Notes under the pieces: model-generated | What the model saw: only the letters and a program-made list of their open reading frames with translations | Told to the model about the DNA's origin: nothing | Databases searched by the model: none | Program-made: the position numbers and the translations under genes | Shown here: positions 1 through 64,000 of the stretch, piece by piece | Layout of the letters: the number at the start of each line of letters is the position of its first letter | Position numbering within the stretch: the stretch's first letter is position 1 | NCBI GenBank assembly: GCA_048939765.1 | Contig: JBHLPF010000003.1 | Location: forward strand, 1-64,000 | Source of the DNA: Promethearchaeota archaeon | Lineage (GTDB): Archaea; Asgardarchaeota; Thorarchaeia; Thorarchaeales; Thorarchaeaceae | Reading direction: 5' to 3' | DNA: 64,000 nucleotides

Positions 1-564
1 CATCAACGTACACGGCATGGCATATCACGATCCTATCAGATTACAAACATATTTCCATATCAGACAACTTTCGAGAATATTCGACTGGCTGCGCAGGGTT
101 GTAGTGGTGGAAGAGTCAACTTCCTGGGGATGCTAAAGAAAGCAGGCTCCTATACCGATTTTCATGAGAGAGTTTTGGACATAGCTGCAATTGTTGGACT
201 TGAACCTGCGCGATTATATGTCCCTGCTGCTTTGATACCACATGCAGAACAAAGAAAACTCGAGATTGCTATGGCTCTCGCAACTGAGCCGCGACTTCTC
301 TTGCTTGATGAGCCTGCTGCAGGAATGGCGATTGAAGAGATACCAGATGTCATTGATGCGATCCTGCGAGTCAAACAATCCTATGGAAAGCAGCTGACAT
401 TGCTAGTTGTTGAACATAAAATGGACATTGTCATGAGCCTCAGTGAAGAGATTGTTGTTCTTTCAGAGGGAAGAATGATTGCTAAAGGGCCTCCAAAGGA
501 GATCAAAGAGAACGAAGAAGTATTGAAAGCTTATCTAGGTGGTACAGATGCAGAACTTGCTTGA
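1..564 (+). CDS. livG: Branched-chain amino acid-type ABC transporter ATP-binding protein (LivG-like), 5' truncated by window edge
   Basis: Frame 1 is open from base 1 (GISRSYQITNIFP...TFENI). Walker B LLLLDEPAAG, H-loop VEHKM and the C-terminal 'VLKAYLG' are typical of LivG. Confidence 0.9.
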   Translation, partial: HQRTRHGISRSYQITNIFPYQTTFENIRLAAQGCSGGRVNFLGMLKKAGSYTDFHERVLDIAAIVGLEPARLYVPAALIPHAEQRKLEIAMALATEPRLLLLDEPAAGMAIEEIPDVIDAILRVKQSYGKQLTLLVVEHKMDIVMSLSEEIVVLSEGRMIAKGPPKEIKENEEVLKAYLGGTDAELA

Positions 565-1267
565 AATACAAAATGCTCACGTATACATTGGTTCCTTCTA
601 TGTCCTGCAAGGAATCTCATTGGTTGTTCCAAAAGGAGAGGTCACTCTATTATTGGGTAGAAATGGAGCAGGGAAGACTACGACAATGAAATCAATACTC
701 GGAATATATCCACCAAGAGAAGGAAAAATTGTCTTCAATGGGGAGGATATCTCTGGTTTTCCCACTCACAAAATAGTCAACAAAGGCATCGGTTATGTCC
801 CTGATACTAGAAGGATTTTCGGCACGTTGACAGTCGAGCAGAACCTAATCGTGTCAATGCGGAAAGGAGGCTCACGAGACGATATGCAGTATCGATTGGA
901 CATTATCTTTGATTTGTTTCCTGATATGAGACGGTTTCTTAAACAGAGAGCGGGAACTTTGTCAGGTGGCCAACAGCAAATGCTAGCTGTAGCCCGCGCA
1001 TTGATGAATGAAAATGATTTGCTACTTATAGACGAACCTACAGAGGGCTTGAGTCCTCTATTGGCCAAGAACCTCATCGCTTCTCTTGGCAGACTAAAGG
1101 AATACGCAACTATCCTTTTAATAGAACAGAACTTTCGAGCTGTCTCAGAGCTAGGCGACAATTTCTACATCTTCGATAGTGGGAAAATCGTTTATGAGGG
1201 CAATAACATGTCGGAGCTTATAGCTGACAAAGCACTTGTTGCACAATACTTGGGGGTGAGCATCTAA
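539..1267 (+). CDS. livF: Liv-type ABC transporter ATP-binding protein (LivF-like)
   Basis: Walker A GRNGAGKTT, signature LSGGQQQML, DEPTEGLSP and IEQN. Confidence 0.92.
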   Translation: MVQMQNLLEIQNAHVYIGSFYVLQGISLVVPKGEVTLLLGRNGAGKTTTMKSILGIYPPREGKIVFNGEDISGFPTHKIVNKGIGYVPDTRRIFGTLTVEQNLIVSMRKGGSRDDMQYRLDIIFDLFPDMRRFLKQRAGTLSGGQQQMLAVARALMNENDLLLIDEPTEGLSPLLAKNLIASLGRLKEYATILLIEQNFRAVSELGDNFYIFDSGKIVYEGNNMSELIADKALVAQYLGVSI

Positions 1268-2379
1268 TGACAATGCAGAATATTAGATCCTCCCTTCGGG
1301 ACTACCTGGAGGAAAACCCCCGAGTCCGTCAGATACTGAGAGTTACGCTGGTCCTTGTTTTTGTTATTTTTGCAGCTCTACTGGTTGTCGTGGCGATAGA
1401 TGTTTACACATGGGACGGATTTGTTGTCAGAGCAAGTAAATCACTGGTTGATGGACTGGCACTCAGCATGCTGCTTTTCTTGATGGTTTCTGGGTTCTTC
1501 TTGATCTTTGGTTTGTGCGATGTGATCAATTTCGCTCACGGGGCCTTCTTCATGTTGGGAGGTTTCATGGGCTTTGTAATCTATATCGGAACAGAATCTG
1601 TTCTCCTAGATCCCGCTCTTCCGTTCCATATTCTCTTCGGAGATAATCAATTTGCAATTTCGGTCATAGCCTTCATTGTGAGTGCGATTGGAGCCACAGC
1701 AGTTCTGGCTCTAGTCGGTGGAGGAATAGAGTTCTTCACAATTCGACGACTGTACGGCAATCCTATCGCTCAGATACTGTTGACAGTCGGGTATATGTTC
1801 ATTATCACTCAGATTGCCCTAATCATCTGGGGCCCCCCACAAATCACCTATACTATTGTTCCCTATTCACAAATATCCTACTTCTTCATAAGTGGTTTTC
1901 TTGATTTTGGCGGAGGGCTGCAATTTTCGATTTATCGTATTTTCTTGATTTTTCTGGGCTTAGCTGTTGCTGGATCAATGTTTGTGGCGTTCAGAAAGAC
2001 CCGCATTGGGCTGCAGATACAAGCGGGAATAGAAGATTCAGAGATGGTTGAAGCATTGGGGACTGATATCAAGAAACTGTTTACAGTTGTATTCATGCTG
2101 GGTGCAGGCCTTGCTGGACTATCCGGCGCAGTCCTAGTACCGTGGATTGGAGCAAACTCAGGCCATGGTCTCACATATCTCATATTCGCTTTTGTCATAG
2201 TCGTTGTTGGAGGCGCCCATTATGGTCGCTTTGAAGGTACCTTCTTTGGTGCACTTATAGTTGGCCTATCAATGCAATTCGCAGCATATTTCGTTCCATT
2301 CATTCAGGACATTATAGTGTTCATCATTATGGTGATCATTCTGATAGTAAGACCAGGAGGTCTAACAGGTCATGAATAG
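1267..2379 (+). CDS. livH: Liv-type ABC transporter permease (LivH-like)
   Basis: Multi-TM protein with GxxDVINFAHGAFFMLG and 'ILIVRPGGL' motifs. Overlaps the neighbouring liv genes. Confidence 0.9.
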   Translation: MTMQNIRSSLRDYLEENPRVRQILRVTLVLVFVIFAALLVVVAIDVYTWDGFVVRASKSLVDGLALSMLLFLMVSGFFLIFGLCDVINFAHGAFFMLGGFMGFVIYIGTESVLLDPALPFHILFGDNQFAISVIAFIVSAIGATAVLALVGGGIEFFTIRRLYGNPIAQILLTVGYMFIITQIALIIWGPPQITYTIVPYSQISYFFISGFLDFGGGLQFSIYRIFLIFLGLAVAGSMFVAFRKTRIGLQIQAGIEDSEMVEALGTDIKKLFTVVFMLGAGLAGLSGAVLVPWIGANSGHGLTYLIFAFVIVVVGGAHYGRFEGTFFGALIVGLSMQFAAYFVPFIQDIIVFIIMVIILIVRPGGLTGHE

Positions 2380-4141
2380 TGAAAGAAATCCCTCACAGAA
2401 ACTGAAAGGAATTCTCCTTGGGGTGCCCTCCATAGTCACAAACAACAGAACAGCAATAGCTGTTCTCGCGTTTCTATATCTTCTCCCATTTGCTACTACA
2501 GCAGAAACATCCCCCCTTCGAGCACTACTCAACCTGATAACCCAGATAATGATTTTCGCCCTTCTTGCAATATCCTTTGATTTGCAGCTAGGCCGTGCAT
2601 CGCTGCTGAATTTTGGGCATGTCGCATTCTTTGGGATTGGAGCCTATTTCATGGCCTATTCATTAGACGCGAATCTCTTCCCTCCGCCCTTTAATCTCAT
2701 AGCTGCGATTCCATACCCACTTACATTAGTTTTGGCAATGATGATTGGCGGTGGCCTTGGGTTCATAATGGGACTGACAACTAGCCGAATGAGAGGCACA
2801 GCGTTTGCATTTATTGCTTTGGCGATAGCGATGTTTATCTACAATTTCTTTGCTGATAACCCAGACATTTCTGGTGGAGAAACAGGACTGGGGGTAAGTA
2901 CTCCTGCTATCATTAAGACTGCTCCTTTCTATCTGCTCTTTGTCATACTTGCATTTGTATTCCTCTCAGCTTTTATAGGAATGGTCATCCTTTACCTGAG
3001 GAAGCGAACAGATTCTATTGGTCTCATCTTGTTCATTCCAATTATAACTGTCTTTACAACTCTCCTATTCATGTTTGGGACAAATATCTATGGTCCTATT
3101 CTGGTATTCTATGCATTCCTTGGGATGATACTTGTCTTTTGGATAGAACGAAAGAGATCCATTAGTGACCCTCTGAGATTCTCTGAGAAGGCACAAGCAA
3201 TCTCAGGTGATGTGAAAACCACCAGCGGGATGACAACCTACATTATTCCGTTCATCATCATAATTCTAGCTCTCATAGGATTGCTAGTTACTTTTAGTAC
3301 AAACATTGCTCAAATGGTATCACTGTGGATTGAAGACAGCTCCACATTCTACTATACAATTCCAGTGCAATTCTATTTAGTATTGACTTGCATTATGATG
3401 ACCTACTTTTTCTTAAAGCGGCTAATCGCTTCACCATTCGGGAGAATGGTTACTGCGGTCGCTCAGAATGAGGAGCGAGCTGAAGCCTTAGGCTACAATA
3501 GCTTTCGTGCTAAAACAGTTGTATTAGTGATAAGTGGGGGAATTGCCAGCCTTGCTGGGGCGCTGTATGCCCCATATCTCAGAGTTATTGATCCAATCAC
3601 GGTATTAGGAGTCGAAATCACAATCAACGCGATGTTATACGCTATTATCGGAGGAATTGGCACACTGTTTGGTCCAATACTTGGATCAGGAGTTGTGGTG
3701 TACTCTGACCTGAATATAGTTGACTTCATAACAGAGGGCTTAGGCTTGCCTGGTGAATTATGGTTGATCGGGTTGGGAGTGATGTACATTTTGATTGTCT
3801 TGTTTATGCCTTTTGGAATCGTAGGATCTATTGGGAGAAGGGCTAATTCAGTCTTAGAAAAAACGCGTGAAATCAAGCTGGGTCGATTTGAATTCGCCAT
3901 AAAATCTTCTGATTATTGGGTATTCGGTTTCTTGGGAGCAGTGGGACTCTTCCTATTCTTGATCGAGGATGCTAGGCTCCTTCCAATTGTAGTTGGGACA
4001 TTTGGATTTTTAATGATATTTGTTCTTCTCCTTTTATGGCTATATAGAAAGGAGATTGCATCAAGATTCAGAAGTCTTCCGAAAGCTATTGTCGCAAGGA
4101 CTCGGGGTATTATTGCAAGGATTCTGGCTATAAGGAGATGA
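2372..4141 (+). CDS. livM: Liv-type ABC transporter permease (LivM-like), extended
   Basis: LNFGHVAFFGIGAY, GGETGL, SPFGR...AVAQNEERAEALGY and IIGGIGTLFGPILG. Longer than usual because of extra TM segments. Confidence 0.88.
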   Translation: MNSERNPSQKLKGILLGVPSIVTNNRTAIAVLAFLYLLPFATTAETSPLRALLNLITQIMIFALLAISFDLQLGRASLLNFGHVAFFGIGAYFMAYSLDANLFPPPFNLIAAIPYPLTLVLAMMIGGGLGFIMGLTTSRMRGTAFAFIALAIAMFIYNFFADNPDISGGETGLGVSTPAIIKTAPFYLLFVILAFVFLSAFIGMVILYLRKRTDSIGLILFIPIITVFTTLLFMFGTNIYGPILVFYAFLGMILVFWIERKRSISDPLRFSEKAQAISGDVKTTSGMTTYIIPFIIIILALIGLLVTFSTNIAQMVSLWIEDSSTFYYTIPVQFYLVLTCIMMTYFFLKRLIASPFGRMVTAVAQNEERAEALGYNSFRAKTVVLVISGGIASLAGALYAPYLRVIDPITVLGVEITINAMLYAIIGGIGTLFGPILGSGVVVYSDLNIVDFITEGLGLPGELWLIGLGVMYILIVLFMPFGIVGSIGRRANSVLEKTREIKLGRFEFAIKSSDYWVFGFLGAVGLFLFLIEDARLLPIVVGTFGFLMIFVLLLLWLYRKEIASRFRSLPKAIVARTRGIIARILAIRR

Positions 4142-4145
4142 TTGA

Positions 4146-4964
4146 TTGCCATTTGCAACTGTGAGAGACATCGACATCTATTATGAGCTTCACGGGCCAC
4201 CTGACGCTCCACCTCTAGTGCTCATTGGAGGATGGGCAAGCTATCGCTGGATATGGTTTCGGCAGGTTCCTGCTTTCAAAGAGAAATTCAGATGCATCGT
4301 TTTCGACAATCGTGGAGCAGGAAGAAGCTCCAAACCAGACATTCCGTATTCAATTCAGATGTTCGCCGATGATACAGTTGGTCTGATTGATGCTTTGGGT
4401 ATCGAGAAGGCGCACATTTTGGGGATATCAATGGGAGGACTTATTGCCCAGCAGATTGCCATATCCCATCCTGAAAAGGTACGAAGTTTGATTGTTGTAT
4501 CTAGTCATTTTGGGGGACCCAACTCTATACCGATGGATGATAGAACAATGGCCCTTTTAGTCGCTCTTCCAACTGAAACAATCTCAAAAGAGCAAGCTAG
4601 GGAGATGCGATACAGGGCCACTTTCAGTCCACAGTTCATCCGAGAGAATAGGTCGGTGATAGAGCAAATAGACCAATGGGCAGAAATGCATCCCACTCCG
4701 CTTTTTGCGCAAATTCGTCAAAGCGCAGCAGTGGGAGATTTCAATTCTGAATCTGATTTGAAGCAGATATCAGTCCCAACACTAATCATTCATGGAGATG
4801 CTGATCTTGCAGTTCCCCCCAAGAATGGAGAGATGATATCTAAGATCATTCCCAATTCACAATTGGTGCTTATTGAGGGGGGGTCTCATTTCAGCATTAT
4901 CGAGAAGTATAGCGAATTCAATAATGCGGTCATGAGTTTCATAGACGATTTAGAGCAGAGATAA
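4146..4964 (+). CDS. Alpha/beta-fold hydrolase (enol-lactonase/esterase-like)
   Basis: DNRGAGRS, nucleophile elbow GISMGG, acid in HGDADLAVP and His in GGSH. TTG start. Confidence 0.88.
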   Translation: MPFATVRDIDIYYELHGPPDAPPLVLIGGWASYRWIWFRQVPAFKEKFRCIVFDNRGAGRSSKPDIPYSIQMFADDTVGLIDALGIEKAHILGISMGGLIAQQIAISHPEKVRSLIVVSSHFGGPNSIPMDDRTMALLVALPTETISKEQAREMRYRATFSPQFIRENRSVIEQIDQWAEMHPTPLFAQIRQSAAVGDFNSESDLKQISVPTLIIHGDADLAVPPKNGEMISKIIPNSQLVLIEGGSHFSIIEKYSEFNNAVMSFIDDLEQR

Positions 4965-5036
4965 CTTGCTTGCGAATTCGAGAAGAAGGTGATATGGGCA
5001 GGGATGTGCTAGGGCCACAATAATCAAACGGAGTGG

Positions 5037-6056
5037 ATGTTGCAGATGGTTCGTTCAGCAGTGGTTACAGGTCTGGGAATATATATCCCCGAAAAGATGT
5101 TGACTAATGAAGATATAGAGAAAATGCTCAACCGTCCCGGTACTGCAGATTGGCTGGTGAAGAATGTTGGTATTAGACAGCGTCATATTATGGCCGACGA
5201 TGAGGTAACATCGGATCTTGCAACTCACGCAGGTCGACAGGCATTGAAGAAAGCTGGTGTTGATCCAGATGAGCTAGACCTGATCATCTTGAGTACTGAC
5301 ACTCCGGACTATCTGTCTCCTGCTACATCGGTTGTTGTACAACACAAACTTGGTGCAACAAACGCAGGAACATTTGATGTGAACTGCGCTTGTGCAGGTC
5401 TGGTTACTTCACTGGATATAGGTTCTCGGTACATCAGGACAGATTCAGACATCAACTCGATCTTGGTCATTGGAGCCTATGGAATGACCAAATTTGTGGA
5501 TTGGACTGACCACTATACATGCACGTTATTTGCTGATGCTGCTGGCGCTATGGTGCTGGAAGCGAGTGAGGACAAAGAAGGAATCATGGAATCGAAGCTT
5601 ATCGCAGATGGCTCCTTCCATGACCATCTTGGAATCTTCGTGGGAGGAACAGCAGAACCCCCAACAATTGAAGCAATCCAAAATAGGAAACATTGCCTCG
5701 CCTTTCGGAAGCGTTTTCCTGCAGATACAAACCTACAGCATTGGCCAGTTTTGACAAGGGATTGTGTCGCAAAGGCCAATCTGTCAATGGAGGATATTGA
5801 TTGGATATTCTTCACTCAAGTAAACCTACGAACCATTGAGGCCGTAATGAGGGAACTAGATGTGCCTCTTGAGAAGACCCACAATGTCATGGATAAATGG
5901 GGGTATACGGGCTCAGCCTGTATTGCACTTGCGATGTACGATGCAGTCGACCAGGGAAAGCTACCCCCTCCAGGTGAGGGCAATGGTGAGTACATTGCAC
6001 TTTGTTCTTCAGGAGGGGGATTCAACATGGCTGCTGCAGTATTAAGATGGTGGTAG
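5037..6056 (+). CDS. FabH/KAS III-fold protein with non-canonical His/Asn positions
   Basis: GIRQRH, catalytic Cys in DVNCACAG and TLFADAAGA. It has TQVN in place of HQAN and GYTGSA in place of GNTSAA. Confidence 0.85.
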   Translation: MLQMVRSAVVTGLGIYIPEKMLTNEDIEKMLNRPGTADWLVKNVGIRQRHIMADDEVTSDLATHAGRQALKKAGVDPDELDLIILSTDTPDYLSPATSVVVQHKLGATNAGTFDVNCACAGLVTSLDIGSRYIRTDSDINSILVIGAYGMTKFVDWTDHYTCTLFADAAGAMVLEASEDKEGIMESKLIADGSFHDHLGIFVGGTAEPPTIEAIQNRKHCLAFRKRFPADTNLQHWPVLTRDCVAKANLSMEDIDWIFFTQVNLRTIEAVMRELDVPLEKTHNVMDKWGYTGSACIALAMYDAVDQGKLPPPGEGNGEYIALCSSGGGFNMAAAVLRWW

Positions 6057-6084
6057 AAAAATGCCTAATATGAGGTGGCAATAA

Positions 6085-7626
6085 ATGGCAAATCAGTTTG
6101 ATTACCTGTCAAAGAGAGAAGTCTTCTCACCTGACGCAGAGGCCCTGGTTGATGTCGCAACGGGGACAAGATACACCTATGGAGAATTCAATAGGCGTGC
6201 GAATCAGGTCGCGAATTTTCTCCAAAAGGAGCTCGAGTTTCGAAAGGGAGAACGCATGTGCATCCTTGCTCATAATAGTCTAGAATATTGGGAAGCATTC
6301 TTTGGGTGTCAGAAGAGTGGTGGCATTTTCAGTCCGCTCAATTTTCGTTTGGTCGCTAGGGAATTGGTTGGTTTGATCGAGGACCTGAATCCCTCTGTCT
6401 TTCTTTATGACGGCGAATTTGCTGCTGTTGCAATTGAGTTAAAGACAGAAGCGAAAGTCGATCATTGGATTGCACTGGACGCTGAGAAAACTGGATCTGA
6501 TGACTCAATGGTTTATCAGGAAGTAATCAATAAGGCCGAAACAAGTCCTCCCGCGCCTGTGGAACTCTCTTACGACGACCCTATGGGCATCGTCTTCACT
6601 GGGGGGACAACGGGGCTTCCAAAAGGCGCAATGATAACCTACAAACAAGTCGCATTCAATACGCTCAGCACTATTCGAGACATTCTTCCTGGAGATGTCT
6701 ACATAAATCATCTACCCCTGTTTCATGTGGGAGGTCTCTACGTCTATGCCATCCCGCTTTGGATTTTGGGAGGAAGAGTAATCCAAATGCAGAGGTGGGA
6801 TTTGGAGAAGATAATCGAGCTAATCAATACAGAGCGGCCCAATTTCTTCTTCGCAGTTCCTACTCAATACCGGATGCTGATGAATCATCCCAACTTCAAA
6901 TCAATCGACTTCAGCAATGTTCGCTTTCTGACTTCCGGAGGCGAACCATTGCCGTTTGAAATTATCAAGACATTCAAAGAGGCACATGGAGTCAAATTCA
7001 AGCAAGGATTTGGGATGACTGAGGTTGGACCTGGCTGTTTCGCACTAGACCCGTGGGATGCTGAACGTAAGATTGGGAGTATTGGAACCCCCAACTTCTT
7101 TATAGATGCGAAAGTGGTGGATCCTGAAACCGAGAAAGAATGCGGCCCTAGCGAGGTAGGTGAACTTCTATTCAAGGGTCCAACAGTCACCAAGGGATAC
7201 TGGAATCGTCCAGAGTCGAACAAGACGCTATTGGACGCCGATGGCTGGTTTCGGACAGGAGATATGGTTTACTTCGATGATGAAGGATACTTCTTTGTAG
7301 TTGATCGGGTCAAGGACATGTTCATCAGTGGAGGGGAAAATGTGTACCCCCGAGAGATTGAGAAGCTCTTGGAACAGCATCCCAAGATTGCACAAGTACA
7401 GGTAATCGCGGTTTCTGATCCTAAATGGGGTGAGGTTGGCCGTGCTATTGCGGTCTTGAAACCCGGAGTAGAAGCTAATGAAGAGGAAATAATCAGCTTC
7501 TGTGAAGGGAAACTGGCTAGATTCAAGATTCCAAAATCGGCCGTATTTATCGATAGTTTCACTCCCTACATTTCCGGTGCTGGGAAGATTCTAAAACGTA
7601 AACTGAAGGAAGACTTCGGTCAATAG
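6085..7626 (+). CDS. Acyl-CoA synthetase (AMP-forming, FadD/MenE-like)
   Basis: FTGGTTGLPKGA, GFGMTE, GWFRTGD, DRVKDMFISGGENVYP and GKILKR motifs. Confidence 0.92.
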   Translation: MANQFDYLSKREVFSPDAEALVDVATGTRYTYGEFNRRANQVANFLQKELEFRKGERMCILAHNSLEYWEAFFGCQKSGGIFSPLNFRLVARELVGLIEDLNPSVFLYDGEFAAVAIELKTEAKVDHWIALDAEKTGSDDSMVYQEVINKAETSPPAPVELSYDDPMGIVFTGGTTGLPKGAMITYKQVAFNTLSTIRDILPGDVYINHLPLFHVGGLYVYAIPLWILGGRVIQMQRWDLEKIIELINTERPNFFFAVPTQYRMLMNHPNFKSIDFSNVRFLTSGGEPLPFEIIKTFKEAHGVKFKQGFGMTEVGPGCFALDPWDAERKIGSIGTPNFFIDAKVVDPETEKECGPSEVGELLFKGPTVTKGYWNRPESNKTLLDADGWFRTGDMVYFDDEGYFFVVDRVKDMFISGGENVYPREIEKLLEQHPKIAQVQVIAVSDPKWGEVGRAIAVLKPGVEANEEEIISFCEGKLARFKIPKSAVFIDSFTPYISGAGKILKRKLKEDFGQ

Positions 7627-7637
7627 GAGGGTTAGAT

Positions 7638-8435
7638 TTGCCTTTCTGTGATGCAAATGATGTCGACATCTATTATGAAGTCCACGGGCAGGGCGAACCG
7701 GTCATCTTTGGGAATGGAGTTTTCTCTAATACGCTAGGTTGGGTTAATCAATTGCCAGCATTTTCCAAGGAGTATCAGGTGATTCTATACGATATGCGTG
7801 GGCAAGGACAAAGTGAGAAGCCGGAGGAGCCATATTCATTCGACCTCCATGCAACGGACCAAAAGGCTCTACTTGATGAGCTTGGTATATCAAAGGTTCA
7901 CCATGTAGGAATCAGCTATGGAGGAGAATTAGGTCTAGTCTTTGCTTTGAAATATCCAGAAATGCTAAAGAGCCTTGTAGTATGCAGCTCAGTTTCATTC
8001 GTCGGACCGTTGCTTCGTGAGATGTGTGAGTTGTGGAGGTATGCCTGTGTACTTGAAGATCCCGAGTTGTTCTATAGTGCAACAGTTCCTCTCAATTTCG
8101 GTGAAACTTTCATCCGGGAGCAAACTGCTCTTCTGGAACAGGCCAAGATTCGTTATGCTCAACTATATTATCCACCCCTTGTGCGGCTTCTAGATTCTTT
8201 TCTCAGTCTTAACGTAACAGATCAATTGCATCAAATCGAGGTTCCCACCTGTGTCATTGCTGGCGAGAAAGATATTCTAAAGCCGGCTTATCCGTATTCG
8301 AAGATGATTCATGATACTTTACCCCATTCGGAGATGGTCATTATTCGAGACTCGGGTCATGCCGTTACATTTGAACAGCCTGAGGAGTTTAACAATGTAG
8401 TTCTTAGATTCTTACGCGAACAAGGATCCCTTTAG
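7638..8435 (+). CDS. Alpha/beta-fold hydrolase
   Basis: YDMRGQGQS, GISYGG, GEKD and SGH. TTG start after an AGGAGG RBS. Confidence 0.88.
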   Translation: MPFCDANDVDIYYEVHGQGEPVIFGNGVFSNTLGWVNQLPAFSKEYQVILYDMRGQGQSEKPEEPYSFDLHATDQKALLDELGISKVHHVGISYGGELGLVFALKYPEMLKSLVVCSSVSFVGPLLREMCELWRYACVLEDPELFYSATVPLNFGETFIREQTALLEQAKIRYAQLYYPPLVRLLDSFLSLNVTDQLHQIEVPTCVIAGEKDILKPAYPYSKMIHDTLPHSEMVIIRDSGHAVTFEQPEEFNNVVLRFLREQGSL

Positions 8436-8538
8436 AATAGGAGAACCCTCATTCAAATAATTCCAAATTCCTCAAGAGATATATAGCTGGGCTTCCTCCT
8501 CCGAGGAATAGACATAGAACAGTCTATGTTCTAGCTCT

Positions 8539-8563
8539 AACAGTATAACAATGTAATACTGTT
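8539..8563. promoter_or_regulatory. Near-perfect 25-bp palindrome (candidate operator) upstream of the substrate-binding protein gene
   Basis: AACAGTAT-A-ACA-A-TGT-A-ATACTGTT, 15 bp before the ATG and downstream of a TATA-like GATATATAG at about 8478. Confidence 0.55.
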
Positions 8564-8578
8564 GTGGGAGGATGAAAG

Positions 8579-10069
8579 ATGAAAAAGATGAGAACTATAT
8601 CTCTGTCTCTATCGTTGCTATTACTAGTTTCCATCTTCATGCCTTGCTTCTTGGCTAGACCAGTTGTTGCGCAAGAGCCAATTAAGATTGGAGTCTTCAC
8701 ACCCGAAACGGTCGGGCTGGGTCTATGGTTTTACGGACCCTGGACGAAACAAGGTTTCTCATTAGGATTGGAATATGCAACTACGATGATGGGATATAAT
8801 AACAAGAATAAGACAGAAGCGGGCCGGCCCTATGAAGTTCATTATTATGATACACATGGTGATCCGGTATATGCAACATCACAGGCAATACAAGCTATCG
8901 AAACGGATGGAATTGACATTCTGGTTGGAGGCACTTCTAGTGCAGTGGCTGCAGCGCTATCAGGTATTGCTGAGGAATATAAGAAACTGTATTTCATATC
9001 TCCAGCTGCCGCTTCTTCGCTAACTGCTGAGAACTTCAATCCATACATATTCCGCATCGCCAGAAACAACTGGCATGATGCATATGCAGGCGTTACATAT
9101 GCTATGGATGAGAATTACCTCAACTATTCGAGATTTGCCTTTCTTGCTGTTGACTATTCCTTCGGATATGATGGCGTTGAATCAATGAAGACTTTAATCG
9201 ATGACTGGGGTGGTTCGGTAATCACTATTCAGTACGTAGATAAAGATGAAACGGACTTCTCGCCCTATATACTGAATCTCTTGGATAAAGATGGCGATTT
9301 CGATATTGAGTATCTGTTCATAATTTGGGCTGGTGACTTCTCACATCTATATACTGCTCTAGAAGCTCAACATGTCGCAGACTATATGGAAGTCTCTGGA
9401 GCATGCATTGATATCCTTTCCATGAACCTCATAGAGGCGAGTCTAACGCCTCCAGCGACCTACATCAATTCTACCGGGCTCTGTCTATATGGTTATGAAC
9501 TGCCAGACAATGCGGTCAATGACTGGATGGTGGCCCAACATGTCGCCCAGAACATCATGCCAAATTATCTGTTTGCACAAACCTATCGAGTACCAGAGCT
9601 TTTCACTGCAAGTGCGTTTGCCACAGCGCAATTCCTGGTAGATGTGACAAATGCTGTTCCAGATCTTGATACAGACTTGATGATCAATTATCTTGAAGGC
9701 GGCATAACTATAGACTGCCCGAAGGGACCAACATACTTGAGACCAGATGACCATCAAGGACTTGCAGAGATGTACATCGCAAAAGCTGTGAATGATACTC
9801 GACCTGGATCTGAAACAGAGAACCTCGTCATTGCCGAGTTGGTTCAAACCCTTGACCGCAACACAGTTGCACCACCAGTTGCATCTGTCTGGGGTGGCGA
9901 GCCATATGTCCCAGGTGGATTCGCACCAACAACTACGACGACTCCTACTACTACAACACCTACCACGACCCCACCACCACAGCCTATTGATCCAATGCTT
10001 CTCTTAGCGCTCGGCGGCGGCGTATTGGTGATTGTTGTCCTAATCGTCGTATTTGCTAGAAGGCAGTAG
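8579..10069 (+). CDS. Liv-type (PBP1) ABC substrate-binding protein with Thr/Pro stalk and C-terminal membrane anchor
   Basis: Signal peptide, ILVGGTSSAVA, YIFRIARN, DYSFG, then TTTTTPTTTTPTTTPPP, a TM helix and an RRQ tail. Confidence 0.88.
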   Translation: MKKMRTISLSLSLLLLVSIFMPCFLARPVVAQEPIKIGVFTPETVGLGLWFYGPWTKQGFSLGLEYATTMMGYNNKNKTEAGRPYEVHYYDTHGDPVYATSQAIQAIETDGIDILVGGTSSAVAAALSGIAEEYKKLYFISPAAASSLTAENFNPYIFRIARNNWHDAYAGVTYAMDENYLNYSRFAFLAVDYSFGYDGVESMKTLIDDWGGSVITIQYVDKDETDFSPYILNLLDKDGDFDIEYLFIIWAGDFSHLYTALEAQHVADYMEVSGACIDILSMNLIEASLTPPATYINSTGLCLYGYELPDNAVNDWMVAQHVAQNIMPNYLFAQTYRVPELFTASAFATAQFLVDVTNAVPDLDTDLMINYLEGGITIDCPKGPTYLRPDDHQGLAEMYIAKAVNDTRPGSETENLVIAELVQTLDRNTVAPPVASVWGGEPYVPGGFAPTTTTTPTTTTPTTTPPPQPIDPMLLLALGGGVLVIVVLIVVFARRQ

Positions 10070-10082
10070 ATTGAGTATAGAT

Positions 10083-10121
10083 GTAGTCTGGAAATCGTCC
10101 AGACTACTCCCCCTATTTTTT
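10083..10121 (+). terminator. Hairpin terminator between convergent genes
   Basis: Perfect 10-bp stem GTAGTCTGGA/TCCAGACTAC with a 5-nt loop, followed by a T-tract. Confidence 0.7.
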
Positions 10122-10147
10122 CTGCCACATTTCTAGAACAGACGAAG

Positions 10148-11548
10148 TCATTCCCAATCAAGAAGTCGCTTCTCGCCTTCTAGACTTCGAATCTCTGTTA
10201 CATCCTGTGAGACCTCCAAGGTCCCAGCGAATTCTCCCTTGTCATCCCTAACGGCATAGTACGAAATTAGAATGAACTTGTCATCAAGTCGAATCCAGAA
10301 CACGGCTTTGTCCTGAGTTCCATCTTTGAAACTGTCCATGATTTTCTGAACCTTGTCATAGCTCTTCTGTGGATGACAGTTGATGACGGCTCTTCCAATA
10401 ACCCCGGGGCTCCTTGGGAAAATTCGGTCGTCGGTGCCCGAGTAGTACTTGACTCTCTCGTCAACTCCAACAAAGGTGAGATCGACAGGAATATGTCTCA
10501 ATAGCAGATCAATCTCTTTCAGCGTCAGACTACCTGTGTTTAGCTTGATTTCTGGCGCTTCAGGCTCCTGATCTGCTTGATGAATATCTAGAGGTGTGAT
10601 TGGCTTCCAGTCATCGCCGGGTTTGAAACCGAAAGCATAGCCGATTTCATCCTCTCCCACTCGAACCTTCACCCAGTCATATTCTGAAAGGTTCTCAAGA
10701 GCCATTGGATAGAGTATGTTTTCCTCTTTGTATATCATGTCTTCAATGGCTGCTAGTACTTCACCAAGATTCGTGCCATATGCCTGACTTAGCATTTCAC
10801 GTATTTCGTCTTGCTTGGCCCACATCACTGTTGAAGGGCCCGTTATCCCAGCTTTCTCAAGAATGGGAAACAGCTGGTTCTGTAGCCGCGTGTAATGAAT
10901 CACTATCTTCTTCAATTCCTCCAAGGAGTTCGAGTCATCCGGATTCTCTTTGAGTATATCTACCAATCTCTGTGCTTCTTTGTTTTCGTTCATGTACGTA
11001 TGGACTGGATGACCAGGAATTGACTCCGGCTTTTCTTGAACATCCAGCGATTCCTTGAAGACCTGCACATGCAAGTCACATAGGGCCGTTACTTGCTGAG
11101 CCGTGAGTTCACCCGAGGAAATCAATGACTGCTCCATCTCTGCAATCTCGGTTGCGCTGACATCTCCAAGTATCTCCTTGAACTGACCCTGGAGTTTCTC
11201 CAGCTCCTTCCCTTCATGCAGTCCCAGAATGAGGTCCTTCAGCCTTCTCTGTCGCTTCCCAAGCTCTTCCTGCCACTCGCCCTTCTCCATGTCTTCCTTG
11301 TCAATGACAACCTTCTCGTTGGCATTCTTCGAGATTGACTCGGACAAAAGTTCGAAAAGCCGATTCAAGGGAACTTCCGACATCTTTGATACATCACTGA
11401 GAGTTGCCCTCTTGCCAATGGTTCTCTGCAAAATTGGATTCTGCAAACGTTTGAGCTTTGGAGAAATCCCAATCAGTGTATCGAAAAGGAAAGGATACTC
11501 CTTTGCCAACTCAAGAATTCTCGTGGTCGCTTTCAGTGTTGTAGCCAT
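10148..11548 (-). CDS. DUF1858/DUF438-hemerythrin-like/PAS domain protein
   Basis: EIAEMEQSL, LCDLH, GHPVHTYMNEN, GPSTVMW, MIYKEENILYP, and a C-terminal PAS-like RIFPRSPGVIGR..NCHP...LEVSQD. Confidence 0.8.
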   Translation of the reverse strand: MATTLKATTRILELAKEYPFLFDTLIGISPKLKRLQNPILQRTIGKRATLSDVSKMSEVPLNRLFELLSESISKNANEKVVIDKEDMEKGEWQEELGKRQRRLKDLILGLHEGKELEKLQGQFKEILGDVSATEIAEMEQSLISSGELTAQQVTALCDLHVQVFKESLDVQEKPESIPGHPVHTYMNENKEAQRLVDILKENPDDSNSLEELKKIVIHYTRLQNQLFPILEKAGITGPSTVMWAKQDEIREMLSQAYGTNLGEVLAAIEDMIYKEENILYPMALENLSEYDWVKVRVGEDEIGYAFGFKPGDDWKPITPLDIHQADQEPEAPEIKLNTGSLTLKEIDLLLRHIPVDLTFVGVDERVKYYSGTDDRIFPRSPGVIGRAVINCHPQKSYDKVQKIMDSFKDGTQDKAVFWIRLDDKFILISYYAVRDDKGEFAGTLEVSQDVTEIRSLEGEKRLLDWE

Positions 11549-11628
11549 ACTGAAACCTCGTTCTCAGCATCCGTGAACAATTGTTAATAAGATGTGTGGT
11601 AGAGAAAGCGAGGTTTGGTACAGAATTA

Positions 11629-12552
11629 TCACACGATTATATTGGCAATCCATTCCTTGAGCTCATTCCGTGCGGGCATGTTTCCCTTCCATTCGGGATC
11701 TTGATAGAATCCTTCATGCCTGATTGTTACGCATTCCTCAATGAATTCCGGTCGATTCTCAGTAATGTCTTCGTGATAGAGGTTCAGTGGGTAGTTATAT
11801 TTTGCAGGCAGTTCCTCTATCTCATTTTGTCCCAATCTTGACAATATGATGCCAGAAAGTACCGCTTGATGCACAAAGATAGCATAGCGCCTGTCCTCGC
11901 GATACAGTCTCTTGAAGACTGGCTCTTGGTATACATTCAGGAATGTGTCACGCCAAGCCTTGAATAGAGATTCCTCAGGTCTAGCAACTAGAACCCCCGC
12001 ATTGAAATAGGGTCGGATTGCTACGTCCTCCACTTGGGTCTTCATGGCAAAGACACGCTGCGGTGGAACATTGCAGAACTCGTAGACAGCAGACCAGAAG
12101 GTATCAAGGGGCTCATCATAATTCAATCCAAGGAGCCTATGGTGAACAGGTCGATAGCCCAAGCTTATGCCGCTTTCCAGAATAAACTTAGTCGGCTCTT
12201 GAAGGACAAGTGTGTTTGGAGCAAGCCATGCAACCAACTCGAACTTCCCTTTAGACCTTGATTCTGCAAGGGTTGCCGCATGAGCATGTCTTGTGAATGG
12301 GAATGAGCTAATTCCTGAGTCCATCTCAAATGAAATGAGTTCAACCCCCAATTCGTCAATCCTGGCCTGCGTCCTTGATGATATTTCATTTCCAGCCTCA
12401 GGCGTATAGCACCAGACCTCTACATTTGAAAGAGAACCGGCAAACGCACGAATGCTTTCCAGTAGCAGTAGTGCATTCGTTTCGGACGAGTAATCAGGGA
12501 AGACAATCGTGGCAATTGCAAGCCTGTTCTTTGAAGGCATATCGGAATTCAA
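11629..12552 (-). CDS. Hypothetical protein, GT8 glycosyltransferase-like fold
   Basis: LLLESIRAF, YFNAGV, QAVLS and LPAKYNYP resemble GT8 motifs, but the DxD position reads APN. Confidence 0.5.
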   Translation of the reverse strand: MNSDMPSKNRLAIATIVFPDYSSETNALLLLESIRAFAGSLSNVEVWCYTPEAGNEISSRTQARIDELGVELISFEMDSGISSFPFTRHAHAATLAESRSKGKFELVAWLAPNTLVLQEPTKFILESGISLGYRPVHHRLLGLNYDEPLDTFWSAVYEFCNVPPQRVFAMKTQVEDVAIRPYFNAGVLVARPEESLFKAWRDTFLNVYQEPVFKRLYREDRRYAIFVHQAVLSGIILSRLGQNEIEELPAKYNYPLNLYHEDITENRPEFIEECVTIRHEGFYQDPEWKGNMPARNELKEWIANIIV

Positions 12553-12588
12553 GTGTCTACCATTACTTAATCCTACGCTCAGCGCAGG

Positions 12589-14409
12589 CTAACGCAGAAG
12601 TCTGTGTCGTGCTCTGAAACGAGCCAAAGCCTGTGGACCATCCCGTCCGAAGCGCCTATCGAGCTCTTTCCTGGTGAACTTGATCATCGATGGTCTCCCA
12701 TGGGCACAATTGTATCTATTAGGTGCCCTGACAAGTTCTACTAAAAGGGACGCTATCTCCTTATGACTGAGGGCTTCTCCAGCTCTGATGGCTGAATGGC
12801 ATGCTATGATCTTGAGGACATTGTCCATGAACTCCTCAGTCCCAGCTAGAATGCCAAGCTCAGCGATTCTATCAACCAGCGAGATTAGTTCCTCCTCGCT
12901 TGCTCGATGGCCGAACACCTCCGGTATTGCCGAAACGAGAACTTCATTCCCCCCAAAGGATTCGATGGAATATCCAAGGGCCTCTAGAGTGTCCTCAGCA
13001 CCGAGAATTGCATCTCTGTCTGCTGTAGTGAGTCGAATGACTATTGGCTCCAACAGCTCTTGAGAAACTATACTTCTGCTCTTCATTTCTTCCTTCAGGC
13101 GTTCGTAGATAATTCTCTCATGAGCTGCATGTTGGTCTACGATGACCAATCCATCATCAAACTCGAGCAGAATGTATAAGTCCTGAATCTGCCCGATTAT
13201 TTTGAAAGCGCCTCTCAGAGGGATTTGGTCTGGTTCCACTGCCTTGTCAATAACCAATTCCTCAAGTGTGACTCTCTCAAAAAGCAGAGGCTCCTCCGAC
13301 AACGTGCGTGCTGAAAATGTGGTTTCATCTTCAGAGTCACCCGCTGAAGCAAGGATTTCTGTAAGAGCCGTTTCTACAAAGTCCTGCAATGGTACTGGTG
13401 CTTCCTTAGGCCTGTCCTTGTCCAAAGCCTCGCGAACTGCAGTCCTTACAGTTTCAACAAGAGAATCGAAATCTTGAATCCTCACTTCTCTCTTGGTCGG
13501 ATGGACATTGGCATCAACTTTGTCTACATCAATACCGATATCGATAGAGCAGACAGGATACCTCCCCTTCATCAGAAGTGAGGAGTAGGCCGATTCTACA
13601 GCTTGATTCAATTTGTCATTATGAATTGGACGCTTTCGAACCGAGAAGTACTGCCTTCCTCTATTGCCTCTTGAAACAGGGGGGAGCGCAATAAAGCCTG
13701 ATACCAGCGTATCATCCGATTTGTGTTGGAACTTAACTAGACTTGTGGCGACATCCGGTCCCCAGAGATGGAGTGCTCTGTCCCTCTCAGTTTGACCAGG
13801 AGGACAATCCAGTACTACTCGCTCATCTCTGATGAGTCTGAATCCTATATCATTTCTGACGATTGCGTGCCTCATCGTGATATCTAGAACTCTCTGACTC
13901 TCTACCCTTGGATATGACAGATGCTTCCGTCGGGCAGGCACATTCTTGAATAGGTTTGTTACCTCCACAGCAGTTCCTCTAGGTCTCGAAGCGTCTTCAA
14001 TACTGGGAATCTCTCCTGCTCGAGAAGAAATCCGTGTCCCAAGTTCATCTCTTTCGTGCTTTGTTACGATGGCCATGTCAGCAACCGCTGCAATGCTTGC
14101 CAATGCCTCTCCTCTGAAGCCATATGTGAGAATTGAATCGATGTCATCCCTAGTGCTTATCTTGCTTGTCGAGTGTCGCAATGTGCATACTGGGCAGTCT
14201 TCTTTCAGGATGCCGACGCCATTGTCTGAAACGGTGATTGATCCAATTCCGCCGTCGGTGATTGATATCTCAATGTTGGTGGCATCTGCATCAAGTGAGT
14301 TCTCTATAAGCTCCTTTACAATTGATGAGGGATTTTCTATGACTTCGCCAGCAGAAATTAGAGAAACAATTTCGTCGCTGAGAACACGTATAATGCCCAC
14401 GGAACCCAC
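12589..14409 (-). CDS. mutL: DNA mismatch repair endonuclease MutL
   Basis: ISAGEVIE..SIVKELIENSLDA, GFRGEALASI, DANVHPTKREV, endonuclease motif DQHAAHERI, and ACH...CAHGRP. Confidence 0.97.
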   Translation of the reverse strand: MGSVGIIRVLSDEIVSLISAGEVIENPSSIVKELIENSLDADATNIEISITDGGIGSITVSDNGVGILKEDCPVCTLRHSTSKISTRDDIDSILTYGFRGEALASIAAVADMAIVTKHERDELGTRISSRAGEIPSIEDASRPRGTAVEVTNLFKNVPARRKHLSYPRVESQRVLDITMRHAIVRNDIGFRLIRDERVVLDCPPGQTERDRALHLWGPDVATSLVKFQHKSDDTLVSGFIALPPVSRGNRGRQYFSVRKRPIHNDKLNQAVESAYSSLLMKGRYPVCSIDIGIDVDKVDANVHPTKREVRIQDFDSLVETVRTAVREALDKDRPKEAPVPLQDFVETALTEILASAGDSEDETTFSARTLSEEPLLFERVTLEELVIDKAVEPDQIPLRGAFKIIGQIQDLYILLEFDDGLVIVDQHAAHERIIYERLKEEMKSRSIVSQELLEPIVIRLTTADRDAILGAEDTLEALGYSIESFGGNEVLVSAIPEVFGHRASEEELISLVDRIAELGILAGTEEFMDNVLKIIACHSAIRAGEALSHKEIASLLVELVRAPNRYNCAHGRPSMIKFTRKELDRRFGRDGPQALARFRARHRLLR

Positions 14410-14410
14410 C

Positions 14411-15964
14411 TCAGGTCCCTAGTGCGGTGTATTCAACTATACCGCCGACTATCGTCAATTCCACTACAATGTCCTTTATCTTCTCGGGTTGAACATTGAG
14501 AATGTCATCTGACAGTACTGCGAAGTCTGCTCTTTTCCCCACAGCAAGGCTTCCCACTGTTCTATCCATGTAGGATGCGTAAGCAGCCTCAAGGGTATAG
14601 CATCTAAGTGCTTCTTCTACAGTGAGTCTGACACGGTCATTTGGATGAGTGGTGGCTGCCCAGATCCCGTATAGGGGCCCATACGGCATTCCATCACTTC
14701 CAAATGCAAGGCGAGCTCCATTATCGAGTGCGACCCTAAACATATTCATACCGCGGACCATTTCATCATCAAGTCTATTCTCGTAGAGTCCGCCTTCAAG
14801 CTGCCATTTTGCCACAAAATTCGGCTGCATTGAGAGAATAAGGCCAAGGCCCACTGCTCGTCGAATCTGCCACTCGTTGATAATCTCCGCGTGTTCAATC
14901 CGATGCCTCTGCTCTCGAATCTTAGACTTGTCCTTCAATTCCTCAAAAGCAGTTATCACCATCTCAATAGCGGCATCACCGATGGCGTGCGTCACCGTCT
15001 GTATGTTGTTCTTGATGGCCTTCTTTATGATCCTTGAATATTCCTTTTTGTCCATTAGAAGTATGCCGTTGTTTCCTTTGTTTCCCTTGTACTCCTTGGA
15101 CAAATAGGCAGTGGCTGCGCCTATAGAGCCATCAGTGAAAATCTTGACTCCCCCAATTCTCACCATAGGACTTCCCATCCCAGATGAGAGGCCCAACCTA
15201 ATCATATCATTCATCTGTTCAATTGGAGGATTGAAAACGGTTCTTACAGTGAGTCTCTCACTACGTTCAATCTCGCGTAGATGACGGAGAGTTCCAGCTG
15301 CTGCATTGTCCACTATGGTTGTGATTCCAAGCTCATTGGCAATTTTGTTTCCTGCAATGATGCCCTGTTGAATCTCCTCATTGGTTTTAGGAATCTTCTC
15401 ATGAATCCCCTCAATGTCCTTGAGGACTCCAGTGGGATTTCCCTTTTTATCTTTCATGACACCTTCCTGGTTGGCTGGAATCTTCAGTTTCTCGAAGCCA
15501 AGAGTGTTGGTAGACACCAGATGCCCGTCGATTCTGGTGGCAAAGATGGGGTATGTTTTCGATACCTTATCCAAGTCTCTGGCATTGAGGTACCGCCTCT
15601 TCGGCCATTGGCTCTCATCCCATCCGAATGCAATCACCCAGTCACCTTCTTTGTAGACAGGCAGTGAATCTCTCAATATCTGAACCACATCTTCTACTGA
15701 TGTTGCATCATGGAGATGCACGTGATTTGATTTGTATCCATCACTGGTGAAATGTGTGTGCGCATCAACAAAACCGGGAACCACTGTCTTTCCGCCAAGA
15801 TCGATGACTCTTCTCGCACTAGGCACCAGATCCGCGATGAGATCTTCGTCGCCAATCGCAAGTATTTTGTAGCTCTTCACAGCCAGAGCGGTAGCCTTTG
15901 GGTTGTGTGGATCCATTGTTATGATATTGCCATTGAAGACAACAAGGTCTGCCTCTAATTCCAA
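14411..15964 (-). CDS. Amidohydrolase family 3 (YtcJ-like)
   Basis: PGFVDAHTH, KIFTDGSIG, HAIGD, RIEHAE, FGSD and GKRADF. Confidence 0.9.
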   Translation of the reverse strand: MELEADLVVFNGNIITMDPHNPKATALAVKSYKILAIGDEDLIADLVPSARRVIDLGGKTVVPGFVDAHTHFTSDGYKSNHVHLHDATSVEDVVQILRDSLPVYKEGDWVIAFGWDESQWPKRRYLNARDLDKVSKTYPIFATRIDGHLVSTNTLGFEKLKIPANQEGVMKDKKGNPTGVLKDIEGIHEKIPKTNEEIQQGIIAGNKIANELGITTIVDNAAAGTLRHLREIERSERLTVRTVFNPPIEQMNDMIRLGLSSGMGSPMVRIGGVKIFTDGSIGAATAYLSKEYKGNKGNNGILLMDKKEYSRIIKKAIKNNIQTVTHAIGDAAIEMVITAFEELKDKSKIREQRHRIEHAEIINEWQIRRAVGLGLILSMQPNFVAKWQLEGGLYENRLDDEMVRGMNMFRVALDNGARLAFGSDGMPYGPLYGIWAATTHPNDRVRLTVEEALRCYTLEAAYASYMDRTVGSLAVGKRADFAVLSDDILNVQPEKIKDIVVELTIVGGIVEYTALGT

Positions 15965-16074
15965 AGATTGGTGCCTCCCATTAATGACGGATTTTAAACC
16001 TCCAATATATCTTGCTCTTCTTGGGGTGCCCGCCCAGATTTACCTGCGGTCATTGATTACTCTTTGCCCTACAT

Positions 16075-16722
16075 CTACTTCTTAGGGACCTTCTCCCAAT
16101 CAGCAAGAAATCTCTCAATACCAATGTCTGTCAATGGATGTCTAACCATCTTGTCAAGGACCGCAGGAGGTATGGTAGCAATGTCTGCTCCTAGCAGAGC
16201 TGCTTCATAGACATGGATTGGGTGCCTGATGCTGGCGACAATGACTTCTGTGTCAAAAGCGTAGTTTGAATAGATCTGCACGATGGCTTCAATGAGATCC
16301 ATTCCAGTGTGCCCTATATCATCTAGTCTGCCGATGAAGGGTGAAACGAATGTTGCACCTGCCTTGGCAGCCAGAATGGCCTGGTTTGCGCTGAAGCACA
16401 GAGTGACATTGGTTTTGATACCTTCGTCTGCGCATACCTTGGTGGCTTTGAGACCTTCCCAAGTGAGAGGCACCTTGATTGCGGCGTTATCTATCCAGCT
16501 ATTGAGTTCTCTAGCCTCCTTGATCATTCCTTCTGCGTCTTCACTCACGACTTCCAAGCTTATGGGGCCTTCAACAAAGGAAGCAATCTCATCAACGATT
16601 TTTCTAAAGTCCTTGCCTTCCTTCGCAACAAGTGAAGGATTGGTTGTCACACCATCCACCATTCCCCGCTCGTGGGCTTTGCGTATTGCATCAACATTGG
16701 CTGTATCGATGAAGAACTTCAA
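16075..16722 (-). CDS. tal: Transaldolase (short, FSA/Tal family)
   Basis: [13 protein letters not shown], Schiff-base Lys in AIKVP, NVTLCFS. Glu in SLEVV and Phe in SPFIGR favour transaldolase over FSA. Confidence 0.9.
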
Positions 16723-16790
16723 CTGTAATCATCTCCTATCTTTGGAGTTACTGCTGGGATGAACTACCACAGTCGATTAAAACGGTTCGG

Positions 16791-17453
16791 TCAGGCAGTA
16801 TCCAGCAGCGCCTTGAGCTTTCTCACTTCTTGCTCAATGTCATCAGCCTTGAACACTGCCGATCCAGCAACGAAGAAGTCGGCACCAGCCCTGTGAATGC
16901 CTGCTATGTTGTCCCTTTTCACCCCTCCATCTATTGCAATGCGAACTTCTGGCTTATGTTCGTCAAGCAAAGCTCTCAACTCAGTTATCTTTCCTGTGAC
17001 TGGCTCGATGTAAGACTGTCCTCCAAATCCAGGGCACACACTCATGAGCAGAACCGAGTCAAGTAGGTCTAGGAGCGGCATGACATGAGAGACTGGTGTG
17101 CCGGGATTCAGAGTAATACCTGCTTTGCCTCCTAGATCCTTGATTAGCTGCACTGCCCTATAGATGTCATAAGCGCCTTCTATGTGGGGGTAAATGAGCT
17201 CCACGCCAGCATCGAGAAATTTCGGAATATACTCGCGCGGCTTTGTTATCATGAGATGAGCATCCAGTGGGACATCTGTTATACGTTTCATCGTCTTTGC
17301 TATCATTGGCCCATATGATATATTGGGAACGAAGTGGCCATCCATTATATCCAGGTGGAAGTAGTCTGCCCCTCCCTTCTCGGCAGCTTTGATATCCCTC
17401 TCTAAGTTTGCAAAGTCCGCAGATAGTATTGACGGTGCTAACAGCGGTTTCAT
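16791..17453 (-). CDS. rpe: Ribulose-phosphate 3-epimerase
   Basis: APSILSADF, HLDIMDGHFVPN, DAHLM, MSVCPGFGGQ and IDGG. Likely start is MKPLLAPS, although the ORF track extends to 17519. Confidence 0.95.
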   Translation of the reverse strand: MKPLLAPSILSADFANLERDIKAAEKGGADYFHLDIMDGHFVPNISYGPMIAKTMKRITDVPLDAHLMITKPREYIPKFLDAGVELIYPHIEGAYDIYRAVQLIKDLGGKAGITLNPGTPVSHVMPLLDLLDSVLLMSVCPGFGGQSYIEPVTGKITELRALLDEHKPEVRIAIDGGVKRDNIAGIHRAGADFFVAGSAVFKADDIEQEVRKLKALLDTA

Positions 17454-17553
17454 AGTCCATTCATCCAGTGATGACAGACGCTGCATGAATGCAGAGTCAA
17501 TGGACTGGCCTGAGTCCACGTATTTTAAGCTTCGCCAAGTGCACCTAAGCTAA

Positions 17554-19197
17554 TCAGTCCTTCAATAGATTCGGCACTTGGATTCGAACCAGGACAAGCT
17601 CTACTACCATCACCAGAACCTGAGTGGCCAAACTGATAATGTGATTCCCTGTGAGGATAATTGCTACACCATACCCCACTAATGGCACAATCCCGATTAA
17701 TGCTCCCATGATTGCAGCAAGAAAGGTCATGCCAGAGTCTGCCACCACACTTATGGACACAGCGCGACCGCCACCTCGTTTCCAATAGGTGAAAGTGCCT
17801 ACAGCTAGTGCGACGGTATATCCACAAGGAATCTGAACCAATGGAATAAGAGGTATCAAAGGTGATGTCAATGGAAACAATGACAGGAGAGCAGAGATCA
17901 ATATCATTGATCCCACATAAGGAAACAAAGCCATTGCAACTTTGGCATTCAGCATCTTCCTTGATCTGATGGGAAGTCCGGCCTGAATCGATGCCCCTTG
18001 AGTGTCAAACATCATGACAGAGATAATCGTTATCCCGGCAAAGAAGTTGCCGTATTCGACGGAGATGAGAGCTGTGAGACTTCGTAGTGCCTCTGACTCA
18101 GACCAGCCTGCCATCATTGGATAGAGGAAGACAGCCAGGAATAGCGGGATGATGAATATGAACGAAGAACCGATATTTCGTGTTGCTAGTTTGAGATCCT
18201 TGTTGATGATTGACCGCAGAATTGTCTTTGTTTTCAGAGTGATTTCACGCAGCTCAAGAGTCCTTTTAGCTGATACTCCTCCTACTGTGACCTGTTGAAG
18301 CGCACTACCTGTTCGCTGATAAGACATGATTGCCAGCACAGCATATAGACCTGAAGCCCCTAGAGCTGTAAGAATAGTGGCATAGGGGAGCGCAAGACCG
18401 AACTGCACTGCAGATGCTAAGAATCCAAAAGAGAATGGAAATAGCAAGGCTAGAAATGATGATCCTTGAGTGCCCATTCCAGTAGATAACTCAGCAATGA
18501 AATGAATCAGAGAGGGAAGCCAGCTACCCATGCTAAAAGCAACTACCATGCCAAGTGCAAGTCCTATTGATGCTGACACTCTGACGAGCGTATTCATTCT
18601 TGAACCATCGACCTGAAGAGACTGCCTTCGAAACCAAATGGCGAGCTTTGTTAATGCCCCTAATGCGAGTGACACAGTTGCAGCGCATCCAGCAAGTGCC
18701 ACAAGAGCAGGACCTAGTCCTATTGCGAGAAGCGTGATCACTGGAAATATAGTGAGAATCAAAATTGTAGGTGCGATGAACACTCTGATGAAGGCAAGTA
18801 ATGATAACTCATCGAGGTCACTCTTGCTTAATGGTAGCGTTGCAGGGAAACTGATAACGTCAGCAGTGAAGAAGCCAGTGGTCACAGACAGATTGAGGAA
18901 TATCAACAATACAAAGCTGAGAACTAGGAATATCGAGAGTCCCACTGCCAACCTTGTTTCGGGAACACCAATGCTGTCATCTACAAAGGCCATAGCTGCA
19001 GTTAACACGGCTAGCGAGAACACGAGAGCAGTTGTTATGAACGTACTGAATCGGCTGCTAGACTTGATACTTCGAGCGATTTTCTCCGGATTCTCTTTTA
19101 CACGCGCAAGGTTCGATGGATTCATCTCCAGATAGCCTTTGAACCTCACCTCTCCCGATATGATTCCTGCAAGTTTCCATCGCTCTGAGAATTTCAC
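17554..19197 (-). CDS. Putative ABC exporter permease (multi-TM)
   Basis: About 12 hydrophobic segments, 'INKDLKLATRN' motif, and directly downstream of an ABC ATPase gene. Confidence 0.7.
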   Translation of the reverse strand: MKFSERWKLAGIISGEVRFKGYLEMNPSNLARVKENPEKIARSIKSSSRFSTFITTALVFSLAVLTAAMAFVDDSIGVPETRLAVGLSIFLVLSFVLLIFLNLSVTTGFFTADVISFPATLPLSKSDLDELSLLAFIRVFIAPTILILTIFPVITLLAIGLGPALVALAGCAATVSLALGALTKLAIWFRRQSLQVDGSRMNTLVRVSASIGLALGMVVAFSMGSWLPSLIHFIAELSTGMGTQGSSFLALLFPFSFGFLASAVQFGLALPYATILTALGASGLYAVLAIMSYQRTGSALQQVTVGGVSAKRTLELREITLKTKTILRSIINKDLKLATRNIGSSFIFIIPLFLAVFLYPMMAGWSESEALRSLTALISVEYGNFFAGITIISVMMFDTQGASIQAGLPIRSRKMLNAKVAMALFPYVGSMILISALLSLFPLTSPLIPLIPLVQIPCGYTVALAVGTFTYWKRGGGRAVSISVVADSGMTFLAAIMGALIGIVPLVGYGVAIILTGNHIISLATQVLVMVVELVLVRIQVPNLLKD

Positions 19198-19976
19198 TAT
19201 GCAAGTGCCTCCCTGAGTTGGTCGATACCCTCACGTACCTCATCTTCCTGCTCAGTCAAGGCCAAGAAGACTTTCTCCAGAGTTGCACCCTCTCTCTGTG
19301 AAACACCTCGTAGCTCTTCAATTGTGCCGACAGCAACTAGTTCGCCTTCATCAAGGATTCCTACTCGGTCGCACATTGCCTCAGCTACTTCCATGATGTG
19401 TGTGCTCAAAAGGACAGAGCCCCCATTCTCAGTATGAATCTTGATAACATCCTTCATAATCGAAGCTGTACGCACATCAAGCCCTGAGAATGGCTCATCA
19501 AGGATTAAGAGCCTAGGTTTGTGAAGTAGCGCTGCGATGAGCATCGCCTTCTGCTTATTTCCCTGCGATAAGGTCACAACCATCGCATCATAATACTTCT
19601 CAAAATCAAGAGCATGCACAAATTCCTTTACTCGCTTGCTAGCTTTCTCTTCTGGAATTTCTCTAACTGAAGCTATAAACTCGAACATCTCTCTGGGTGT
19701 CAGGGACTCGTAGAGCTGCTGTTCCTCAGGCACATACCCAACAATTCGCTTCACACCAATAGGATCTTCGCTGGAACTGATTCCAAAGACTTCTGATGAG
19801 CCAGAGTCTGCATCCAATAGTCCCATCAAAACTTTGATTGCTGTGGTTTTTCCAGCTCCATTTGGTCCTAGGATTCCAAAGATCTCCCCTTCTTTAACTT
19901 CAAATGAAACATCATTTACAGCTATTAGTTCTCCAAAGGATTTCACAATATTTCTCATGCTCACTGCATTACTCAT
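19197..19976 (-). CDS. ABC transporter ATP-binding protein (ABC-2 type)
   Basis: GPNGAGKTT, LSQGNKQK, LILDEPFSGLD and STH. Likely start is MSNAVS (ORF track extends to 20003). Confidence 0.92.
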   Translation of the reverse strand: MSNAVSMRNIVKSFGELIAVNDVSFEVKEGEIFGILGPNGAGKTTAIKVLMGLLDADSGSSEVFGISSSEDPIGVKRIVGYVPEEQQLYESLTPREMFEFIASVREIPEEKASKRVKEFVHALDFEKYYDAMVVTLSQGNKQKAMLIAALLHKPRLLILDEPFSGLDVRTASIMKDVIKIHTENGGSVLLSTHIMEVAEAMCDRVGILDEGELVAVGTIEELRGVSQREGATLEKVFLALTEQEDEVREGIDQLREALA

Positions 19977-20433
19977 TTTGACTTTCGTCTCCAATTTCCA
20001 CATCTTTATTTTCTCGACCTCTTAGGTGCACTCTTCTCTTCACTATTGACCAATAGGCATAGAAAAGAATCCAAGCGGTGGTGGGGATAAGCACCAGAAG
20101 AAAGAACTCGGGTATTGCAAACCACATGTAGAGATTCATCACAACGTATACGCATATATTGCTGAAGAGAGCTCTTCTTTGCCACCCTTTTCGCGAAACA
20201 ACATTCACTGCATATAATGCAGCAAAGCCTGCTTGATTGAGAGTGTAAAGACCATCACTGTCCCTCTCTACAATGGGTGCCATCTTCTTGAGATGAAAAT
20301 CCAAGAGTCCACTACTTGTTATCCGCAGTTCCCTCTTGAGGTCTGCAAATCCCATAGGCTTCCTTGAGAGAGTCTTGAGAATGTCTATTCTCAATGGGTG
20401 AGAGATTGCCTCAAACACTTCATCCGAGCTCAT
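19969..20433 (-). CDS. ArsR-like winged HTH regulator with two C-terminal TM helices
   Basis: FEAISHPLRIDIL...FADLKRELRITSSGLLDFHLKK followed by two hydrophobic segments. Confidence 0.8.
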   Translation of the reverse strand: MSSDEVFEAISHPLRIDILKTLSRKPMGFADLKRELRITSSGLLDFHLKKMAPIVERDSDGLYTLNQAGFAALYAVNVVSRKGWQRRALFSNICVYVVMNLYMWFAIPEFFLLVLIPTTAWILFYAYWSIVKRRVHLRGRENKDVEIGDESQNE

Positions 20434-20480
20434 TTATCATCACGTATGACTTGACAAAGTTGCATATTATTCTATCAACA

Positions 20481-20496
20481 TTGACCAGCAAGTCAA
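20481..20496. promoter_or_regulatory. Candidate operator TTGAC-N6-GTCAA upstream of the ArsR-like gene
   Basis: Perfect 5-bp inverted repeat, with further TTGAC half-sites at 20451 and 20503. Confidence 0.45.
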
Positions 20497-20584
20497 GAAG
20501 CATTGACCACGCTTGTTACATTTTCTCAAATGGGAATATAACCTAATGCACCAACGCAAGTGATTGTGTAGGTTGAATTGGTGC

Positions 20585-22072
20585 TCACTTCTCGGATCGT
20601 TTGACCACAGATGCGATGATGCCAAGCAGGCAATATAGTATCATGATCATCACAGGTATGATTTCATCCAGGATAGATGCATTATAGAAGGCCACTGCTC
20701 TTGCCGCCTCCACATAATATGTGAGAGGAAAGAAGTAAGGGACCAGGGCGATGTATGATGGAATCTGACTCAAGGGGAACAAGAGTCCGGATAGGAACAT
20801 CTGGGGGAGGATGAAGACGAGCATGAGCTGTATCACCTGCAGTTCATTCTTCATCCGAACCGAGATTGCCAGTGCAAGTGTGACAGATCCTATTGCCAAG
20901 AGAACAACTAAAGGACTCAACAATAGGATGGACGATAGTATTCCTGGAGAGATGTAGATTATTACAATGCTAATGACTATCGTCTGAACCAGGAGAACGC
21001 CAATGAACGCGACTGAATACCCGAGTACAATCTCAAGATCCGATAAGGGCGTACTTTGCATTCTCTCCAATGTGCCTTGTTGTCTTTCTCGTAAGAAGAA
21101 AATTCCTGGAATAAGAAAACCGAAGAAAACACCCATGAATCCAATAATAGCTGGCCCCATGATTTCTATCATTTGCATTCCTGCTTCTCCATAGACATAT
21201 GTAAGGTCCATATTGGTCTCACTCTCTCGCCCAAAAGCTTGGGAGATTGATTCAGAGAGTGACATCTGAATTGCCGTCAATGCTGAAGCAGCTTCTGCGG
21301 CTTGTATGCCATTCATGAATAGCTCTATGGGCTGTTCTTCACCACTGATTGTGGCTTTTGTGAAATTAGGACCTATATAGATCCCTGCCACTACAGATCT
21401 TGATTCGATTAACTCCACAACTTCATCACGGCTTTCACACATGGTTATAGACACATTACCATTTTCTGACAAGGTGTCTTCAAAGATTTCACCAATCGTA
21501 GTTGTGAATCCAACATCTTCATTCACAAGAGAAAGGTTGAATGAGAGGTCAGGGGGACTTGGTAGGGATACAGAGAATGTTATGTTACGTTGTATCTCAA
21601 CGCCTCTACTTCCAAATACTTCACTGGCAGCCTGTGTAGTGACATTCCCTATCATTGCTAGAATATAGTTTGCTTCCATCTCGCTTGTCACATTGACATG
21701 CAATTCGAGTGTGACATTTCCACCTGTTAGAAGACCCTCTGTGAAATTGAAGGGCAATAAGAGAACTGCTTGTATCGATTCTCCAAGATCATCAAAAGCA
21801 TTAGTACGAAGCCTCTCAAAGACTGTCACATTTTCATTTTCTTCGAATAAGGATACTACAGTGGCTCCAAGGCTCTCTTCAAGAGGGGTATCCTGAATGC
21901 ATACAGCTGTTGGGACATTTACAACCTCTCCTGAAAGAATGAATGACCATAGGAAGGTGATCAGTAGTGGTGCAAGAACCATTAAGGCAAGAGTTGGTCG
22001 GTCTCGACGAATCTGACGGAAGATTCTCCGTATCATTGTACCAACACGGTGAGAGCTGATACTGCGACTCAT
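20585..22072 (-). CDS. ABC-2 type exporter permease with duplicated extracellular domain
   Basis: RQIRRDRPTL, RERQQGTLERMQSTPL, PQMFLSGLLFPL and FPLTY, plus two similar extracytoplasmic repeats. Confidence 0.88.
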   Translation of the reverse strand: MSRSISSHRVGTMIRRIFRQIRRDRPTLALMVLAPLLITFLWSFILSGEVVNVPTAVCIQDTPLEESLGATVVSLFEENENVTVFERLRTNAFDDLGESIQAVLLLPFNFTEGLLTGGNVTLELHVNVTSEMEANYILAMIGNVTTQAASEVFGSRGVEIQRNITFSVSLPSPPDLSFNLSLVNEDVGFTTTIGEIFEDTLSENGNVSITMCESRDEVVELIESRSVVAGIYIGPNFTKATISGEEQPIELFMNGIQAAEAASALTAIQMSLSESISQAFGRESETNMDLTYVYGEAGMQMIEIMGPAIIGFMGVFFGFLIPGIFFLRERQQGTLERMQSTPLSDLEIVLGYSVAFIGVLLVQTIVISIVIIYISPGILSSILLLSPLVVLLAIGSVTLALAISVRMKNELQVIQLMLVFILPQMFLSGLLFPLSQIPSYIALVPYFFPLTYYVEAARAVAFYNASILDEIIPVMIMILYCLLGIIASVVKRSEK

Positions 22073-22986
22073 TGTCGCGACCTCCTGACATAATAAGCGA
22101 ATGCCTCCTCAAGACCAGGTTGTTTCACAACAAGGTCCTTCACTTGGAAATGAGCTCGTGTTAGAGCCTGAAACACTTTGAATTTGACATCACTGTCTGC
22201 TGATTTTATAGTGAATCGGTTTCCTTTGATTTCAGTGGGAGCTAGATTCTCCAAGATGCTCTTTAGCTGAGTGGAATTGCTAGGGTCGATAGTCCCAGTG
22301 ATTGTACTCTCAAGAGGGAGAGAACCAATCAGGTCGTCCGAATGACCATGAGCGATTAATCTTCCCTCAAAGATCATAGCAACACTATCGCATCTCGTTG
22401 CCTCATCGAGATAGTGTGTTGTCATAACAATCGTCTTACCTTCATTAGCAAGATTGTGGAAATGATTCCAGAATTCCAATCTCAATTCGGGGCTGACCCC
22501 CACTGTGGGCTCGTCAAGGAATATTACTTCGGGATCATGAGCTATTGCACAAGCCAGACTCACTCGTTGAATTGTGCCACCACTGAGCACATCCACCGTA
22601 CGGTCTAGTGATTCTGTGATCCGAGTGAATCTGGCTGCCTGCTCGACTAGCTCCTTTCTTCTTTGCTGATTCTTGACTCCATAGCTAGATGCAAAGAAAT
22701 CGAGATTTTCGCGTGCGGTCAAATCGGGGTAGAGTGATTTGAGCTGAGTCATGTATCCTGTACGGGCTCGTTCCTCAGTGGAGAGACGATTTGACTGTGT
22801 TTCTCCAATGTAGCAATTTCCAAGTGTTGGAGCTAGAATACCAATCATCATACGTACAAGAGTTGTCTTTCCTGCGCCATTGGGTCCCACCATACCAAGA
22901 ATCGTTCCTTGGGGAACATCAAGCGAGATATTGTCAACCGCAACGATATCTTCGAAATGTTTAGTCACATTGACAGCCCGAATCAA
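22069..22986 (-). CDS. ABC transporter ATP-binding protein (drug exporter type)
   Basis: GPNGAGKTT, LSGG, FLDEPTVGV, TTHYLDEA and PGLEEAF. Confidence 0.92.
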   Translation of the reverse strand: MIRAVNVTKHFEDIVAVDNISLDVPQGTILGMVGPNGAGKTTLVRMMIGILAPTLGNCYIGETQSNRLSTEERARTGYMTQLKSLYPDLTARENLDFFASSYGVKNQQRRKELVEQAARFTRITESLDRTVDVLSGGTIQRVSLACAIAHDPEVIFLDEPTVGVSPELRLEFWNHFHNLANEGKTIVMTTHYLDEATRCDSVAMIFEGRLIAHGHSDDLIGSLPLESTITGTIDPSNSTQLKSILENLAPTEIKGNRFTIKSADSDVKFKVFQALTRAHFQVKDLVVKQPGLEEAFAYYVRRSRQ

Positions 22987-23050
22987 CTTCTGATCCTCCA
23001 GATGTCCTTCTCATCTATTCTCAGATATACAATCTCTCTTATTGATTTTT

Positions 23051-23068
23051 TGTAAGTGATTACTAACA
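23051..23068. promoter_or_regulatory. Candidate TetR operator between divergent exporter and TetR genes
   Basis: Imperfect palindrome TGTAAGT-GATT-ACTAACA next to TATA-like TTTTAAAC (about 23073). Confidence 0.5.
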
Positions 23069-23112
23069 TACATTTTAAACAAACTCGTTCAATTATCTTA
23101 GTGGTCACAATC

Positions 23113-23691
23113 ATGCCAAAAGTACTCGATGACGAACAGATTTACCGTGCTGTGATTCAAACTGTATCAGAAAACGGTTATACTGGATCTACAACCAAGG
23201 AAATGGCTGCTGCTGCTGGTATTAGCGAGGTAACCCTGTTCAGAAAGTATGAAAGCAAAGAGAAATTGGTTAAGGCATCAATTTCGTTTATTATTGGACA
23301 AGTGGACCTAAAATCTGCCAGCCAATATACTGGCGACGTCCATGCTGATTTGACTAGAATGGTGAAGATATACCATGATTTTGCCAATGAGTATGGCGAT
23401 TTCTTTTCAGTCATGATTTTTGAATTGCAGCGCCATCTAGATTTGCTTGATATAGTCAATGAGCCATTCAATATCGTCTTGTCTTTTGTAGAATTGATAG
23501 CCCGTTATCAGAACGAGGGATTACTGGTGAAAGAGCATCCCTTACTTGCATGGGCTTCCTTGGTGAGTCCGATACTCATCGCTTTCAATATGAAGAAAGT
23601 CGTTCCAGACTCTGAATTGAAGATTAGCGATATTAGAGATCATGTGACTAATTACCTGGCTGGGCGTTTCAATAGAACCAACAAAACTTGA
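23113..23691 (+). CDS. TetR/AcrR family transcriptional regulator
   Basis: GYTGSTTKEMAAAAGISEVTLFRKYESKEKL HTH. Likely start is MPKVLDD (ORF track from 23056). Confidence 0.9.
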   Translation: MPKVLDDEQIYRAVIQTVSENGYTGSTTKEMAAAAGISEVTLFRKYESKEKLVKASISFIIGQVDLKSASQYTGDVHADLTRMVKIYHDFANEYGDFFSVMIFELQRHLDLLDIVNEPFNIVLSFVELIARYQNEGLLVKEHPLLAWASLVSPILIAFNMKKVVPDSELKISDIRDHVTNYLAGRFNRTNKT

Positions 23692-23726
23692 TGGCCAAGT
23701 CCACTGCTTTCAAGTCATTGACCTTT

Positions 23727-26327
23727 TTACTCTTCTCGAGTTTTTGCTTCGTCCTGCAATTCCTTAAGCTTGACGAGGGCATCGAGAGGCGTCGTTCGCT
23801 CCAAGTCCATGTTTCGAATCTTCTCGACAATCGGGTCGTCAATAGTGAGGGCTTCAAGACTTGTCTGAATTGGTTCATAGGATTTGCTGCCATCTCCGAG
23901 GTCAATGACACTCTCTTTCTCTAACCTTGCTAGCATGGAACGAGCTCTTCTCACAACCTCCTCAGGAACTCCAGCTAATGCAGCAACTTGGACGCCGTAG
24001 CTCTTGTCTGTGCCGCCATCAACAACTTTGTGCAGAAACACAATGGTATCACCAGACTCTCTGGCCAAGGTGTGTACGTTCTTGACACCATGATGAGTGC
24101 TTGCCATCTCGGTCAAGTGGTGGAAATGAGTGGCGAACATGGCTCGTGACTTCATCTGTACTATTTTCTCAGCCACCGCCCATGCAAGCGCCATGCCGTC
24201 GTAGGTCGATGTACCTCTACCAATCTCGTCTAGAATGACCAAGCTCTTCTCAGTCGCATTATTGAGTATGTTGGCGGTTTCAATCATCTCGACCATGAAT
24301 GTCGACTGACGAGCTGTGAGATCATCAAAGGCTCCAACCCGCGTGAAGATTCTATCTACAAGGCCTATCTCCGCGGACTTTGCAGGCACGAAAGAGCCCA
24401 TCTGCGCAAGGAGTACTATCAAGGCGCATTGACGCATAAATGTCGACTTTCCGGCCATGTTTGGTCCTGTGACAATGATTAACGTGCAGCCCCCATCACC
24501 TATCTCAACACTATTGGGAACGAATTCGTTGGCACCGAGTATCATCTCCATAGAGGGATGCCTGCCATCAACAATTCTTATTCTCGTTCCCTCAGTCAGC
24601 TTAGGCCTGATATACCTCCGGTTCACAGCTACTTCCGCCAATGATGTCAGCACATCAGCAGTAGCTATGGCTTCAGAATTGGCCCGAAGTTCTTCTATCG
24701 CATCTCTCACTTGATCTCTCAGCTTCTCATAGACCTCAAATTCAAGGGCATTTATCTTGTCCTCTCCCGCAAGGACAGCGGCCTCCTTCTCCTTTAGTTC
24801 CGGAGTGATGTATCTCTCTGCATTAGCTAGAGTCTGCTTCCTATCATAATCATCCGGAACAAGGCCTAGATTGGACTTGGAGACCTCAATGTAGTATCCA
24901 AAGACCTTGTTGTACCCTACCTTCAAAGACCTAATCCCAGTTCTCCTTCTCTCCCTCGCTTGTAATGATGCAATCCACTTCTTATCAGAAGATATAGTCC
25001 CTTTCAATCTATCAAGCTCATCATCGAAGCCCTCTCGAATCATGCCGCCATCACGGACACTCGCTGGCGGATCGTCAACAATTGCCGCCTTCAGTGTTTT
25101 TGTGAGTTTTCCAAGGGGATCAATGGATTTGGCTGATAACTGGAGCAAGTCAGCTTTGCATTCTTCCAGTACCTTTCGAATCTTGGGCAGTTTCTCAAGT
25201 GCAATTCTGAGACCAAGAAGGTCTCTCGCCCCTGCGACACCAAAGACAATCCTACTTGTCATTCTCTCAAGGTCTCCAAGATTCCTCAGACTCTCTGAAA
25301 CCGCTTTCCGGGTGAGGGCGGTCCTGGCCAATTCATCAACCGCATCAAGTCTTCTCTCAATTGAGGGGATATCGGTGAGCGGCTGGAGAATCCATTGCTT
25401 GAGTTTCCGCTTTCCCATCGGAGTTATTGTCTTTGACAAGACACTTAAGAGCGTCCCACGCGGAGTTCCATCCCTCGCATTTCGAATGAGTTCTAGGTTT
25501 CTCTGCGTTGTAGTATCAACTATCATATGAGACTCAATCGTGTAAGTCTGGACCCCAGTAAGTGTGACAGCATTCGCCTTGTGCACTTCCTGTAAGTATG
25601 CCATTACAGCTCCTGCAGCACCAAGCGCAACCTCCTTGTCCCCCAATCCATAGCCCTCAATTGTAGTCACACCAAATTGGTCCTTGAGCCTTTGCTCCGC
25701 GTTTCTTGCTGAGAAATCCAGATCATTTCGAAATGTCAATCGCACTCCTAGTTCCTCAAGTGCGGATCGCATAGCATGGTTCTTCGATGTGGAATCCGGA
25801 AGAAGAATTTCTGAAGGCTTGATCCTTCCAAGCTCATTTAGTGTGCTTTCACTCAGGTACGTTCCTTCAAACTCTGTTGCAACGAATTCTCCGGTGGAAA
25901 CATCGACTGCAGCCAAGCCAACTGTTTCTGAGTCCTCAATGACTGCGAGTAGGAAGTTATTGGTGGCATCTTCCAACATTCCGGTCTCAAGTACTGTTCC
26001 AGGAGTCACTACGCGAACTACATCTCTCTTCACGAGGCCCTTGGCTTGAGAAGCATCTTCAACTTGGTCGGCGATAGCCACCGTGTGATCAGATGCCAGA
26101 AGCTTGGCGACGTATCCATCGACCGCATGATAGGGTACTCCGCACATGGGCCATTTTGCCACCCCCTCACCCCTTGAGGTTAGGACAATGTCTAGATCCC
26201 TACTCGCCACCTTTGCATCTTCATTGAACATCTCGTAGAAGTCTCCCAGTCTGAAGAGAAGAATGCAGTCCGGATACTGCTTCTTGAGTTCAAGATACTG
26301 CCTTTGCATGGGTGTGAGCTTTTTCAC
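23727..26327 (-). CDS. mutS: DNA mismatch repair protein MutS (MutS1)
   Basis: TPMQRQY, GDFYEMF mismatch-binding motif, TGPNMAGKST, STFMVEM, DEIGRGTSTYDG and SYGVQVA. Confidence 0.98.
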   Translation of the reverse strand: MKKLTPMQRQYLELKKQYPDCILLFRLGDFYEMFNEDAKVASRDLDIVLTSRGEGVAKWPMCGVPYHAVDGYVAKLLASDHTVAIADQVEDASQAKGLVKRDVVRVVTPGTVLETGMLEDATNNFLLAVIEDSETVGLAAVDVSTGEFVATEFEGTYLSESTLNELGRIKPSEILLPDSTSKNHAMRSALEELGVRLTFRNDLDFSARNAEQRLKDQFGVTTIEGYGLGDKEVALGAAGAVMAYLQEVHKANAVTLTGVQTYTIESHMIVDTTTQRNLELIRNARDGTPRGTLLSVLSKTITPMGKRKLKQWILQPLTDIPSIERRLDAVDELARTALTRKAVSESLRNLGDLERMTSRIVFGVAGARDLLGLRIALEKLPKIRKVLEECKADLLQLSAKSIDPLGKLTKTLKAAIVDDPPASVRDGGMIREGFDDELDRLKGTISSDKKWIASLQARERRRTGIRSLKVGYNKVFGYYIEVSKSNLGLVPDDYDRKQTLANAERYITPELKEKEAAVLAGEDKINALEFEVYEKLRDQVRDAIEELRANSEAIATADVLTSLAEVAVNRRYIRPKLTEGTRIRIVDGRHPSMEMILGANEFVPNSVEIGDGGCTLIIVTGPNMAGKSTFMRQCALIVLLAQMGSFVPAKSAEIGLVDRIFTRVGAFDDLTARQSTFMVEMIETANILNNATEKSLVILDEIGRGTSTYDGMALAWAVAEKIVQMKSRAMFATHFHHLTEMASTHHGVKNVHTLARESGDTIVFLHKVVDGGTDKSYGVQVAALAGVPEEVVRRARSMLARLEKESVIDLGDGSKSYEPIQTSLEALTIDDPIVEKIRNMDLERTTPLDALVKLKELQDEAKTREE

Positions 26328-26726
26328 TTGGCCTCCCTACTGCAGAATTCATTCTCAGCTTCCGACTAATAACGCCACCGCTGGAGATTGTTGTAGCTGA
26401 TTGGCCTTTGTTCACAGAGATCAGAATGGCTTTTGGCTGCTAATTCTCAGCCAGCATTGCATCGACTCAGTTCGATGCCAACTTCGACATATCTCAATGG
26501 GTGCAAAATCTGGTCTTTCATGCATATTTCAAATCGTAACACGAAGACGAATTGAAAATCATTGAATGTTCTATTCCATTTAGATTACCTTACATTCTGT
26601 ATCTATTTAAAATGAATTACAATTCGTAATCAAATCGACTTCACAATAGCTTAAGGAACGAACAACTTTTTATGCCGGAGCCGTCGCTGGTTACAATACA
26701 TCCATGGAGAATGGAGAATCTCAACT

Positions 26727-28196
26727 ATGGTATACTATAAAGAGGTTCCAGAAGTCAACAAGCGGATGGTTGCAGGTTACTACCTCTTCCTGTGCTTGAT
26801 TGGCTTTGCAATTCTCCTAGGACCTACGGGATCAGGCATTCCGATCACATTGGTTGGTAATCCTGATAGATACGAGCACGATATGGAATTGGCGTTTCCG
26901 TCTCCAGGAGTAGACAATCTCACTTGTGGTGGGCCTGCGCCCTGTCACGAGGATGTATGGCTCTACTGGAATGAGAGTGGACACGCCGACGAAGGGTATG
27001 AACAGACGTTCAATGGGACGTACGTAATAGGCCTGCATGGTGAACGGAATGCCACGTACTACAACAGTACGTGTGCACCCTGTCATGCAACTGGATATGA
27101 TCCTGCCGGTAATGACGGTAATGGTTCATGGGTTAACTTGGGAATCACATGTCTTGCTTGCCATGACGTGACGCAGCCCTATGTTACCTATAACGGAACT
27201 GTCTGTGGTAATTGCCACAATCCTGGCTACCATGCATCCCGCAATGAGTATCCAGAATGGCAGAACTCGGCCCATGCGAACTCACTGATGGACTTGAGGA
27301 CAAGCAGCCATGCATCATCAAATTGCATGCATTGCATGTCTACAGAAGGCTTTATCCATCAGCAGAATCCTGGCTCGCTATCTGACTATGGAGACGCAGC
27401 CGTTGACCTCGGCTTTGATCCCGCCGGAAACTACAGCTCGATTTCTTGTCCTGCTTGTCACGCAGTGCATTCTAACTGGACAGCAGTAGAAGGCAATGCC
27501 CAGATTCGTGCGGTTAATACCTCCGAACTGTGTGGACTTTGTCACAGTGGCCACCATCCACAATATGACGTTTGGATTGGTGGTACCCACAATCTGGCCG
27601 GCGTGAAGTGCACAGACTGTCACGGATATTCCCTAGTGTTCGACCGTGGCGCGTGGCGTGCTGACCTAAATCACACCTTTGCTCTTGACCCTGACATTGC
27701 TTGCGGTCAAGCAAGAGATGTAGATGAGTTAGGGTGTCATGAGGGTATGGACACATGGGCTCTTGGCCAGCTCGAGATGCGTGAAGATGCATATCTGGCT
27801 CTGACCCAGGAAATCACTGCTGAAGCCGAATCAATGGCAGCAGAGGTAGCAACATACAATGCAACCGAAGGTGCTAATGTTGCCGCCGCTAATGCAATGC
27901 AGGCTGCAATTGACGAAGCCGAATCACTTATAGATTACTTCGGCCTCGATGGCTCTTCCGGATTCCATGATGGCACTGAAATATTCGCCCAATTGAATGG
28001 GGTCTATGCAGATCTTCTAGATGCGAAGGCCACATTCTATCAGACAACAGCTGAAGGTGTTACAGTCACAGTTACCAATACAGTAACTACTACTGTTACG
28101 GTAATTGGTGGAGACACCCTGCTTCTGGTAGGCGGCAGTGTTGGCGGTATCGTCATTGGATTGGTTCTAGGAGTTCTAGTAGGCAGACGCCGCTAG
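26727..28196 (+). CDS. Membrane-anchored multiheme cytochrome c (NrfA/octaheme c552-like architecture)
   Basis: N-terminal hydrophobic signal and six CxxCH motifs (CAPCH, CLACH, CGNCH, CPACH, CGLCH, CTDCH), plus CX5CH, CxxCM and CX10CH. Helical C-terminal part with DGSSGFH, a Thr-rich stalk and TM-RRR. Confidence 0.9.
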   Translation: MVYYKEVPEVNKRMVAGYYLFLCLIGFAILLGPTGSGIPITLVGNPDRYEHDMELAFPSPGVDNLTCGGPAPCHEDVWLYWNESGHADEGYEQTFNGTYVIGLHGERNATYYNSTCAPCHATGYDPAGNDGNGSWVNLGITCLACHDVTQPYVTYNGTVCGNCHNPGYHASRNEYPEWQNSAHANSLMDLRTSSHASSNCMHCMSTEGFIHQQNPGSLSDYGDAAVDLGFDPAGNYSSISCPACHAVHSNWTAVEGNAQIRAVNTSELCGLCHSGHHPQYDVWIGGTHNLAGVKCTDCHGYSLVFDRGAWRADLNHTFALDPDIACGQARDVDELGCHEGMDTWALGQLEMREDAYLALTQEITAEAESMAAEVATYNATEGANVAAANAMQAAIDEAESLIDYFGLDGSSGFHDGTEIFAQLNGVYADLLDAKATFYQTTAEGVTVTVTNTVTTTVTVIGGDTLLLVGGSVGGIVIGLVLGVLVGRRR

Positions 28197-28221
28197 AGAC
28201 GGACATAATAAGGAAAACTCA

Positions 28222-28267
28222 CGGGTGGTGGCGGGTGCTTCGCATCTGCACCCATCTCTATTTTTTC
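28222..28267 (+). terminator. Hairpin/T-tract terminator after the multiheme cytochrome gene
   Basis: Stem GCGGGTGC-TTC-GCATCTGC (with G-U pairs) flanked by GGGTG/CACCC and followed by TATTTTTT. Confidence 0.6.
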
Positions 28268-28373
28268 CTTCGAGTTCTGCAATGAACATACGTGAATTTT
28301 GGCCTTTTTTGAAGCCAAAGATGTATATACACCTTAGAATTCGAAACCGCGACTCGAAGGAGATAACTAATCA

Positions 28374-30554
28374 ATGAAAAGAAAACCAGTGCTACTTTCA
28401 CTCATGCTGGTCCTCATAGTAATGAATATGGGACCACTAGATACTCAAAAGATCACAAGTTTTGCAATTGAACATGAGGCTATCGAATATCCTATAGTAG
28501 CACAAACACCACAAAACATCAGCTCATACTTAGACTTCTCATATGCCGCAGGCAGCTCTTTGATAGATAACCTAGTCAATGTAGATGATGGCAGAGTCTT
28601 TCACGAAGGAGACTCTGAATGGAATTATATTTCGAATGACTCTACTCTTGCCGATTATTATTGGGCAATCTCTGCACTGAGTAAGATCTACAATAAAACC
28701 GGTAATGCGACTTTATTTACGGTAATCGGGAAGATAGCTGCAAAAATGGTCGAGATATTCATGGATCCAGTATACCCAGGATTCTACATCAACACTTGGT
28801 CACCTACAATTATTACTCAGACCAAGAGAGCTGGAATTCAAGCTTATGCGTACAAAGCACTTGTACTGGCAGAGTCTATTGACCCCGCACTCGATTTTAC
28901 AGCGGAGAAGCAGAGTGCTATCAAATGCCTGACTGACATATTGTATGACTCAGAGAATGGAGGTTTCTATTTCTACACATTGCGTAATGGTTCACTAGAC
29001 ATTCCCTCTTACATTGACGAGGTGTATCCCGCAGATGGGAAAAGACTGGATCACCTTGCGTTGGGCATATCCGCTCTTTATGATGCTGGTGAATCAACCG
29101 GGAATGCCACTCTAATTACAATGGCTAATCGGTCATTGGATTTCATGATTAGATATATGCCATACATCAATGAGACCAATCACAATTTTGGAATGCGATT
29201 AGCTGTAAATAGAACTGGTGGAGAACCGGTCATCAATGAGATAGAGAGACCAGCGAGAACTGTTGTGACAGATATCAATGCAATTGCGATAAGGGCGCTG
29301 TTGCGGGGATATCAAATAACAGGCAACACAACATTTCTTGATTGCGCTGAAGAAACATTCTATGCAGTATTGAACCATAATTGGGATCAATCATACGGTG
29401 CATGGTTTGCTGAAACACTGGATGGGAATCCATATGATCCCCTTGACGATGAGGATGTGAAGTGGTACAAGTACTCAGAAACTCAATTCCAAATGGTTCT
29501 GACTCTTGAAGACCTCTATGAAGTTACATCCAACACATTCTTCATTCAGCTCACCATAGATACATTGGACATAGTCATTGCCAGGCTATGGGATGTAGAA
29601 CATGGTGGGTTTTTCCAAAATAGTGACAGAGAGGGATATGTATACTCTGAAGAGTGGGAGATTCATATCGCTGCAGTTCAAGGTCTCGGAGTCCTAGCTC
29701 TTGAACGCATTTGGTCATTTGGGCTTCCAATCATCTCATATGTGCGAGTAACACCTACAAATCCACGACCTACGGACAATATCACAATTCTTGTGTCAGC
29801 ATCCGATGCCGATGGAATTGACACAGTCTTTGCGAATATGTCAATAGAGTACGAAACTGGACAAACTAATATCTCCATTGTCCCAATTCCTGAAAATTCT
29901 GAACTTCTTGGCACTTTCAATATCACCATTGACCCATTTCCTGATGGCACTAGGGTCAATTTTGTTGTCTTTGCAAACGACACTCTAGGCAATGTCTTCA
30001 TAGCTGGCAATTATTTCTTCGACGTGAAGTTGGACATCTATGAGCCAGTGGTGTTATTGTGGAAGACATATCCATCTGATGAAATCTTGGCAGGTGAAGA
30101 AGTATTCATTGAGTTTGGAATATACGAATATCCAGTTCACAGCATCATAATATCGTGCCAATTATTTTGGAAGGTCAATGATGGAGTTTACACACCGCTG
30201 AATATGACCTGGTACGATGTTGATGGCGAATACATGCTTTGGCTGGTGGATATAGGCCATTTCGATGGTGGTGATGTTGTTTCGTTTTATTGCCTGGCTG
30301 TCGATGAGTCCCAAAATGTCGGGGAAAGTGCGTTCTATAGATTGACCATACTTTCAGCAAGACCAGTTTCACCTGGGGTGGCATGGCAAACCCTTGCTGC
30401 TGTGGGGCTTGTCATTGCACCTGGAATTGGATATGGCTTTACGAGATTGCGGAGGGAAAGGGCTCTGAATACTCAGCGAATACTAAAGAAAGAAGCACGA
30501 AAACGATCTACAAAGAAGCGACCTAGAAAAAGGCGTTCATCAAGGAGTGACTAG
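28374..30554 (+). CDS. Secreted membrane-anchored (alpha/alpha)6-barrel protein (AGE/YyaL/GH-like) with Ig-like domains
   Basis: Signal peptide, repeated helical units ending in DxxxxGF/GAW (DPVYPGFY, DSENGGFY, DQSYGAW, DVEHGGFF), beta-rich repeats, and a C-terminal TM with a basic tail. Confidence 0.55.
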   Translation: MKRKPVLLSLMLVLIVMNMGPLDTQKITSFAIEHEAIEYPIVAQTPQNISSYLDFSYAAGSSLIDNLVNVDDGRVFHEGDSEWNYISNDSTLADYYWAISALSKIYNKTGNATLFTVIGKIAAKMVEIFMDPVYPGFYINTWSPTIITQTKRAGIQAYAYKALVLAESIDPALDFTAEKQSAIKCLTDILYDSENGGFYFYTLRNGSLDIPSYIDEVYPADGKRLDHLALGISALYDAGESTGNATLITMANRSLDFMIRYMPYINETNHNFGMRLAVNRTGGEPVINEIERPARTVVTDINAIAIRALLRGYQITGNTTFLDCAEETFYAVLNHNWDQSYGAWFAETLDGNPYDPLDDEDVKWYKYSETQFQMVLTLEDLYEVTSNTFFIQLTIDTLDIVIARLWDVEHGGFFQNSDREGYVYSEEWEIHIAAVQGLGVLALERIWSFGLPIISYVRVTPTNPRPTDNITILVSASDADGIDTVFANMSIEYETGQTNISIVPIPENSELLGTFNITIDPFPDGTRVNFVVFANDTLGNVFIAGNYFFDVKLDIYEPVVLLWKTYPSDEILAGEEVFIEFGIYEYPVHSIIISCQLFWKVNDGVYTPLNMTWYDVDGEYMLWLVDIGHFDGGDVVSFYCLAVDESQNVGESAFYRLTILSARPVSPGVAWQTLAAVGLVIAPGIGYGFTRLRRERALNTQRILKKEARKRSTKKRPRKRRSSRSD

Positions 30555-30571
30555 ACGAGGAGGAACACTAG

Positions 30572-32641
30572 ATGGATCTTGGTACAATACTACTAATGCT
30601 GGCTATCATTGCCGGCGCTACGGACATAGTACTTCTTCTAATTGGTCCGAGGATTAAGAACTACGATGTGATATCAGTCATTCTGACATCAGTGGGTTGT
30701 CTGTCTGCATTAGGTGCATTGTTCTGGATGGGCGGCCTGATATTCTCGAACCAGTTTCAGTATGAGTATGTCTATGTCACAACCAATATTGAGGCTCCTT
30801 GGTATATCAAGCTCTCCGCATTATGGGCAGGCCAATCTGGGTCATTGCTATTCTGGACTGTTATTTCATTTCTATTGCTTGTCACCTATCGTATTATTCT
30901 ACGAGGATATGAGGATGATACAATCGTATACAGAGGTGCAATTCTACTGACCCTTCAGACTATTCTAATCGGAATCAATGCTTTAGCTTCTGATCCATTC
31001 AGACCATTTCTAGGTGCGACTCCATCCGATGGCATGGGGCTCAATCCTCTGCTCAGCACTATTTGGAATGTCATTCATCCACCTATTGTGTTCATTGCCT
31101 ACGCAATTGCGGTGATTCCCTTCTCAGTGAAGCTCGCTGGATACACAGTACGTTCAGATGAGCGCAACGCTGAGCCCATTCCTGTGTTGGATTCGCTCAC
31201 TCGATTTATGACAGTTGCCTCATGGCTCTTGCTCTCACTTGGCATAGCTATTGGTGGCTATTGGGCATACATTGTCCTGGGGTGGGGAGGGTATTGGGCA
31301 TGGGATCCAGTCGAGACTACCTCGCTAGTTCCATGGCTACTCCTTACAGCATACTTTCATGCGAAAGCAATTTTCAAGAATAATGATGTCTTGAGAGATT
31401 CATTTCTAGTCTTTGCCTATGTGACGGTTATCTATGCAACATGGGTCACAAGAAGTGGAGTTCTAAACTCGGTGCATGGATTCTCTATTAGTTTGGTTAG
31501 CTGGACCATGTTTGCCACAGTCGTATTCAATTTCCTATTGGCAACTGTACTCACCATTAGGGCAGGGTATATCGACATGGCTGAGGATGAGGACGACCAA
31601 GGATCGAGCTTCTTTTCGCTCTCGAATCTTCGAGATTTCTCATTAAAGATTGCACTGATAGGCATCTTGGTGATACTGACCACCTCGGTGTCGGGCGTTG
31701 TGCTGCCCGCAGCGATTAATCTCGTTGGAGCTATTACGGACCCATCAGGATATACTGGCAATATGGTATCGATAGGAATAGAGTTCTTTAGAGCTGGATT
31801 TTACGCTGGTTCCTTGCTCTTGATTATATCTGCATTCTATTGCATGAGAAGCACAATTCTGAGAGCGAAAATGAAGGCGATTGGCATTCTTGCTCTTCTT
31901 GGAGTTGGTGGAGCCCTCGCTGTTTTGACAATTACAACTAATCAAGCTCTCCCCACATATTACTGGCAAGCCAACGCATTAATTCCTGTTGCTGTTTTTG
32001 CATTAGGATACCTTATTGTGGCATTCGCTCGAACCATGGCGGGAAAGGAAGGTGGTGCATTCACAATGCGAAGAATGGGACGCCTCATGCTTCATCTTGG
32101 CCTAATCGTGCTGCTTCTGGGAGTTTTTCTAAGTGAAAATGTGGTAATTAGTCAAACCAACACGTATCTCACAGATCAATCGTATGAACTGGGCTCCTCA
32201 GGAATAACAGTTGGAGTGAGAGATATCAACCTGGTGTATTGGAATAACGAGTATGATTTCGAATTGCGAGTAGTAATCTTGGTGACAGAAGGAAACTCAG
32301 CCTGGTTGGGACTCATAGTTGTCAATGGAAATCCGCAATGGCAATCACTGATACAGGATGTTTACGTGCAGACTACAGCTCTTCGGGATGTATTTGTGTC
32401 GCTCCGGACGTTTGACCAAGTTGCTCCCATGGCTTATAGCGTAGAACTTCAAGCGAAGATTCTTCCACTCGTGACCTTTGTATGGTTAGGAGCCTTCCTA
32501 ATGATAATGGCTCTGCTTCCATTAAGTGCCATGGAGCTCTCTAGCTTGAGAAAAGCCCTCAAGGAAAAGCAAGAGGACCTCTATGGCCCTATAGAGGATG
32601 ACATCGAAGAGGAAATTCCGATATCCGCAGAAAATGAATGA
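30572..32641 (+). CDS. ccmF: Cytochrome c maturation heme lyase CcmF
   Basis: WAGQSGSLLFW, GMGLNPLL, HPP, WWD motif WAYIVLGWGGYWAWDPVE, TRSG..SVH, and HLG. Confidence 0.95.
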   Translation: MDLGTILLMLAIIAGATDIVLLLIGPRIKNYDVISVILTSVGCLSALGALFWMGGLIFSNQFQYEYVYVTTNIEAPWYIKLSALWAGQSGSLLFWTVISFLLLVTYRIILRGYEDDTIVYRGAILLTLQTILIGINALASDPFRPFLGATPSDGMGLNPLLSTIWNVIHPPIVFIAYAIAVIPFSVKLAGYTVRSDERNAEPIPVLDSLTRFMTVASWLLLSLGIAIGGYWAYIVLGWGGYWAWDPVETTSLVPWLLLTAYFHAKAIFKNNDVLRDSFLVFAYVTVIYATWVTRSGVLNSVHGFSISLVSWTMFATVVFNFLLATVLTIRAGYIDMAEDEDDQGSSFFSLSNLRDFSLKIALIGILVILTTSVSGVVLPAAINLVGAITDPSGYTGNMVSIGIEFFRAGFYAGSLLLIISAFYCMRSTILRAKMKAIGILALLGVGGALAVLTITTNQALPTYYWQANALIPVAVFALGYLIVAFARTMAGKEGGAFTMRRMGRLMLHLGLIVLLLGVFLSENVVISQTNTYLTDQSYELGSSGITVGVRDINLVYWNNEYDFELRVVILVTEGNSAWLGLIVVNGNPQWQSLIQDVYVQTTALRDVFVSLRTFDQVAPMAYSVELQAKILPLVTFVWLGAFLMIMALLPLSAMELSSLRKALKEKQEDLYGPIEDDIEEEIPISAENE

Positions 32642-32664
32642 TAACGTTCACAATATTGCACTCT

Positions 32665-32710
32665 ATGCCACTAAACCGTCTATTCTAGTGGCATTCATTT
32701 TCTTCTTTCT
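32665..32710 (+). terminator. Hairpin terminator after ccmF
   Basis: ATGCCACTA...TAGTGGCAT 9-bp inverted repeat followed by a pyrimidine-rich run. Confidence 0.55.
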
Positions 32711-32783
32711 TATAGGGAAACTTATGAGATAGGGTTACAATTTGAATTTCTCGTCGGCTTTGTAGCTCGCTGGAGGTTTCAAA

Positions 32784-33416
32784 ATGGCAAAGGTTGTGGG
32801 TATTTCAGGTAGTAATAGACAAGGCGGCAACACATCCACTCTCGTAGAACTTGCCCTCGACGCCGCACGGGAGTATGGTGTAGAAACCGAGTTTATTGAG
32901 CTCGCCGATTTTGAAATACTGCCATGCAGGCATTTCCTCAAATGCTATGAATCGGGGCGGTGTAGTCAAGATGATGACTTGAATCCCATTATTGAGAAGA
33001 TGTATGACGCGCACGGAATAATATTCGGCTCTCCAGTACACTATGCCAGCGTTACATCTCAGATGAAGAACTTCATGGATCGTGTCGGTCGGTTTGCTCA
33101 TCTTGAGGGTAAGGTAGGCGCTGCTCTTGCGGTTGCAAGAAAATCTGGGGCAGACATCGCTCTCAACCAAATGCTCTTTTTCATGCTTGTCAAGGAGATG
33201 ATTGTTCCTGGCGGTGTTTCTTGGCCAATAGGATTCGCTATGAATGTAGGTGACATCAGAAGTGATATGGAGGCCATGCGGATGGCGCAACAGATGGGCA
33301 GACGTGTGGCATTTCTATCTGATTTGGTGGCCAAAATCCCCGTTCCATGGCACTATGAACCCCGTCCTAAGGATGAGAAGTCGAGATTTGGGGACGAATG
33401 GAAGACTTCTGACTAA
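32784..33416 (+). CDS. Iron-sulfur flavoprotein (Isf)/flavodoxin-like protein
   Basis: GISGSNR..GNT, PCxxFxxCx5C..DD and IIFGSPVH...MKNFMDR. Confidence 0.85.
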   Translation: MAKVVGISGSNRQGGNTSTLVELALDAAREYGVETEFIELADFEILPCRHFLKCYESGRCSQDDDLNPIIEKMYDAHGIIFGSPVHYASVTSQMKNFMDRVGRFAHLEGKVGAALAVARKSGADIALNQMLFFMLVKEMIVPGGVSWPIGFAMNVGDIRSDMEAMRMAQQMGRRVAFLSDLVAKIPVPWHYEPRPKDEKSRFGDEWKTSD

Positions 33417-33802
33417 GGAGTCGCAGGTTCGTATTTGCTTGGACATTGAGCAAGTATATCATGAGCTCGAATCAGAAGTTGTTCGCCTTCTTCGAGAAAT
33501 CCAATAGCGACCATATCTTGTCCGTCGGTCAAAGTTGGAAGCTCACTTTCCACCATGACAAGAATCGTATGATTATCTCCAGCGAGAACAAGAGTAATGT
33601 TGTCGGCCGTGATGGATATTGAACCATTCTGGAGTTTTCCTTTTACCTGAATTGTACGCCCCATGAATTGATCGGGATTCTCCACAACTGCATCTACGCT
33701 GATGTACGGATCCACGAAGAAGTTGAGCATTCCATATGCGACGAAACCAACTACTACGACCAGAACGCCTGCGATTAGTAGCATGCGTGTTTTCTTCTTC
33801 AC
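33413..33802 (-). CDS. ccmE: Heme chaperone CcmE, Cys-type (system I*)
   Basis: N-terminal TM, OB-fold-like region and C-terminal CPSKY in place of HxxxY. Confidence 0.92.
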   Translation of the reverse strand: MKKKTRMLLIAGVLVVVVGFVAYGMLNFFVDPYISVDAVVENPDQFMGRTIQVKGKLQNGSISITADNITLVLAGDNHTILVMVESELPTLTDGQDMVAIGFLEEGEQLLIRAHDILAQCPSKYEPATP

Positions 33803-33808
33803 CGGTTC

Positions 33809-34195
33809 TCACTCCGTATTCGTATCTCCAACTAGCAATGCGACGGACTCCTCAATGCCTGCAATCGCAAATATCTGCCAAAGCAGCATGATAAACACTC
33901 CAGCCCAGACAACTATTGCCATCGGAAATAGTGGAATTTGCACCCAGAAGATTAGCCCTGCGAGCAAGACCACCACACCGACCAATTCTAGGATGAAGGC
34001 CACAATGACAATCACCTCGTTTGGCATCTTAGGAAGTCCAACACTCTGCTCGCCTGCAGAGGATAGCATTACCATCGTCTTGTTGATTCCATTGATTCTA
34101 ATGAACAGCCAGAAAAGCAAGGAAAAAGTCCCTACCCATAGTATGACGGCCACAGTGAATAACTCGTTTGAAAGGATGATTTCTGGTGACTGCAT
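33809..34195 (-). CDS. Small three-TM membrane protein in the ccmD position
   Basis: Lies between ccmC and ccmE. The N-terminal TM 'VILWVGTFSLLFWLFIRI' is CcmD-like, followed by two more TMs. Confidence 0.55.
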   Translation of the reverse strand: MQSPEIILSNELFTVAVILWVGTFSLLFWLFIRINGINKTMVMLSSAGEQSVGLPKMPNEVIVIVAFILELVGVVVLLAGLIFWVQIPLFPMAIVVWAGVFIMLLWQIFAIAGIEESVALLVGDTNTE

Positions 34196-34196
34196 T

Positions 34197-34868
34197 CTAC
34201 TCACTCCTCTGCATCCGCAGTTCCATTAGTTTTTCACTGACCAAGTCTATTCTGTAGGTTAACTCGAGAATCAGAAAATAGACTAGTCCAATAGCAATGA
34301 GACTAACCATCAGAGTCATTCCGTGTTCTATTCCCATCTGTAATCCTTCGCCAGTAATTACAATTGGATGCAGAGTCTCCCATACTCGAATTGAGATGTA
34401 ACTAAGAATGACTGCTGGAAAGGCTATGATTCCAAAGATTGAGCCGAACTGTGCTCGTACATCTCGGTCACTGACTGATGCTCGATACGCAATCAGACAT
34501 GCATACGCTATCCATAGGATCAACGTGGTCGTTTCTCTTGGGTCCCAGTTCCAATACACACCCCAAGATGCATTGGCCCAAATCATCCCGCTAAGCAATG
34601 TGATGGTTGTGAAGACGAGGCCAATCTTAATCGATGCGGCACCGACCAGGTCGTAGCGTAGGTCTTGCTTCCAGAGATACATGACTCCGCAGACCAGCGT
34701 CACACCAAATGCGAGGTAGCCAACAAGCGCTGGAGCGACATGCTGAAAGAAGATTCTGATCCTCTCCCCAAGATTCACTTCTGGCGGTGCGAAAACCCAT
34801 ACCATATAGAGGTAGAGGAAGGTGATTATCAGTGATAGAATATACATCACCATTCGTTTTGTATTCAC
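34197..34868 (-). CDS. ccmC: Heme exporter/handling protein CcmC
   Basis: RIFFQHVA, WWD motif WANASWGVYWNWDPRETT and TLHP. Confidence 0.95.
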   Translation of the reverse strand: MNTKRMVMYILSLIITFLYLYMVWVFAPPEVNLGERIRIFFQHVAPALVGYLAFGVTLVCGVMYLWKQDLRYDLVGAASIKIGLVFTTITLLSGMIWANASWGVYWNWDPRETTTLILWIAYACLIAYRASVSDRDVRAQFGSIFGIIAFPAVILSYISIRVWETLHPIVITGEGLQMGIEHGMTLMVSLIAIGLVYFLILELTYRIDLVSEKLMELRMQRSE

Positions 34869-34938
34869 TTCTTCACATCCCTTTCTGGGCCGGCTCGAAG
34901 AAACACATCAATATGAACATTATGATTGGAGTTCAGTT

Positions 34939-35661
34939 TCAGGCTGAAAGCGTGAACTGAAAGACAGCAGCTGATAGCAGCACCATGGCAAAGACGTGTC
35001 CAGATAAGAGGAACAGCAGTTCAACAATTCCTGGTCCTACAAATGGAATTCCAATGGCCAGCATCCTCGTGATTTCCACTAGCAGAATCAGAGCTGTCGT
35101 GGCGGTTGGAAAGTAGACTATGGGGTACACGGTTGCCTTTGATTCAGCAGGCATTGTTAGTGCAGATGCCATAGCTCCAACTGCAGCCAAGTCCAATGTT
35201 CCTAGAATGAATGTTATTAGGATGAAGAGCGGTGACATCCCCGGGGCAAATGAAAAGCCGAGAAGACCCATGGCGATTGGAACCAGGAATACCTCAACCA
35301 GTCCCATCAGCATGAACCCGTAGATGACTTTCCCCAGATACACTGACCATCCTGGTATTGGAGCAAGAGACAATCCCTTTAGAGTTCCAGTTTCTGACTC
35401 GGAGATGAATACTGGCGAGAAGCCAAACATACCAGTGAAGAACACGACCACCCATAGCATTCCGCTTCCTATCTCCGTCATTACTTGGAGTCTGGCGGCA
35501 GGGTCTGGAATGATAAATGTGGAAGAACTAAGCACGAGACCCAGAACAAAGACCGCGATGATGGCAAACAAAAACATCGAAAATGCTTCAAATCGCTTTC
35601 TCATTTGAGTGACCAGATCTTTCTTCGCGATTGCCAGCGCATATGATAGGCCAGACCCCAT
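34939..35661 (-). CDS. ccmB: Heme exporter membrane subunit CcmB
   Basis: IAKKDL, ESETGTLKGLSLAP and YLGK. Six TMs, located between ccmA and ccmC. Likely start MGSGL follows a GAGGTGA RBS. Confidence 0.88.
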   Translation of the reverse strand: MGSGLSYALAIAKKDLVTQMRKRFEAFSMFLFAIIAVFVLGLVLSSSTFIIPDPAARLQVMTEIGSGMLWVVVFFTGMFGFSPVFISESETGTLKGLSLAPIPGWSVYLGKVIYGFMLMGLVEVFLVPIAMGLLGFSFAPGMSPLFILITFILGTLDLAAVGAMASALTMPAESKATVYPIVYFPTATTALILLVEITRMLAIGIPFVGPGIVELLFLLSGHVFAMVLLSAAVFQFTLSA

Positions 35662-35671
35662 TCTATTCACC

Positions 35672-36346
35672 TCATATGTTTCCATCAAATTCCGAGATCG
35701 GCCCTTGACCTATGATCTCACCTTTTCTCAACGTTATGAAATCATCACACATTTCTGTTCCCAGTGCCAGATTGTGTGTCGTTAGAATCGCTGTTCTATC
35801 ATTCCGCTTTGAATCAATGTAGTTTCTGAACACCTCGGTAGAGTCCTTATCGAGACCTGAGAAGGGTTCATCAAGCAAGAACAATTCAGGGTCATGCAAT
35901 AGACTTCTGATAATATCGAATCTCTTTCTTAGTCCCGTGGATAGGATCTTTGTTGGTTCATCCAACCATGGCTTAACATCAAACTGCTCCGCTAGGTCTT
36001 CGATAGTGGTACTAGATGTATCATCATCTAGATCGTAAAGGTCAGAGTAGAATTTCAGATTCTCCCTACCAGTCAACTCACCGTATAGTAGAGGCTTGTC
36101 ACCGACAACACCAATCCTTCTTCTTACCTCAATTGGCTCCTCCTCAGTATCATATCCAAAGACCTTCACACTGCCTGCGTGTGGCTGAAGGAGAGTAGAT
36201 ATGACTCGCATAAGCGTGGTTTTTCCTGCGCCATTATTCCCAAATAGTGCGTGAACGCCGCCGATTGGGACATTGAACGAGATGTCCTTCAAAGCTACTC
36301 TATAGCCATAGCGTCGAGTCAGTCCGTCAACTTGTATAGATACCAT
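35672..36346 (-). CDS. ccmA: Heme exporter ATP-binding protein CcmA
   Basis: GNNGAGKTT, LSTG, LLDEPFSGLD and TTH, immediately upstream of ccmB. Likely start is MVSIQV because the longer ORF overlaps the opposite-strand gene. Confidence 0.88.
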   Translation of the reverse strand: MVSIQVDGLTRRYGYRVALKDISFNVPIGGVHALFGNNGAGKTTLMRVISTLLQPHAGSVKVFGYDTEEEPIEVRRRIGVVGDKPLLYGELTGRENLKFYSDLYDLDDDTSSTTIEDLAEQFDVKPWLDEPTKILSTGLRKRFDIIRSLLHDPELFLLDEPFSGLDKDSTEVFRNYIDSKRNDRTAILTTHNLALGTEMCDDFITLRKGEIIGQGPISEFDGNI

Positions 36347-36418
36347 TTGGAGTGCCTCACACGGGTCAATGTGGGAGCACCCAACCCTTTTTTTAGTCTG
36401 ACGGATGCGCCGTAGGCT

Positions 36419-37618
36419 ATGGCTGAGAACTCCTATGACGTTATAGTCGTGGGTGCAGGTCCCGCTGGCTGCACAGCTGCCACAGTAGTTGCCGCCGCTG
36501 GCTTTAAGACTCTTGTAGTTGACAGAAGGAGGGAGATAGGAGTTCCAATCCACTGTGGTGAGTTCTTACCGACCCCAGGAGAGATGCGTGACCTATTGCG
36601 TGATTCTCCGAGAGCATCACGACTTGTCGATATCCCCAACCATCTCATTACAAATCGGACAAACCGATTGATGCTTGCTTCCCCATTGAGTCACAAGTTC
36701 TACTTCAAACTTGATGCCCATGTGATTGACCGGACACGCTTCGATCAGCATATTGCAGGCAAGGCTCGAGATGCTGGTGCTGAGTTCGTTCTTGAGTCAA
36801 CAGTCATCGAGCGAACCAAAACGAATCGACTCATCATTAGGCAGAAAGGTGAGAATTCTGAGTTGAATGCTCGTGTAGTAATAGGCGCTGATGGACCAAG
36901 TTCGCTCATTGCTAAGTCCATGGGCAATCACTATCACAGTCCCGGAAGAGACCTCTGTCCTTCCTTGAATTACGTTGTTGCTGATATTGAATGTGACTCG
37001 AAAACTACCGAGATGTATTTCGGAAACAATGTTGCTCCAGGAGGGTACTCATGGATTATTCCCAAGGGAAACGACACGGCGAATGTGGGCTTTGGGATGC
37101 GACGACCATTCGGAGCGCCTGGAGTTTCATTGAAGCAATATCTTCGAAGATTCATGGAGTTTCATCCTCTCGTTTCTCCGCGCACCAAGAACTCCACGAT
37201 TGTATCTAGAGTCGGAGCCATCATTCCTGTCGGAGGGCCAGTTGACAGAACGTGTTCTGATAATGCAGTTCTTGTTGGGGATGCGGCTGGTCATGTGATG
37301 GCGTCAAACGGTGGAGGGATTCCGACTGCTCTTGTAGGTGGGGAGATCGCCGGAGAGTCGGTCGTCAGTAACTTGATAGATGGAACTCCGTTGTCATCCT
37401 TTGAGCATCAATGGAGAAGGGAGATCGGGAATGAGCTCTATGCTGCGTTAAGGATTCTCCGCATAGCTGATCAAGTGATGCCCTCTGACAGAATAACCGA
37501 TCAATGCATGCGTCTTGCTGGCTCCAGATACCTCAAGCATCTGATTCGATGTAGGCTTCCTGCCCCTGTCGATTTTGCCTCAAAGACACTTGTGAGAGTA
37601 CTGAGTGTCTTGGAATGA
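36419..37618 (+). CDS. Geranylgeranyl reductase family FAD-dependent prenyl reductase
   Basis: GAGPAG, IDRTRFD, GADG, PGGYSWIIP, ANVG and LVGDAAG...GGGI. Confidence 0.9.
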   Translation: MAENSYDVIVVGAGPAGCTAATVVAAAGFKTLVVDRRREIGVPIHCGEFLPTPGEMRDLLRDSPRASRLVDIPNHLITNRTNRLMLASPLSHKFYFKLDAHVIDRTRFDQHIAGKARDAGAEFVLESTVIERTKTNRLIIRQKGENSELNARVVIGADGPSSLIAKSMGNHYHSPGRDLCPSLNYVVADIECDSKTTEMYFGNNVAPGGYSWIIPKGNDTANVGFGMRRPFGAPGVSLKQYLRRFMEFHPLVSPRTKNSTIVSRVGAIIPVGGPVDRTCSDNAVLVGDAAGHVMASNGGGIPTALVGGEIAGESVVSNLIDGTPLSSFEHQWRREIGNELYAALRILRIADQVMPSDRITDQCMRLAGSRYLKHLIRCRLPAPVDFASKTLVRVLSVLE

Positions 37619-37624
37619 TTTTAG

Positions 37625-38656
37625 TCAGTGAATCCGTTCCAGCACAAAGTCAGCAACTTTGTTTAGAAGCCTGTCATTCTTGAGGTCAACCGCTTCGAGT
37701 GCACTCTTTGCGCGTTCCACATATGTCTTTGCCAACTCGGTGGCATGATGCACAGCCTCTGTTTCATCGATGAGCTGCAATACCGGGGCTAGATTACCTT
37801 CTTTCAAAGCCTCGATGCCCTCTTGGCGTTCTGCCTCTGAACTGACCTCAAGAGCGTGAACTAGTGGATAATTGCATCTTCTTCCCTTAATATCCGACTG
37901 GACGGTCTTGCCTGCAACCTGAAGTGAAGCGATTACATCTAGTATATCATCTCTTATCTGAAAACTGAAACCTAGCATCTCTCCATACTTGGTGAGAGCG
38001 GTTTTCTGCTCATTCGAGGCTCCGCCCACAAGGGCTCCAACTCTAGCTGCCTCTCTCATGAAGGTCGCTGTCTTGTGCTCTATCACTTTTAGGTATCTCT
38101 GGCGATTGAAAGAATCCGGGCTATCTTCGCACAAGAGGAAGTCGAGAGCTTCTCCTTCAGTCATTCGTATGCCGCCTCTTCCAAGATGAATTAGTAGCTC
38201 TGGTGTTGCCTGTTCGCCAATGATTTCAACTGCTTGGGCTATCAGCAAATCCCCAGCGAGCACCGCAATCTTTGCACCGAATTTCTGGTGAGTGGTCTCG
38301 ACGCCCCTTCGGACCAAGTCTTCATCAATGATGTCATCATGAACTAAACTGGCAGTCTGAAGTAGCTCCATTGCTAGGGCAAAAGGCAGGACCTTCTTGA
38401 CCTCTCCTCCCACAGCTTCGCAGCTTAGCAGTGTGATCAGTGATCTAAGCCTCTTTCCTCCAGCCAGGAGCAGGTGATGAGCGGCATCATAGAGGACTGA
38501 AGGTTCTCCCCTGTATTTGTCAAGAAACTTCTTCATCTCTTGGTCAATAAGATTCATTCGTGATTGAAGTGTGTCATCATTGAGTAGGTGCTCAACAGAG
38601 GTCATCTTCTCATCATGCTGAGGTCCTGTCGCTGTTCGTTTCTCAGATCCGCGCAA
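37625..38656 (-). CDS. trans-Polyprenyl diphosphate synthase (probably long-chain)
   Basis: GGKRLR, first Asp-rich motif TASLVHDDIID..RRG, KTA, and second motif FQIRDDILD. Confidence 0.92.
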   Translation of the reverse strand: MRGSEKRTATGPQHDEKMTSVEHLLNDDTLQSRMNLIDQEMKKFLDKYRGEPSVLYDAAHHLLLAGGKRLRSLITLLSCEAVGGEVKKVLPFALAMELLQTASLVHDDIIDEDLVRRGVETTHQKFGAKIAVLAGDLLIAQAVEIIGEQATPELLIHLGRGGIRMTEGEALDFLLCEDSPDSFNRQRYLKVIEHKTATFMREAARVGALVGGASNEQKTALTKYGEMLGFSFQIRDDILDVIASLQVAGKTVQSDIKGRRCNYPLVHALEVSSEAERQEGIEALKEGNLAPVLQLIDETEAVHHATELAKTYVERAKSALEAVDLKNDRLLNKVADFVLERIH

Positions 38657-38750
38657 AGCTCCATCTCCAAGACCCTTGCTATGGTCTTACTAACGCTCTG
38701 GAATGGCGATAGCATCCTTAAACGTTTCGGGATAAGCAAAGCCTTAGTTG

Positions 38751-38765
38751 ACTGAATCATTCAGT
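38751..38765. promoter_or_regulatory. Perfect 15-bp palindrome between the divergent prenyl synthase and menA genes
   Basis: ACTGAAT-C-ATTCAGT. Confidence 0.5.
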
Positions 38766-38801
38766 GAGATTCAGGAAGTCTTTTCTTGAGGGGCCAATGT
38801 A

Positions 38802-39866
38802 TTGACATTACTGGTAACTATGACCGAAGGCGATGAATCCGACCCAAGCATTCCTGAGAAACCTAGCAAGCTAAGAATTTGGATGCTTGAGATGCGCCTG
38901 CCCTTTCTAACTGGAAGCATCACTCCTGTCTTGCTGGGTACGGCAATGGCATGGAGCATGCATGGTGTATTCCTTTTGGATGTCTTTCTTCTCACTCTGG
39001 TAGTCGGGGTATGTCTTCATCTAGGAGCAAACATCAGCAACGACTACTTTGATCACATCAGCACAGCCGACGACATCAATGTAGAATACGTGCGACCATT
39101 CACAGGTGGCAGTAGGATGATTCAACTTGGATGGCTCTCTCCCCGTGAAGTTCTAGCAGGTTCGTTTGTAGCTTATGGAATTGCGGTCATTGTCGGGCTC
39201 TATCTCGCTTTCACACGGGATTTGCTTCTCCTTGCCTTCGGCATTGTTGGTGCTGCCTCAGGATTCTTCTACACCGCCCCTCCTTTCAGATTTGTGTCAC
39301 GCGGCTATGGCGAGGTGTTCATAGGACTGAACTTCGGAGTGCTCATGGTTCTTGGCTCCTTTTACGTTCAAGTTCTCACACTTGCTTGGGAGCCTGTGAT
39401 TGCATCACTCCCAGTGGCCCTCCTAATCACAGCGGTGCTATACATAAATGAATTTCCCGACGCCAAGGCTGACGAGGCAGCAGGGAAGCTGACAGTTGTG
39501 GTCAGGCTTGGCAAGAAGCGAGCCGCGACAGGGTACGGAGTATTGATGGCATTTGTGTACGGTACTCTGGTTTTTGGAATTCTTCTGAATTTCGTAGCGC
39601 TCTTTGCCTCAGTCGCTTTGACTACATTGCCTCTTGGGATATTTGCAACTCGACATGCGATAGCCAATCATAGCAATACTCCAGCGCTTGTTCCTGCAAA
39701 TGCGGCAACAGTGGTGAACCATCTTCTGACTGGATTATACCTCACCATTGCATATGTTATGCATGGGTTTGGACTGTCTCTTGAGATTGTTCTACTTGTG
39801 GCGGTTGTGATGCTTCTGGTTGTTCTAATGCAATATCGTAGTTTGAACACGCCGCCAAAGTCCTAA
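38802..39866 (+). CDS. menA: 1,4-dihydroxy-2-naphthoate polyprenyltransferase (UbiA family)
   Basis: RLPFLTGS, NISNDYFD, YTAPPF...GYGE and NEFPDAKADEAAGKLTVVVRLG. Confidence 0.9.
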   Translation: MTLLVTMTEGDESDPSIPEKPSKLRIWMLEMRLPFLTGSITPVLLGTAMAWSMHGVFLLDVFLLTLVVGVCLHLGANISNDYFDHISTADDINVEYVRPFTGGSRMIQLGWLSPREVLAGSFVAYGIAVIVGLYLAFTRDLLLLAFGIVGAASGFFYTAPPFRFVSRGYGEVFIGLNFGVLMVLGSFYVQVLTLAWEPVIASLPVALLITAVLYINEFPDAKADEAAGKLTVVVRLGKKRAATGYGVLMAFVYGTLVFGILLNFVALFASVALTTLPLGIFATRHAIANHSNTPALVPANAATVVNHLLTGLYLTIAYVMHGFGLSLEIVLLVAVVMLLVVLMQYRSLNTPPKS

Positions 39867-39876
39867 TATGTCAATA

Positions 39877-41094
39877 CTATCGAAGGCCCATTAAATCCAC
39901 GAATAGATCCTCTATATTGAGGACCTTGATTTTCTTGTCCCGCTTCTTTATTGCATCCATGAAATTCAATTTGCAGAACACACAGGAAGATGCTAGAGTT
40001 GTCGCTCCTACTTCCAGCGCCGTGTCTATTCTTTCAGCGGCGACATTGATTGCATTTTCCCCAAATCCAGCCTTGAACCCTCCTCCTGCACCGCAGCATT
40101 TTGAGTTCTCACGATTGCGATCCATCTCCACCAATTCGAGACCAGGAATACTTGCCAATACCTCTCTTGGAGCATCAAAGATGCCAACATGTCGACCCAA
40201 GTGACACGGGTCGTGGTATGTGACCTTCTCGGGATAGCTCCCTTTCCATTTGAGCTCACCTTTCTTCACTTTCAGTGCGAGGAATTGTGTTAGGTGCTGT
40301 GTAGTAAATGGAAGAATACCCTGCTTCTCGCGATAGAATTTTGGCCAATCCAAAGTGACTGTGCGGAAACATCCTGAGCATGAGAAGATGAGGTGTTTGA
40401 CTCCTCTCTTCTTGAACTCCTCAATGTTATGCATGATGATGTCTTCCACATGAAGTCTTCCGACGTACTCCTTTGTACCATCTTCATGCTCATCATATAC
40501 GGGCTTATCGAGCTGGCCGGTTCTGATGAGGGGGCTGCAACAGCAGTATTCGTCAGGACCCAAGAGCTGCGGTTTGATGCCGAAGTAGTTGAGCATTCGA
40601 AGAGTGGAGTCTCCTATCTCCTGCCTCTTGAAAGATGCTGTACAACCCACAAAATAGCCCCACTCTGAATCATCAGATATCTCTGTATCATCTTGAATCC
40701 AGTCCGCTCTAGTAGCGTTGTCTGCTGCATACGGATTCTTCACTTTGTGTACAAAGTCTCCCATCAAATGAAGACGTCCATATGGTCCCTTGCCCATCTC
40801 AACAAGCTTCTTTCTGACATCTTCTATAATATCCACATAGGGTAACTTGATAGGACATCTCTCAACACATTGTTCACACGTGCTACAGGCGTAGACGGTT
40901 CTGACGAATTCATCATCAATTGGCAGGTTCTGTTCCACATAGGAACGCAGAAGCCTCAGCCGGCCTCCAGCAAACATGGCCTCAGTACGGAACTCCTCGT
41001 AACTAGTGCATGTCCACCGACAAGTGGAGCAGTTAGCGCATAGCACAATCTTGTCTGGATCGAAGTCTAGTTCTGGACCGAATAGTTTTGGCAT
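39877..41094 (-). CDS. HdrD/GlpC-type Fe-S oxidoreductase (2x[4Fe-4S] + 2 CCG domains), copy 1
   Basis: CANCSTCRWTC, CSTCEQCVERCP, GC...CCC...CSGC and HDPCHLGR...CCGAGGG...CVFC. Confidence 0.92.
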   Translation of the reverse strand: MPKLFGPELDFDPDKIVLCANCSTCRWTCTSYEEFRTEAMFAGGRLRLLRSYVEQNLPIDDEFVRTVYACSTCEQCVERCPIKLPYVDIIEDVRKKLVEMGKGPYGRLHLMGDFVHKVKNPYAADNATRADWIQDDTEISDDSEWGYFVGCTASFKRQEIGDSTLRMLNYFGIKPQLLGPDEYCCCSPLIRTGQLDKPVYDEHEDGTKEYVGRLHVEDIIMHNIEEFKKRGVKHLIFSCSGCFRTVTLDWPKFYREKQGILPFTTQHLTQFLALKVKKGELKWKGSYPEKVTYHDPCHLGRHVGIFDAPREVLASIPGLELVEMDRNRENSKCCGAGGGFKAGFGENAINVAAERIDTALEVGATTLASSCVFCKLNFMDAIKKRDKKIKVLNIEDLFVDLMGLR

Positions 41095-42570
41095 CTAGCG
41101 TACCTCCTCTTGTGGAATCTCTAGGATATTCTTGGCTCGTCTGAAAATACTCAGCACTCTTCTAAAGTTGCCATTCATGGTGAACATGAGATTCATTCTT
41201 CTATACGTCATGTTGGAGTGGGTCAGCTTGTCAGGATTCATAATCCCTTTTGGATCCCAGCGGTTTCGAATTTCTTGAAAGCGATTATAGTCATCAGGCT
41301 GGAACTTCTTGAGATAGACCGTGTTCTGGAGACCAAGAGTGTAGAGCTGCCCGTCATGTTTGTAACCAAGTTTCACTAATCGGTGGAGCATTGTCTTACC
41401 AGCCATGAAATGCATCCAGTGCCTGTGGTCCGACGGTGCGAATAGACAGAGTCTTGCCCTTTTATCGTCACCCAGGACCAGATAGAAGCAGGAGTTAATC
41501 CGATACTTCTTTGCTATATTGTACATTCTTTCTGTTATTGGTTTGATATTCTCCACGGGTATCCAAAGATTCTGCATTGAAAGGGTTGGTACTTCCAGCT
41601 TTAGCTTCATTTCTACAATGAACCTGTCCTCCCAGCTCCGAAGGAAGTACTCCTCTCCTAGGTCCATCGCACCAGCTGTTTTGAAGATGCCACGGGCAGC
41701 CTTGACAGAATCCTCGACATCCAAGGGCTTTCCATCATAGGCGACCAGAAGAAAGTACCTTCCCTCAATAAGAGCTGGCAGTCCTCCAGCTACGCGCCAC
41801 TCATACTCTCTGTCAGTCAGTCTTAGATAGACTGGCTTATGCTTCAGTTGGCAGATCCTCTTTATTGCTTCAATTGTCTTCTCCAGATCGGCAAATGTAA
41901 ACATGACCCCGTCAAATGCTTCTGGCACTCGACGAATTTTCAGCTTTAATGATATCACAACGCCAGCAATTCCTGATGTGCCATAGAATACTTTCATATC
42001 GTCGCCAGTGATCGTTTCTATATGGCCTTCAGGTCGCACTACAGTCATCTCGACTACATTGTCCAACATATTTCCGTGCTTTGGAGTGCCTATTCCTGCT
42101 TTTCCCCCAATTGCGAGCCAGCCCGCAATTACAGATGCCACAGCACTCTGCGGCGCCACTCTCAGGGTGAATCCTTGCTTGCGGAGCTGGTTGTCAAGGA
42201 CTTCCCAAACGGCTCCAGCTTGGACGTGTACCCACATTTCATTTTCATTTATTTCAAGAATCTTGTCGAGGAGTTTTACATCAACCATGATTCCTCCTCT
42301 GGTTGGGCTTGCCGATCCATAATAGCAGGTGCCTCCTCCCCTTGGAATGACTGGTATCTTCTTTTTATTCGCCAATTCGAAAACTTGAGCGACCTGTTCT
42401 GCGCTTGTAGGACGTGCAACGTAGTCAGCTAGCCACTTCTTCTTCCATCGATAATGGTAGTAAGGAATCCCGGTCGTGTCACCACTAGCTGATAGCCTGT
42501 CTACCATATTGCCAGTTATCCACTCTACATCTTCCACTTTCTTCAAATCAATTGATTCCGTTTCGGTCAT
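41095..42570 (-). CDS. FAD-linked oxidoreductase, GlcD/Dld fold, copy 1
   Basis: IPRGGGT, VQAG, GTSGIAGVV and DPKGIMNPDK. Likely start MTETES follows a GGAGG RBS. Confidence 0.9.
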   Translation of the reverse strand: MTETESIDLKKVEDVEWITGNMVDRLSASGDTTGIPYYHYRWKKKWLADYVARPTSAEQVAQVFELANKKKIPVIPRGGGTCYYGSASPTRGGIMVDVKLLDKILEINENEMWVHVQAGAVWEVLDNQLRKQGFTLRVAPQSAVASVIAGWLAIGGKAGIGTPKHGNMLDNVVEMTVVRPEGHIETITGDDMKVFYGTSGIAGVVISLKLKIRRVPEAFDGVMFTFADLEKTIEAIKRICQLKHKPVYLRLTDREYEWRVAGGLPALIEGRYFLLVAYDGKPLDVEDSVKAARGIFKTAGAMDLGEEYFLRSWEDRFIVEMKLKLEVPTLSMQNLWIPVENIKPITERMYNIAKKYRINSCFYLVLGDDKRARLCLFAPSDHRHWMHFMAGKTMLHRLVKLGYKHDGQLYTLGLQNTVYLKKFQPDDYNRFQEIRNRWDPKGIMNPDKLTHSNMTYRRMNLMFTMNGNFRRVLSIFRRAKNILEIPQEEVR

Positions 42571-42584
42571 TACGTTCCAACCTC

Positions 42585-42998
42585 CTACATTAAGAACTGG
42601 ATGTATCCCATCACAAAAACAATAGTCCAGCATGTCAGAGCAGTTAATCCTGGCCATTTCACTCTGATTCCACTTATTCCTGTTAGAAACGCGAGTACTC
42701 CAAACAAATAGCCCACCGTTCCCAGAAGAATATGGACAAAATGGAAGATGTCCAATGCTGGATTATTGAGCAGTAAGCCAATCCTCGCATCAGGTAGAAT
42801 CACAACGATGTTGATAGTAGTCAATACGAGCGATAGTCCAGCACAGACGCCGTGTGTGAATGTGTATTTCTCCTTTGAGATTTGATATAGAAGCGTACCA
42901 ATGCCCAGCAAGATAATTGCTGGTAGTCCCAATAAGATTGTCAAGTGAAAGCTTGTCCCAGCCTGTAGCGGCTCAAACCATATTTGTTGACCGACCAT
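42585..42998 (-). CDS. Four-TM membrane protein with conserved His (possible heme b anchor)
   Basis: FTHG and FHFVHILLG. Similar to the C-terminal domain of 54288-55484. Likely start is MVGQQ. Confidence 0.6.
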   Translation of the reverse strand: MVGQQIWFEPLQAGTSFHLTILLGLPAIILLGIGTLLYQISKEKYTFTHGVCAGLSLVLTTINIVVILPDARIGLLLNNPALDIFHFVHILLGTVGYLFGVLAFLTGISGIRVKWPGLTALTCWTIVFVMGYIQFLM

Positions 42999-43035
42999 TT
43001 TACCACCCTTGCAGATTTTGGGCGGACGATATGGA

Positions 43036-44772
43036 CTAGTGCCAAATTCGTCTACCCAATCGTAGGAAAGGACCACCAATTGCCAGCATGAACGAGATAG
43101 GAATCATGTTAGCTACCTCGACCACAACTTCACCTATTACTAGTCCAAGTCCAAATGCGAGCAGCGCACTCGCCAAATCGGTCACTCCCAGCCACGGAAC
43201 GTAGGCATTCACGATATCAGGGACAATCCAGGTGACAAGCCATATGACGATGGGCACTGCCACAGCCACTGCCAGCATAATCAGAAGGTTGAATCGAAGT
43301 GATAGCTTCAGTGGACCGGAAAAGACCTTGTGAGGGTTCATGTACCCCTTTGGATCTGTCTGTTTCTTTATCTTCGCCATCTTCGCGTAGGTTTCCTTCC
43401 CGAAGTATGAACGAGAATGTGAGACATTCCACATGCCAATAGAATATGCCCTCCCATCATATTTGACACCAATGTCAATGACATCAAGAGAACGATACCA
43501 GCCCATCAGGAACGGTATTGTCCTGCGTTCATCATCCAAAAACCAAGTTAGAACCGCGACTTCTCCCCTATCGGACACTGCTCCTTCAGCTGCCCACTTC
43601 TCACGCTTAAAGTGGTCATCCATATGTGCCAAGAACTCATTCAATCGCTCAACAGGTACATAGACTTCGGAAGGTGCCAGACTTGGTCCCAATCGCTTTA
43701 TCCTCATTGGGTAGAATCGCTCATCCCACTCGTGATGCGCGATCTCTTCTGACTCCACTGTACCATTGTGACGTCTGACAACATGTTTGAGCTTCTCCAG
43801 TTCTCCAGCAATATCATCTTCAGTGCCTTCAAACGTGCAGAGAATTACCCATTCACCTGTTGTGTCGGGTGCTTGGCCAACTTCGACAAGCATACGGTGA
43901 AATGAGTCTGTGATGAAGTGCAAGTAGAACGGTCGTGTTGCCTTCAACAAGTCTGCCAAGGCTCCCTGCATCAAATTTCGGCTTCGGAAGGATGCGACAA
44001 CAGGGTGGATATTCCTTAGAGGAATTATCTTCAGAACGACCTTTGTGATAATGCCTAGAGCTCCATTACTGTCGATTAATAGCTCTTTCACATCATCATC
44101 TTGGGTTACATCGGCTTCTTGAGATCCCCAGACGTAACTATCATCACCTGGGAAATATTGGTAGGTCTTCCCTTTTGTTGTCACGATGTCATCTGGCGGG
44201 TCACTTGTTCTAAATATCCTGCCGTCTGGAAGAACAACTTCCATGTCAACAACCTGTTCTCTGATTCCTCCGTACTTGGTGCTGCCAATTCCAGAACCCC
44301 CGGCCGCAACCCAGCCTCCTACTGTGCTAGACGGTGCACTGGATGGATATGCCCCAACTGTAAGATCCTCGTCCTCCAGGATTTCAAGCAAGCGTCCCCA
44401 GATTATGCCTGAGCCAACTTCAACTGTCATGTTCTCGTGATTAATGTCGTGGACTTCGTTCATCCTAGTGGTTTCTATAACAAGTCCGCCTCTAGTTGGA
44501 AGAGCTCCCCCATATCCACTTGTTCCATGACCCCTGGGAACGACGGGTATCTTCTGTTCTATGCAATACTTCAGTAGATTTGATACGACTTTCGCGTTTA
44601 CCGGCTGAGCCACAGCTTCTGCTTCCGTGATGAGAATATCATTGACCAATCCAGGAAGCGCTGCAATATCATGAGAGTATAGTTTCCTCATGAATCCCTC
44701 AGCTGAGAAATAGTCTTCACCTGTGATGTCCGCAAGTTCCTGAACCTGTTTCGCTGTTAACACGCCTATCAC
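43036..44772 (-). CDS. FAD-linked oxidoreductase, GlcD/Dld fold with C-terminal two-TM anchor, copy 2
   Basis: PRGHGTSGYGG, YPSSAPSSTVGGW, GALGIITK and DPKGYMNPHK, then two hydrophobic helices. Confidence 0.9.
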   Translation of the reverse strand: MIGVLTAKQVQELADITGEDYFSAEGFMRKLYSHDIAALPGLVNDILITEAEAVAQPVNAKVVSNLLKYCIEQKIPVVPRGHGTSGYGGALPTRGGLVIETTRMNEVHDINHENMTVEVGSGIIWGRLLEILEDEDLTVGAYPSSAPSSTVGGWVAAGGSGIGSTKYGGIREQVVDMEVVLPDGRIFRTSDPPDDIVTTKGKTYQYFPGDDSYVWGSQEADVTQDDDVKELLIDSNGALGIITKVVLKIIPLRNIHPVVASFRSRNLMQGALADLLKATRPFYLHFITDSFHRMLVEVGQAPDTTGEWVILCTFEGTEDDIAGELEKLKHVVRRHNGTVESEEIAHHEWDERFYPMRIKRLGPSLAPSEVYVPVERLNEFLAHMDDHFKREKWAAEGAVSDRGEVAVLTWFLDDERRTIPFLMGWYRSLDVIDIGVKYDGRAYSIGMWNVSHSRSYFGKETYAKMAKIKKQTDPKGYMNPHKVFSGPLKLSLRFNLLIMLAVAVAVPIVIWLVTWIVPDIVNAYVPWLGVTDLASALLAFGLGLVIGEVVVEVANMIPISFMLAIGGPFLRLGRRIWH

Positions 44773-44774
44773 TC

Positions 44775-45962
44775 CTAAAGACCTAGTGCCTCCACCACAA
44801 TCTGGGATAAGTCCTTGAATTTGATCTCAGACTTCTTTTCCTCGATGCCATCTGTGAAAGACATTGTACAGGATGGACATTCACTTGCTAGAATCTCTGC
44901 TCCTGTCTTCTCAGCCTCTTCTATTCTACGCCCAGAGATTCGTACTGACATCATCGGATTGGTACCCTTTAGTAGACCTCCCCCTCCGCAACATCTAGCT
45001 TTGTTTCGGTTATGTTTCATCTCTCGAAGATCCAGCCCTGGTATCGCACTCAACACCTCACGAGCAGGATCATAGATCTCTTGATGTCGTCCAAGCTCAC
45101 AGGGGTCGTGCCAAGCGACAACATGATTGTAGGGCTTGGTGAACTTTATTCTGCCTTCATTCATCATCTTTTTTATAAACTGCGAAAACGACAGAAATTC
45201 CATGCCTTCTACAGATTCTTGCCCGAGAAGGTGCGGATACTCCTCAGAGAACGCGCGATGGCATCCAGGGCAGTTGAAGACTACTGTCTTGACACCCAAA
45301 TCCTTGAGCGTCGAAAGGTTATGTTTGGCTAGGCCCTTCGCCTTCTCAAACTCACCTGCAACAAAATAGGGATTTCCACAGCAAGTCTCCTCTTCTCCGA
45401 GAACTGTGAAATCGATTCCTAAATGATCGAAAACCTTGATAGTATTCTCTCCCATGAACGCTAGTGTTCCCTTGAATGAAATATTGCAGCCCGCAAAATA
45501 GGCGACCTCTGCATGCGCCATCTCTTTGTCTTCAACCAAGTCGTCGACCATGTCCGCCCAAAGCATTCTGTCGTATTGGTCCATCTCCATGATATTTTGG
45601 GTGTTCCTCAGAGACTCGTCAAGATATTTCACAATCTCTGGCCATTCTTCGAGATTCCCAACTTCGTTTCGAATCAACTGCCAGAAACGAAGCAGAGGTA
45701 TGTTTGTCTGGCAAATCTCCTGACAAGCGCCACACAGAGTACACTTGAATATCCTGTCAGCAAAGTCTGGAGGAATCTTCTGATTCTTTTTGACTAAATC
45801 CCTCAGTTGATACAGCTTTCCTCTTGGCGATTGTGAGTCCCACAGAGTATCTAGATAGGCAGGACATACAAACGTACAGAAACCGCACCTTGCACAGACT
45901 GTCGGTTCAATATCCAGGTTCTCTGCCTTAAGTTTTTCAAAGAGTTTGCTTCCCATCAACAT
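44775..45962 (-). CDS. HdrD/GlpC-type Fe-S oxidoreductase, copy 2
   Basis: CARCGFCTFVCP, CTLCGACQEIC, CCG...CPGC and HDPCELGR...CCGGGG...CPSC. Confidence 0.92.
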   Translation of the reverse strand: MLMGSKLFEKLKAENLDIEPTVCARCGFCTFVCPAYLDTLWDSQSPRGKLYQLRDLVKKNQKIPPDFADRIFKCTLCGACQEICQTNIPLLRFWQLIRNEVGNLEEWPEIVKYLDESLRNTQNIMEMDQYDRMLWADMVDDLVEDKEMAHAEVAYFAGCNISFKGTLAFMGENTIKVFDHLGIDFTVLGEEETCCGNPYFVAGEFEKAKGLAKHNLSTLKDLGVKTVVFNCPGCHRAFSEEYPHLLGQESVEGMEFLSFSQFIKKMMNEGRIKFTKPYNHVVAWHDPCELGRHQEIYDPAREVLSAIPGLDLREMKHNRNKARCCGGGGLLKGTNPMMSVRISGRRIEEAEKTGAEILASECPSCTMSFTDGIEEKKSEIKFKDLSQIVVEALGL

Positions 45963-45968
45963 CCCTCT

Positions 45969-46466
45969 TCAGGGCCAAGGCAATCCTATCCAATCAAGTA
46001 TTGGCTCCAGAATCGATTCGTGATAAACCGCGATCCCTCCCAATGCAGCGATTATGATTATCAATACTCCAGCAACAACTAAGCCTATCCCATAAGTGAG
46101 AAAACCTGAGGTCTTGTCCCACACTCTATCGCCAAGTCTGGTTCGAAGAATAACTAGGAAGATATAGATCTCTGTTGCCACAATTGACCAGAGAATCTTG
46201 AATCTCATATAGGGGTCAATTATCAGTGCAACCATTGGCCAATCCAAGAAGCCTGTCGCCATCCCTACGAAGAGGCCGATGAGTGTTATTATGCTTCCCC
46301 AATAGATGAAGACATCAAACTCATGAAAGATCCTTGCCATTCTTGTCCCGGGGGTTCTTATGCCATCTCGAAACACTAGCCTGAATACGATATTGAGCAA
46401 TGCAATAACCGCTACAGCTGCTCCTATGCCGGTATGAAAGTGTACAAAGACTGGATGTAGTGCCAT
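45969..46466 (-). CDS. DUF2231-like four-TM membrane protein (HPxxVHF)
   Basis: N-terminal LHPVFVHF motif, ATG in TM2 and C-terminal LGGIAVY. Confidence 0.65.
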   Translation of the reverse strand: MALHPVFVHFHTGIGAAVAVIALLNIVFRLVFRDGIRTPGTRMARIFHEFDVFIYWGSIITLIGLFVGMATGFLDWPMVALIIDPYMRFKILWSIVATEIYIFLVILRTRLGDRVWDKTSGFLTYGIGLVVAGVLIIIIAALGGIAVYHESILEPILDWIGLPWP

Positions 46467-46478
46467 GATAATCACCCT

Positions 46479-47120
46479 CTAGGTTCGGGCCCTCCTCAAA
46501 ACAAACAAGCCTAAGATGGCAAGCACCACTGCCGAAGCTGGAGTTATGGTGTACATCATCAGCTCCCATATGGCAATAAGCTCCTCCTGAGATGGTGTCG
46601 TTGGAGGGGGTGTTGTTGTAGTCGGCGGTGTGCTTGTTGGGGGACTTGTTGTGGCAGTGTTCTCTGCCACATCGACATTTATGTCAACACTCCGGCCTAC
46701 TCCTCCAGTTTCAGCAGACCAAATTCTGATTACGAAGGATCCTACCGTCCGAGGTGTAAATGTGATTGACGCTTGGATCTCTCCTACGTTTCCATTTGCA
46801 TCCTCAGCATCTCCATCCCAGACTACATCGTCAGAGATTGTGAACTCCCCATTGTCAGCAACTCCGTCTTTAATGCTGATTGCGATATGTTCTGTACTAT
46901 CGCTTGCGTCTATGATGAGCAGGAATGATACTCCCCTAGTTGCTTCAATCGTCCCAGTCGCATTCGTTGAAAGTGTAGTACCCACGGTTGTATGGCATCC
47001 CGCTTGTAGAGCGCAATTAGGATTGTAATCCGGTATAGCGAAAGAACTGCTCGCCAAGATAAACACTGAGATGACCAGGGTCGCTATAACCAAGGTCATT
47101 CTGCGATGCTGCTTCTTCAT
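46479..47120 (-). CDS. Surface protein with putative single c-heme motif (CX5CH), Ig-like domain, Thr/Pro stalk and TM anchor
   Basis: Signal peptide, CALQAGCH, beta-rich domain, TTSPPTSTPPTTTTPPP and TM-RRART. Likely start is MKKQH. Confidence 0.65.
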   Translation of the reverse strand: MKKQHRRMTLVIATLVISVFILASSSFAIPDYNPNCALQAGCHTTVGTTLSTNATGTIEATRGVSFLLIIDASDSTEHIAISIKDGVADNGEFTISDDVVWDGDAEDANGNVGEIQASITFTPRTVGSFVIRIWSAETGGVGRSVDINVDVAENTATTSPPTSTPPTTTTPPPTTPSQEELIAIWELMMYTITPASAVVLAILGLFVLRRART

Positions 47121-47343
47121 CTGGTTGTCTCCATTGGTTCTGAACAAGGCTCTATATCGAGTTCGTTCGTCGTTGGCCAAGGCCATGGTTTCAATCCGGA
47201 ACCACGCAACGCCATTTTAAGCATATCGGAAGCTTACATTGTAGGTTTCGAAAGCCGCCTGTTACGTCCTGAGACTTAACTCCTATCGAGAGGTACAATA
47301 CGTAAGTAATTCGAGTATCATCCACATTTTGGCTCTACAAGAG

Positions 47344-49050
47344 TTACCGATTGAGAATCCTATCAAGAACTCTCAACAAGGGAATTCCCACGGCCAGGGC
47401 CTGATTTATCGTCATCAGCTTAATGACTAATAGACCTAACGCTCCGCCCACGAACGATAGCATCCAGATCAGTTGCACTTGAATAGCCGGGATTGGAAAC
47501 GAAAAAACAAGGTTCACAGCCCATTCGAGTCCCAGGATCTGGGGGCCAAAGTAAAGCATGACGAATGCAAGAACGAAGCCCAAACCGAAGCCAAAGACCT
47601 GCGAATGCCATGCAGTTTGGGCTCGCCCTCCAAAGACTTTCAGCGGATTCATCATATTATTGGGATCAATCTCTTTCTTCAGCTGTGACAGCTTCGCAAT
47701 CTTCTCTTCACCGTAGAACTCTTTTGAGTGTCTGGTATTCCAGAGTGCTACCGCATAGGGATGTCCTTCATACTTTCCAGCCAAAGCAGCAATGTCAAAA
47801 GATCGGTGCCACCCTATTGTGTGCCTGATTTTCTTTCTCTCATCGTCAAGAATCCACACTAGGTAGGATGCCACTCCATCAGCGCCGATAGTTCCTTCAA
47901 CGGCGAATTTCGAACTACCTAACTTGTTCAAGGTGTTTCGGTGAAGCTCAGGGAGGCGATCCACAGGAGTCGTGACCTCAGCTGGAATCAAACTAGGTCC
48001 TTGTCTCTTGAATCTCAATGGATACAATCTTTCATCCCAATAGAAGTCTGCACGCTTCTCATCCAACATTATTCCATTATTCGCACTGACGAACTTCTCG
48101 ATTGCTTCAATTCCATCATCATTATCATAGATGGTTCCATGTAGTGCTCCGGCGAGTACGAATTTATTCCATTCAGCGGGGAAGCCAATCAAGGTCACTA
48201 ATTTAGAGGTGTGATTGCTGTCAAGATATCTTAGATGATAAGGCAATGCGCCGTCTATCATGAGCTGAGCAGCTTTGGCGAGGTCCTCTATTGAGTCGAA
48301 TGAGCATGCAAATGGACGAAGTTGGAGTTTGGGAATGGTTCGAAGTGTGACCTTGGTAATAATGCCAAGAGTTCCATAGGTTTTGGAGAGTACTTCATTG
48401 AGTCTGATTTTGCCACCTGCTTTCTCAGAGAGCCAAGCAGTCCCTTCAGCTGCTTCATCCTGCAAATCATCAGACTGAGGTCCTAGGACTACTTCGCCAA
48501 CTCGGACAATTTTGCCATTAGCCAGAACTGCTTCAATTCCAACCACTTGATCACCAATCTCACCATGCTTGGCTGATCCAATGCCGAAACCCCCACTGGC
48601 TACGAAACCTCCAACTGTTGCCGCTGTTGCGCTTGACGGATAGATCGGCAAAGTGGTGCCCATTCGCTCAAGAATCATCAGCAATTCCCGCCAGGTGATT
48701 CCTGCCTCAACCGTAACCGTGCAGGCATAGTCATCAAGATGTACAATCTTATTCATCTGCGTGAGACTCACGCAAAGTCCTCTCTTGACAGGAATAGAGC
48801 CTCCCCAGCCTGATGTTCCATTTCCCCTCGGAACAATTGGCAGGTGATTCCTGCTTGCGTAGCGGAGAAGTAATTGCAGCGATTTCACTGTGACTGGTTG
48901 AGCGACTAAATCGAATTCATTCTTGATAATCTGACTGGCTAGTGCTGGCAAATTGGCTGCATCTTCAGAGTATATGCGGCAGGTTTCACTGTCTGCAGTA
49001 ATATTATCAGCTCCCACGATGTCCTCCAATTCCTGTGGCACGACCTTCAT
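47344..49050 (-). CDS. FAD-linked oxidoreductase, GlcD/Dld fold with C-terminal two-TM anchor, copy 3
   Basis: PRGNGTSGWGG, YPSSATAATVGG, YGTLGIITK and DPNNMMNP, then two TMs. Confidence 0.9.
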   Translation of the reverse strand: MKVVPQELEDIVGADNITADSETCRIYSEDAANLPALASQIIKNEFDLVAQPVTVKSLQLLLRYASRNHLPIVPRGNGTSGWGGSIPVKRGLCVSLTQMNKIVHLDDYACTVTVEAGITWRELLMILERMGTTLPIYPSSATAATVGGFVASGGFGIGSAKHGEIGDQVVGIEAVLANGKIVRVGEVVLGPQSDDLQDEAAEGTAWLSEKAGGKIRLNEVLSKTYGTLGIITKVTLRTIPKLQLRPFACSFDSIEDLAKAAQLMIDGALPYHLRYLDSNHTSKLVTLIGFPAEWNKFVLAGALHGTIYDNDDGIEAIEKFVSANNGIMLDEKRADFYWDERLYPLRFKRQGPSLIPAEVTTPVDRLPELHRNTLNKLGSSKFAVEGTIGADGVASYLVWILDDERKKIRHTIGWHRSFDIAALAGKYEGHPYAVALWNTRHSKEFYGEEKIAKLSQLKKEIDPNNMMNPLKVFGGRAQTAWHSQVFGFGLGFVLAFVMLYFGPQILGLEWAVNLVFSFPIPAIQVQLIWMLSFVGGALGLLVIKLMTINQALAVGIPLLRVLDRILNR

Positions 49051-49052
49051 TG

Positions 49053-50249
49053 CTACTCGCCTCCTTTCTCATACCCCGAACGCAATGAATTTGCCACCAG
49101 CTGTGTAATGTCTAGAATTTGAATGCTATAACCTAGGGTAATTGTTGCTAGATCGAATGCCATTTCACATCTGGGGCATTCTGTCACAAGTAGCGATGCT
49201 GGAGTGACGGATGCATCCCTCAATCGCATCTCCGCAATCTGTGCGGACAAGTGTGGATCAATCATATTCAGAAGGGCATGCGATCCGCAACATCTGGTGT
49301 CTTCCTCAGAAGGGACCATTTCGACTCGATAGATTCCAGGAATCCTCTCTATCACGTTCCTAGGTTCTTTTGAAACACCGAGGACCCTAGCTGAAATGCA
49401 AGGATCGTGATAGGTGGCAGTAATCATAGGCTGCTCTTCGAAAGAAAGACGCCCTTTCTCGATGAGCTGGTTAAGGAACTGTGAAGCAGTTAGGAGCTCC
49501 ATCTTTCTCACAGCTGAAGTTCCTGAGCTCTTATGCATCGAACTAATCCAGGTGCTAGCACACGATGGACAACTAAACACTACTTTCCTTACGCCGAGAT
49601 CAGCAAGGGCTTGCGCATTCTTCTCAACCATGGTTGGAGTTCCTTCGGGTTCTCCAGCCCAAAGCAGAGGAGCTCCACAACATGATTCGTTCTCTCCGAG
49701 AAGAGTATATTCGACTCCTGCATGTTCCATGATTCTTATCATCGACTTGGCTACGGCATGGAGCTGGTGCTTCAGTGATACATTACATCCAAGAAAGTAT
49801 GCGACATCTGCTTTTGCATTGATTCTCGGCTCAACAATGTCCTCAATGCCCTCTGCCCACAGCATTCTGTTGGATTTGCCTATGGAAAATGGGTCGCCAG
49901 TTTTCTTGATTGACTCGCTGGCAAACTTGACTGGTGGTGGAGTAAGGTCTCTTTCTTTTGCCTCCTCGCGCATTAGTTCCCAGAACCTATCGAGCCTGAT
50001 ACTAGTTGTACAGACAGTCGTGCAATGTTCGCACAGTGTGCAGAGGAAGAGCTTCCTCGTAAAATCTGGATTGAACTCGGCTTCCTTTTCTAAAATCGAT
50101 TTTGTAATGCTTAGTTTTCCTCTAGGGCCGTATGGTTCCCATCTCATCTGGCGAAACACTGGACATACGAGTGTGCAATTACCACAAGATGCACAGACGT
50201 ACGGGTCGTTCTTCTGCCCGCTTTGTTCAATCGGCCCAGCTCTAGTCAT
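49053..50249 (-). CDS. HdrD/GlpC-type Fe-S oxidoreductase, copy 3
   Basis: CASCGNCTLVCP, CTLCEHCTTVC, CCG...CPSC and HDPC...CCGSH...CPRC. Start uncertain (ORF track extends to 50333). Confidence 0.9.
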   Translation of the reverse strand: MTRAGPIEQSGQKNDPYVCASCGNCTLVCPVFRQMRWEPYGPRGKLSITKSILEKEAEFNPDFTRKLFLCTLCEHCTTVCTTSIRLDRFWELMREEAKERDLTPPPVKFASESIKKTGDPFSIGKSNRMLWAEGIEDIVEPRINAKADVAYFLGCNVSLKHQLHAVAKSMIRIMEHAGVEYTLLGENESCCGAPLLWAGEPEGTPTMVEKNAQALADLGVRKVVFSCPSCASTWISSMHKSSGTSAVRKMELLTASQFLNQLIEKGRLSFEEQPMITATYHDPCISARVLGVSKEPRNVIERIPGIYRVEMVPSEEDTRCCGSHALLNMIDPHLSAQIAEMRLRDASVTPASLLVTECPRCEMAFDLATITLGYSIQILDITQLVANSLRSGYEKGGE

Positions 50250-50351
50250 TCCAAAGGAATGTCCATTATCTCGCCTTAAGACTGTTAGGCTAGGTTCAAA
50301 AATGAAAGGACACCGGAGCACACATACAGGCACTCCGGATTGTCTATAAAA

Positions 50352-51683
50352 CTAGGACAGGTCCTGAATCATCTCGCCAGCGCAGGCAATTCCGGACCTA
50401 GAAGCCGCTTCCATGCTGGCATAGTATATTCCACAGTTGGCAAATGACCCAGCAACATAGAGTCCTTCGACCCCGGTCCTATTCGTCTTGAGTCGGTCCT
50501 CCAAGATGCCAGGGGGCTGAGAAAGGACTGACCGCCAAATCTTCCAGCTCTTCTTCCAGGTGACCTTCTCTTCGACCCCAGGGATGAGTTCTTTGAGTTC
50601 ACTGAGGATTTCATCGGTCGCTTCCTCATCACTCATCTTCAGCAGTTCTTTATCGATACTGGTGACAGTCAATAGTGATTCGCCAATAGGAGCGAGGACT
50701 CCAGAGACCCGTTTCGCCTCAGCTACAATGTTGATCTTCCTGCCAGGTACAAAGGCACCAACATTGAAGTCAAGCACACGAGATGAAAGGCCGAAGTAGG
50801 CTACGGTTGATGGAGCATAAGTGAATTTACCAACAGCCTTGCCAAAATCGGCCGGTAGCTTGTTCATGTTCACAAGATTCGGAAGAAGGTCTATTGGTGT
50901 GGTCACCACGACTGCATCGGTATCAACGTGCTGATCCTTGCCATCTTGCTCGTAGTCGACTCCTTGAACCTTGCCGTCCTCAATAATGATTTGCTTGACC
51001 GTGGAGTTCACCTTTGGTTCTACCGCAAAGTTGCGTGCTTGAAGCATGAGCGTGTATGGGACACTCCCCAGTCCTCCTCGCTCAGGATACATCGCCTTGA
51101 ATCCATCCTCATATGCGAACCTCTGCTTCTCAGAGTATAGATACTGACCAGCAGAAACCTCGTCCGGAGTCATAAAGGTCACAGTTCTTATCAGTGGATC
51201 ATAGAAGTCCTCTTGGATGGACTCAGCTATGCCCTTTTCATCTGCATATTGAGAAAAGGTCATCTTATCTAGTTCAAGGAATTCTTCGTCAGGTCTGTTC
51301 ATACTCTCTTGGACAAGCAAACCCAGACGTGCCCTATCAGCAACAGGCAATAATCCGAACTTGGCGAGGTCCACCGCAGACTTGCGGACAATGTGTCTGT
51401 CTCCGCTCTTGAGCCAGACAGCTCCCTCTCCAACCGTGGTCATTCTGATTCCACTTCGTTCGAGAATTGGAATCAGTGATTTGAAACCACCAACAAAGAA
51501 GTGGAGGCCCTGATCAAACACGTAGCCAGATTCGGTGAAGGATCTGGCTCGTCCGCCCACAGTCTTCTCTTTCTCTAGGATTGTACATCGCGCCTTAAGC
51601 CCCTTAAGCTCCAGAGCACAGCTGAATCCAGCAATGCCCGCGCCTACAACCACAACCCTTGTCCCCTTTCTTGATTCGCTCAT
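50352..51683 (-). CDS. FAD-dependent oxidoreductase, amine oxidase/phytoene desaturase (HpnE-like) family
   Basis: GAGIAG, E....GGRARS, DQGLH and GLYVAG...ASMEAASRSG. Confidence 0.82.
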   Translation of the reverse strand: MSESRKGTRVVVVGAGIAGFSCALELKGLKARCTILEKEKTVGGRARSFTESGYVFDQGLHFFVGGFKSLIPILERSGIRMTTVGEGAVWLKSGDRHIVRKSAVDLAKFGLLPVADRARLGLLVQESMNRPDEEFLELDKMTFSQYADEKGIAESIQEDFYDPLIRTVTFMTPDEVSAGQYLYSEKQRFAYEDGFKAMYPERGGLGSVPYTLMLQARNFAVEPKVNSTVKQIIIEDGKVQGVDYEQDGKDQHVDTDAVVVTTPIDLLPNLVNMNKLPADFGKAVGKFTYAPSTVAYFGLSSRVLDFNVGAFVPGRKINIVAEAKRVSGVLAPIGESLLTVTSIDKELLKMSDEEATDEILSELKELIPGVEEKVTWKKSWKIWRSVLSQPPGILEDRLKTNRTGVEGLYVAGSFANCGIYYASMEAASRSGIACAGEMIQDLS

Positions 51684-51690
51684 TTGGTTC

Positions 51691-52815
51691 TCACTCCTCT
51701 ACAAGAGATGACTGTGCAAGATCCAAGATTAACTCGTCTAGCTGAATTACTTCCAAGTCTGTTTCACGTGCACAGTAGCTCAAGTTCTTATAACATGATA
51801 TGCATGTAGTAATCATTCCATCGACACCTAGCTCAACGGCTTCATTAACCCTTCTCTTCCCAACATCTTCAGACAATTGCGGGTCTAGGACCGTGAGGAA
51901 TCCGCCACAGCAATTTGCGTTCTCTTTATTATTAAGCAGCTCTACGAACTCTAGATTCGGAATTGCTCTGATGATCTCTCTTGGTTGCTCATATATGCCA
52001 AGTGCCCTTCCAAGATGACAGCTGTCATGAAATGTATAGCTTCCTTCTTTCCCCTTGAAAGTCAAGACACCATTTCGCACCATATTTGAAAGAACATCGA
52101 CAGTATGGTGTATCTGAACATCGAATTCCGGAATGACTTGCGCATAGTGTTCAGCTAGTGTTCCATAGCATCCTCCACAGCCTGTAACGATATGTTGGAT
52201 GCCTGCTTTCTTGAACATCTCATAGTTCTCGCGAGCTATTTTCTCAAAGCCAGCATCGTCACCAGCCCAGTATGACATGAGACCGCAGCAGACCTCACTG
52301 GGAACATACCCTGCGTCGACCTTCAGTTTCTGCAACATATCTACAACCATCTCAGGTTGATCTGGAAACCAGAAGCTACCCATACAACCACTGAAGATGG
52401 CTGTATTGGATTTCTCGGGCAATTCCAAGTCTTCAGCCCAGATGGTTCGGTCATCGGATTCGTATCCTATGAATGGCGTTCCTTCCTTGTCAAGCCAATC
52501 AATGACTTTCACGAGACTCTCTGACATTTCTCCTCCAGTCTTGAGGAGATTGGCCTTAGCTTCATGCCATATGTGAGTCACAGGCACTCCAGCTGGACAA
52601 ATAGCTTCGCACCTTCTGCAATCAGCGCAATATAGCCTCTGCAGCAATTCCTGAGGGGGATTTCTCATTTTTTCTCTATATGCCCTAAGTGCTCTGATCT
52701 TTCCTCCCGGACTGTCGAGTTCAGAGCCCAACTCAATATACATTGGGCATGTATCGCGACAATAGTTGCAGGACCCACAGTGGCGCATAGTTTCCTTGTC
52801 TATGTCAACTCTCAT
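51691..52815 (-). CDS. HdrD/GlpC-type Fe-S oxidoreductase, copy 4
   Basis: CGSCNYCRDTCP, CADCRRCEAICP, CCG...CGGC and HDSCHLGR...CCGG...CISC. Confidence 0.92.
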   Translation of the reverse strand: MRVDIDKETMRHCGSCNYCRDTCPMYIELGSELDSPGGKIRALRAYREKMRNPPQELLQRLYCADCRRCEAICPAGVPVTHIWHEAKANLLKTGGEMSESLVKVIDWLDKEGTPFIGYESDDRTIWAEDLELPEKSNTAIFSGCMGSFWFPDQPEMVVDMLQKLKVDAGYVPSEVCCGLMSYWAGDDAGFEKIARENYEMFKKAGIQHIVTGCGGCYGTLAEHYAQVIPEFDVQIHHTVDVLSNMVRNGVLTFKGKEGSYTFHDSCHLGRALGIYEQPREIIRAIPNLEFVELLNNKENANCCGGFLTVLDPQLSEDVGKRRVNEAVELGVDGMITTCISCYKNLSYCARETDLEVIQLDELILDLAQSSLVEE

Positions 52816-52827
52816 TGTCTTCTCACC

Positions 52828-54288
52828 TCATCTCCCCACATATCTTGATAGGCGCCTTATTCCAGCGGCCATTAGGAACAACACATTCATCCTGAAGTAT
52901 GACGTCATGCATGAGGTCACACGGTCTGGATTCATTATATTGCTCCGATCCCACTTTTCTTTTGCTGCCTTCATTAATTCTAATCTCTCTGGATATGCAC
53001 GCTTCATATAGATTGAATTCTGAAGGCCAATCGTGTAAGGCCCACCGCCAAGCGAAATAGCCTTCTTCACCATTTTATGCAATATGCCTTTGCTGCTTAT
53101 GAACTTGAGATACTGGTCGGGATTCAGCATTGCCATCAATTCAGCTCTAACCTTTCCTTGACTTCCGAGCATTGCGAACCAGATTGCAGGCACCTTGTGT
53201 GATTTCTTGTAGGACTCATACCTGTTGAGTAGGTCATAGAGCTTGTCTACCTCAAGTGAAACCTCCTGAAACATCAAGGTGTCACAGTGCTCCTTGGGGT
53301 TGAACTCGCTGTCATAACGTAGACTCCAATCATGAGCTGCATATTCAACACCAAGTTCCATTCCTCCATTGTCTGCAATTGTCCTCTTGAGTTCATCTAT
53401 TGGGACACTTTCCGGCTGATTGGGATAGACCGCTGTCAGGACATAATTGCCCTTCTCTAGTGGATTGCTGTAGCTCTGGAAGTCCTTGTCTGCAATCTTG
53501 AGATGGATCGGTTTCTGATCAATAGCAGCAATTTGCCGCATTGCATTGCACACATGCTCCAGGTGGTCAAATCCGTAGCTGAACGGAATGAAATCATCGG
53601 GCTTATCATGGATTCTCATTTTCACCTCTGTGATGACTCCAAGTATGCCATAAGACCCAAAGAATAGTCCTATCTCATCGCCACTGATTGTGACCAATTC
53701 GCCATCAGCATTCACGACCGTCAATTCAAGGATATTCTCGATCAGAGCTCCGTAGTAGGGAGTGCCAATGCCTGCTGTACCCCCGCATCCGATCCATCCA
53801 GCGATTACAGCTGATTTAGCGCTAGTTGGATAAATGCCAATGGTCTTCCCTTGTTTTGCGAGCTCAACATCGAGTCTGTCGAAGGGAACCCCTGGTTCAA
53901 GTCTGACATAGCCTTCATCTGTATTGATTTCAAGGATGGCATCCATCCGCTTGATGTCAAGAGATATCCCGCCGCGTGTTGGGCTCGATGACCCCAGGCA
54001 ACTTGATGCACCGCCTCTTGGGATGACGGGAATACCGTGAGCAGCCGCAGTTGTAACAACTTCCCTCACCTCATCCACATTCTCGACTCGTACAACATAG
54101 TCGACCAGATACTTCCCTTTCCAGCGGTAGTGGAATTGTGGGAGGGCTGCAGGATCGCCGCTATACACTATCCTCTCCAACAGCATGTTCGAAACTCGAT
54201 CCGGACTTACGGCTGCTGCAAGGTCTCGCATGACTTGGTCATCATATTTTGGAGTCTGGGTTTCCACTTGTTCTTCAGTCATAATCAT
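52828..54288 (-). CDS. FAD-linked oxidoreductase, GlcD/Dld fold, copy 4
   Basis: IPRGGAS, YPTSAKSAVIAGW, GSYGILGVIT and IMNPDR. Likely start MIMTEEQ overlaps the upstream stop. Confidence 0.9.
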   Translation of the reverse strand: MIMTEEQVETQTPKYDDQVMRDLAAAVSPDRVSNMLLERIVYSGDPAALPQFHYRWKGKYLVDYVVRVENVDEVREVVTTAAAHGIPVIPRGGASSCLGSSSPTRGGISLDIKRMDAILEINTDEGYVRLEPGVPFDRLDVELAKQGKTIGIYPTSAKSAVIAGWIGCGGTAGIGTPYYGALIENILELTVVNADGELVTISGDEIGLFFGSYGILGVITEVKMRIHDKPDDFIPFSYGFDHLEHVCNAMRQIAAIDQKPIHLKIADKDFQSYSNPLEKGNYVLTAVYPNQPESVPIDELKRTIADNGGMELGVEYAAHDWSLRYDSEFNPKEHCDTLMFQEVSLEVDKLYDLLNRYESYKKSHKVPAIWFAMLGSQGKVRAELMAMLNPDQYLKFISSKGILHKMVKKAISLGGGPYTIGLQNSIYMKRAYPERLELMKAAKEKWDRSNIMNPDRVTSCMTSYFRMNVLFLMAAGIRRLSRYVGR

Positions 54289-55484
54289 CACATCAAGAAT
54301 CCAACCGCATTGAGATAGAATCCTGTCAGCCCGAGTACTGTCCACATCAATACTGTAGGTAGGCCGAGATTGCATGTTTTCCACCCAGCGATATGGGTGA
54401 TGAGCGCTAGTGTTCCGAGTATCATGCTTAGTATTCCAACCCAGATATGCCAAGAGTGAATGAATAGCATCAGCTCAGCTGGGTTGATAAGATAGGATGG
54501 GTTCAAAGCAGTCCAAGCTCCAGGGTCTTCCTGAAATAGCCAAAGCACGTTGATTAATGTGAGGAAGTAGGCTATTGTTAGCATATACCCGTGAAATCTG
54601 GTGAATCTCTCTTCATCATAGTATTCGAGTGCTGTGCCAAGATACGCTAGTATCAATGCTGGAGCACCCAAATAGAACCCATAGTGCAACTTCGGTAGCG
54701 GAATGGCCTGCACTGTGTATTGTAAGGGCGGATCAGTGAATACTTCTATTCCACCTACATCCCTCGCGACTATCCGAAACTCTACTGTAGTGCCAGCCGG
54801 ATATCTTGGAATAGTTGCCTGATAGTATCCACCAACTTGTGTCATTGTAATGTTGGTCCACTCAGTAGTTGTGTTTGCCCTATGTTGTAGCACTGCTGAA
54901 ACAATACCTGCTTCCGAGCTTACATTCGCCGACACAAGTACACTCTCATTATCGAACGGAGACGTTGGCTCAATAGTGAAGTCTGCTATCGATGGTCCTT
55001 CTCCCACATGAATCACATTCACAATGATTGTAGTTCCTACCGCATAGCCACCGTTACCTGCAGCCCATATCTCAAGGGTATATGAGCCCGCTATCGCAGG
55101 CGCAGTCAATGTATAGTTGACTTCCATCTCCAGAGGGTCTGAATCAAGGTCACCTGCTAAGTTATCACGAACCAATCCATCACTGGGAATATTGAAGAGG
55201 GCATTGCTCTCCAAATTCAAGGGGAACTTGATGACTAGCGTAGTTGGCCCTGATGTTGCTGAAGCAGTGACAATAAACGAGAATTCCGCTCCTTCTTCAA
55301 CATCTACCGAAGTGTCCGTGCTTACTGTCATTCCAGTCGCAGTAGTATGACATCCCGTATTATCGCAGGCTCCCTGTTGAGTCACATAGGCAACAGTAGC
55401 TTGAGACGCTATGACGAGGGCTATGGCAGCAGCTAACACAACAATAATGGCATATCTTGATTTCCGCTTCACATCTGTCACCAT
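54288..55484 (-). CDS. Putative monoheme (CX4CH) surface domain + Ig-like domains fused to a His-bearing four-TM domain
   Basis: Signal/TM, CDNTGCH, two beta-rich domains, then TMs with RFHG and HSWHIW. Confidence 0.65.
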   Translation of the reverse strand: MVTDVKRKSRYAIIVVLAAAIALVIASQATVAYVTQQGACDNTGCHTTATGMTVSTDTSVDVEEGAEFSFIVTASATSGPTTLVIKFPLNLESNALFNIPSDGLVRDNLAGDLDSDPLEMEVNYTLTAPAIAGSYTLEIWAAGNGGYAVGTTIIVNVIHVGEGPSIADFTIEPTSPFDNESVLVSANVSSEAGIVSAVLQHRANTTTEWTNITMTQVGGYYQATIPRYPAGTTVEFRIVARDVGGIEVFTDPPLQYTVQAIPLPKLHYGFYLGAPALILAYLGTALEYYDEERFTRFHGYMLTIAYFLTLINVLWLFQEDPGAWTALNPSYLINPAELMLFIHSWHIWVGILSMILGTLALITHIAGWKTCNLGLPTVLMWTVLGLTGFYLNAVGFLM

Positions 55485-55628
55485 AGGTTGTGCACTGATG
55501 CACAGCGGCAAGCTACCCAGTAAAAAACCTTACCGGATGTTATGTATCATCAGATTTGAGTTTCATGTTCGTTTTCGAAAGTTTTGCTGTGGAATCACTT
55601 TGAGTTACCATCTGCAACCGAAATCTAC

Positions 55629-56117
55629 TCAATAATCGTGGTTCTTCCATCTGTAGAAGTCTGTACCTCTCCAATAGGACAATATCCTTGGAGTAATCCG
55701 AATTGCAATTCTGTTTCCCAAGGGATATCCGGCGCCGAGGAAATCTAGATACTTGGAGAGGAAGTTGATCGTAATCTCTTCATCAACAAGCTCCATCTCC
55801 ACCATCATGGCGCGACCCTTAATCATGACTCCGCGATTGGCTGCAGGTAGTACTGCGTTTCGCTCATCCACGGTTACACACACTTTTGTGTTCTTTCTGA
55901 TGTTTGCAATCTTGTGGCTACCTCTTGTGGTAATCATATAGATCTGCTTTGTAGGATCATGCCAGATATAGAACATCGCAGTTAGGTGCGGCAAGCATCC
56001 TGCTTCTGATGTTCCAAGGTATGAGAAAAAGCCTGACTTGAGGATACGCAAAGCTTCCTCTGGAATCTCCTTCGCGATTCTTATTGGAGCACCATGTGTC
56101 TTGGCTAGGAACATCAT
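55629..56117 (-). CDS. Pyridoxamine 5'-phosphate oxidase-like split beta-barrel flavin/F420-binding protein
   Basis: LGT...PHL, SHKIANIRKNTKVCVTVD, GVMIKGRA and IRITP...W. Confidence 0.8.
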   Translation of the reverse strand: MMFLAKTHGAPIRIAKEIPEEALRILKSGFFSYLGTSEAGCLPHLTAMFYIWHDPTKQIYMITTRGSHKIANIRKNTKVCVTVDERNAVLPAANRGVMIKGRAMMVEMELVDEEITINFLSKYLDFLGAGYPLGNRIAIRITPRILSYWRGTDFYRWKNHDY

Positions 56118-57371
56118 TCACACCCTCAGTATCTGCGGCTTAGCCTCTCTCCAGTATGTTATCTTCTCAGGCTCGACCCTCACCATGACTCTGGATACGA
56201 ATGGTTTGTTTTGCCATGCAAGGGGGAGGTCCTTTTCTTGTGTGTCATAGTACTTCATGTATCGTGGATATTTCCTACCAAAGAGAGACCGTACTCTGAG
56301 CATCCATAGTCCATAAAGATACAGTCTGAATAGTCCTAGTGGAGTTACCTCCCCAAGAATCATCGCCTTTCCGCGAAGCATAACAGCTCGATTTTTCATT
56401 ACATTCTTACTGTCTCTCAGATCTACAAGGATAGCGATGTTGGGGTTCTTCTTGATCTTCCGATATTTCGCAGAGGCGAGCGATATTCCGAAATACAAGT
56501 ACTTTCCATCATAGACAAAGATCACTGGAGTCACATGACTCTGGTTCTTTTCACAAAGAGCAACATATGCAAATCGTTCATTGTAGAGGATGCTCTCCAC
56601 ATCGGGCGGGAACCATGGAACTCGTTCCATAGCCAACAGACTTGCTCCCGATAGTGACAGGACAGCGGCGAAGAAGGCACCCAGTCCATACAGCAGCATT
56701 GGTTCAATGCTTGCCAGAGGCAGCAACAGGACGGCTGATGCAGCCCAATACAGATTGACTGAGTCCAAATACTTTAGGGTCCGAACTTCCGAATATGCAG
56801 TGTATTCAAGTCCCCTTCTCCGTCTTGCGGCGCGGCTGAGTGATATAGACCTCCTAGCCGCAAAGAGTGTGGTAATCAACGATAATCCAATTCGATAGGA
56901 AACGTCCCAAATAAGAACTGCAACTAGTGCCATTAGTATTGGGTTGCCAAATCCTGTTCCTAGGTTCTCAGCAAGAAGTGTCGGATTCAGGAGGATGAAT
57001 CCCCAAACACCAGCGAAAAGCGTGATTCCCATTGCAAGCTCGTACCGCCTATCCAGAAGAAGTCGGTTTTTGTATGACTCAAGAACTCTTCTTTCCTCAT
57101 CGTTAGTTGGATTTCTTAAGCGTCTCAGCCACGGGATGACATAAAGACATCCAGCGGACCATACAACAGTATATAGAATTGCCAATGTACCGTAGATGGC
57201 TGAGGTCAAAGGCATTTCGAAATACAGGAATCCAGCAATCCCTATCGCTTCGACCAATAGCAATTGGGCCAAAACGTCGTAAACTGGCGGGAGCCAGCTA
57301 AATGGAGGAACTCTGTCAACTATCTCCTCATAAATCCATTTTCTCTCGGCATGCTGGCTCGTCCCTTGCAT
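56118..57371 (-). CDS. Membrane protein (about six TMs) fused to a PNPOx-like domain
   Basis: Hydrophobic N-terminal half. C-terminal HVTPVIF, SAKYRKIKKNPNIAILVD, AVMLRGKA and VRVEPEKITYW. Confidence 0.75.
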   Translation of the reverse strand: MQGTSQHAERKWIYEEIVDRVPPFSWLPPVYDVLAQLLLVEAIGIAGFLYFEMPLTSAIYGTLAILYTVVWSAGCLYVIPWLRRLRNPTNDEERRVLESYKNRLLLDRRYELAMGITLFAGVWGFILLNPTLLAENLGTGFGNPILMALVAVLIWDVSYRIGLSLITTLFAARRSISLSRAARRRRGLEYTAYSEVRTLKYLDSVNLYWAASAVLLLPLASIEPMLLYGLGAFFAAVLSLSGASLLAMERVPWFPPDVESILYNERFAYVALCEKNQSHVTPVIFVYDGKYLYFGISLASAKYRKIKKNPNIAILVDLRDSKNVMKNRAVMLRGKAMILGEVTPLGLFRLYLYGLWMLRVRSLFGRKYPRYMKYYDTQEKDLPLAWQNKPFVSRVMVRVEPEKITYWREAKPQILRV

Positions 57372-57474
57372 TCATAGACAGGCTTCACACCAACTTATTT
57401 GCGTATCGAAACCACCGATTGGCTAGGGCTTTGATATTGTATCTTTAAGGGGGCACATCAGAATGGAATTCAGC

Positions 57475-58716
57475 CTACTCATAGATCTCCTCTAACCCAT
57501 CCCACTCCAAGCCTAATGCCTCAGCCATTAGAACTGCAAGGTCCTTAACTACCTTACTCGATCCTGCTTGAGGCAGTTGATCATGCATGAAGTCAACACA
57601 TGAAGGGCAAGATGCAGCAACTACTGAAGCACTTGTCTGTTCAATATCGTCCACTTTCAACTTGCTGATCCGGTTGGCAAACTCGGCGTCAATAGCTCGT
57701 AGCACACCGCCCGACCCGCAGCAGAAACAGTTGCTCTTGTTATGCGGCAGCTCCTCGAAAGTCACCCCAGGCAGGTACTCCAAGACCTTTCTAGGCTGTT
57801 CATAGAAACCTGAGTTCCTTCCCGCGTCGCAGCCGTCATGAAATGTCACAGTAATGTCTAGAGGATTGGTGAATTCCAACTTGTTGGCATCAATAAGCTC
57901 CTCAAAATACTCCGGTCCGTAGATGATTTCGAATGGCGGGTCAATGCCAAGGAACTCGTGATATTCATGGGCCCACATCTTATAGCAGCCCGGGCAATTT
58001 GTCATAACTCGTTCCACCCCGAGTTCCTTGTATTTCTCAATATTATGCTCAGCAAATTGACGAGCGGTCTCGAAGTCGCCTGTCATGATCATAGGCGCTC
58101 CACAACAGACTTCATCTTCACCAAGAAATGTGTACGACTCGCCAGCTTTGTCCATGATCAGAGTGGTGGCAATTGTTGCCTGAATGGAGACTCCACGGAA
58201 TGAGGAGGCACACCCGAAGAAGAATGCAGTCTTTGCCTCTTGGCCCATTGTATCTAAAAGGGCGTCTTCATCTGGATGCCAATACGACCATCCCTCGACT
58301 CTATCCATCTGTGACTGTCCCTGAATGTTCTGGCTGTCAAGTAGGGTCTTCTTTGCCATCTCAAGTTGCTCAGGCCAGAGACCCATCTTCTGGAAGTCTG
58401 ACCTCATCAGTTGGTAAATCTGAACAAAAGGAATGTCCACCTGGCAAATCTCTTCGCATCCTCCACAGAGAGTACATCCGAAAACCGCGTCGCGAAGACC
58501 CTCTAGACCTTCCGACGCCTTCAGGCTTCCCTGGGCCAATGAACGGGCAATGATCATCTTCCCTTTTCCTGAGTAGCTATCTCGGCGCTTCACCTTGTAG
58601 GTCGGACAGGCGCCATGGCCAACTTGGCAGAAGCTACATTGCGCACAAGTATATGGCATATCTTGAAGGTTATGCTTCTTCAGTGATGGGAATTCCATGA
58701 TGTCATTCACAACCAT
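57475..58716 (-). CDS. HdrD/GlpC-type Fe-S oxidoreductase, copy 5
   Basis: CAQCSFCQVGHGACP, CTLCGGCEEIC, CCG...CPGC and HDGC..GR...CCGSGG...CPSC. Start uncertain (58698-58764). Confidence 0.92.
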   Translation of the reverse strand: MVVNDIMEFPSLKKHNLQDMPYTCAQCSFCQVGHGACPTYKVKRRDSYSGKGKMIIARSLAQGSLKASEGLEGLRDAVFGCTLCGGCEEICQVDIPFVQIYQLMRSDFQKMGLWPEQLEMAKKTLLDSQNIQGQSQMDRVEGWSYWHPDEDALLDTMGQEAKTAFFFGCASSFRGVSIQATIATTLIMDKAGESYTFLGEDEVCCGAPMIMTGDFETARQFAEHNIEKYKELGVERVMTNCPGCYKMWAHEYHEFLGIDPPFEIIYGPEYFEELIDANKLEFTNPLDITVTFHDGCDAGRNSGFYEQPRKVLEYLPGVTFEELPHNKSNCFCCGSGGVLRAIDAEFANRISKLKVDDIEQTSASVVAASCPSCVDFMHDQLPQAGSSKVVKDLAVLMAEALGLEWDGLEEIYE

Positions 58717-58920
58717 CGGGACACGTGGCTCGACATGTTTTGCCGAACGAGTTATGCCCTGCAACAGCCCTTAATATCTGTGCTCGTTGCACAATGGCAT
58801 AGCTTTCGTCACACTTTAAAACTTGTTAGGTAAGTTGTGTCAAACGCCATTCCCTCCCTCTCTCGCTAGGTTTTTATGGAGCATGATTCCACGACCGTGA
58901 CCTGAGAGCAGCTTCATCTC

Positions 58921-60876
58921 TTGGAGAGAGTCCACATGACACTGAAGCCAAAGCTAGTGACGGAACTCGCTGAGGTCTATGAAGACCGAGTGATCACAGA
59001 GAAGCATGAGCTCGTCATCCATGGCATGGATGTTGGTTCTTTGCCCAAACAAGTGGGCTGGTTAATGAACGTCAAGCCTGATGCGATTGTGCAGCCTCAA
59101 ACCCCTGAAGAGATCAGGTTCCTGTACGAGTTTGCAAACAAGTACAAGGTTCCTCTAATACCAAGGGGGGCAGGCACTTCGGGCTATGGTGGTGCAATTC
59201 CTCGAAAGGGAGGCATCATTGTTGACATGCGTGTTATGGACAAGATCGTTGACATCGATGAAGAGAATCTGACTGTCACTGTTGAGCCCGGACTCTCATG
59301 GGCGAATCTGCAATTTGAGCTGAACCGAAAGAACCTAGACCTCCGTTGTTATCCCTCTTCTGGACTCTCTGCAACAATCGGGGGCTGGGTGGCCCAGGGC
59401 GGCGATGGAATTGGGTCTCTCAAGTATGGGAACATCAACAAGAACGTGGTTGCTTTCGAGGTGGTCTTGCCAACTGGAAAGATGATCAAGAGCAAGGACT
59501 GTGACCTGTTCTGTGACACAGAGGGCATTCTTGGAATCATCACTAAGGTGACTCTGAAGATAAAGCCCTTCACTCCTATCAAGGTCATTGTTTCGAGCTT
59601 CCCTGAGAATTATCTGATGGTTCATGCTATAGAGAAGATACTCGAAGATGGTCCTCTTCCATTCACGATAAAGTTCGAAGAAGCAAAGTACACAGACCTG
59701 AAGAAGAAGATCTGGGACAGTGAGGAGAAGTTCCCATTCCCGGTTCATCACTGCACGATTATGGTTGCATATGACGGAGATGAGGAGGAGATTGCAGAGG
59801 GCTTCAGAGTTGTAGAAGAAGTCACAAAGATGTACAAGGGAACTGTTTATGATGAGCATGTGTCTACCCACGAATGGAGTGACCGCTTCTACCCAATGAG
59901 AGTCAAGAAAGCTGGTCCTACCCTCGTTGTTGGCCAAGCATTTGCACCGCTTGAGAACCTAACCGCAATACTTGATGACTGGCAATTTGAACAGGGATCC
60001 GCTAAAGCTGGTATTGATGGCTACGTAAACTCTTTGAATGCTGTCACCATGATGGGCTATTTCCTCGAAGATGAACGGCGCAGATTCTTCATGTTATCCT
60101 GGGCTCAGAGCTTTGTTGTGTTCAAGATTGCACAGCGGCATGGCGGTCATGCTCACTCGACAGGAATCTGGTTCGCCAACCTGGCCGGTCAATACTTTGG
60201 TGCACAGCGACTGGCAAAGATACGTGCAGCCAAGCTTAAGTACGACAAGAAGGAGATATCAAATCCTGGGAAGGTGTTCGCCTATTGGCTACCACTTATT
60301 CTCAAGTTTGGTAAGTATTTCCTCTGGATATTCTATGACCTATTCAGGAATGGGTTTGGCAGGATTGCTCCAATACTTCTGAAGTGGCTCCAGAACCTGC
60401 CGCCACTCAAGTGGGTGCTGCGATGGGGCCGAGCACATAGTCCATGGCCAGTGCAATACGGATTAGGATGTTGCATGGTCGATGGTGCCGCTGGAATCGC
60501 GTCGAGGTGGGACTTTGAACGATTCGGGATGCTCCCCCTCTTTGGCCCGCGGCAGTGTGATGTGCTATGGATATCTGGGTCTCTTACCAAGAAGATGGCT
60601 CCGCGACTGCGAAGAGTCTACGAGATGATGCCAGATCCCAAGTTCGTTATCGCCTTCGGACAGTGCGCGGCCAGTGGCGGCGTCTTTTGGGACGGATACT
60701 CGCTACAGGTTCCGCCTGAGTCTGTAGTACCTGTCGACGTCTATTTGCCCGGGTGTCCTCCGAAGCCTTCAGACTTCGTCAGGGCTCATCTGATACTCCA
60801 GAACAAGATTCGTGCAGGCACGACACACTGGCAAATGAAGTATGAAAACCAGGACGCAATGGGGATGATCCAATGA
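58921..60876 (+). CDS. Fusion protein: GlcD/Dld-fold FAD oxidoreductase (copy 5) + NuoB/FpoB-like [4Fe-4S] complex I subunit
   Basis: N-terminal part has PRGAGTSGYGG, YPSSGLSATIGGW, EGILGIITK and NPGK. C-terminal part has WGRAHSPWP..GLGCC, DFERFG, PRQCD, KMAPRLRRVYEMMPDPKFVIAFGQCAASGG and VPVDVYLPGCPP. Likely ATG start at 58936. Confidence 0.92.
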   Translation: MERVHMTLKPKLVTELAEVYEDRVITEKHELVIHGMDVGSLPKQVGWLMNVKPDAIVQPQTPEEIRFLYEFANKYKVPLIPRGAGTSGYGGAIPRKGGIIVDMRVMDKIVDIDEENLTVTVEPGLSWANLQFELNRKNLDLRCYPSSGLSATIGGWVAQGGDGIGSLKYGNINKNVVAFEVVLPTGKMIKSKDCDLFCDTEGILGIITKVTLKIKPFTPIKVIVSSFPENYLMVHAIEKILEDGPLPFTIKFEEAKYTDLKKKIWDSEEKFPFPVHHCTIMVAYDGDEEEIAEGFRVVEEVTKMYKGTVYDEHVSTHEWSDRFYPMRVKKAGPTLVVGQAFAPLENLTAILDDWQFEQGSAKAGIDGYVNSLNAVTMMGYFLEDERRRFFMLSWAQSFVVFKIAQRHGGHAHSTGIWFANLAGQYFGAQRLAKIRAAKLKYDKKEISNPGKVFAYWLPLILKFGKYFLWIFYDLFRNGFGRIAPILLKWLQNLPPLKWVLRWGRAHSPWPVQYGLGCCMVDGAAGIASRWDFERFGMLPLFGPRQCDVLWISGSLTKKMAPRLRRVYEMMPDPKFVIAFGQCAASGGVFWDGYSLQVPPESVVPVDVYLPGCPPKPSDFVRAHLILQNKIRAGTTHWQMKYENQDAMGMIQ

Positions 60877-61418
60877 AATTGCGAGAAGACAGCGATCAGT
60901 ACTGCATGCTGCTGATCGGCACAATCATCCTAAGTGCCTATGTCTTTGACATCTTGCTGGCTGTTGTCGCTGATACAGCGATGGCTCTTCACTTTCCGTT
61001 CCTGGTCGGTGGGCCTCTGATCATGGTGTTCTTTCTAATTGGCTACTTCAGGCCAAAGCGCGGCAGGATCAAGGTCAATATGCTCTCTATTGCAATTGTG
61101 ATAGGTGTTCTCTACACAATCTATGTCTTGGTACCATTTGGCGGTGATATCATCTATGCGTCCTGGGGAATGGGAGGCGCAATCCTCCTGGCTGGCGGTT
61201 TCTCAATGTTGGACCCGATGGAGGTCAGTGTGACCCCCGGAATCATGGAGGTCAGCGACTTCAAGTACAAGCCCTTGCCAGAGCCTGAGCCCGAGCCAGA
61301 ACCCGAGGAGGCGGCTGAGGCTGAATCAGAAACGGAAGCCGCCCCTGACACCTCAACTTCAGAAGAGCCAGCTCAAACGGAATCAACTGAAACTACTGAT
61401 GAAACTCCATCAGAATAG
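60873..61418 (+). CDS. Four-TM membrane protein with acidic Glu/Pro-rich tail
   Basis: ATGA overlap with the fusion gene, four hydrophobic segments and an EPEPEPEPE tail. Confidence 0.7.
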   Translation: MKLREDSDQYCMLLIGTIILSAYVFDILLAVVADTAMALHFPFLVGGPLIMVFFLIGYFRPKRGRIKVNMLSIAIVIGVLYTIYVLVPFGGDIIYASWGMGGAILLAGGFSMLDPMEVSVTPGIMEVSDFKYKPLPEPEPEPEPEEAAEAESETEAAPDTSTSEEPAQTESTETTDETPSE

Positions 61419-61513
61419 AGCAGACTGGAACCTGCAATTGTTATCCCCTGAGTCCGCCTAGATTCTTCTAGTCCTGACTAAAATGAGGAGGCTATGGATG
61501 AGAGCGCGGACTC

Positions 61514-61873
61514 TCATTCACGAAGCCAAGCAAACGCAGCAAACGCCAGGAGCAAACCGAAGGCAACCCATGCAAAGAGGAGAATACCTGCTAGGTCAGT
61601 GTACTGGGTGATGTCCAAATATGCGTGCACACCACCAAAGACTCCAGCAGCCATCGTGGCACCTATGCGGCCACTGCGGGTTGATGCGAATGCAATACCA
61701 AGAGTCGCTACTACGAAGAACAGCCCACTCAAGAAGATGAAGTATTGGAAGGTGAGATCAATCGGTGCTACAGTCAAGATGATCCAGAAGTATGCCCCAA
61801 TGAATCCCATTCCGATTAGAAGCGCGAGGTAATAGAAGAATGTACCCTCTTCTTTGTAAGACAATTGTATCAC
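61514..61873 (-). CDS. Small four-TM hypothetical membrane protein
   Basis: Hydrophobic 119-aa ORF with a GGVH motif. TATA-like TTTAA upstream. Confidence 0.6.
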   Translation of the reverse strand: MIQLSYKEEGTFFYYLALLIGMGFIGAYFWIILTVAPIDLTFQYFIFLSGLFFVVATLGIAFASTRSGRIGATMAAGVFGGVHAYLDITQYTDLAGILLFAWVAFGLLLAFAAFAWLRE

Positions 61874-62206
61874 CTTTACCTTGTCGGTAAACTGTTTCCA
61901 TCTGGAATATGTGCTCTATTTAAGCCCTTTGAGGGAAACTGGTCGAAGACTTTTTATCATGCTACTTTGTACGCCGACTTCCACAGCACAAGGTAGTCCT
62001 ACCCATCAGGCGACCCGCCTCGATGGATCGGGCATCATCTTGGCTGTCGTGTACACGATTCGACCTGGAATACGTCACCTAGGTAAGGTTGGAGCTTGAC
62101 TGCTATGGACAAAGAACTCAGGAAGAAGGTATTTGGAATGGTTCCTTCCAGTTTAGGTGGCGTGCAGGTTACTATTTCTATAACGGACCTAGGAGGGTCT
62201 TGAGGC

Positions 62207-62665
62207 TTGCAGACAGATAGGCTGTTTCTCCAATTCATCCCGGTCTTGGTTTGGGCTATTCTTGTAATCGTTCTGATTGTTATCATGCTGTTGGCATCCT
62301 GGGTGCTGCGACCCCATATACTCCAGAACTCAGAGAAGACTTCTACATACGAATGTGGAGAAGAGCCTATTGGGCCAGCACGAATGTCATTCCCCTATAG
62401 CTACATCATCTACACGATTCTCTTTGTCATCATAGACGTAATGGGCGCATTTCTCTGGCTACTTACTGTTTCACCGCTACGATTGAATCCCATAGTCGCT
62501 TGGCAGACGTTCATCTTCGTCGTGATTATTATGGGTGCAATTGGATATGCGCTGAGGTATCTGCCTCAGACTTCGTTTAATGGTAAGGAAATCCTCGAGG
62601 CATATCGCGCTGCAAAGGCAAAGCGTCTCGAGAAAGCGCACGCATCGGGGAGGGAGCATCATTGA
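62207..62665 (+). CDS. nuoA: Complex I-like subunit A (NuoA/FpoA)
   Basis: Three TMs, EKTSTYECGEEPIG loop and LFVIIDV. TTG start after GGAGGG. Confidence 0.92.
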   Translation: MQTDRLFLQFIPVLVWAILVIVLIVIMLLASWVLRPHILQNSEKTSTYECGEEPIGPARMSFPYSYIIYTILFVIIDVMGAFLWLLTVSPLRLNPIVAWQTFIFVVIIMGAIGYALRYLPQTSFNGKEILEAYRAAKAKRLEKAHASGREHH

Positions 62666-63333
62666 TGCAAGGATTTGAGTCCGCGTTCGAGTCAGTTGAG
62701 TTTCTGTTGATTGCAGGAATAGTCATTGTACTGGCTTACCTCGCACTGGAACATAGGGAGATTGTGTATGCCGCATTCTTTTTTGGCTTCATGGCGTCGT
62801 TCGTAGCTGGATTCTTCCTTCTATTGGAAGCGCCTTTTGTTGCCGGTATGCAGATTGCGGTGTACACTGGAGGCATAAGTGCGTTAATCATATTCGGCGT
62901 TCTCCTGTTGCCACGAGCACAAGACTCCACACTCGAGGCAATAGAGTCGCCCCACGCCAAGAAAGTTGGCATACTTGTATCCGGCTCCATAATGTTCCTC
63001 TCTGCAATTCTTGCACTGACGTTCCCATGGAACGAAACGATTCCAGAGAGCACAATCGATTCTTCAAACAACGTGGCTCTTCTCGCTGAGTGGTTGTGGG
63101 GAGATCATGGAATCTATGTTCAACTCATCGCACTCATCATTGTGACATCCCTCGTAGGTGTCATCGCGCTCATGAAGATGGATAAGGCAGAGCTGATGAA
63201 AGATGTCGTCGCCGAGTTCGGTATCGAAGCAGCACCAGAACCTGAAGCGCCTGAGCCGGAAGAACCTCCGGAGCCTGAGGAGACCTCTGAGGAAGCTTCT
63301 GAGTCGGAAGTCAGTGAGGAGGTGGCCGACTAA
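62662..63333 (+). CDS. nuoJ: Complex I-like subunit J (NuoJ/FpoJ) with acidic tail
   Basis: IVYAAFF, LLLEAPFVAGMQIAVYTGGI, five TMs, and it precedes nuoK. Confidence 0.85.
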   Translation: MMQGFESAFESVEFLLIAGIVIVLAYLALEHREIVYAAFFFGFMASFVAGFFLLLEAPFVAGMQIAVYTGGISALIIFGVLLLPRAQDSTLEAIESPHAKKVGILVSGSIMFLSAILALTFPWNETIPESTIDSSNNVALLAEWLWGDHGIYVQLIALIIVTSLVGVIALMKMDKAELMKDVVAEFGIEAAPEPEAPEPEEPPEPEETSEEASESEVSEEVAD

Positions 63334-63653
63334 TGGTCCCGCTTTCTTGGTATCTTGCTGTTGCATTCATCTTGATAGGCCTTGGTGCCTATGGGATGAT
63401 GGTGAAGAGGAACCTCATCAGAATTCTCATTGGTGCTGAAATCATGGGGAATGGAGTCAGCATCGCTATAGCTGCTTTTGCAGTCTACAGCCCTACCTTT
63501 ACGCTGACAGGACAGGCTCTCATTATTCTCTTGATATCAGTTGCTGCAGCTCACACTGCTCTAGCTCTAGTCTTGATGCTTGCTTACAACAGGCGACATG
63601 GAACAGTGGATCTTGGAAGACCAATCTCACAGGAGGAGAAGCTGGATGTCTGA
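63333..63653 (+). CDS. nuoK: Complex I-like subunit K (NuoK/FpoK)
   Basis: GAYGMMVKRNLIRILIGAEIM, GQAL and VAAAH...YNRRHGTVD. Confidence 0.9.
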   Translation: MVPLSWYLAVAFILIGLGAYGMMVKRNLIRILIGAEIMGNGVSIAIAAFAVYSPTFTLTGQALIILLISVAAAHTALALVLMLAYNRRHGTVDLGRPISQEEKLDV

Positions 63654-64000
63654 AGGTACTCCTATGTCTGCAGCCACATTTGGAAGACAGATTGTCAACA
63701 AGTTTCCTGGCGTTGAATGTACGCCAAAGGAAGATGGTATCCTTGAGTGCATTGTGCCAGCAGACAGGATTAGGGACGTTGTCGGGATGATTGACGAACA
63801 GATAGAAGATGCCTTTCCAGAGAGCGTCTTTGGAGTTGACCTTCAGGAAGACAAGTATGAAGTCATCTACATATTCTGGTCTCGAACCAATAGGACACTG
63901 TATCACCTTCGTGTTTCACTTGAGGGCACCAATCCCGAGGTGGACACAGTGTGTGACATATTCCCCGGCATGGAGTGGCATGAGAGAGAGACCTGGGAGA
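63646..64000 (+). CDS. nuoC: Complex I-like subunit C (NuoC/FpoC), 3' truncated by window edge; not in the ORF track
   Basis: Hand translation from ATG 63646 (after AGGAGG) gives MSEGTP...GVDLQEDKYEVIY...LRV...VDTVCDIFPGMEWHERETWE, containing the NuoC WxERE motif. Confidence 0.88.
   Translation, partial: MSEGTPMSAATFGRQIVNKFPGVECTPKEDGILECIVPADRIRDVVGMIDEQIEDAFPESVFGVDLQEDKYEVIYIFWSRTNRTLYHLRVSLEGTNPEVDTVCDIFPGMEWHERETWE

Follow-up and report, generated by a model that had tools for sequence, protein, structure and literature searches.

In the 64,000-nucleotide stretch of a Thorarchaeia contig analysed here (the window), five genes for FAD-linked oxidase-fold flavoproteins (F1 to F5) and five for HdrD-like CCG iron-sulfur proteins (H1 to H5) are packed into 21 kb. 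This array consists of two sister operons and the head of a complex-I-like pump, rather than of five free-standing units, and the chances are about even that it is the centre of a conserved membrane electron-transport island about 47 kb long. An island that holds heme-c assembly genes together with cytochrome-like membrane proteins suggests an undescribed membrane electron-transport chain.

Five diverged pairs and their enzyme class

Pfam FAD_binding_4 and FAD-oxidase_C were detected in ORFs 41095, 43036, 47344, 52828 and 58921, and Fer4_8 with two CCG stretches in ORFs 39877, 44775, 49053, 51691 and 57475. The five pairs of the original prediction are thus present, each F gene abutting an H gene. 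All five H proteins carry two CX2CX2CX3C-type motifs (the first reads CX2CX2CX6C in H5) and two full C...CC...CX2C sets. Pairwise identity among the copies in the window was 23–38% for F and 22–36% for H, indicating, as had been proposed, that the array is not a collapsed or duplicated assembly. Throughout the genome an H gene adjoins every complete F gene (13/13; chance expectation about 1e-22), and five of these 13 loci lie inside the 21 kb (p about 1e-5). Single fused FAD+FeS+CCG chains, e.g. P0109, match both F5 and H4 (the match to H4 involving residues 501–858), suggesting that F and H plausibly work as one enzyme.

Many Dld-HdrD pairs have been published for Asgard archaea (Sun et al. 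2021, PMC9723677), and co-location of HdrD and GlcD for Methanomethyliales, Bathyarchaeota and Archaeoglobus (PMC6421429), with up to 9 and 13 copies per genome. In the available portions of both papers the pairs are read as D-lactate dehydrogenases reducing heterodisulfide. The genome studied here is similar in having multiple copies (13) of a FAD_binding_4/FAD-oxidase_C gene beside a Fer4+2xCCG gene. It differs from the published reading, as given in those portions, in that the D-2-hydroxyacid metal site is absent, and it has heme-c-like and His-rich membrane proteins, Ccm genes and a complex-I-like pump, which the same portions do not mention.

Co-divergence of the two families was seen in part. 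The F tree grouped {F1,F4} (support 100/100) and {F2,F3,F5} (97/90), and the only grouping recovered in the H tree was {H2,H3} (93/92). The group {H1,H4} was not recovered and was not rejected either (AU p = 0.32).

The pairs had been expected to oxidise small organic acids. However, all five F copies lack the His/His/Glu metal site that D-2-hydroxyacid dehydrogenases have: the HxxDGNxH and GEHG sites read GYVNSLN and HAHSTG in F5, and the other four copies have x-Y-[ST] at the second metal site. Moreover, no copy reached the GlcD, GlcF or other NCBIfam equivalog cut-offs, all scores being far below them, and organic-acid oxidation is therefore unproven. These results make it unlikely that the array encodes five independent, substrate-specific D-2-hydroxyacid dehydrogenases (lactate, glycolate or 2-hydroxyglutarate type) that feed the menaquinone pool as GlcD/GlcF-like heterodimers. 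Such enzymes are suggested by the best named matches of F (GlcD, LctD and mitochondrial D-LDH) and of H (GlcF, GlpC, TfrB and LdhH), by a MenA-like gene adjacent to the array, and by EtfD, an HdrD-like module able to reduce menaquinone. Multi-copy Dld-HdrD pairs of Asgard archaea are also read in this way in the available part of PMC9723677, but with a heterodisulfide as acceptor. Besides the missing metal ligands and low scores, the arrangement in two polycistronic sister operons with common membrane and heme-c-like partners argues against this reading, and a menaquinone head-group pathway was looked for and not found. Of the bank of separate dehydrogenases originally envisaged, the paralogous F/H pairs stand, but their independence does not.

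Gene content of the sister operons

Operon A (X235-X168-H2-F2-X164-F1-H1) and operon B (X407-F4-H4-AO443-H3-F3) are both tightly packed and co-directional, with all genes on the minus strand. Their parts are paralogous, F1 corresponding to F4, F2 to F3, H2 to H3, X235 to the N-terminus of X407, and X164 to its C-terminus. No Pfam family matched X164, X168, X235 or X407, even at E<=10. The pairs and their operon neighbours are kept in related genomes.

The first gene of operon A encodes X235 (46479..47186), a surface protein with a signal anchor and a TM anchor at its C-terminus, a CX5CH motif and a Thr/Pro linker; it is homologous to the X407 ectodomain (33%, 3e-12, BLASTP). At the same site its orthologs have CGNCH, CGGCH, CNACH or CGxSGCH. 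X168 (45969..46475) is a His-bearing membrane protein of 4–5 helices (hydropathy) with the N-terminal sequence HPVFVHFH, and its orthologs (60–68% identical) are invariably located between X235 and H2. Its neighbours in the ESM Atlas include DUF2231 clusters (0.87 and 0.85), which is a lead only. H2 (44775..45962; HdrD-like CCG iron-sulfur protein, Pfam CCG 6e-37) had EtfD as best PDB match (9ojn_A, 5e-35), and F2 (43036..44772; Pfam), a flavoprotein of the F2/F3/F5 subtype with 2–3 C-terminal TM helices (hydropathy), had LctD (1e-30).

Between F2 and F1 lies X164 (42585..42998), a 137-aa four-helix membrane protein whose gene was overlooked in an earlier reading of the sequence. It corresponds to the C-terminal membrane domain of X407 (32% with residues 274–407, 1e-7, BLASTP), and its orthologs in other genomes are 62–66% identical. 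Four His residues (H18, H49, H86 and H89) are invariant in the alignment of X164 with X407. The structure model (pLDDT 83) matched generic four-helix bundles only, and by its topology H49 alone of the four would lie near the cytoplasmic face, making a second heme doubtful.

F1 (41095..42570; Pfam) is of the F1/F4 subtype and has an amphipathic C-terminal tail. Its long ORF extends to 42657, but the start is most likely near 42570, judging from where X164 lies and from an ATG in frame. The best PDB matches were alkyl-DHAP synthase (2e-23) and D-LDH (5e-22). The last gene encodes H1 (39877..41094), an HdrD/GlcF-like protein without TM helix, in which two 4Fe-4S motifs are combined with two CCG domains (Pfam CCG 2.8e-26 and Fer4_8) and the Cys sets are complete; the ortholog in genome G001 is 76% identical.

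Operon B begins with X407 (54288..55481), in which a signal anchor is followed by CX4CH, a pair of beta-sandwich domains and four TM helices. The family comprises 128 clusters, mostly labelled Thorarchaeota and all annotated 'hypothetical', with C39, C44, H45 and five His residues of the TM part (H266, H297, H342, H345 and H363) invariant. The Cys-Xn-Cys-His motif sits right behind the signal anchor and is a canonical CXXCH in most members, but not in the local copies X407 (CX4CH) and X235 (CX5CH). In the X407 model (pLDDT 79) the ectodomain is Ig/FN3-like. The invariant, outward-facing CX2-5CH of X407 and X235 is a putative heme-c motif.

F4 (52828..54288; Pfam), a 486-aa flavoprotein of the F1/F4 subtype, was assigned its start at 54288, to which orthologs give 100% coverage; its ATG and the stop codon of X407 have one base in common, and its place is always immediately behind X407. 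Its orthologs form at least 120 clusters, nearly all labelled Thorarchaeota, and HYRWK, PRGGxSSC and PYxIGLxN are invariant in the family. The HdrD-like CCG proteins H4 (51691..52815) and H3 (49053..50333) have complete Cys sets (Pfam), and the true start of H3 may be internal to the ORF. The gene between them encodes AO443 (50352..51683), an amine-oxidase-fold flavoprotein (Pfam Amino_oxidase 1e-34) similar to phytoene desaturase and HpnE (HpnE model 4.7e-35, below cut-off; PDB phytoene desaturase 5mog, 3e-18). AO443 is the best-conserved protein of the island, with 81–83% identity between genera. F3 (47344..49050; Pfam), encoded by the last gene, belongs to the F2/F3/F5 subtype and has TM helices at its C-terminus (hydropathy).

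The fifth pair, the pump and the surrounding island

Two genes of the PNPOx fold (FMN/F420-type split barrel; 55629..57371, minus strand, Pfam), the second fused to a DUF7530 membrane domain, scored below the cut-off of the NCBIfam PPOX class. They adjoin H5 in G001 and G026, but not in G002 and G035. H5 (57475..58764, minus strand; HdrD-like CCG protein, Pfam) is divergent from F5-NuoB, and its start is probably internal, since the orthologs have 407–412 aa. It adjoins F5 in G001, G002 and G035; in G026 a 1,481-aa gene intervenes.

F5-NuoB (58936..60876, plus strand) consists of a flavoprotein of the F2/F3/F5 subtype, a hydrophobic linker and a NuoB domain (Pfam Oxidored_q6 6e-24; above the NCBIfam NuoB cut-off) in which the CC...C...CP cluster ligands are kept. 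The start is probably 58936 because the orthologs have 646 aa; the relatives form at least 45 clusters of about this length, nearly all labelled Thorarchaeota. A literature search found no published description of a NuoB-flavoprotein fusion. The prediction that the pairs are docked differently onto the membrane agrees with these data: C-terminal helices are part of F2 and F3 themselves, separate His-rich membrane proteins are present, and F5 is fused to NuoB. F5-NuoB heads a complete complex-I-like operon, which goes on (60873..64000, plus strand) with X181 (membrane), NuoA, NuoJ, NuoK and NuoC (Pfam on L001); past the window end follow NuoD, NuoH, NuoI and four subunits of the antiporter-like kind. 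Neither a separate nuoB nor NuoEFG was found in this operon.

On the other side of the array, Pfam identified genes for a geranylgeranyl-reductase family protein, a polyprenyl diphosphate synthase and a MenA-like prenyltransferase (36419..39866), which are linked to H5/F5 in G002, G026 and G035. The MenA-like protein passed the TIGR00751 menA cut-off (108.4 bits against 102.15), and GG-red-SF was also above cut-off. Beyond them lie genes for a multiheme cytochrome c, X726, CcmF, an FMN reductase, CcmE, X131, CcmC, CcmB and CcmA (26727..36553, Pfam), a block to which PF01578 matches in the genome are confined. The cytochrome is membrane-anchored and by motif count has six CXXCH plus CGGPAPCH, i.e. 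6–7 hemes. This block shares its location with the F/H modules in G001, G026 and G035.

A menaquinone pool had been predicted as the electron acceptor. In support, the MenA-like enzyme and a MenG/UbiE homolog pass their cut-offs, but MqnA/D, MqnC and MenB were not found in the 88.5%-complete genome, so that this pool is not established. The electron sink is probably more than menaquinone, since CX2-5CH proteins, Ccm genes and the multiheme cytochrome c occur in the same conserved island.

The module genes keep their linkage to MenA, H5 and F5-NuoB/Nuo across three different rearrangements, and in G035 the island is located within the nuo operon. The island is present in a subset of Thorarchaeota (5/17 sampled genera). 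Among 41 sampled Thorarchaeia genomes, F1/F4-type flavoproteins (E<=1e-100) occurred in exactly the 16 that bear Ccm, and full-length X407 was confined to 13 of these, with no copy in the remaining 25. The 16 genomes belong to five related genera, and one or two evolutionary events could explain the pattern.

Possible electron routes and related systems

The explanation that we favour, to which we give about half of our confidence, is that the F/H modules of both operons are wired to a quinone or to outward heme-c, and that H5/F5 is tied to the pump. The VAO/PCMH-fold F protein would exchange electrons with an organic substrate at its FAD. The HdrD-like H protein would relay them along a chain of two cubane and two CCG-domain clusters, like that of mycobacterial EtfD, and deliver them to X164, X168 or the C-terminal part of X407, each a small, His-rich four-helix unit in the membrane with probable heme b. 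Two routes could then be open to the electrons. Either they reduce a prenylated quinone, which the MenA-like enzyme encoded nearby would help to make, or they cross to the outer side of the membrane, where a heme-c domain (in X235 or in the N-terminal part of X407) would hand them to the anchored multiheme cytochrome c. H5 and F5 would be the same type of module, covalently joined to NuoB of a pump without NADH module. The scheme joins the observed domain content, cluster ligands, operons, paralogy, conservation, CX2-5CH motifs, invariant His residues and Ccm co-occurrence with presumed heme binding, subunit contacts, substrate, quinone identity and direction of electron flow.

Among solved structures, EtfD is closest to the H proteins (H2, 5e-35). 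In this enzyme (Rv0338c family, mycobacteria, 9OJN) two cubane and two CCG-domain clusters wire FAD to heme b and menaquinone (PMC13083937). EtfD, a single chain that includes five TM helices, has ETF as donor. The H proteins, by contrast, are soluble and have a VAO-fold flavoprotein as donor, and the putative heme-b role falls to a distinct four-helix protein that looks unrelated.

TmcABCD, HmcABCDEF and DsrMKJOP (sulfate reducers) and HdrDE (Methanosarcina) likewise pair a membrane heme-b subunit (putative here) with a cytoplasmic CCG protein of the HdrD kind, and all of these except HdrDE share with the island an outward-facing c-type cytochrome (putative here). Unlike in these systems, neither NarI/HdrE nor cytochrome c3 Pfam families match the membrane and heme-c parts of the island, the heme-c motif is on a beta-sandwich ectodomain, and the flavoprotein is an integral partner.

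Full HdrB-type five-Cys sets in both CCG domains would also suit thiol/disulfide chemistry, in which the H clusters are catalytic as in HdrB/HdrD and use electrons from F to reduce a heterodisulfide or the disulfide of a DsrC-like protein. In this reading, which we regard as quite unlikely, the membrane proteins would act as anchors or an outside link, as in Tmc, Hmc and DsrMK. The TmcB, HmcF and DsrK models do pick up the H proteins (each below cut-off), the genome has several HdrB-like genes, and such a reading is given for Sifarchaeia and Jordarchaeia in the available part of the published work. However, the CCG clusters of EtfD serve as a wire, and YdiJ-type fused FAD+FeS+CCG enzymes are named dehydrogenases, not disulfide reductases (NCBIfam). 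No pathway for a CoM, CoB or DsrC cosubstrate is known to us in Thorarchaeota.

It is improbable that the tethered flavoproteins and AO443 act in membrane-lipid or isoprenoid chemistry on prenyl chains, ether-lipid precursors or quinone, with the H proteins and cytochromes serving for electron disposal only. The alkyl-DHAP synthase match of F1, the TM helices of F2/F3, the amphipathic tails of F1/F4, the strong conservation of the phytoene desaturase/HpnE-like AO443, and the kept linkage of the GGR, polyprenyl synthase and MenA-like genes are consistent with this function. Yet the alkyl-DHAP synthase match is statistically equal to that of D-LDH and spans the FAD-binding half only, LctD and D-LDH are the closest likeness of F2, F3 and F5, and no lipid-specific motif was identified. 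The perfect co-occurrence with Ccm indicates respiration rather than lipid chemistry.

Reverse flow, with electrons entering from outside via heme-c (from a partner cell, mineral or reduced shuttle) or from the pump and reducing an organic acceptor at FAD, is also given a low probability. Inward transport is established for Tmc, Hmc and DsrMK of sulfate reducers, and the fusion joins F5 to NuoB, the end of the pump cluster chain, but the sequences fix and favour neither direction, and this alternative differs from the favoured wiring in the sign of flow only.

Near relatives of the modules are fused FAD+Fe-S+CCG dehydrogenases (YdiJ-type D-2-hydroxyglutarate dehydrogenase and proteins named 'FAD-binding and (Fe-S)-binding domain-containing protein' in Thermincola, Chloroflexota and Methanoperedens), which after the Thorarchaeota copies are nearest to the F2/F3/F5 type (33–40% identity) and to H4. 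The YdiJ equivalog scores of the window copies were far below cut-off and, unlike the fused enzymes, these copies are split, have TM anchors or a NuoB fusion, and are accompanied by cytochrome-like partners.

The pump is comparable to eleven-subunit complex-I-like enzymes without NuoEFG, such as cyanobacterial NDH-1 and the Fpo-like complex with HdrD that has been proposed for Methanomassiliicoccales. The common features are NuoA, C, D, H, I, J and K with antiporter-like subunits, no NADH module, and an HdrD-like gene alongside; the difference is that NuoB is here fused to a flavoprotein.

Flavoprotein and iron-sulfur pairs and their substrates

The original prediction placed five GlcD-fold genes each beside a protein with two CCG domains, and Pfam searches of the window bore this out. 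The window covers the first 64 kb of a 110-kb contig, and the database labels of its closest protein matches agree with Thorarchaeota. All five flavoproteins (F1 to F5) carry an FAD_binding_4 domain (PF01565, E-values 1e-33 to 3e-38), and their PRGxGT-type pyrophosphate loop is visible in the alignment. The FAD-oxidase_C cap domain (PF02913) was also found in all five, above the gathering score yet weak (7e-7 to 2e-11). Each of the adjoining HdrD/GlcF-like proteins (H1 to H5) contains a 4Fe-4S dicluster domain and two CCG (PF02754) stretches, with complete C...CC...CX2C sets in both CCG domains of every protein. Both ferredoxin-like CX2CX2CX3C motifs are present in H1 to H4, while the first motif of H5 reads CX2CX2CX6C. 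The copies are diverged, as had been claimed, with pairwise identities of 23–38% among the F proteins and 22–36% among the H proteins.

Adjacency of the two families extends through the genome, in which all 13 complete F genes adjoin one of 14 HdrD-like genes; the chance of this arrangement is about 1e-22, and that of five of the 13 F loci lying inside 21 kb is about 1e-5. The eight F genes outside the window, likewise next to H genes, are on contigs C2, C16, C55, C57, C69, C91 and C97 of this genome (G000), and include the trios H-F-H on C16 and F-H-F on C69. Such F genes occur in all 41 sampled Thorarchaeia genomes, at 2–15 per genome. Many Dld-HdrD pairs per genome have been described for Sifarchaeia and Jordarchaeia, where they are read as serving D-lactate oxidation coupled to heterodisulfide reduction (PMC9723677), and a second paper notes HdrD/GlcD co-location in other archaea too (PMC6421429). 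Because multi-copy pairs are already published there, the bare pairing is of a known kind.

The pairs had also been predicted to be dehydrogenases of small organic acids, which the current study did not support. The motifs HxxDGNxH and GEHG, which form the His/His/Glu metal site of D-2-hydroxyacid dehydrogenases, are absent from all 13 F paralogs of the genome. In the alignment of F5 with mouse LDHD (8jdb), GYVNSLN stands against GHVGDGN, and HAHSTG against GEHGIG. None of the eight copies outside the window has the canonical motifs, and one on C16 (C16a) reads HQHGVG at the second site. No F and no H protein reached an NCBIfam equivalog cut-off: the F proteins scored 123–152 bits against 567.9 for TIGR00387 (glcD), and all H proteins fell below the cut-offs of the GlcF, GlpC, TfrB, LdhH, TmcB, HmcF and DsrK models (for example 148–192 bits against 385 for TfrB). 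The best PDB matches of F2 and F5 are LctD and D-LDH, and that of F1 is alkyl-DHAP synthase, level with D-LDH. The F4 family has invariants of its own, HYRWK, PRGGxSSC and P-Y-x-I-G-L-x-N. Judged from sequence, the FAD fold of the F proteins is safe and a substrate assignment is not. Since the catalytic metal site is missing, the many labels 'D-lactate dehydrogenase' or 'glycolate oxidase' on these Asgard genes are unsafe.

Sister operons and growth of the array

From H5 through H1 every gene lies on the minus strand, with intergenic gaps of 0–18 nt within two blocks. The tightly spaced genes form operon A (X235-X168-H2-F2-X164-F1-H1, minus strand) and operon B (X407-F4-H4-AO443-H3-F3, minus strand), in which the X proteins are membrane proteins and AO443 is an amine-oxidase-fold flavoprotein. 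One gene of operon A, X164 (42585–42998), had been missed in the first reading and came to light when X407 was searched by BLAST against every ORF in the genome. Its product, a membrane protein with four helices, is a homolog of the X407 C-terminal membrane domain and is conserved in three other genomes at 62–66% identity. X235, in turn, aligns with X407 over the latter's N-terminal ectodomain (33%, 3e-12). The five pairs exist, but are arranged as two sister operons plus the head of a pump.

Co-divergence of the F and H partners could be demonstrated only in part. The F tree joined F1 with F4 (support 100/100) and grouped F2, F3 and F5 (97/90), and the H tree joined H2 with H3 (93/92). A group of H5, H2 and H3 appeared in the best H tree with weak support, and H1 with H4 was not recovered, yet not rejected (AU p = 0.32). 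Mantel tests of F against H distances were not significant genome-wide (12 pairs, r = 0.04, p = 0.40) and gave r = 0.88 (p = 0.016) within the window, where there are only five pairs. The maximum-likelihood trees were preferred over these tests, because raw distances at 20–25% identity are saturated. Given the paralogy between operons A and B, growth of the array is attributed to duplication of multi-gene units.

Synteny is preserved in the closed genome CP070761, which has the same five F genes in the same gene order. The genome GCA_008080745 shows the order MutS-GGR-PPS-MenA-H5|F5-NuoB, without the Ccm block and without modules 1–4. In two further Thorarchaeia genomes (G026 and G035) the island genes occur in two further arrangements. 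In G035, which belongs to another genus, a cytochrome/Ccm/flavoprotein island of about 21 kb (within C8:36000-70000) lies between F5-NuoB and X181-NuoA (X181 being the membrane protein of the nuo operon), i.e. inside that operon. This copy has no X164-F1-H1, an absence consistent with later copying of the X407 C-terminus, F4 and H4 to give this trio.

Cytochrome-like proteins, Ccm block and putative quinone genes

The X407 family comprises 128 clusters, mostly labelled Thorarchaeota and every one annotated as hypothetical. Across 24 aligned members, a Cys-X(2-4)-Cys-His motif directly after the signal anchor is invariant (canonical CXXCH in most), as are five His in four C-terminal helices and the cytoplasmic loops YYDEE(R/K)FT and GWKTCNLGLP. 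In the window the motif is CX4CH in X407 and CX5CH in X235, and orthologs of X235 have CGNCH, CGGCH, CNACH or CGxSGCH at the corresponding site. As putative c-type cytochromes, X407 and X235 show two of the expected marks, an extracytoplasmic CXXCH-type motif and Ccm in the genome. In G026, a 1,481-aa protein (L008:12358-16803) between H5 and F5-NuoB has an X235-like N-terminus, with a signal anchor followed by CNACH.

Four of the five invariant His of X407 are present in X164. X168 is a separate His-bearing membrane protein, for which the sole lead was sub-threshold DUF2231-like neighbours in the ESM Atlas. Pfam searches at E<=10 returned nothing meaningful for X164, X168, X235 or X407, including the heme-b families of NarI/HdrE type. 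The X407 model (pLDDT 79) starts with a helix, followed by a pair of beta-sandwich domains and then four TM helices; in the fold search the beta-sandwich domains filled the match list, and the ESM Atlas gave no usable match for the membrane part. With the X164 model, Foldseek found no match at E<=0.001, and VIA-align returned generic helical bundles only (the C-terminal bundle of cytochrome oxidase subunit III, designed bundles and Dcytb) at Z<=12.5, a value that noise alone can give for helical bundles. No heme-b family was assignable from the fold searches with X407 and X164.

CcmA, B, C, E and F lie directly upstream of the array, and are the sole cytochrome-c assembly matches in the genome. 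Ccm was found in 16 of the 41 sampled Thorarchaeia genomes, and the F1/F4 type in exactly those 16. Full-length X407 was present in 13 of the 16 and in none of the others, always directly upstream of F4, so that no sampled genome has full-length X407 without Ccm. Since those genomes span five genera, few independent events are taken to lie behind this co-occurrence.

A multiheme cytochrome c encoded alongside the Ccm genes (26727–28196, plus strand, 489 aa) has a signal anchor, a Thr-rich linker and a C-terminal TM anchor, with six CXXCH motifs and one unusual CGGPAPCH. It weakly resembles the nitrite reductase NrfA (2j7a, 2.9e-7, residues 275–419), and is a candidate for the island's terminal reductase or for its electron outlet at the surface. 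The next gene, X726 (28374–30554, plus strand), encodes an exported, C-terminally anchored protein of 726 aa with only faint GH88/epimerase-like matches, and keeps its place between that cytochrome gene and CcmF in both G026 and G035 (46–49% identity). An NADPH-dependent FMN reductase gene (32784–33416, plus strand) separates CcmF from CcmE in each of the three genera examined. Between CcmE and CcmC, an unclassified membrane protein of 131 aa (33809–34204, minus strand) may occupy a CcmD-like position.

Between the Ccm block and the array are a GGR-family gene, a polyprenyl synthase gene and a UbiA gene (38802–39866, plus strand) encoding a MenA-like prenyltransferase. That all three might be ordinary archaeal lipid genes (DGGGP synthase) was considered, and was rejected for the UbiA gene, which scores above the MenA cut-off and has only DHNA prenyltransferases as its best matches. 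A MenG/UbiE methyltransferase (G000:C22:9913-10590) also passes its curated cut-off. MqnA/D, MqnC and MenB were not found in the genome, which is 88.5% complete.

Complex-I-like operon, proposed electron route and remaining genes

F5 is fused to NuoB and heads an operon of X181-NuoA-J-K-C-D-H-I and four antiporter-like subunits, with H5 transcribed divergently. The operon has no separate nuoB and no NuoEFG. The NuoB part (Oxidored_q6) scored 168.6 bits against a cut-off of 116 for NF005012, and its four Cys ligands are kept in CC, C and CP motifs; two further PF01058 matches in the genome are on other contigs. NuoD, just past the window (L001:4170-5306, i.e. C50:64170-65306), contains GPQHVSAHG and has the C-terminus DPYPGWWDR. 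A [NiFe]-hydrogenase-type site in NuoD was rejected, because neither end of the protein carries a Cys pair.

Among solved structures, the H proteins are most closely related to mycobacterial EtfD (9OJN; 5e-35 for H2). There, a wire of CCG-domain clusters, two cubane clusters and heme b connects a flavoprotein with menaquinone (PMC13083937). Given this wire, and fused proteins of the P0109 type (one chain with FAD, FeS and CCG parts) that match both F5 and H4, each F-H pair is read as one enzyme. Its FAD would trade electrons with an organic substrate, and its four clusters would conduct electrons to the membrane, where the His-rich four-helix proteins may hold heme b. The next acceptor would be either a prenylquinone or, on the outer side, the heme-c domains followed by the multiheme cytochrome. 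F5/H5 would be the same device attached to the complex-I-like pump. We consider this general mechanism, for which we infer direction, substrate, heme binding and contacts, to have about an even chance of being correct. It is proposed only tentatively that a subset of Thorarchaeota possesses a complete transmembrane, possibly extracellular, electron-transfer chain, made up of HdrD-type modules, the putative, hitherto unclassified heme-c/heme-b proteins X407, X235, X164 and X168, a surface multiheme cytochrome and the FAD-NuoB tie to an ion pump.

The membrane parts of the island were compared with those of known systems. In EtfD (Rv0338c) the soluble region shares its chain with a five-helix heme-b membrane domain, whereas H1 to H5 have the homologous soluble region and no TM helix. 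HdrDE, Tmc, Hmc and DsrMK complexes use a heme-b subunit of the NarI/HdrE family. The possible counterparts here, X164, X168 and the C-terminus of X407, gave no Pfam match, and four to five invariant His are present in TM helices. Literature searches on the NuoB fusion, on c-type cytochromes of Thorarchaeota and on these operons returned nothing relevant, although their coverage was incomplete and is thus no proof of absence. No paper was found that describes the two sister operons, the missing dehydrogenase metal site, the membrane proteins X407, X235, X164 and X168, or their strict association with Ccm.

Asgard archaea are the nearest known kin of the eukaryotic host lineage, and models of eukaryogenesis hinge on electron transfer from such cells to partners. 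Thorarchaeota themselves are generally portrayed as fermenters or acetogens. If the full chain exists, these Asgard archaea would respire or exchange electrons directly with partners, and not only ferment. The island unites heme-c maturation, a surface multiheme cytochrome, new cytochrome-like membrane proteins and a quinone prenyltransferase with five flavin/iron-sulfur modules and a complex-I-like pump. It thereby supplies concrete components with which a route of respiration or direct electron exchange can be tested.

The most conserved island protein is the phytoene-desaturase/HpnE-like AO443 (50352–51683, minus strand), with 81–83% identity across genera against 44–66% for F1 to F4 and X407. 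This conservation hints at a central role. Two PNPOx-fold genes (55629–57371, minus strand) separate X407 from H5, and one of the two includes a fused DUF7530 membrane domain; the pair is kept at that position in CP070761 and G026, and is absent from it in GCA_008080745 and G035.

Follow-up and report, generated by a model that had tools for sequence, protein, structure and literature searches.

A flavoprotein fused in frame to the only NuoB of a head-less complex I-like operon in Thorarchaeaceae

The window analysed here is a stretch of 64,000 nucleotides from contig JBHLPF010000003.1 of a Promethearchaeota archaeon of the family Thorarchaeaceae. An open frame of 651 codons on the + strand (positions 58921–60876) starts from TTG and forms a single ORF that combines an FAD flavoprotein with a complete NuoB subunit. 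The likely start is the ATG at 58936, which yields 646 residues; the orthologs are also 646 residues long, and their alignment begins there. The fusion gene is located between a divergently encoded Fe-S protein gene and a nuo operon, and quinone-related genes and four further flavoprotein/Fe-S gene pairs lie beyond the Fe-S protein gene in the following arrangement.

37625–38656, − strand: polyprenyl synthetase adjoining MenA
38802–39866, + strand: MenA-like 1,4-dihydroxy-2-naphthoate prenyltransferase (TIGR00751, 108.4 against a cut-off of 102.15)
39877–54453, − strand: four paralogous FAD/CCG gene pairs (FAD genes at 41095, 43036, 47344 and 52828; CCG genes at 39877, 44775, 49053 and 51691)
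57475–58764, − strand: HdrD/GlpC/TfrB-like Fe-S protein with a 2×[4Fe-4S] domain and two CCG domains (Pfam, NCBIfam, predicted complex)
58936–60876, + strand: FAD-flavoprotein::NuoB fusion gene, frame opening at TTG 58921 (ORF, Pfam, orthologs)
58936–60273, + strand: flavoprotein part (FAD_binding_4 and FAD-oxidase_C), ending in NPGK (Pfam, PDB alignments, Foldseek, motif alignment, AF2 pLDDT about 90)
60274–60375, + strand: linker, an aromatic amphipathic flavoprotein tail, residues 452–485 (homologous tails in unfused relatives, pN/pS)
60376–60876, + strand: complete NuoB, residues 486–651, including its own N-terminal helix, LLKWLQN..LKWVLRWGR (alignments, NCBIfam)
60873–61418, + strand: conserved membrane protein of 181 aa and no known family, whose start overlaps the fusion stop (ATGA)
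61514–61873, − strand: conserved membrane protein of 119 aa with three to four hydrophobic segments, two of them overlapping
62207–62665, + strand: nuoA (Pfam Oxidored_q4)
62662–63333, + strand: nuoJ (Pfam Oxidored_q3)
63333–63653, + strand: nuoK (Pfam Oxidored_q2)
63580–64000, + strand: nuoC, continuing past the window end (contig sequence)

Pfam profiles assign FAD_binding_4 to residues 53–190 of the ORF (2.5e-38), FAD-oxidase_C to residues 221–452 (7e-7) and Oxidored_q6 to residues 531–622 (6e-24). The flavoprotein part is terminated by the NPGK motif (60262–60273). The linker is predicted to be helical, and its hydrophobicity is too low for a transmembrane helix. In the NuoB part, the N2 cluster ligands are provided by the tandem CC (60469–60474), the Cys residue (60664–60666) of GQCA (60658–60669) and the Cys residue (60754–60756) of PGCPP (60748–60762). 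An alignment with T. thermophilus Nqo6 and cyanobacterial NdhK matches these four cysteines (GCCM, GQCA and PGCPP) to the N2 ligands of both proteins. An earlier note, made from the DNA sequence alone, had described one ORF containing an FAD flavoprotein and a complete NuoB, and both the Pfam and NCBIfam profiles and the four N2 cysteines bear this out. Its coordinates proved correct on re-reading of the sequence, and the linker contains, as it had claimed, neither a stop nor an in-frame ATG, with residues 391–519 free of Met.

The NuoB part exceeds the cut-offs of two NCBIfam models, scoring 168.6 bits with NF005012 (cut-off, 116) and 160.8 bits with TIGR01957 (cut-off, 142.7). Its top scores are obtained with NdhK and Nqo6 at 1e-40, above those of hydrogenase small subunits, and MbsJ scores 5e-29. 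In the hydrogenase small subunit of a relative, CNGC takes the place of the tandem-Cys motif. Residues 486–651 align end to end with NuoB/Nqo6/NdhK/PSST, the N2 subunit of complex I and NDH-1, and retain all four ligands, but the N-terminal flavoenzyme of the Thor protein is found on no described NuoB. The known archaeal NuoB fusions are NuoB-C and NuoB-C-D (PMC11237513). A second NuoB was found neither in the source genome (88.5% complete) nor in five near-complete relatives. The remaining Oxidored_q6 genes encode the small subunits of [NiFe] hydrogenases of group 3 or group 4. Matches in the near-complete relatives that were considered as a second NuoB were rejected, since they proved to be the small subunits of a true [NiFe] hydrogenase of group 4. 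The fusion is the only NuoB of a complete head-less complex I-like operon.

Pfam profiles and the contig sequence agree with the earlier placement of nuoA, nuoJ, nuoK and nuoC downstream of the fusion with no nuoB after nuoA. Past position 64000, where the note had suggested looking further, nuoC is followed by nuoD, nuoH and nuoI and then by four antiporter-like (Proton_antipo_M) subunits of 513, 774, 530 and 492 aa, which reach contig position about 73757. Stand-alone nuoB, nuoEFG and fpoF are absent from the operon (contig positions 56000–75999 examined). A NuoF-like gene is located on another contig, and FrhB/FpoF-like genes are also found elsewhere in the genome, all unlinked to the operon. 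NuoD contains a Met residue at the position of the complex I quinone Tyr (MERLCMLE, with RLCM at the RLDY position), which is the same in three genera, and retains GPQHVSAHG. The operon differs from complex I proper in lacking the NuoEFG module and the quinone-binding Tyr of NuoD, and without this Tyr the site within the pump may be something other than a normal quinone site. The nickel ligands of group 4 [NiFe] hydrogenases (RxCxxC/DPCxxC) are likewise absent from NuoD (MERLCMLE and DPYPGWWDR), and a true group 4 hydrogenase (RICGICS) is encoded separately in relatives. The best solved match of NuoD is MbsL of the sulfane reductase MBS (3.6e-59). NuoD resembles MbsL of the Pyrococcus MBS/MBX complexes (6u8y) in keeping the first Cys without the full NiFe cysteines and the quinone Tyr; however, the NuoB part is nearer to complex I than to MbsJ, and the membrane arm (nuoA/J/K/H and a long NuoL) is complex I-like. 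The four antiporter-like subunits and the long NuoL (774 aa) also recall the 2M type of complex I with its additional NuoM (Chadwick et al. 2018, cited in PMC9040806), but 2M complexes are bacterial and contain a normal NuoB.

In a Foldseek search, the flavoprotein part matches mouse D-LDH (E value, 2.4e-32; TMt, 0.85). Its His/His/Glu metal site (GHxGDGNxH and GEHG) is missing, with GYVNSLNAV and HAHSTG at the aligned positions. In a motif alignment, this loss is common to the whole subfamily, which has the signature motifs RFYPMR..GPTL (from 59884) and DER (from 60070). The part reaches 127.7 with the GlcD equivalog TIGR00387 (cut-off, 567.9) and 67 bits with the YdiJ equivalog NF049975 (cut-off, 1350), the latter match being restricted to the FAD-binding domain. 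Judged by these motifs and scores, the flavoprotein part is a member of a metal-free GlcD/D-LDH-like subfamily and not a plain GlcD/Dld protein. The closest two FAD paralogs in the window (43036 and 47344) carry strongly hydrophobic C-terminal stretches in the place of NuoB, and a protein from another phylum (P0054) is an NrfD+FAD fusion. Relatives of 880–935 aa, which were expected to be NrfD+FAD fusions as well, were rejected as tandem FAD_binding_4 proteins, and NrfD occurs in P0054 only. AF2 modelling of the whole fusion produced a pLDDT of about 90 for the flavoprotein part and 25–55 for the NuoB part, values at which neither a flavin-to-N2 distance nor the domain placement is readable.

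The divergently encoded Fe-S protein contains Fer4_8 (1e-9) and CCG (1.9e-30, in two stretches). Its scores are under the cut-offs of the TfrB (167; cut-off, 385), LdhH (124; cut-off, 800) and GlpC (98; cut-off, 278) equivalogs. The best-scoring model is thiol:fumarate reductase TfrB, and with this leaning a disulfide acceptor would fit as well as quinone. The CCG gene is kept beside the fusion in genomes G320, G336 and G317. The predicted complex of the flavoprotein part and the CCG protein scores 0.87 (best control, 0.00), a mark that 58 of 80 solved complexes attain, as against 2 of 110 mismatched pairs, and that may partly reflect likeness to solved flavoprotein/Fe-S complexes. The prediction runs agree by at least 96%, and the pLDDT of the partner is at least 87. 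At the predicted interface, the RFYPMR..GPTL and DER motifs are positioned against the Fer4 domain, and the linker is outside the interface. Moreover, natural single-chain fusions of FAD, Fer4 and CCG domains exist at 35–40% identity. The model and these fusions indicate that the flavoprotein part very probably binds the CCG protein, the HdrD-type partner that had been suspected earlier. The same two-part FAD/CCG module is represented by the Dld/HdrD gene pairs of Sifarchaeia and Jordarchaeia (PMC9723677) and by enzymes named 'FAD-binding and (Fe-S)-binding domain-containing protein', but these are free or self-fused, and none is joined to a complex I subunit. Each genome of Sifarchaeia and Jordarchaeia has many copies of the Dld/HdrD module, together with menaquinone genes and a complex I that is likewise head-less (PMC9723677).

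In at least 22 genomes, no more than 5 kb separates the MenA gene from the fusion, and often the CCG gene alone stands in between; in other genera MenA is directly beside the fusion's CCG partner. In the source genome, MenG/UbiE is above its cut-off, MqnA/D of the futalosine route gave no match, and MenB and MenD are represented by paralogs under the cut-off only, at a genome completeness of 88.5%. The same island contains a multihaem cytochrome c and ccm genes, and HdrA/Mvh-type genes are present in the genome. By a simple hydropathy scan, the 181-aa membrane protein downstream of the fusion has three hydrophobic segments; its tail is acidic and PE-rich. An ORF on the + strand (61494–61832) overlaps the 119-aa gene; it is less conserved and probably not a gene.

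The full-length single-frame fusion is present in about 55 of 400 Asgard species genomes, all from the one family Thorarchaeaceae, and in 12 of the 16 genera of this family that were sampled (g1–g12). Among 1.84 billion representatives, it is confined to one 50%-identity cluster. Nothing speaks for an assembly or annotation artefact, such as a chimeric join or a missed stop or frameshift. In one relative, genome G334, the gene is split over two overlapping frames; the break is inside the FAD domain (near residue 440) and not at the junction, and the genus-mates are intact. The same single frame is carried by the assemblies of about 55 species, single-contig genomes included, and by more than 45 protein clusters from several sources. 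Absence from all relatives and a faulty junction had been named in the earlier note as grounds against the fusion, but about 55 species share it and their independent assemblies keep the same frame through the linker. This cross-genome conservation refutes an artefact, the chance of which is negligible. Across 13 orthologs, pN/pS is 0.16 for the FAD part, 0.11 for the linker and 0.07–0.09 for NuoB (pS about 0.8), which indicates that the linker is under strong purifying selection.

A NuoD ortholog was found in all five further genomes of the fused clade that were tested and was absent in genera g13–g16 (one to two genomes tested per genus). From this distribution, the FAD/CCG module and the nuo operon appear to be gained and lost together. 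Genus g14 has an unfused form beside a prenyl synthase, MenA and CCG genes, and no nuo operon. It was rejected as a pre-fusion ancestor because a remnant of the N-terminal helix of NuoB is still present at its C-terminal end; on this unrooted comparison, truncation of a fused ancestor fits better. Genome G003 of another Asgard family, in which an unfused nuoB (59% identical) and an FAD/CCG pair are about 5 kb apart, was also rejected as a pre-fusion state, its FAD protein being no ortholog (37% identity over the FAD-binding domain only).

A literature search for flavoenzyme–NuoB fusions found no paper that describes the architecture, in agreement with the earlier note, which knew of no description. 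The idea itself has a precedent, however. An Fpo-associated HdrD/GlcD complex has been hypothesised in Bathyarchaeia, Methanomethylicia and Korarchaeia (PMC10667645, PMC6783470), and an Fpo-like/HdrD ferredoxin:heterodisulfide oxidoreductase has been proposed for Methanomassiliicoccales (PMC7374477). These proposals share with the present case the idea that a head-less complex I-like pump works together with a CCG protein of the HdrD type and a flavoprotein of the GlcD type. Their components are separate proteins associated by gene content only, whereas the Thor flavoprotein is covalently fused to NuoB. The Thor system also differs in its MenA linkage, in having no methyl-CoM reductase context and in a flavoprotein that lacks the D-lactate dehydrogenase metal site. 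Of the three-part association, the link of the GlcD-like part to NuoB is covalent, and that to the CCG protein is predicted. The Thor fusion gives the published 'Fpo-associated HdrD/GlcD' hypothesis a counterpart in an actual protein.

In the arrangement that we propose, the FAD/CCG module would form a self-contained electron chain from the substrate site at FAD through two [4Fe-4S] clusters to the CCG site. The amphipathic tail of the flavoprotein is joined head-on to the NuoB N-terminal helix. Because the tail leads into this helix, and paralogs have a strongly hydrophobic stretch at the same place, the module would sit at the foot of the pump on the membrane, beside NuoB, NuoD and NuoH; the amphipathic helical linker and the NrfD+FAD fusion P0054 are also consistent with such a placement. 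There, the module would reduce or oxidise quinone at the mouth of the pump's quinone chamber, and module and pump would exchange electrons via a carrier of the menaquinone type, the product of the linked MenA and prenyl synthase. At its other end, the pump would handle ferredoxin through NuoI. The net flow could run either way, as ferredoxin-driven pumping or as ferredoxin reduction from a mid-potential substrate driven by the pmf. Quinone coupling is favoured over a hard wire because MenA is tightly linked to the fusion; the MenG/UbiE match and the g14 form beside a prenyl synthase and MenA point the same way, although linkage of genes is no proof of an electron path. Points against this reading are the lost quinone Tyr of NuoD, a search for naphthoquinone ring genes that found no pathway, the TfrB leaning of the CCG partner and the unlinked NuoF-like and FrhB/FpoF-like genes. 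The contact between FAD and CCG proteins is a structural prediction, and the membrane placement, the quinone go-between and the flow direction are what we infer. The whole reading, a sole NuoB of a head-less pump with a quinone-coupled FAD/CCG module at its membrane foot, is put forward tentatively, with slightly less than an even chance of being correct.

A direct wire without quinone is unlikely. In that case, the HdrD-like CCG protein would exchange electrons with N2, and the complex would be an energy-converting ferredoxin:heterodisulfide (or ferredoxin:organic acceptor) oxidoreductase, in which the flavoprotein would provide a second point of entry or exit. This would be a covalent form of the Fpo-HdrD(-GlcD) complex proposed for the lineages named above. 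In its favour, the fusion partner is the N2 subunit itself, the quinone Tyr is lost from NuoD, and the linker is highly conserved; in addition, the CCG partner scores highest with TfrB and HdrD-type proteins, and the HdrA/Mvh-type genes suggest a thiol cofactor pair. In the predicted module, however, the Fer4 domain faces the flavin and the linker takes no part in the interface. In solved complex I, N2 is buried between NuoB, NuoD and NuoH; the latter two are intact in the Thor operon, which leaves an external Fe-S protein little chance of coming near enough to N2. The MenA linkage and the truncated g14 descendant, which exists without the nuo operon, argue against this wiring and against the earlier description of the flavoprotein as 'hard-wired' to the ion-pumping complex. 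It is unlikely that the pump uses no free quinone at all and that N2 passes electrons to, or accepts them from, the HdrD-like CCG clusters of the fused module. The enzyme would then found a new class among complex I relatives, that of ion-translocating oxidoreductases acting between ferredoxin and a heterodisulfide or organic substrate. If true, this would give the long-hypothesised Fpo-HdrD-GlcD complex its first physical proof, and reverse running of the enzyme would let a fermenting Asgard archaeon raise mid-potential electrons to ferredoxin by spending membrane potential.

The model of the earlier note, in which an organic-substrate dehydrogenase replaces NuoEFG/FpoF as the input and substrate oxidation drives pumping with quinone as the acceptor, is quite improbable, despite an operon without nuoEFG or fpoF, the D-lactate dehydrogenase fold and the adjacent Fe-S partner. 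The term 'organic-substrate dehydrogenase' is only a guess, because the catalytic metal triad is missing and the score is far under the GlcD cut-off (128 against 568). Known input modules dock at NuoI, NuoC or NuoG, at the top of the Fe-S chain, but the flavoprotein is fused at its bottom, at N2 and the membrane interface, beside a NuoD without the quinone Tyr, which argues against a new electron-input module. Lactate/pyruvate (about −190 mV) and menaquinone (about −75 mV) would provide about 22 kJ per electron pair, too little for four antiporter-like subunits. Moreover, head-less relatives are thought to use ferredoxin (PMC9723677; bioRxiv 10.1101/2024.07.04.601786). It is improbable, too, that the FAD/CCG enzyme is an independent membrane-surface oxidoreductase with NuoB as a mere anchor or assembly partner, comparable to GLDH (L-galactono-1,4-lactone dehydrogenase) on plant complex I. 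GLDH binds the membrane arm from the other side of the membrane and has a role in assembly. This VAO/FAD_binding_4-family flavoenzyme is attached to complex I assembly intermediates and listed as an assembly factor (PMC7447434), and it is a chain of a complex I entry (7a24_z), but it is not fused to any subunit. The hydrophobic C-terminal stretches of the paralogs and the occurrence of the g14 form without the complex are compatible with anchoring. The fusion is nevertheless kept as the sole NuoB in about 55 genomes, its linker is highly conserved, and gains and losses of the module go with those of the operon. Mere anchoring would hardly call for an ion pump's N2 subunit.

Many anaerobic archaea possess head-less relatives of complex I, whose partners are for the most part a matter of guesswork. 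The 'Fpo-HdrD-GlcD' association has been assumed for years in metabolic models without physical evidence. The GlcD-like/NuoB fusion, kept in 12 genera, serves as Rosetta-stone evidence for a location of such modules on the pump; it physically ties parts whose joint working was only guessed and provides a defined target for cryo-EM and biochemistry. Thorarchaeaceae are usually drawn as simple fermenters or acetogens, but part of the family carries a membrane electron-transport island with MenA, cytochrome c maturation, a multihaem cytochrome, five FAD/CCG modules and a four-antiporter pump. This island bears on the models of Asgard energy metabolism that are used for the origin of eukaryotes.

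The fusion gene, numbered here from the TTG codon at 58921, is read without a stop and contains three Pfam domains, which bears out the single uninterrupted frame proposed in the earlier note. Orthologs start at the ATG at 58936 and are 646 residues long.

58921-60876 (+): fusion ORF, stop-free translation, 651 residues
Fusion residues 53-190: FAD_binding_4 (2.5e-38)
Fusion residues 221-452: FAD-oxidase_C
Fusion residues 531-622: Oxidored_q6/NuoB (6e-24)

The positions reported earlier for the NPGK, tandem CC, GQCA and PGCPP motifs are all correct, and the linker lacks methionine, as had been claimed. The earlier observation is thus confirmed, and its interpretation is supported in part. The host genome is 3.37 Mb in size and 88.5% complete; judged by the organisms named as sources of its homologs, the host belongs to Thorarchaeota/Thorarchaeaceae (Asgard archaea). 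The window covers 64 kb from the start of a 110 kb contig.

The three-domain architecture occurs in more than 45 protein clusters (NCBI, JGI, ENA and Logan; 71-95% identity), which are annotated only as 'NuoB'. A search of related genomes, suggested in the earlier note, recovered the full-length fusion in a single frame in ~55 of 400 Asgard species genomes, from one family (genera g1-g12). Among 1.84 billion 50%-identity representatives, the full-length fusion forms one cluster only, and it likely arose once. Synonymous divergence among 13 orthologs is close to saturation (pS ~0.8), and pN/pS is 0.16 in the flavoprotein, 0.11 in the linker and 0.07-0.09 in NuoB. The linker is hence maintained by selection as part of the protein and is no floppy spacer. 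Given one frame kept across so many genomes, an artefactual join is scarcely conceivable. In genome G334, the gene breaks into two overlapping frames within the FAD domain, close to residue 440 (L021, G334:C5:93241-95186); because its genus-mates are intact, the break likely reflects an indel from sequencing or recent pseudogene formation.

The C-terminal half (residues 486-651) aligns best with cyanobacterial NdhK (1.4e-40) and Thermus thermophilus Nqo6 (4e-40), and more weakly with MbsJ (5e-29), MbhJ (3e-26) and HycG (3e-22). All four N2 ligands are in register with NdhK and Nqo6, in agreement with the earlier reading, and the domain passes two curated NuoB models. The fusion is followed by the operon of a complex I-like pump.

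Directly downstream, start overlapping the fusion stop: membrane protein, 181 aa
Between the 181-aa gene and nuoA, opposite strand: conserved membrane protein, 119 aa
Downstream of both: nuoA, J, K, C, D, H and I, in that order
After nuoI: four Proton_antipo_M subunits (513, 774, 530 and 492 aa)

Neither a separate nuoB nor nuoEFG was found in this operon, which was followed in the window and along the contig past 64000; the absence of a separate nuoB had been noted before. Two further Oxidored_q6 genes in the host genome adjoin NiFeSe_Hases large subunits and HdrA/MvhD-type genes, and were rejected as spare NuoBs because these neighbours identify them as group 3 hydrogenase small subunits. 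A second match near the NuoB cut-off in four of five near-complete relatives (SGSCNGCD) was likewise rejected, as it adjoins the RICGICS large subunit of a group 4 [NiFe] hydrogenase; one such cluster (L046, G315:C8:48600-52800) comprises the small subunit, a NuoC-like protein, the RICGICS large subunit and NuoH-/NuoI-like proteins. This cluster was not found in the host genome, where a PF00346 search matched only the operon nuoD. The NuoB half of the fusion is a genuine NuoB and the sole one for the pump. One NuoF-like and two FrhB/FpoF-like genes lie on other contigs of the host. A Ras/Roc-family small GTPase, of a type typical of Asgard genomes, is encoded directly past the last antiporter gene (contig ~73963-74637, minus strand).

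At the NuoD subunit, the pump has an unusual site of its own. The best match of NuoD is MbsL of the Pyrococcus sulfane reductase (3.6e-59), ahead of complex I 49-kDa subunits (~1e-51). GPQH..HG is retained, MERLCMLE occupies the position of the complex I quinone Tyr, and the protein ends in DPYPGWWDR, with no nickel cysteines; three genera share these features. All five additional fused-clade genomes examined have a NuoD ortholog (72-82% identical), and in five tested genomes of g13-g16 (94-99% complete, one 90%) only a paralog at 31-34% was found. Fusion and operon thus appear to travel together.

At the junction, fusion residues 484-500 match the N-terminal helix of free NuoBs (59-61% identical) from other Asgard lineages, and past NPGK every unfused member of the flavoprotein subfamily has a tail that is amphipathic or hydrophobic. 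The 'linker' thus consists of the native flavoprotein tail (452-485), joined straight to the NuoB N-terminus. It is aromatic and amphipathic, with helices predicted at 456-477 and 479-491, and its hydrophobicity is too low for a transmembrane helix. Strongly hydrophobic C-terminal stretches occupy this position in both of the nearest paralogs from the window (43036-44772, 34% identity, and 47344-49050). In genus g14, unfused orthologs of 498-499 aa (56% identical) end in ...KWMLYDFPPLKWI, which resembles the start of the NuoB helix; these forms therefore read as truncated descendants of a fused ancestor, and their state is probably a secondary loss of NuoB. The 499-aa ortholog adjoins prenyl synthase, MenA and CCG genes (L020, G386:C3:112500-129500; L019), and the g14 genome that carries it yielded no orthologous nuo operon.

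In sequence and fold searches, the FAD part groups with mouse D-lactate dehydrogenase, LctD and alkyl-DHAP synthase. The GlcD/Dld-type fold proposed earlier therefore stands, but a GlcD identity does not: the FAD part falls far short of the GlcD and YdiJ equivalog models and lacks the His/His/Glu metal site that D-2-hydroxyacid dehydrogenases have (GYVNSLNAV and HAHSTG at the aligned positions). This loss is common to all relatives of the subfamily, which instead carry EW.ERFYPMR.KK.GP(S/T)L and DER. The flavoprotein belongs to an array of five FAD/CCG pairs in the window, counting the fusion and its partner.

57475-58764 (-): CCG partner, divergent from the fusion; two-cluster ferredoxin domain and two CCG domains
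55629-57371 (-): two PNPOx-like (FMN- or F420-type split-barrel) proteins, after the CCG partner and co-directional
39877-54453 (-): four further FAD/CCG pairs of two subtypes
50352-51683: amine-oxidase-like flavoprotein within the array
42585-43079, 45969-46475 and 54288-55511: membrane proteins without family, among the pairs

The subtype I flavoproteins (43036, 47344) are those with hydrophobic C-terminal stretches. One PNPOx-like protein is fused to DUF7530, and the larger is kept at the same place in G320 (66% identity). In several relatives (for example G320:C1:1510363-1511865, G381:C131, G372:C271), matches to paralogous FAD genes fall in open frames of 900-990 aa with a single internal TAG, which may reflect neighbouring genes in one frame or read-through.

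The CCG partner falls below the cut-offs of the TfrB, LdhH and GlpC models. Its predicted complex with fusion residues 1-500 scores 0.87 (best control, 0.00), a level attained by 58 of 80 solved complexes and by 2 of 110 mismatched pairs, with inter-run agreement of at least 96% and partner pLDDT of at least 87; the score may owe something to resemblance to solved flavoprotein/Fe-S complexes and shows likeness, not binding. In the model, the RFYPMR..GPTL and DER motifs face the ferredoxin domain, which would explain why they define the subfamily and would imply the order FAD, 2x[4Fe-4S], CCG site. Natural single-chain FAD+Fer4+CCG proteins (35-40% identity) independently support the pairing, and the HdrD-type partner suggested earlier is thus favoured by both prediction and natural fusions. 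In the 867-aa protein P0054 of Hydrothermarchaeota, a flavoprotein from this subfamily (38-40% identity) is fused to an NrfD/PsrC membrane anchor; another protein, P0210 (533 aa), has two Oxidored_q6 stretches, suggesting tandem NuoB.

Upstream of the FAD/CCG pairs lie cytochrome and quinone genes.

26727-28196: multihaem cytochrome c, c554/c552-like
Within 26727-39866: CcmF-, CcmC-, CcmB- and CcmA-like genes; FMN reductase; geranylgeranyl reductase
37625-38656: polyprenyl synthetase
38802-39866: MenA-like prenyltransferase (TIGR00751 108.4, cut-off 102.15)

With the nuo operon, this block gives the Thor archaeon what resembles a full membrane electron-transport island. MenG/UbiE scores above cut-off in the host genome (88.5% complete), and none of MqnA/D, MenB and MenD does. 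In at least 22 genomes, MenA and the fusion gene share a contig and are no more than 5 kb apart; in many of these (G315, G317, G318, G321, G324, G335, G336, G337 and G363) the CCG gene alone separates them, and the g14 order is prenyl synthase, MenA, CCG, FAD. This linkage is the strongest pointer to a prenylated quinone as working partner of the FAD/CCG module.

The reading that we favour, with a little less than even confidence, is a FAD/Fe-S/CCG oxidoreductase parked beside the pump at its membrane foot. A menaquinone-type carrier would shuttle electrons between module and pump, and ferredoxin would act at NuoI; electrons may flow either way. Direct electron transfer from N2 to the CCG clusters, as in the published Fpo-HdrD(-GlcD) idea, is rather unlikely; the MenA linkage points to a quinone. 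A purely anchoring or assembly role, by analogy with plant GLDH, is improbable. The substrate-driven input module of the earlier note shares the D-lactate dehydrogenase fold and is still less probable, being disfavoured on motif, position and energetics: the metal site is absent; in solved complex I, NuoB rests on NuoH at the membrane interface, whereas input modules attach at the far end of the Fe-S chain; and the redox potentials of lactate/pyruvate and menaquinone would yield too little energy for four antiporter-like subunits.

Sifarchaeia and Jordarchaeia are described as having Dld/HdrD pairs in multiple copies, along with head-less complex I and menaquinone genes (PMC9723677). A ferredoxin:heterodisulfide oxidoreductase of Fpo-like complex and HdrD is assumed for Methanomassiliicoccales (PMC7374477), and an 'Fpo-associated HdrD/GlcD' unit was proposed for Bathyarchaeia, Methanomethylicia and Korarchaeia (PMC10667645, PMC6783470). 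A survey of archaeal fusions includes NuoB-C and NuoB-C-D and lacks flavoprotein-NuoB (PMC11237513), and the Asgard complex I-like enzymes on record are hydrogenase-type or have a free NuoB (PMC11291895; bioRxiv 10.1101/2024.07.04.601786). Literature searches found no paper on the flavoprotein-NuoB fusion, just as the earlier note knew of no description. The fusion makes an FAD/Fe-S module a covalent part of a complex I relative whose function is experimentally tractable.
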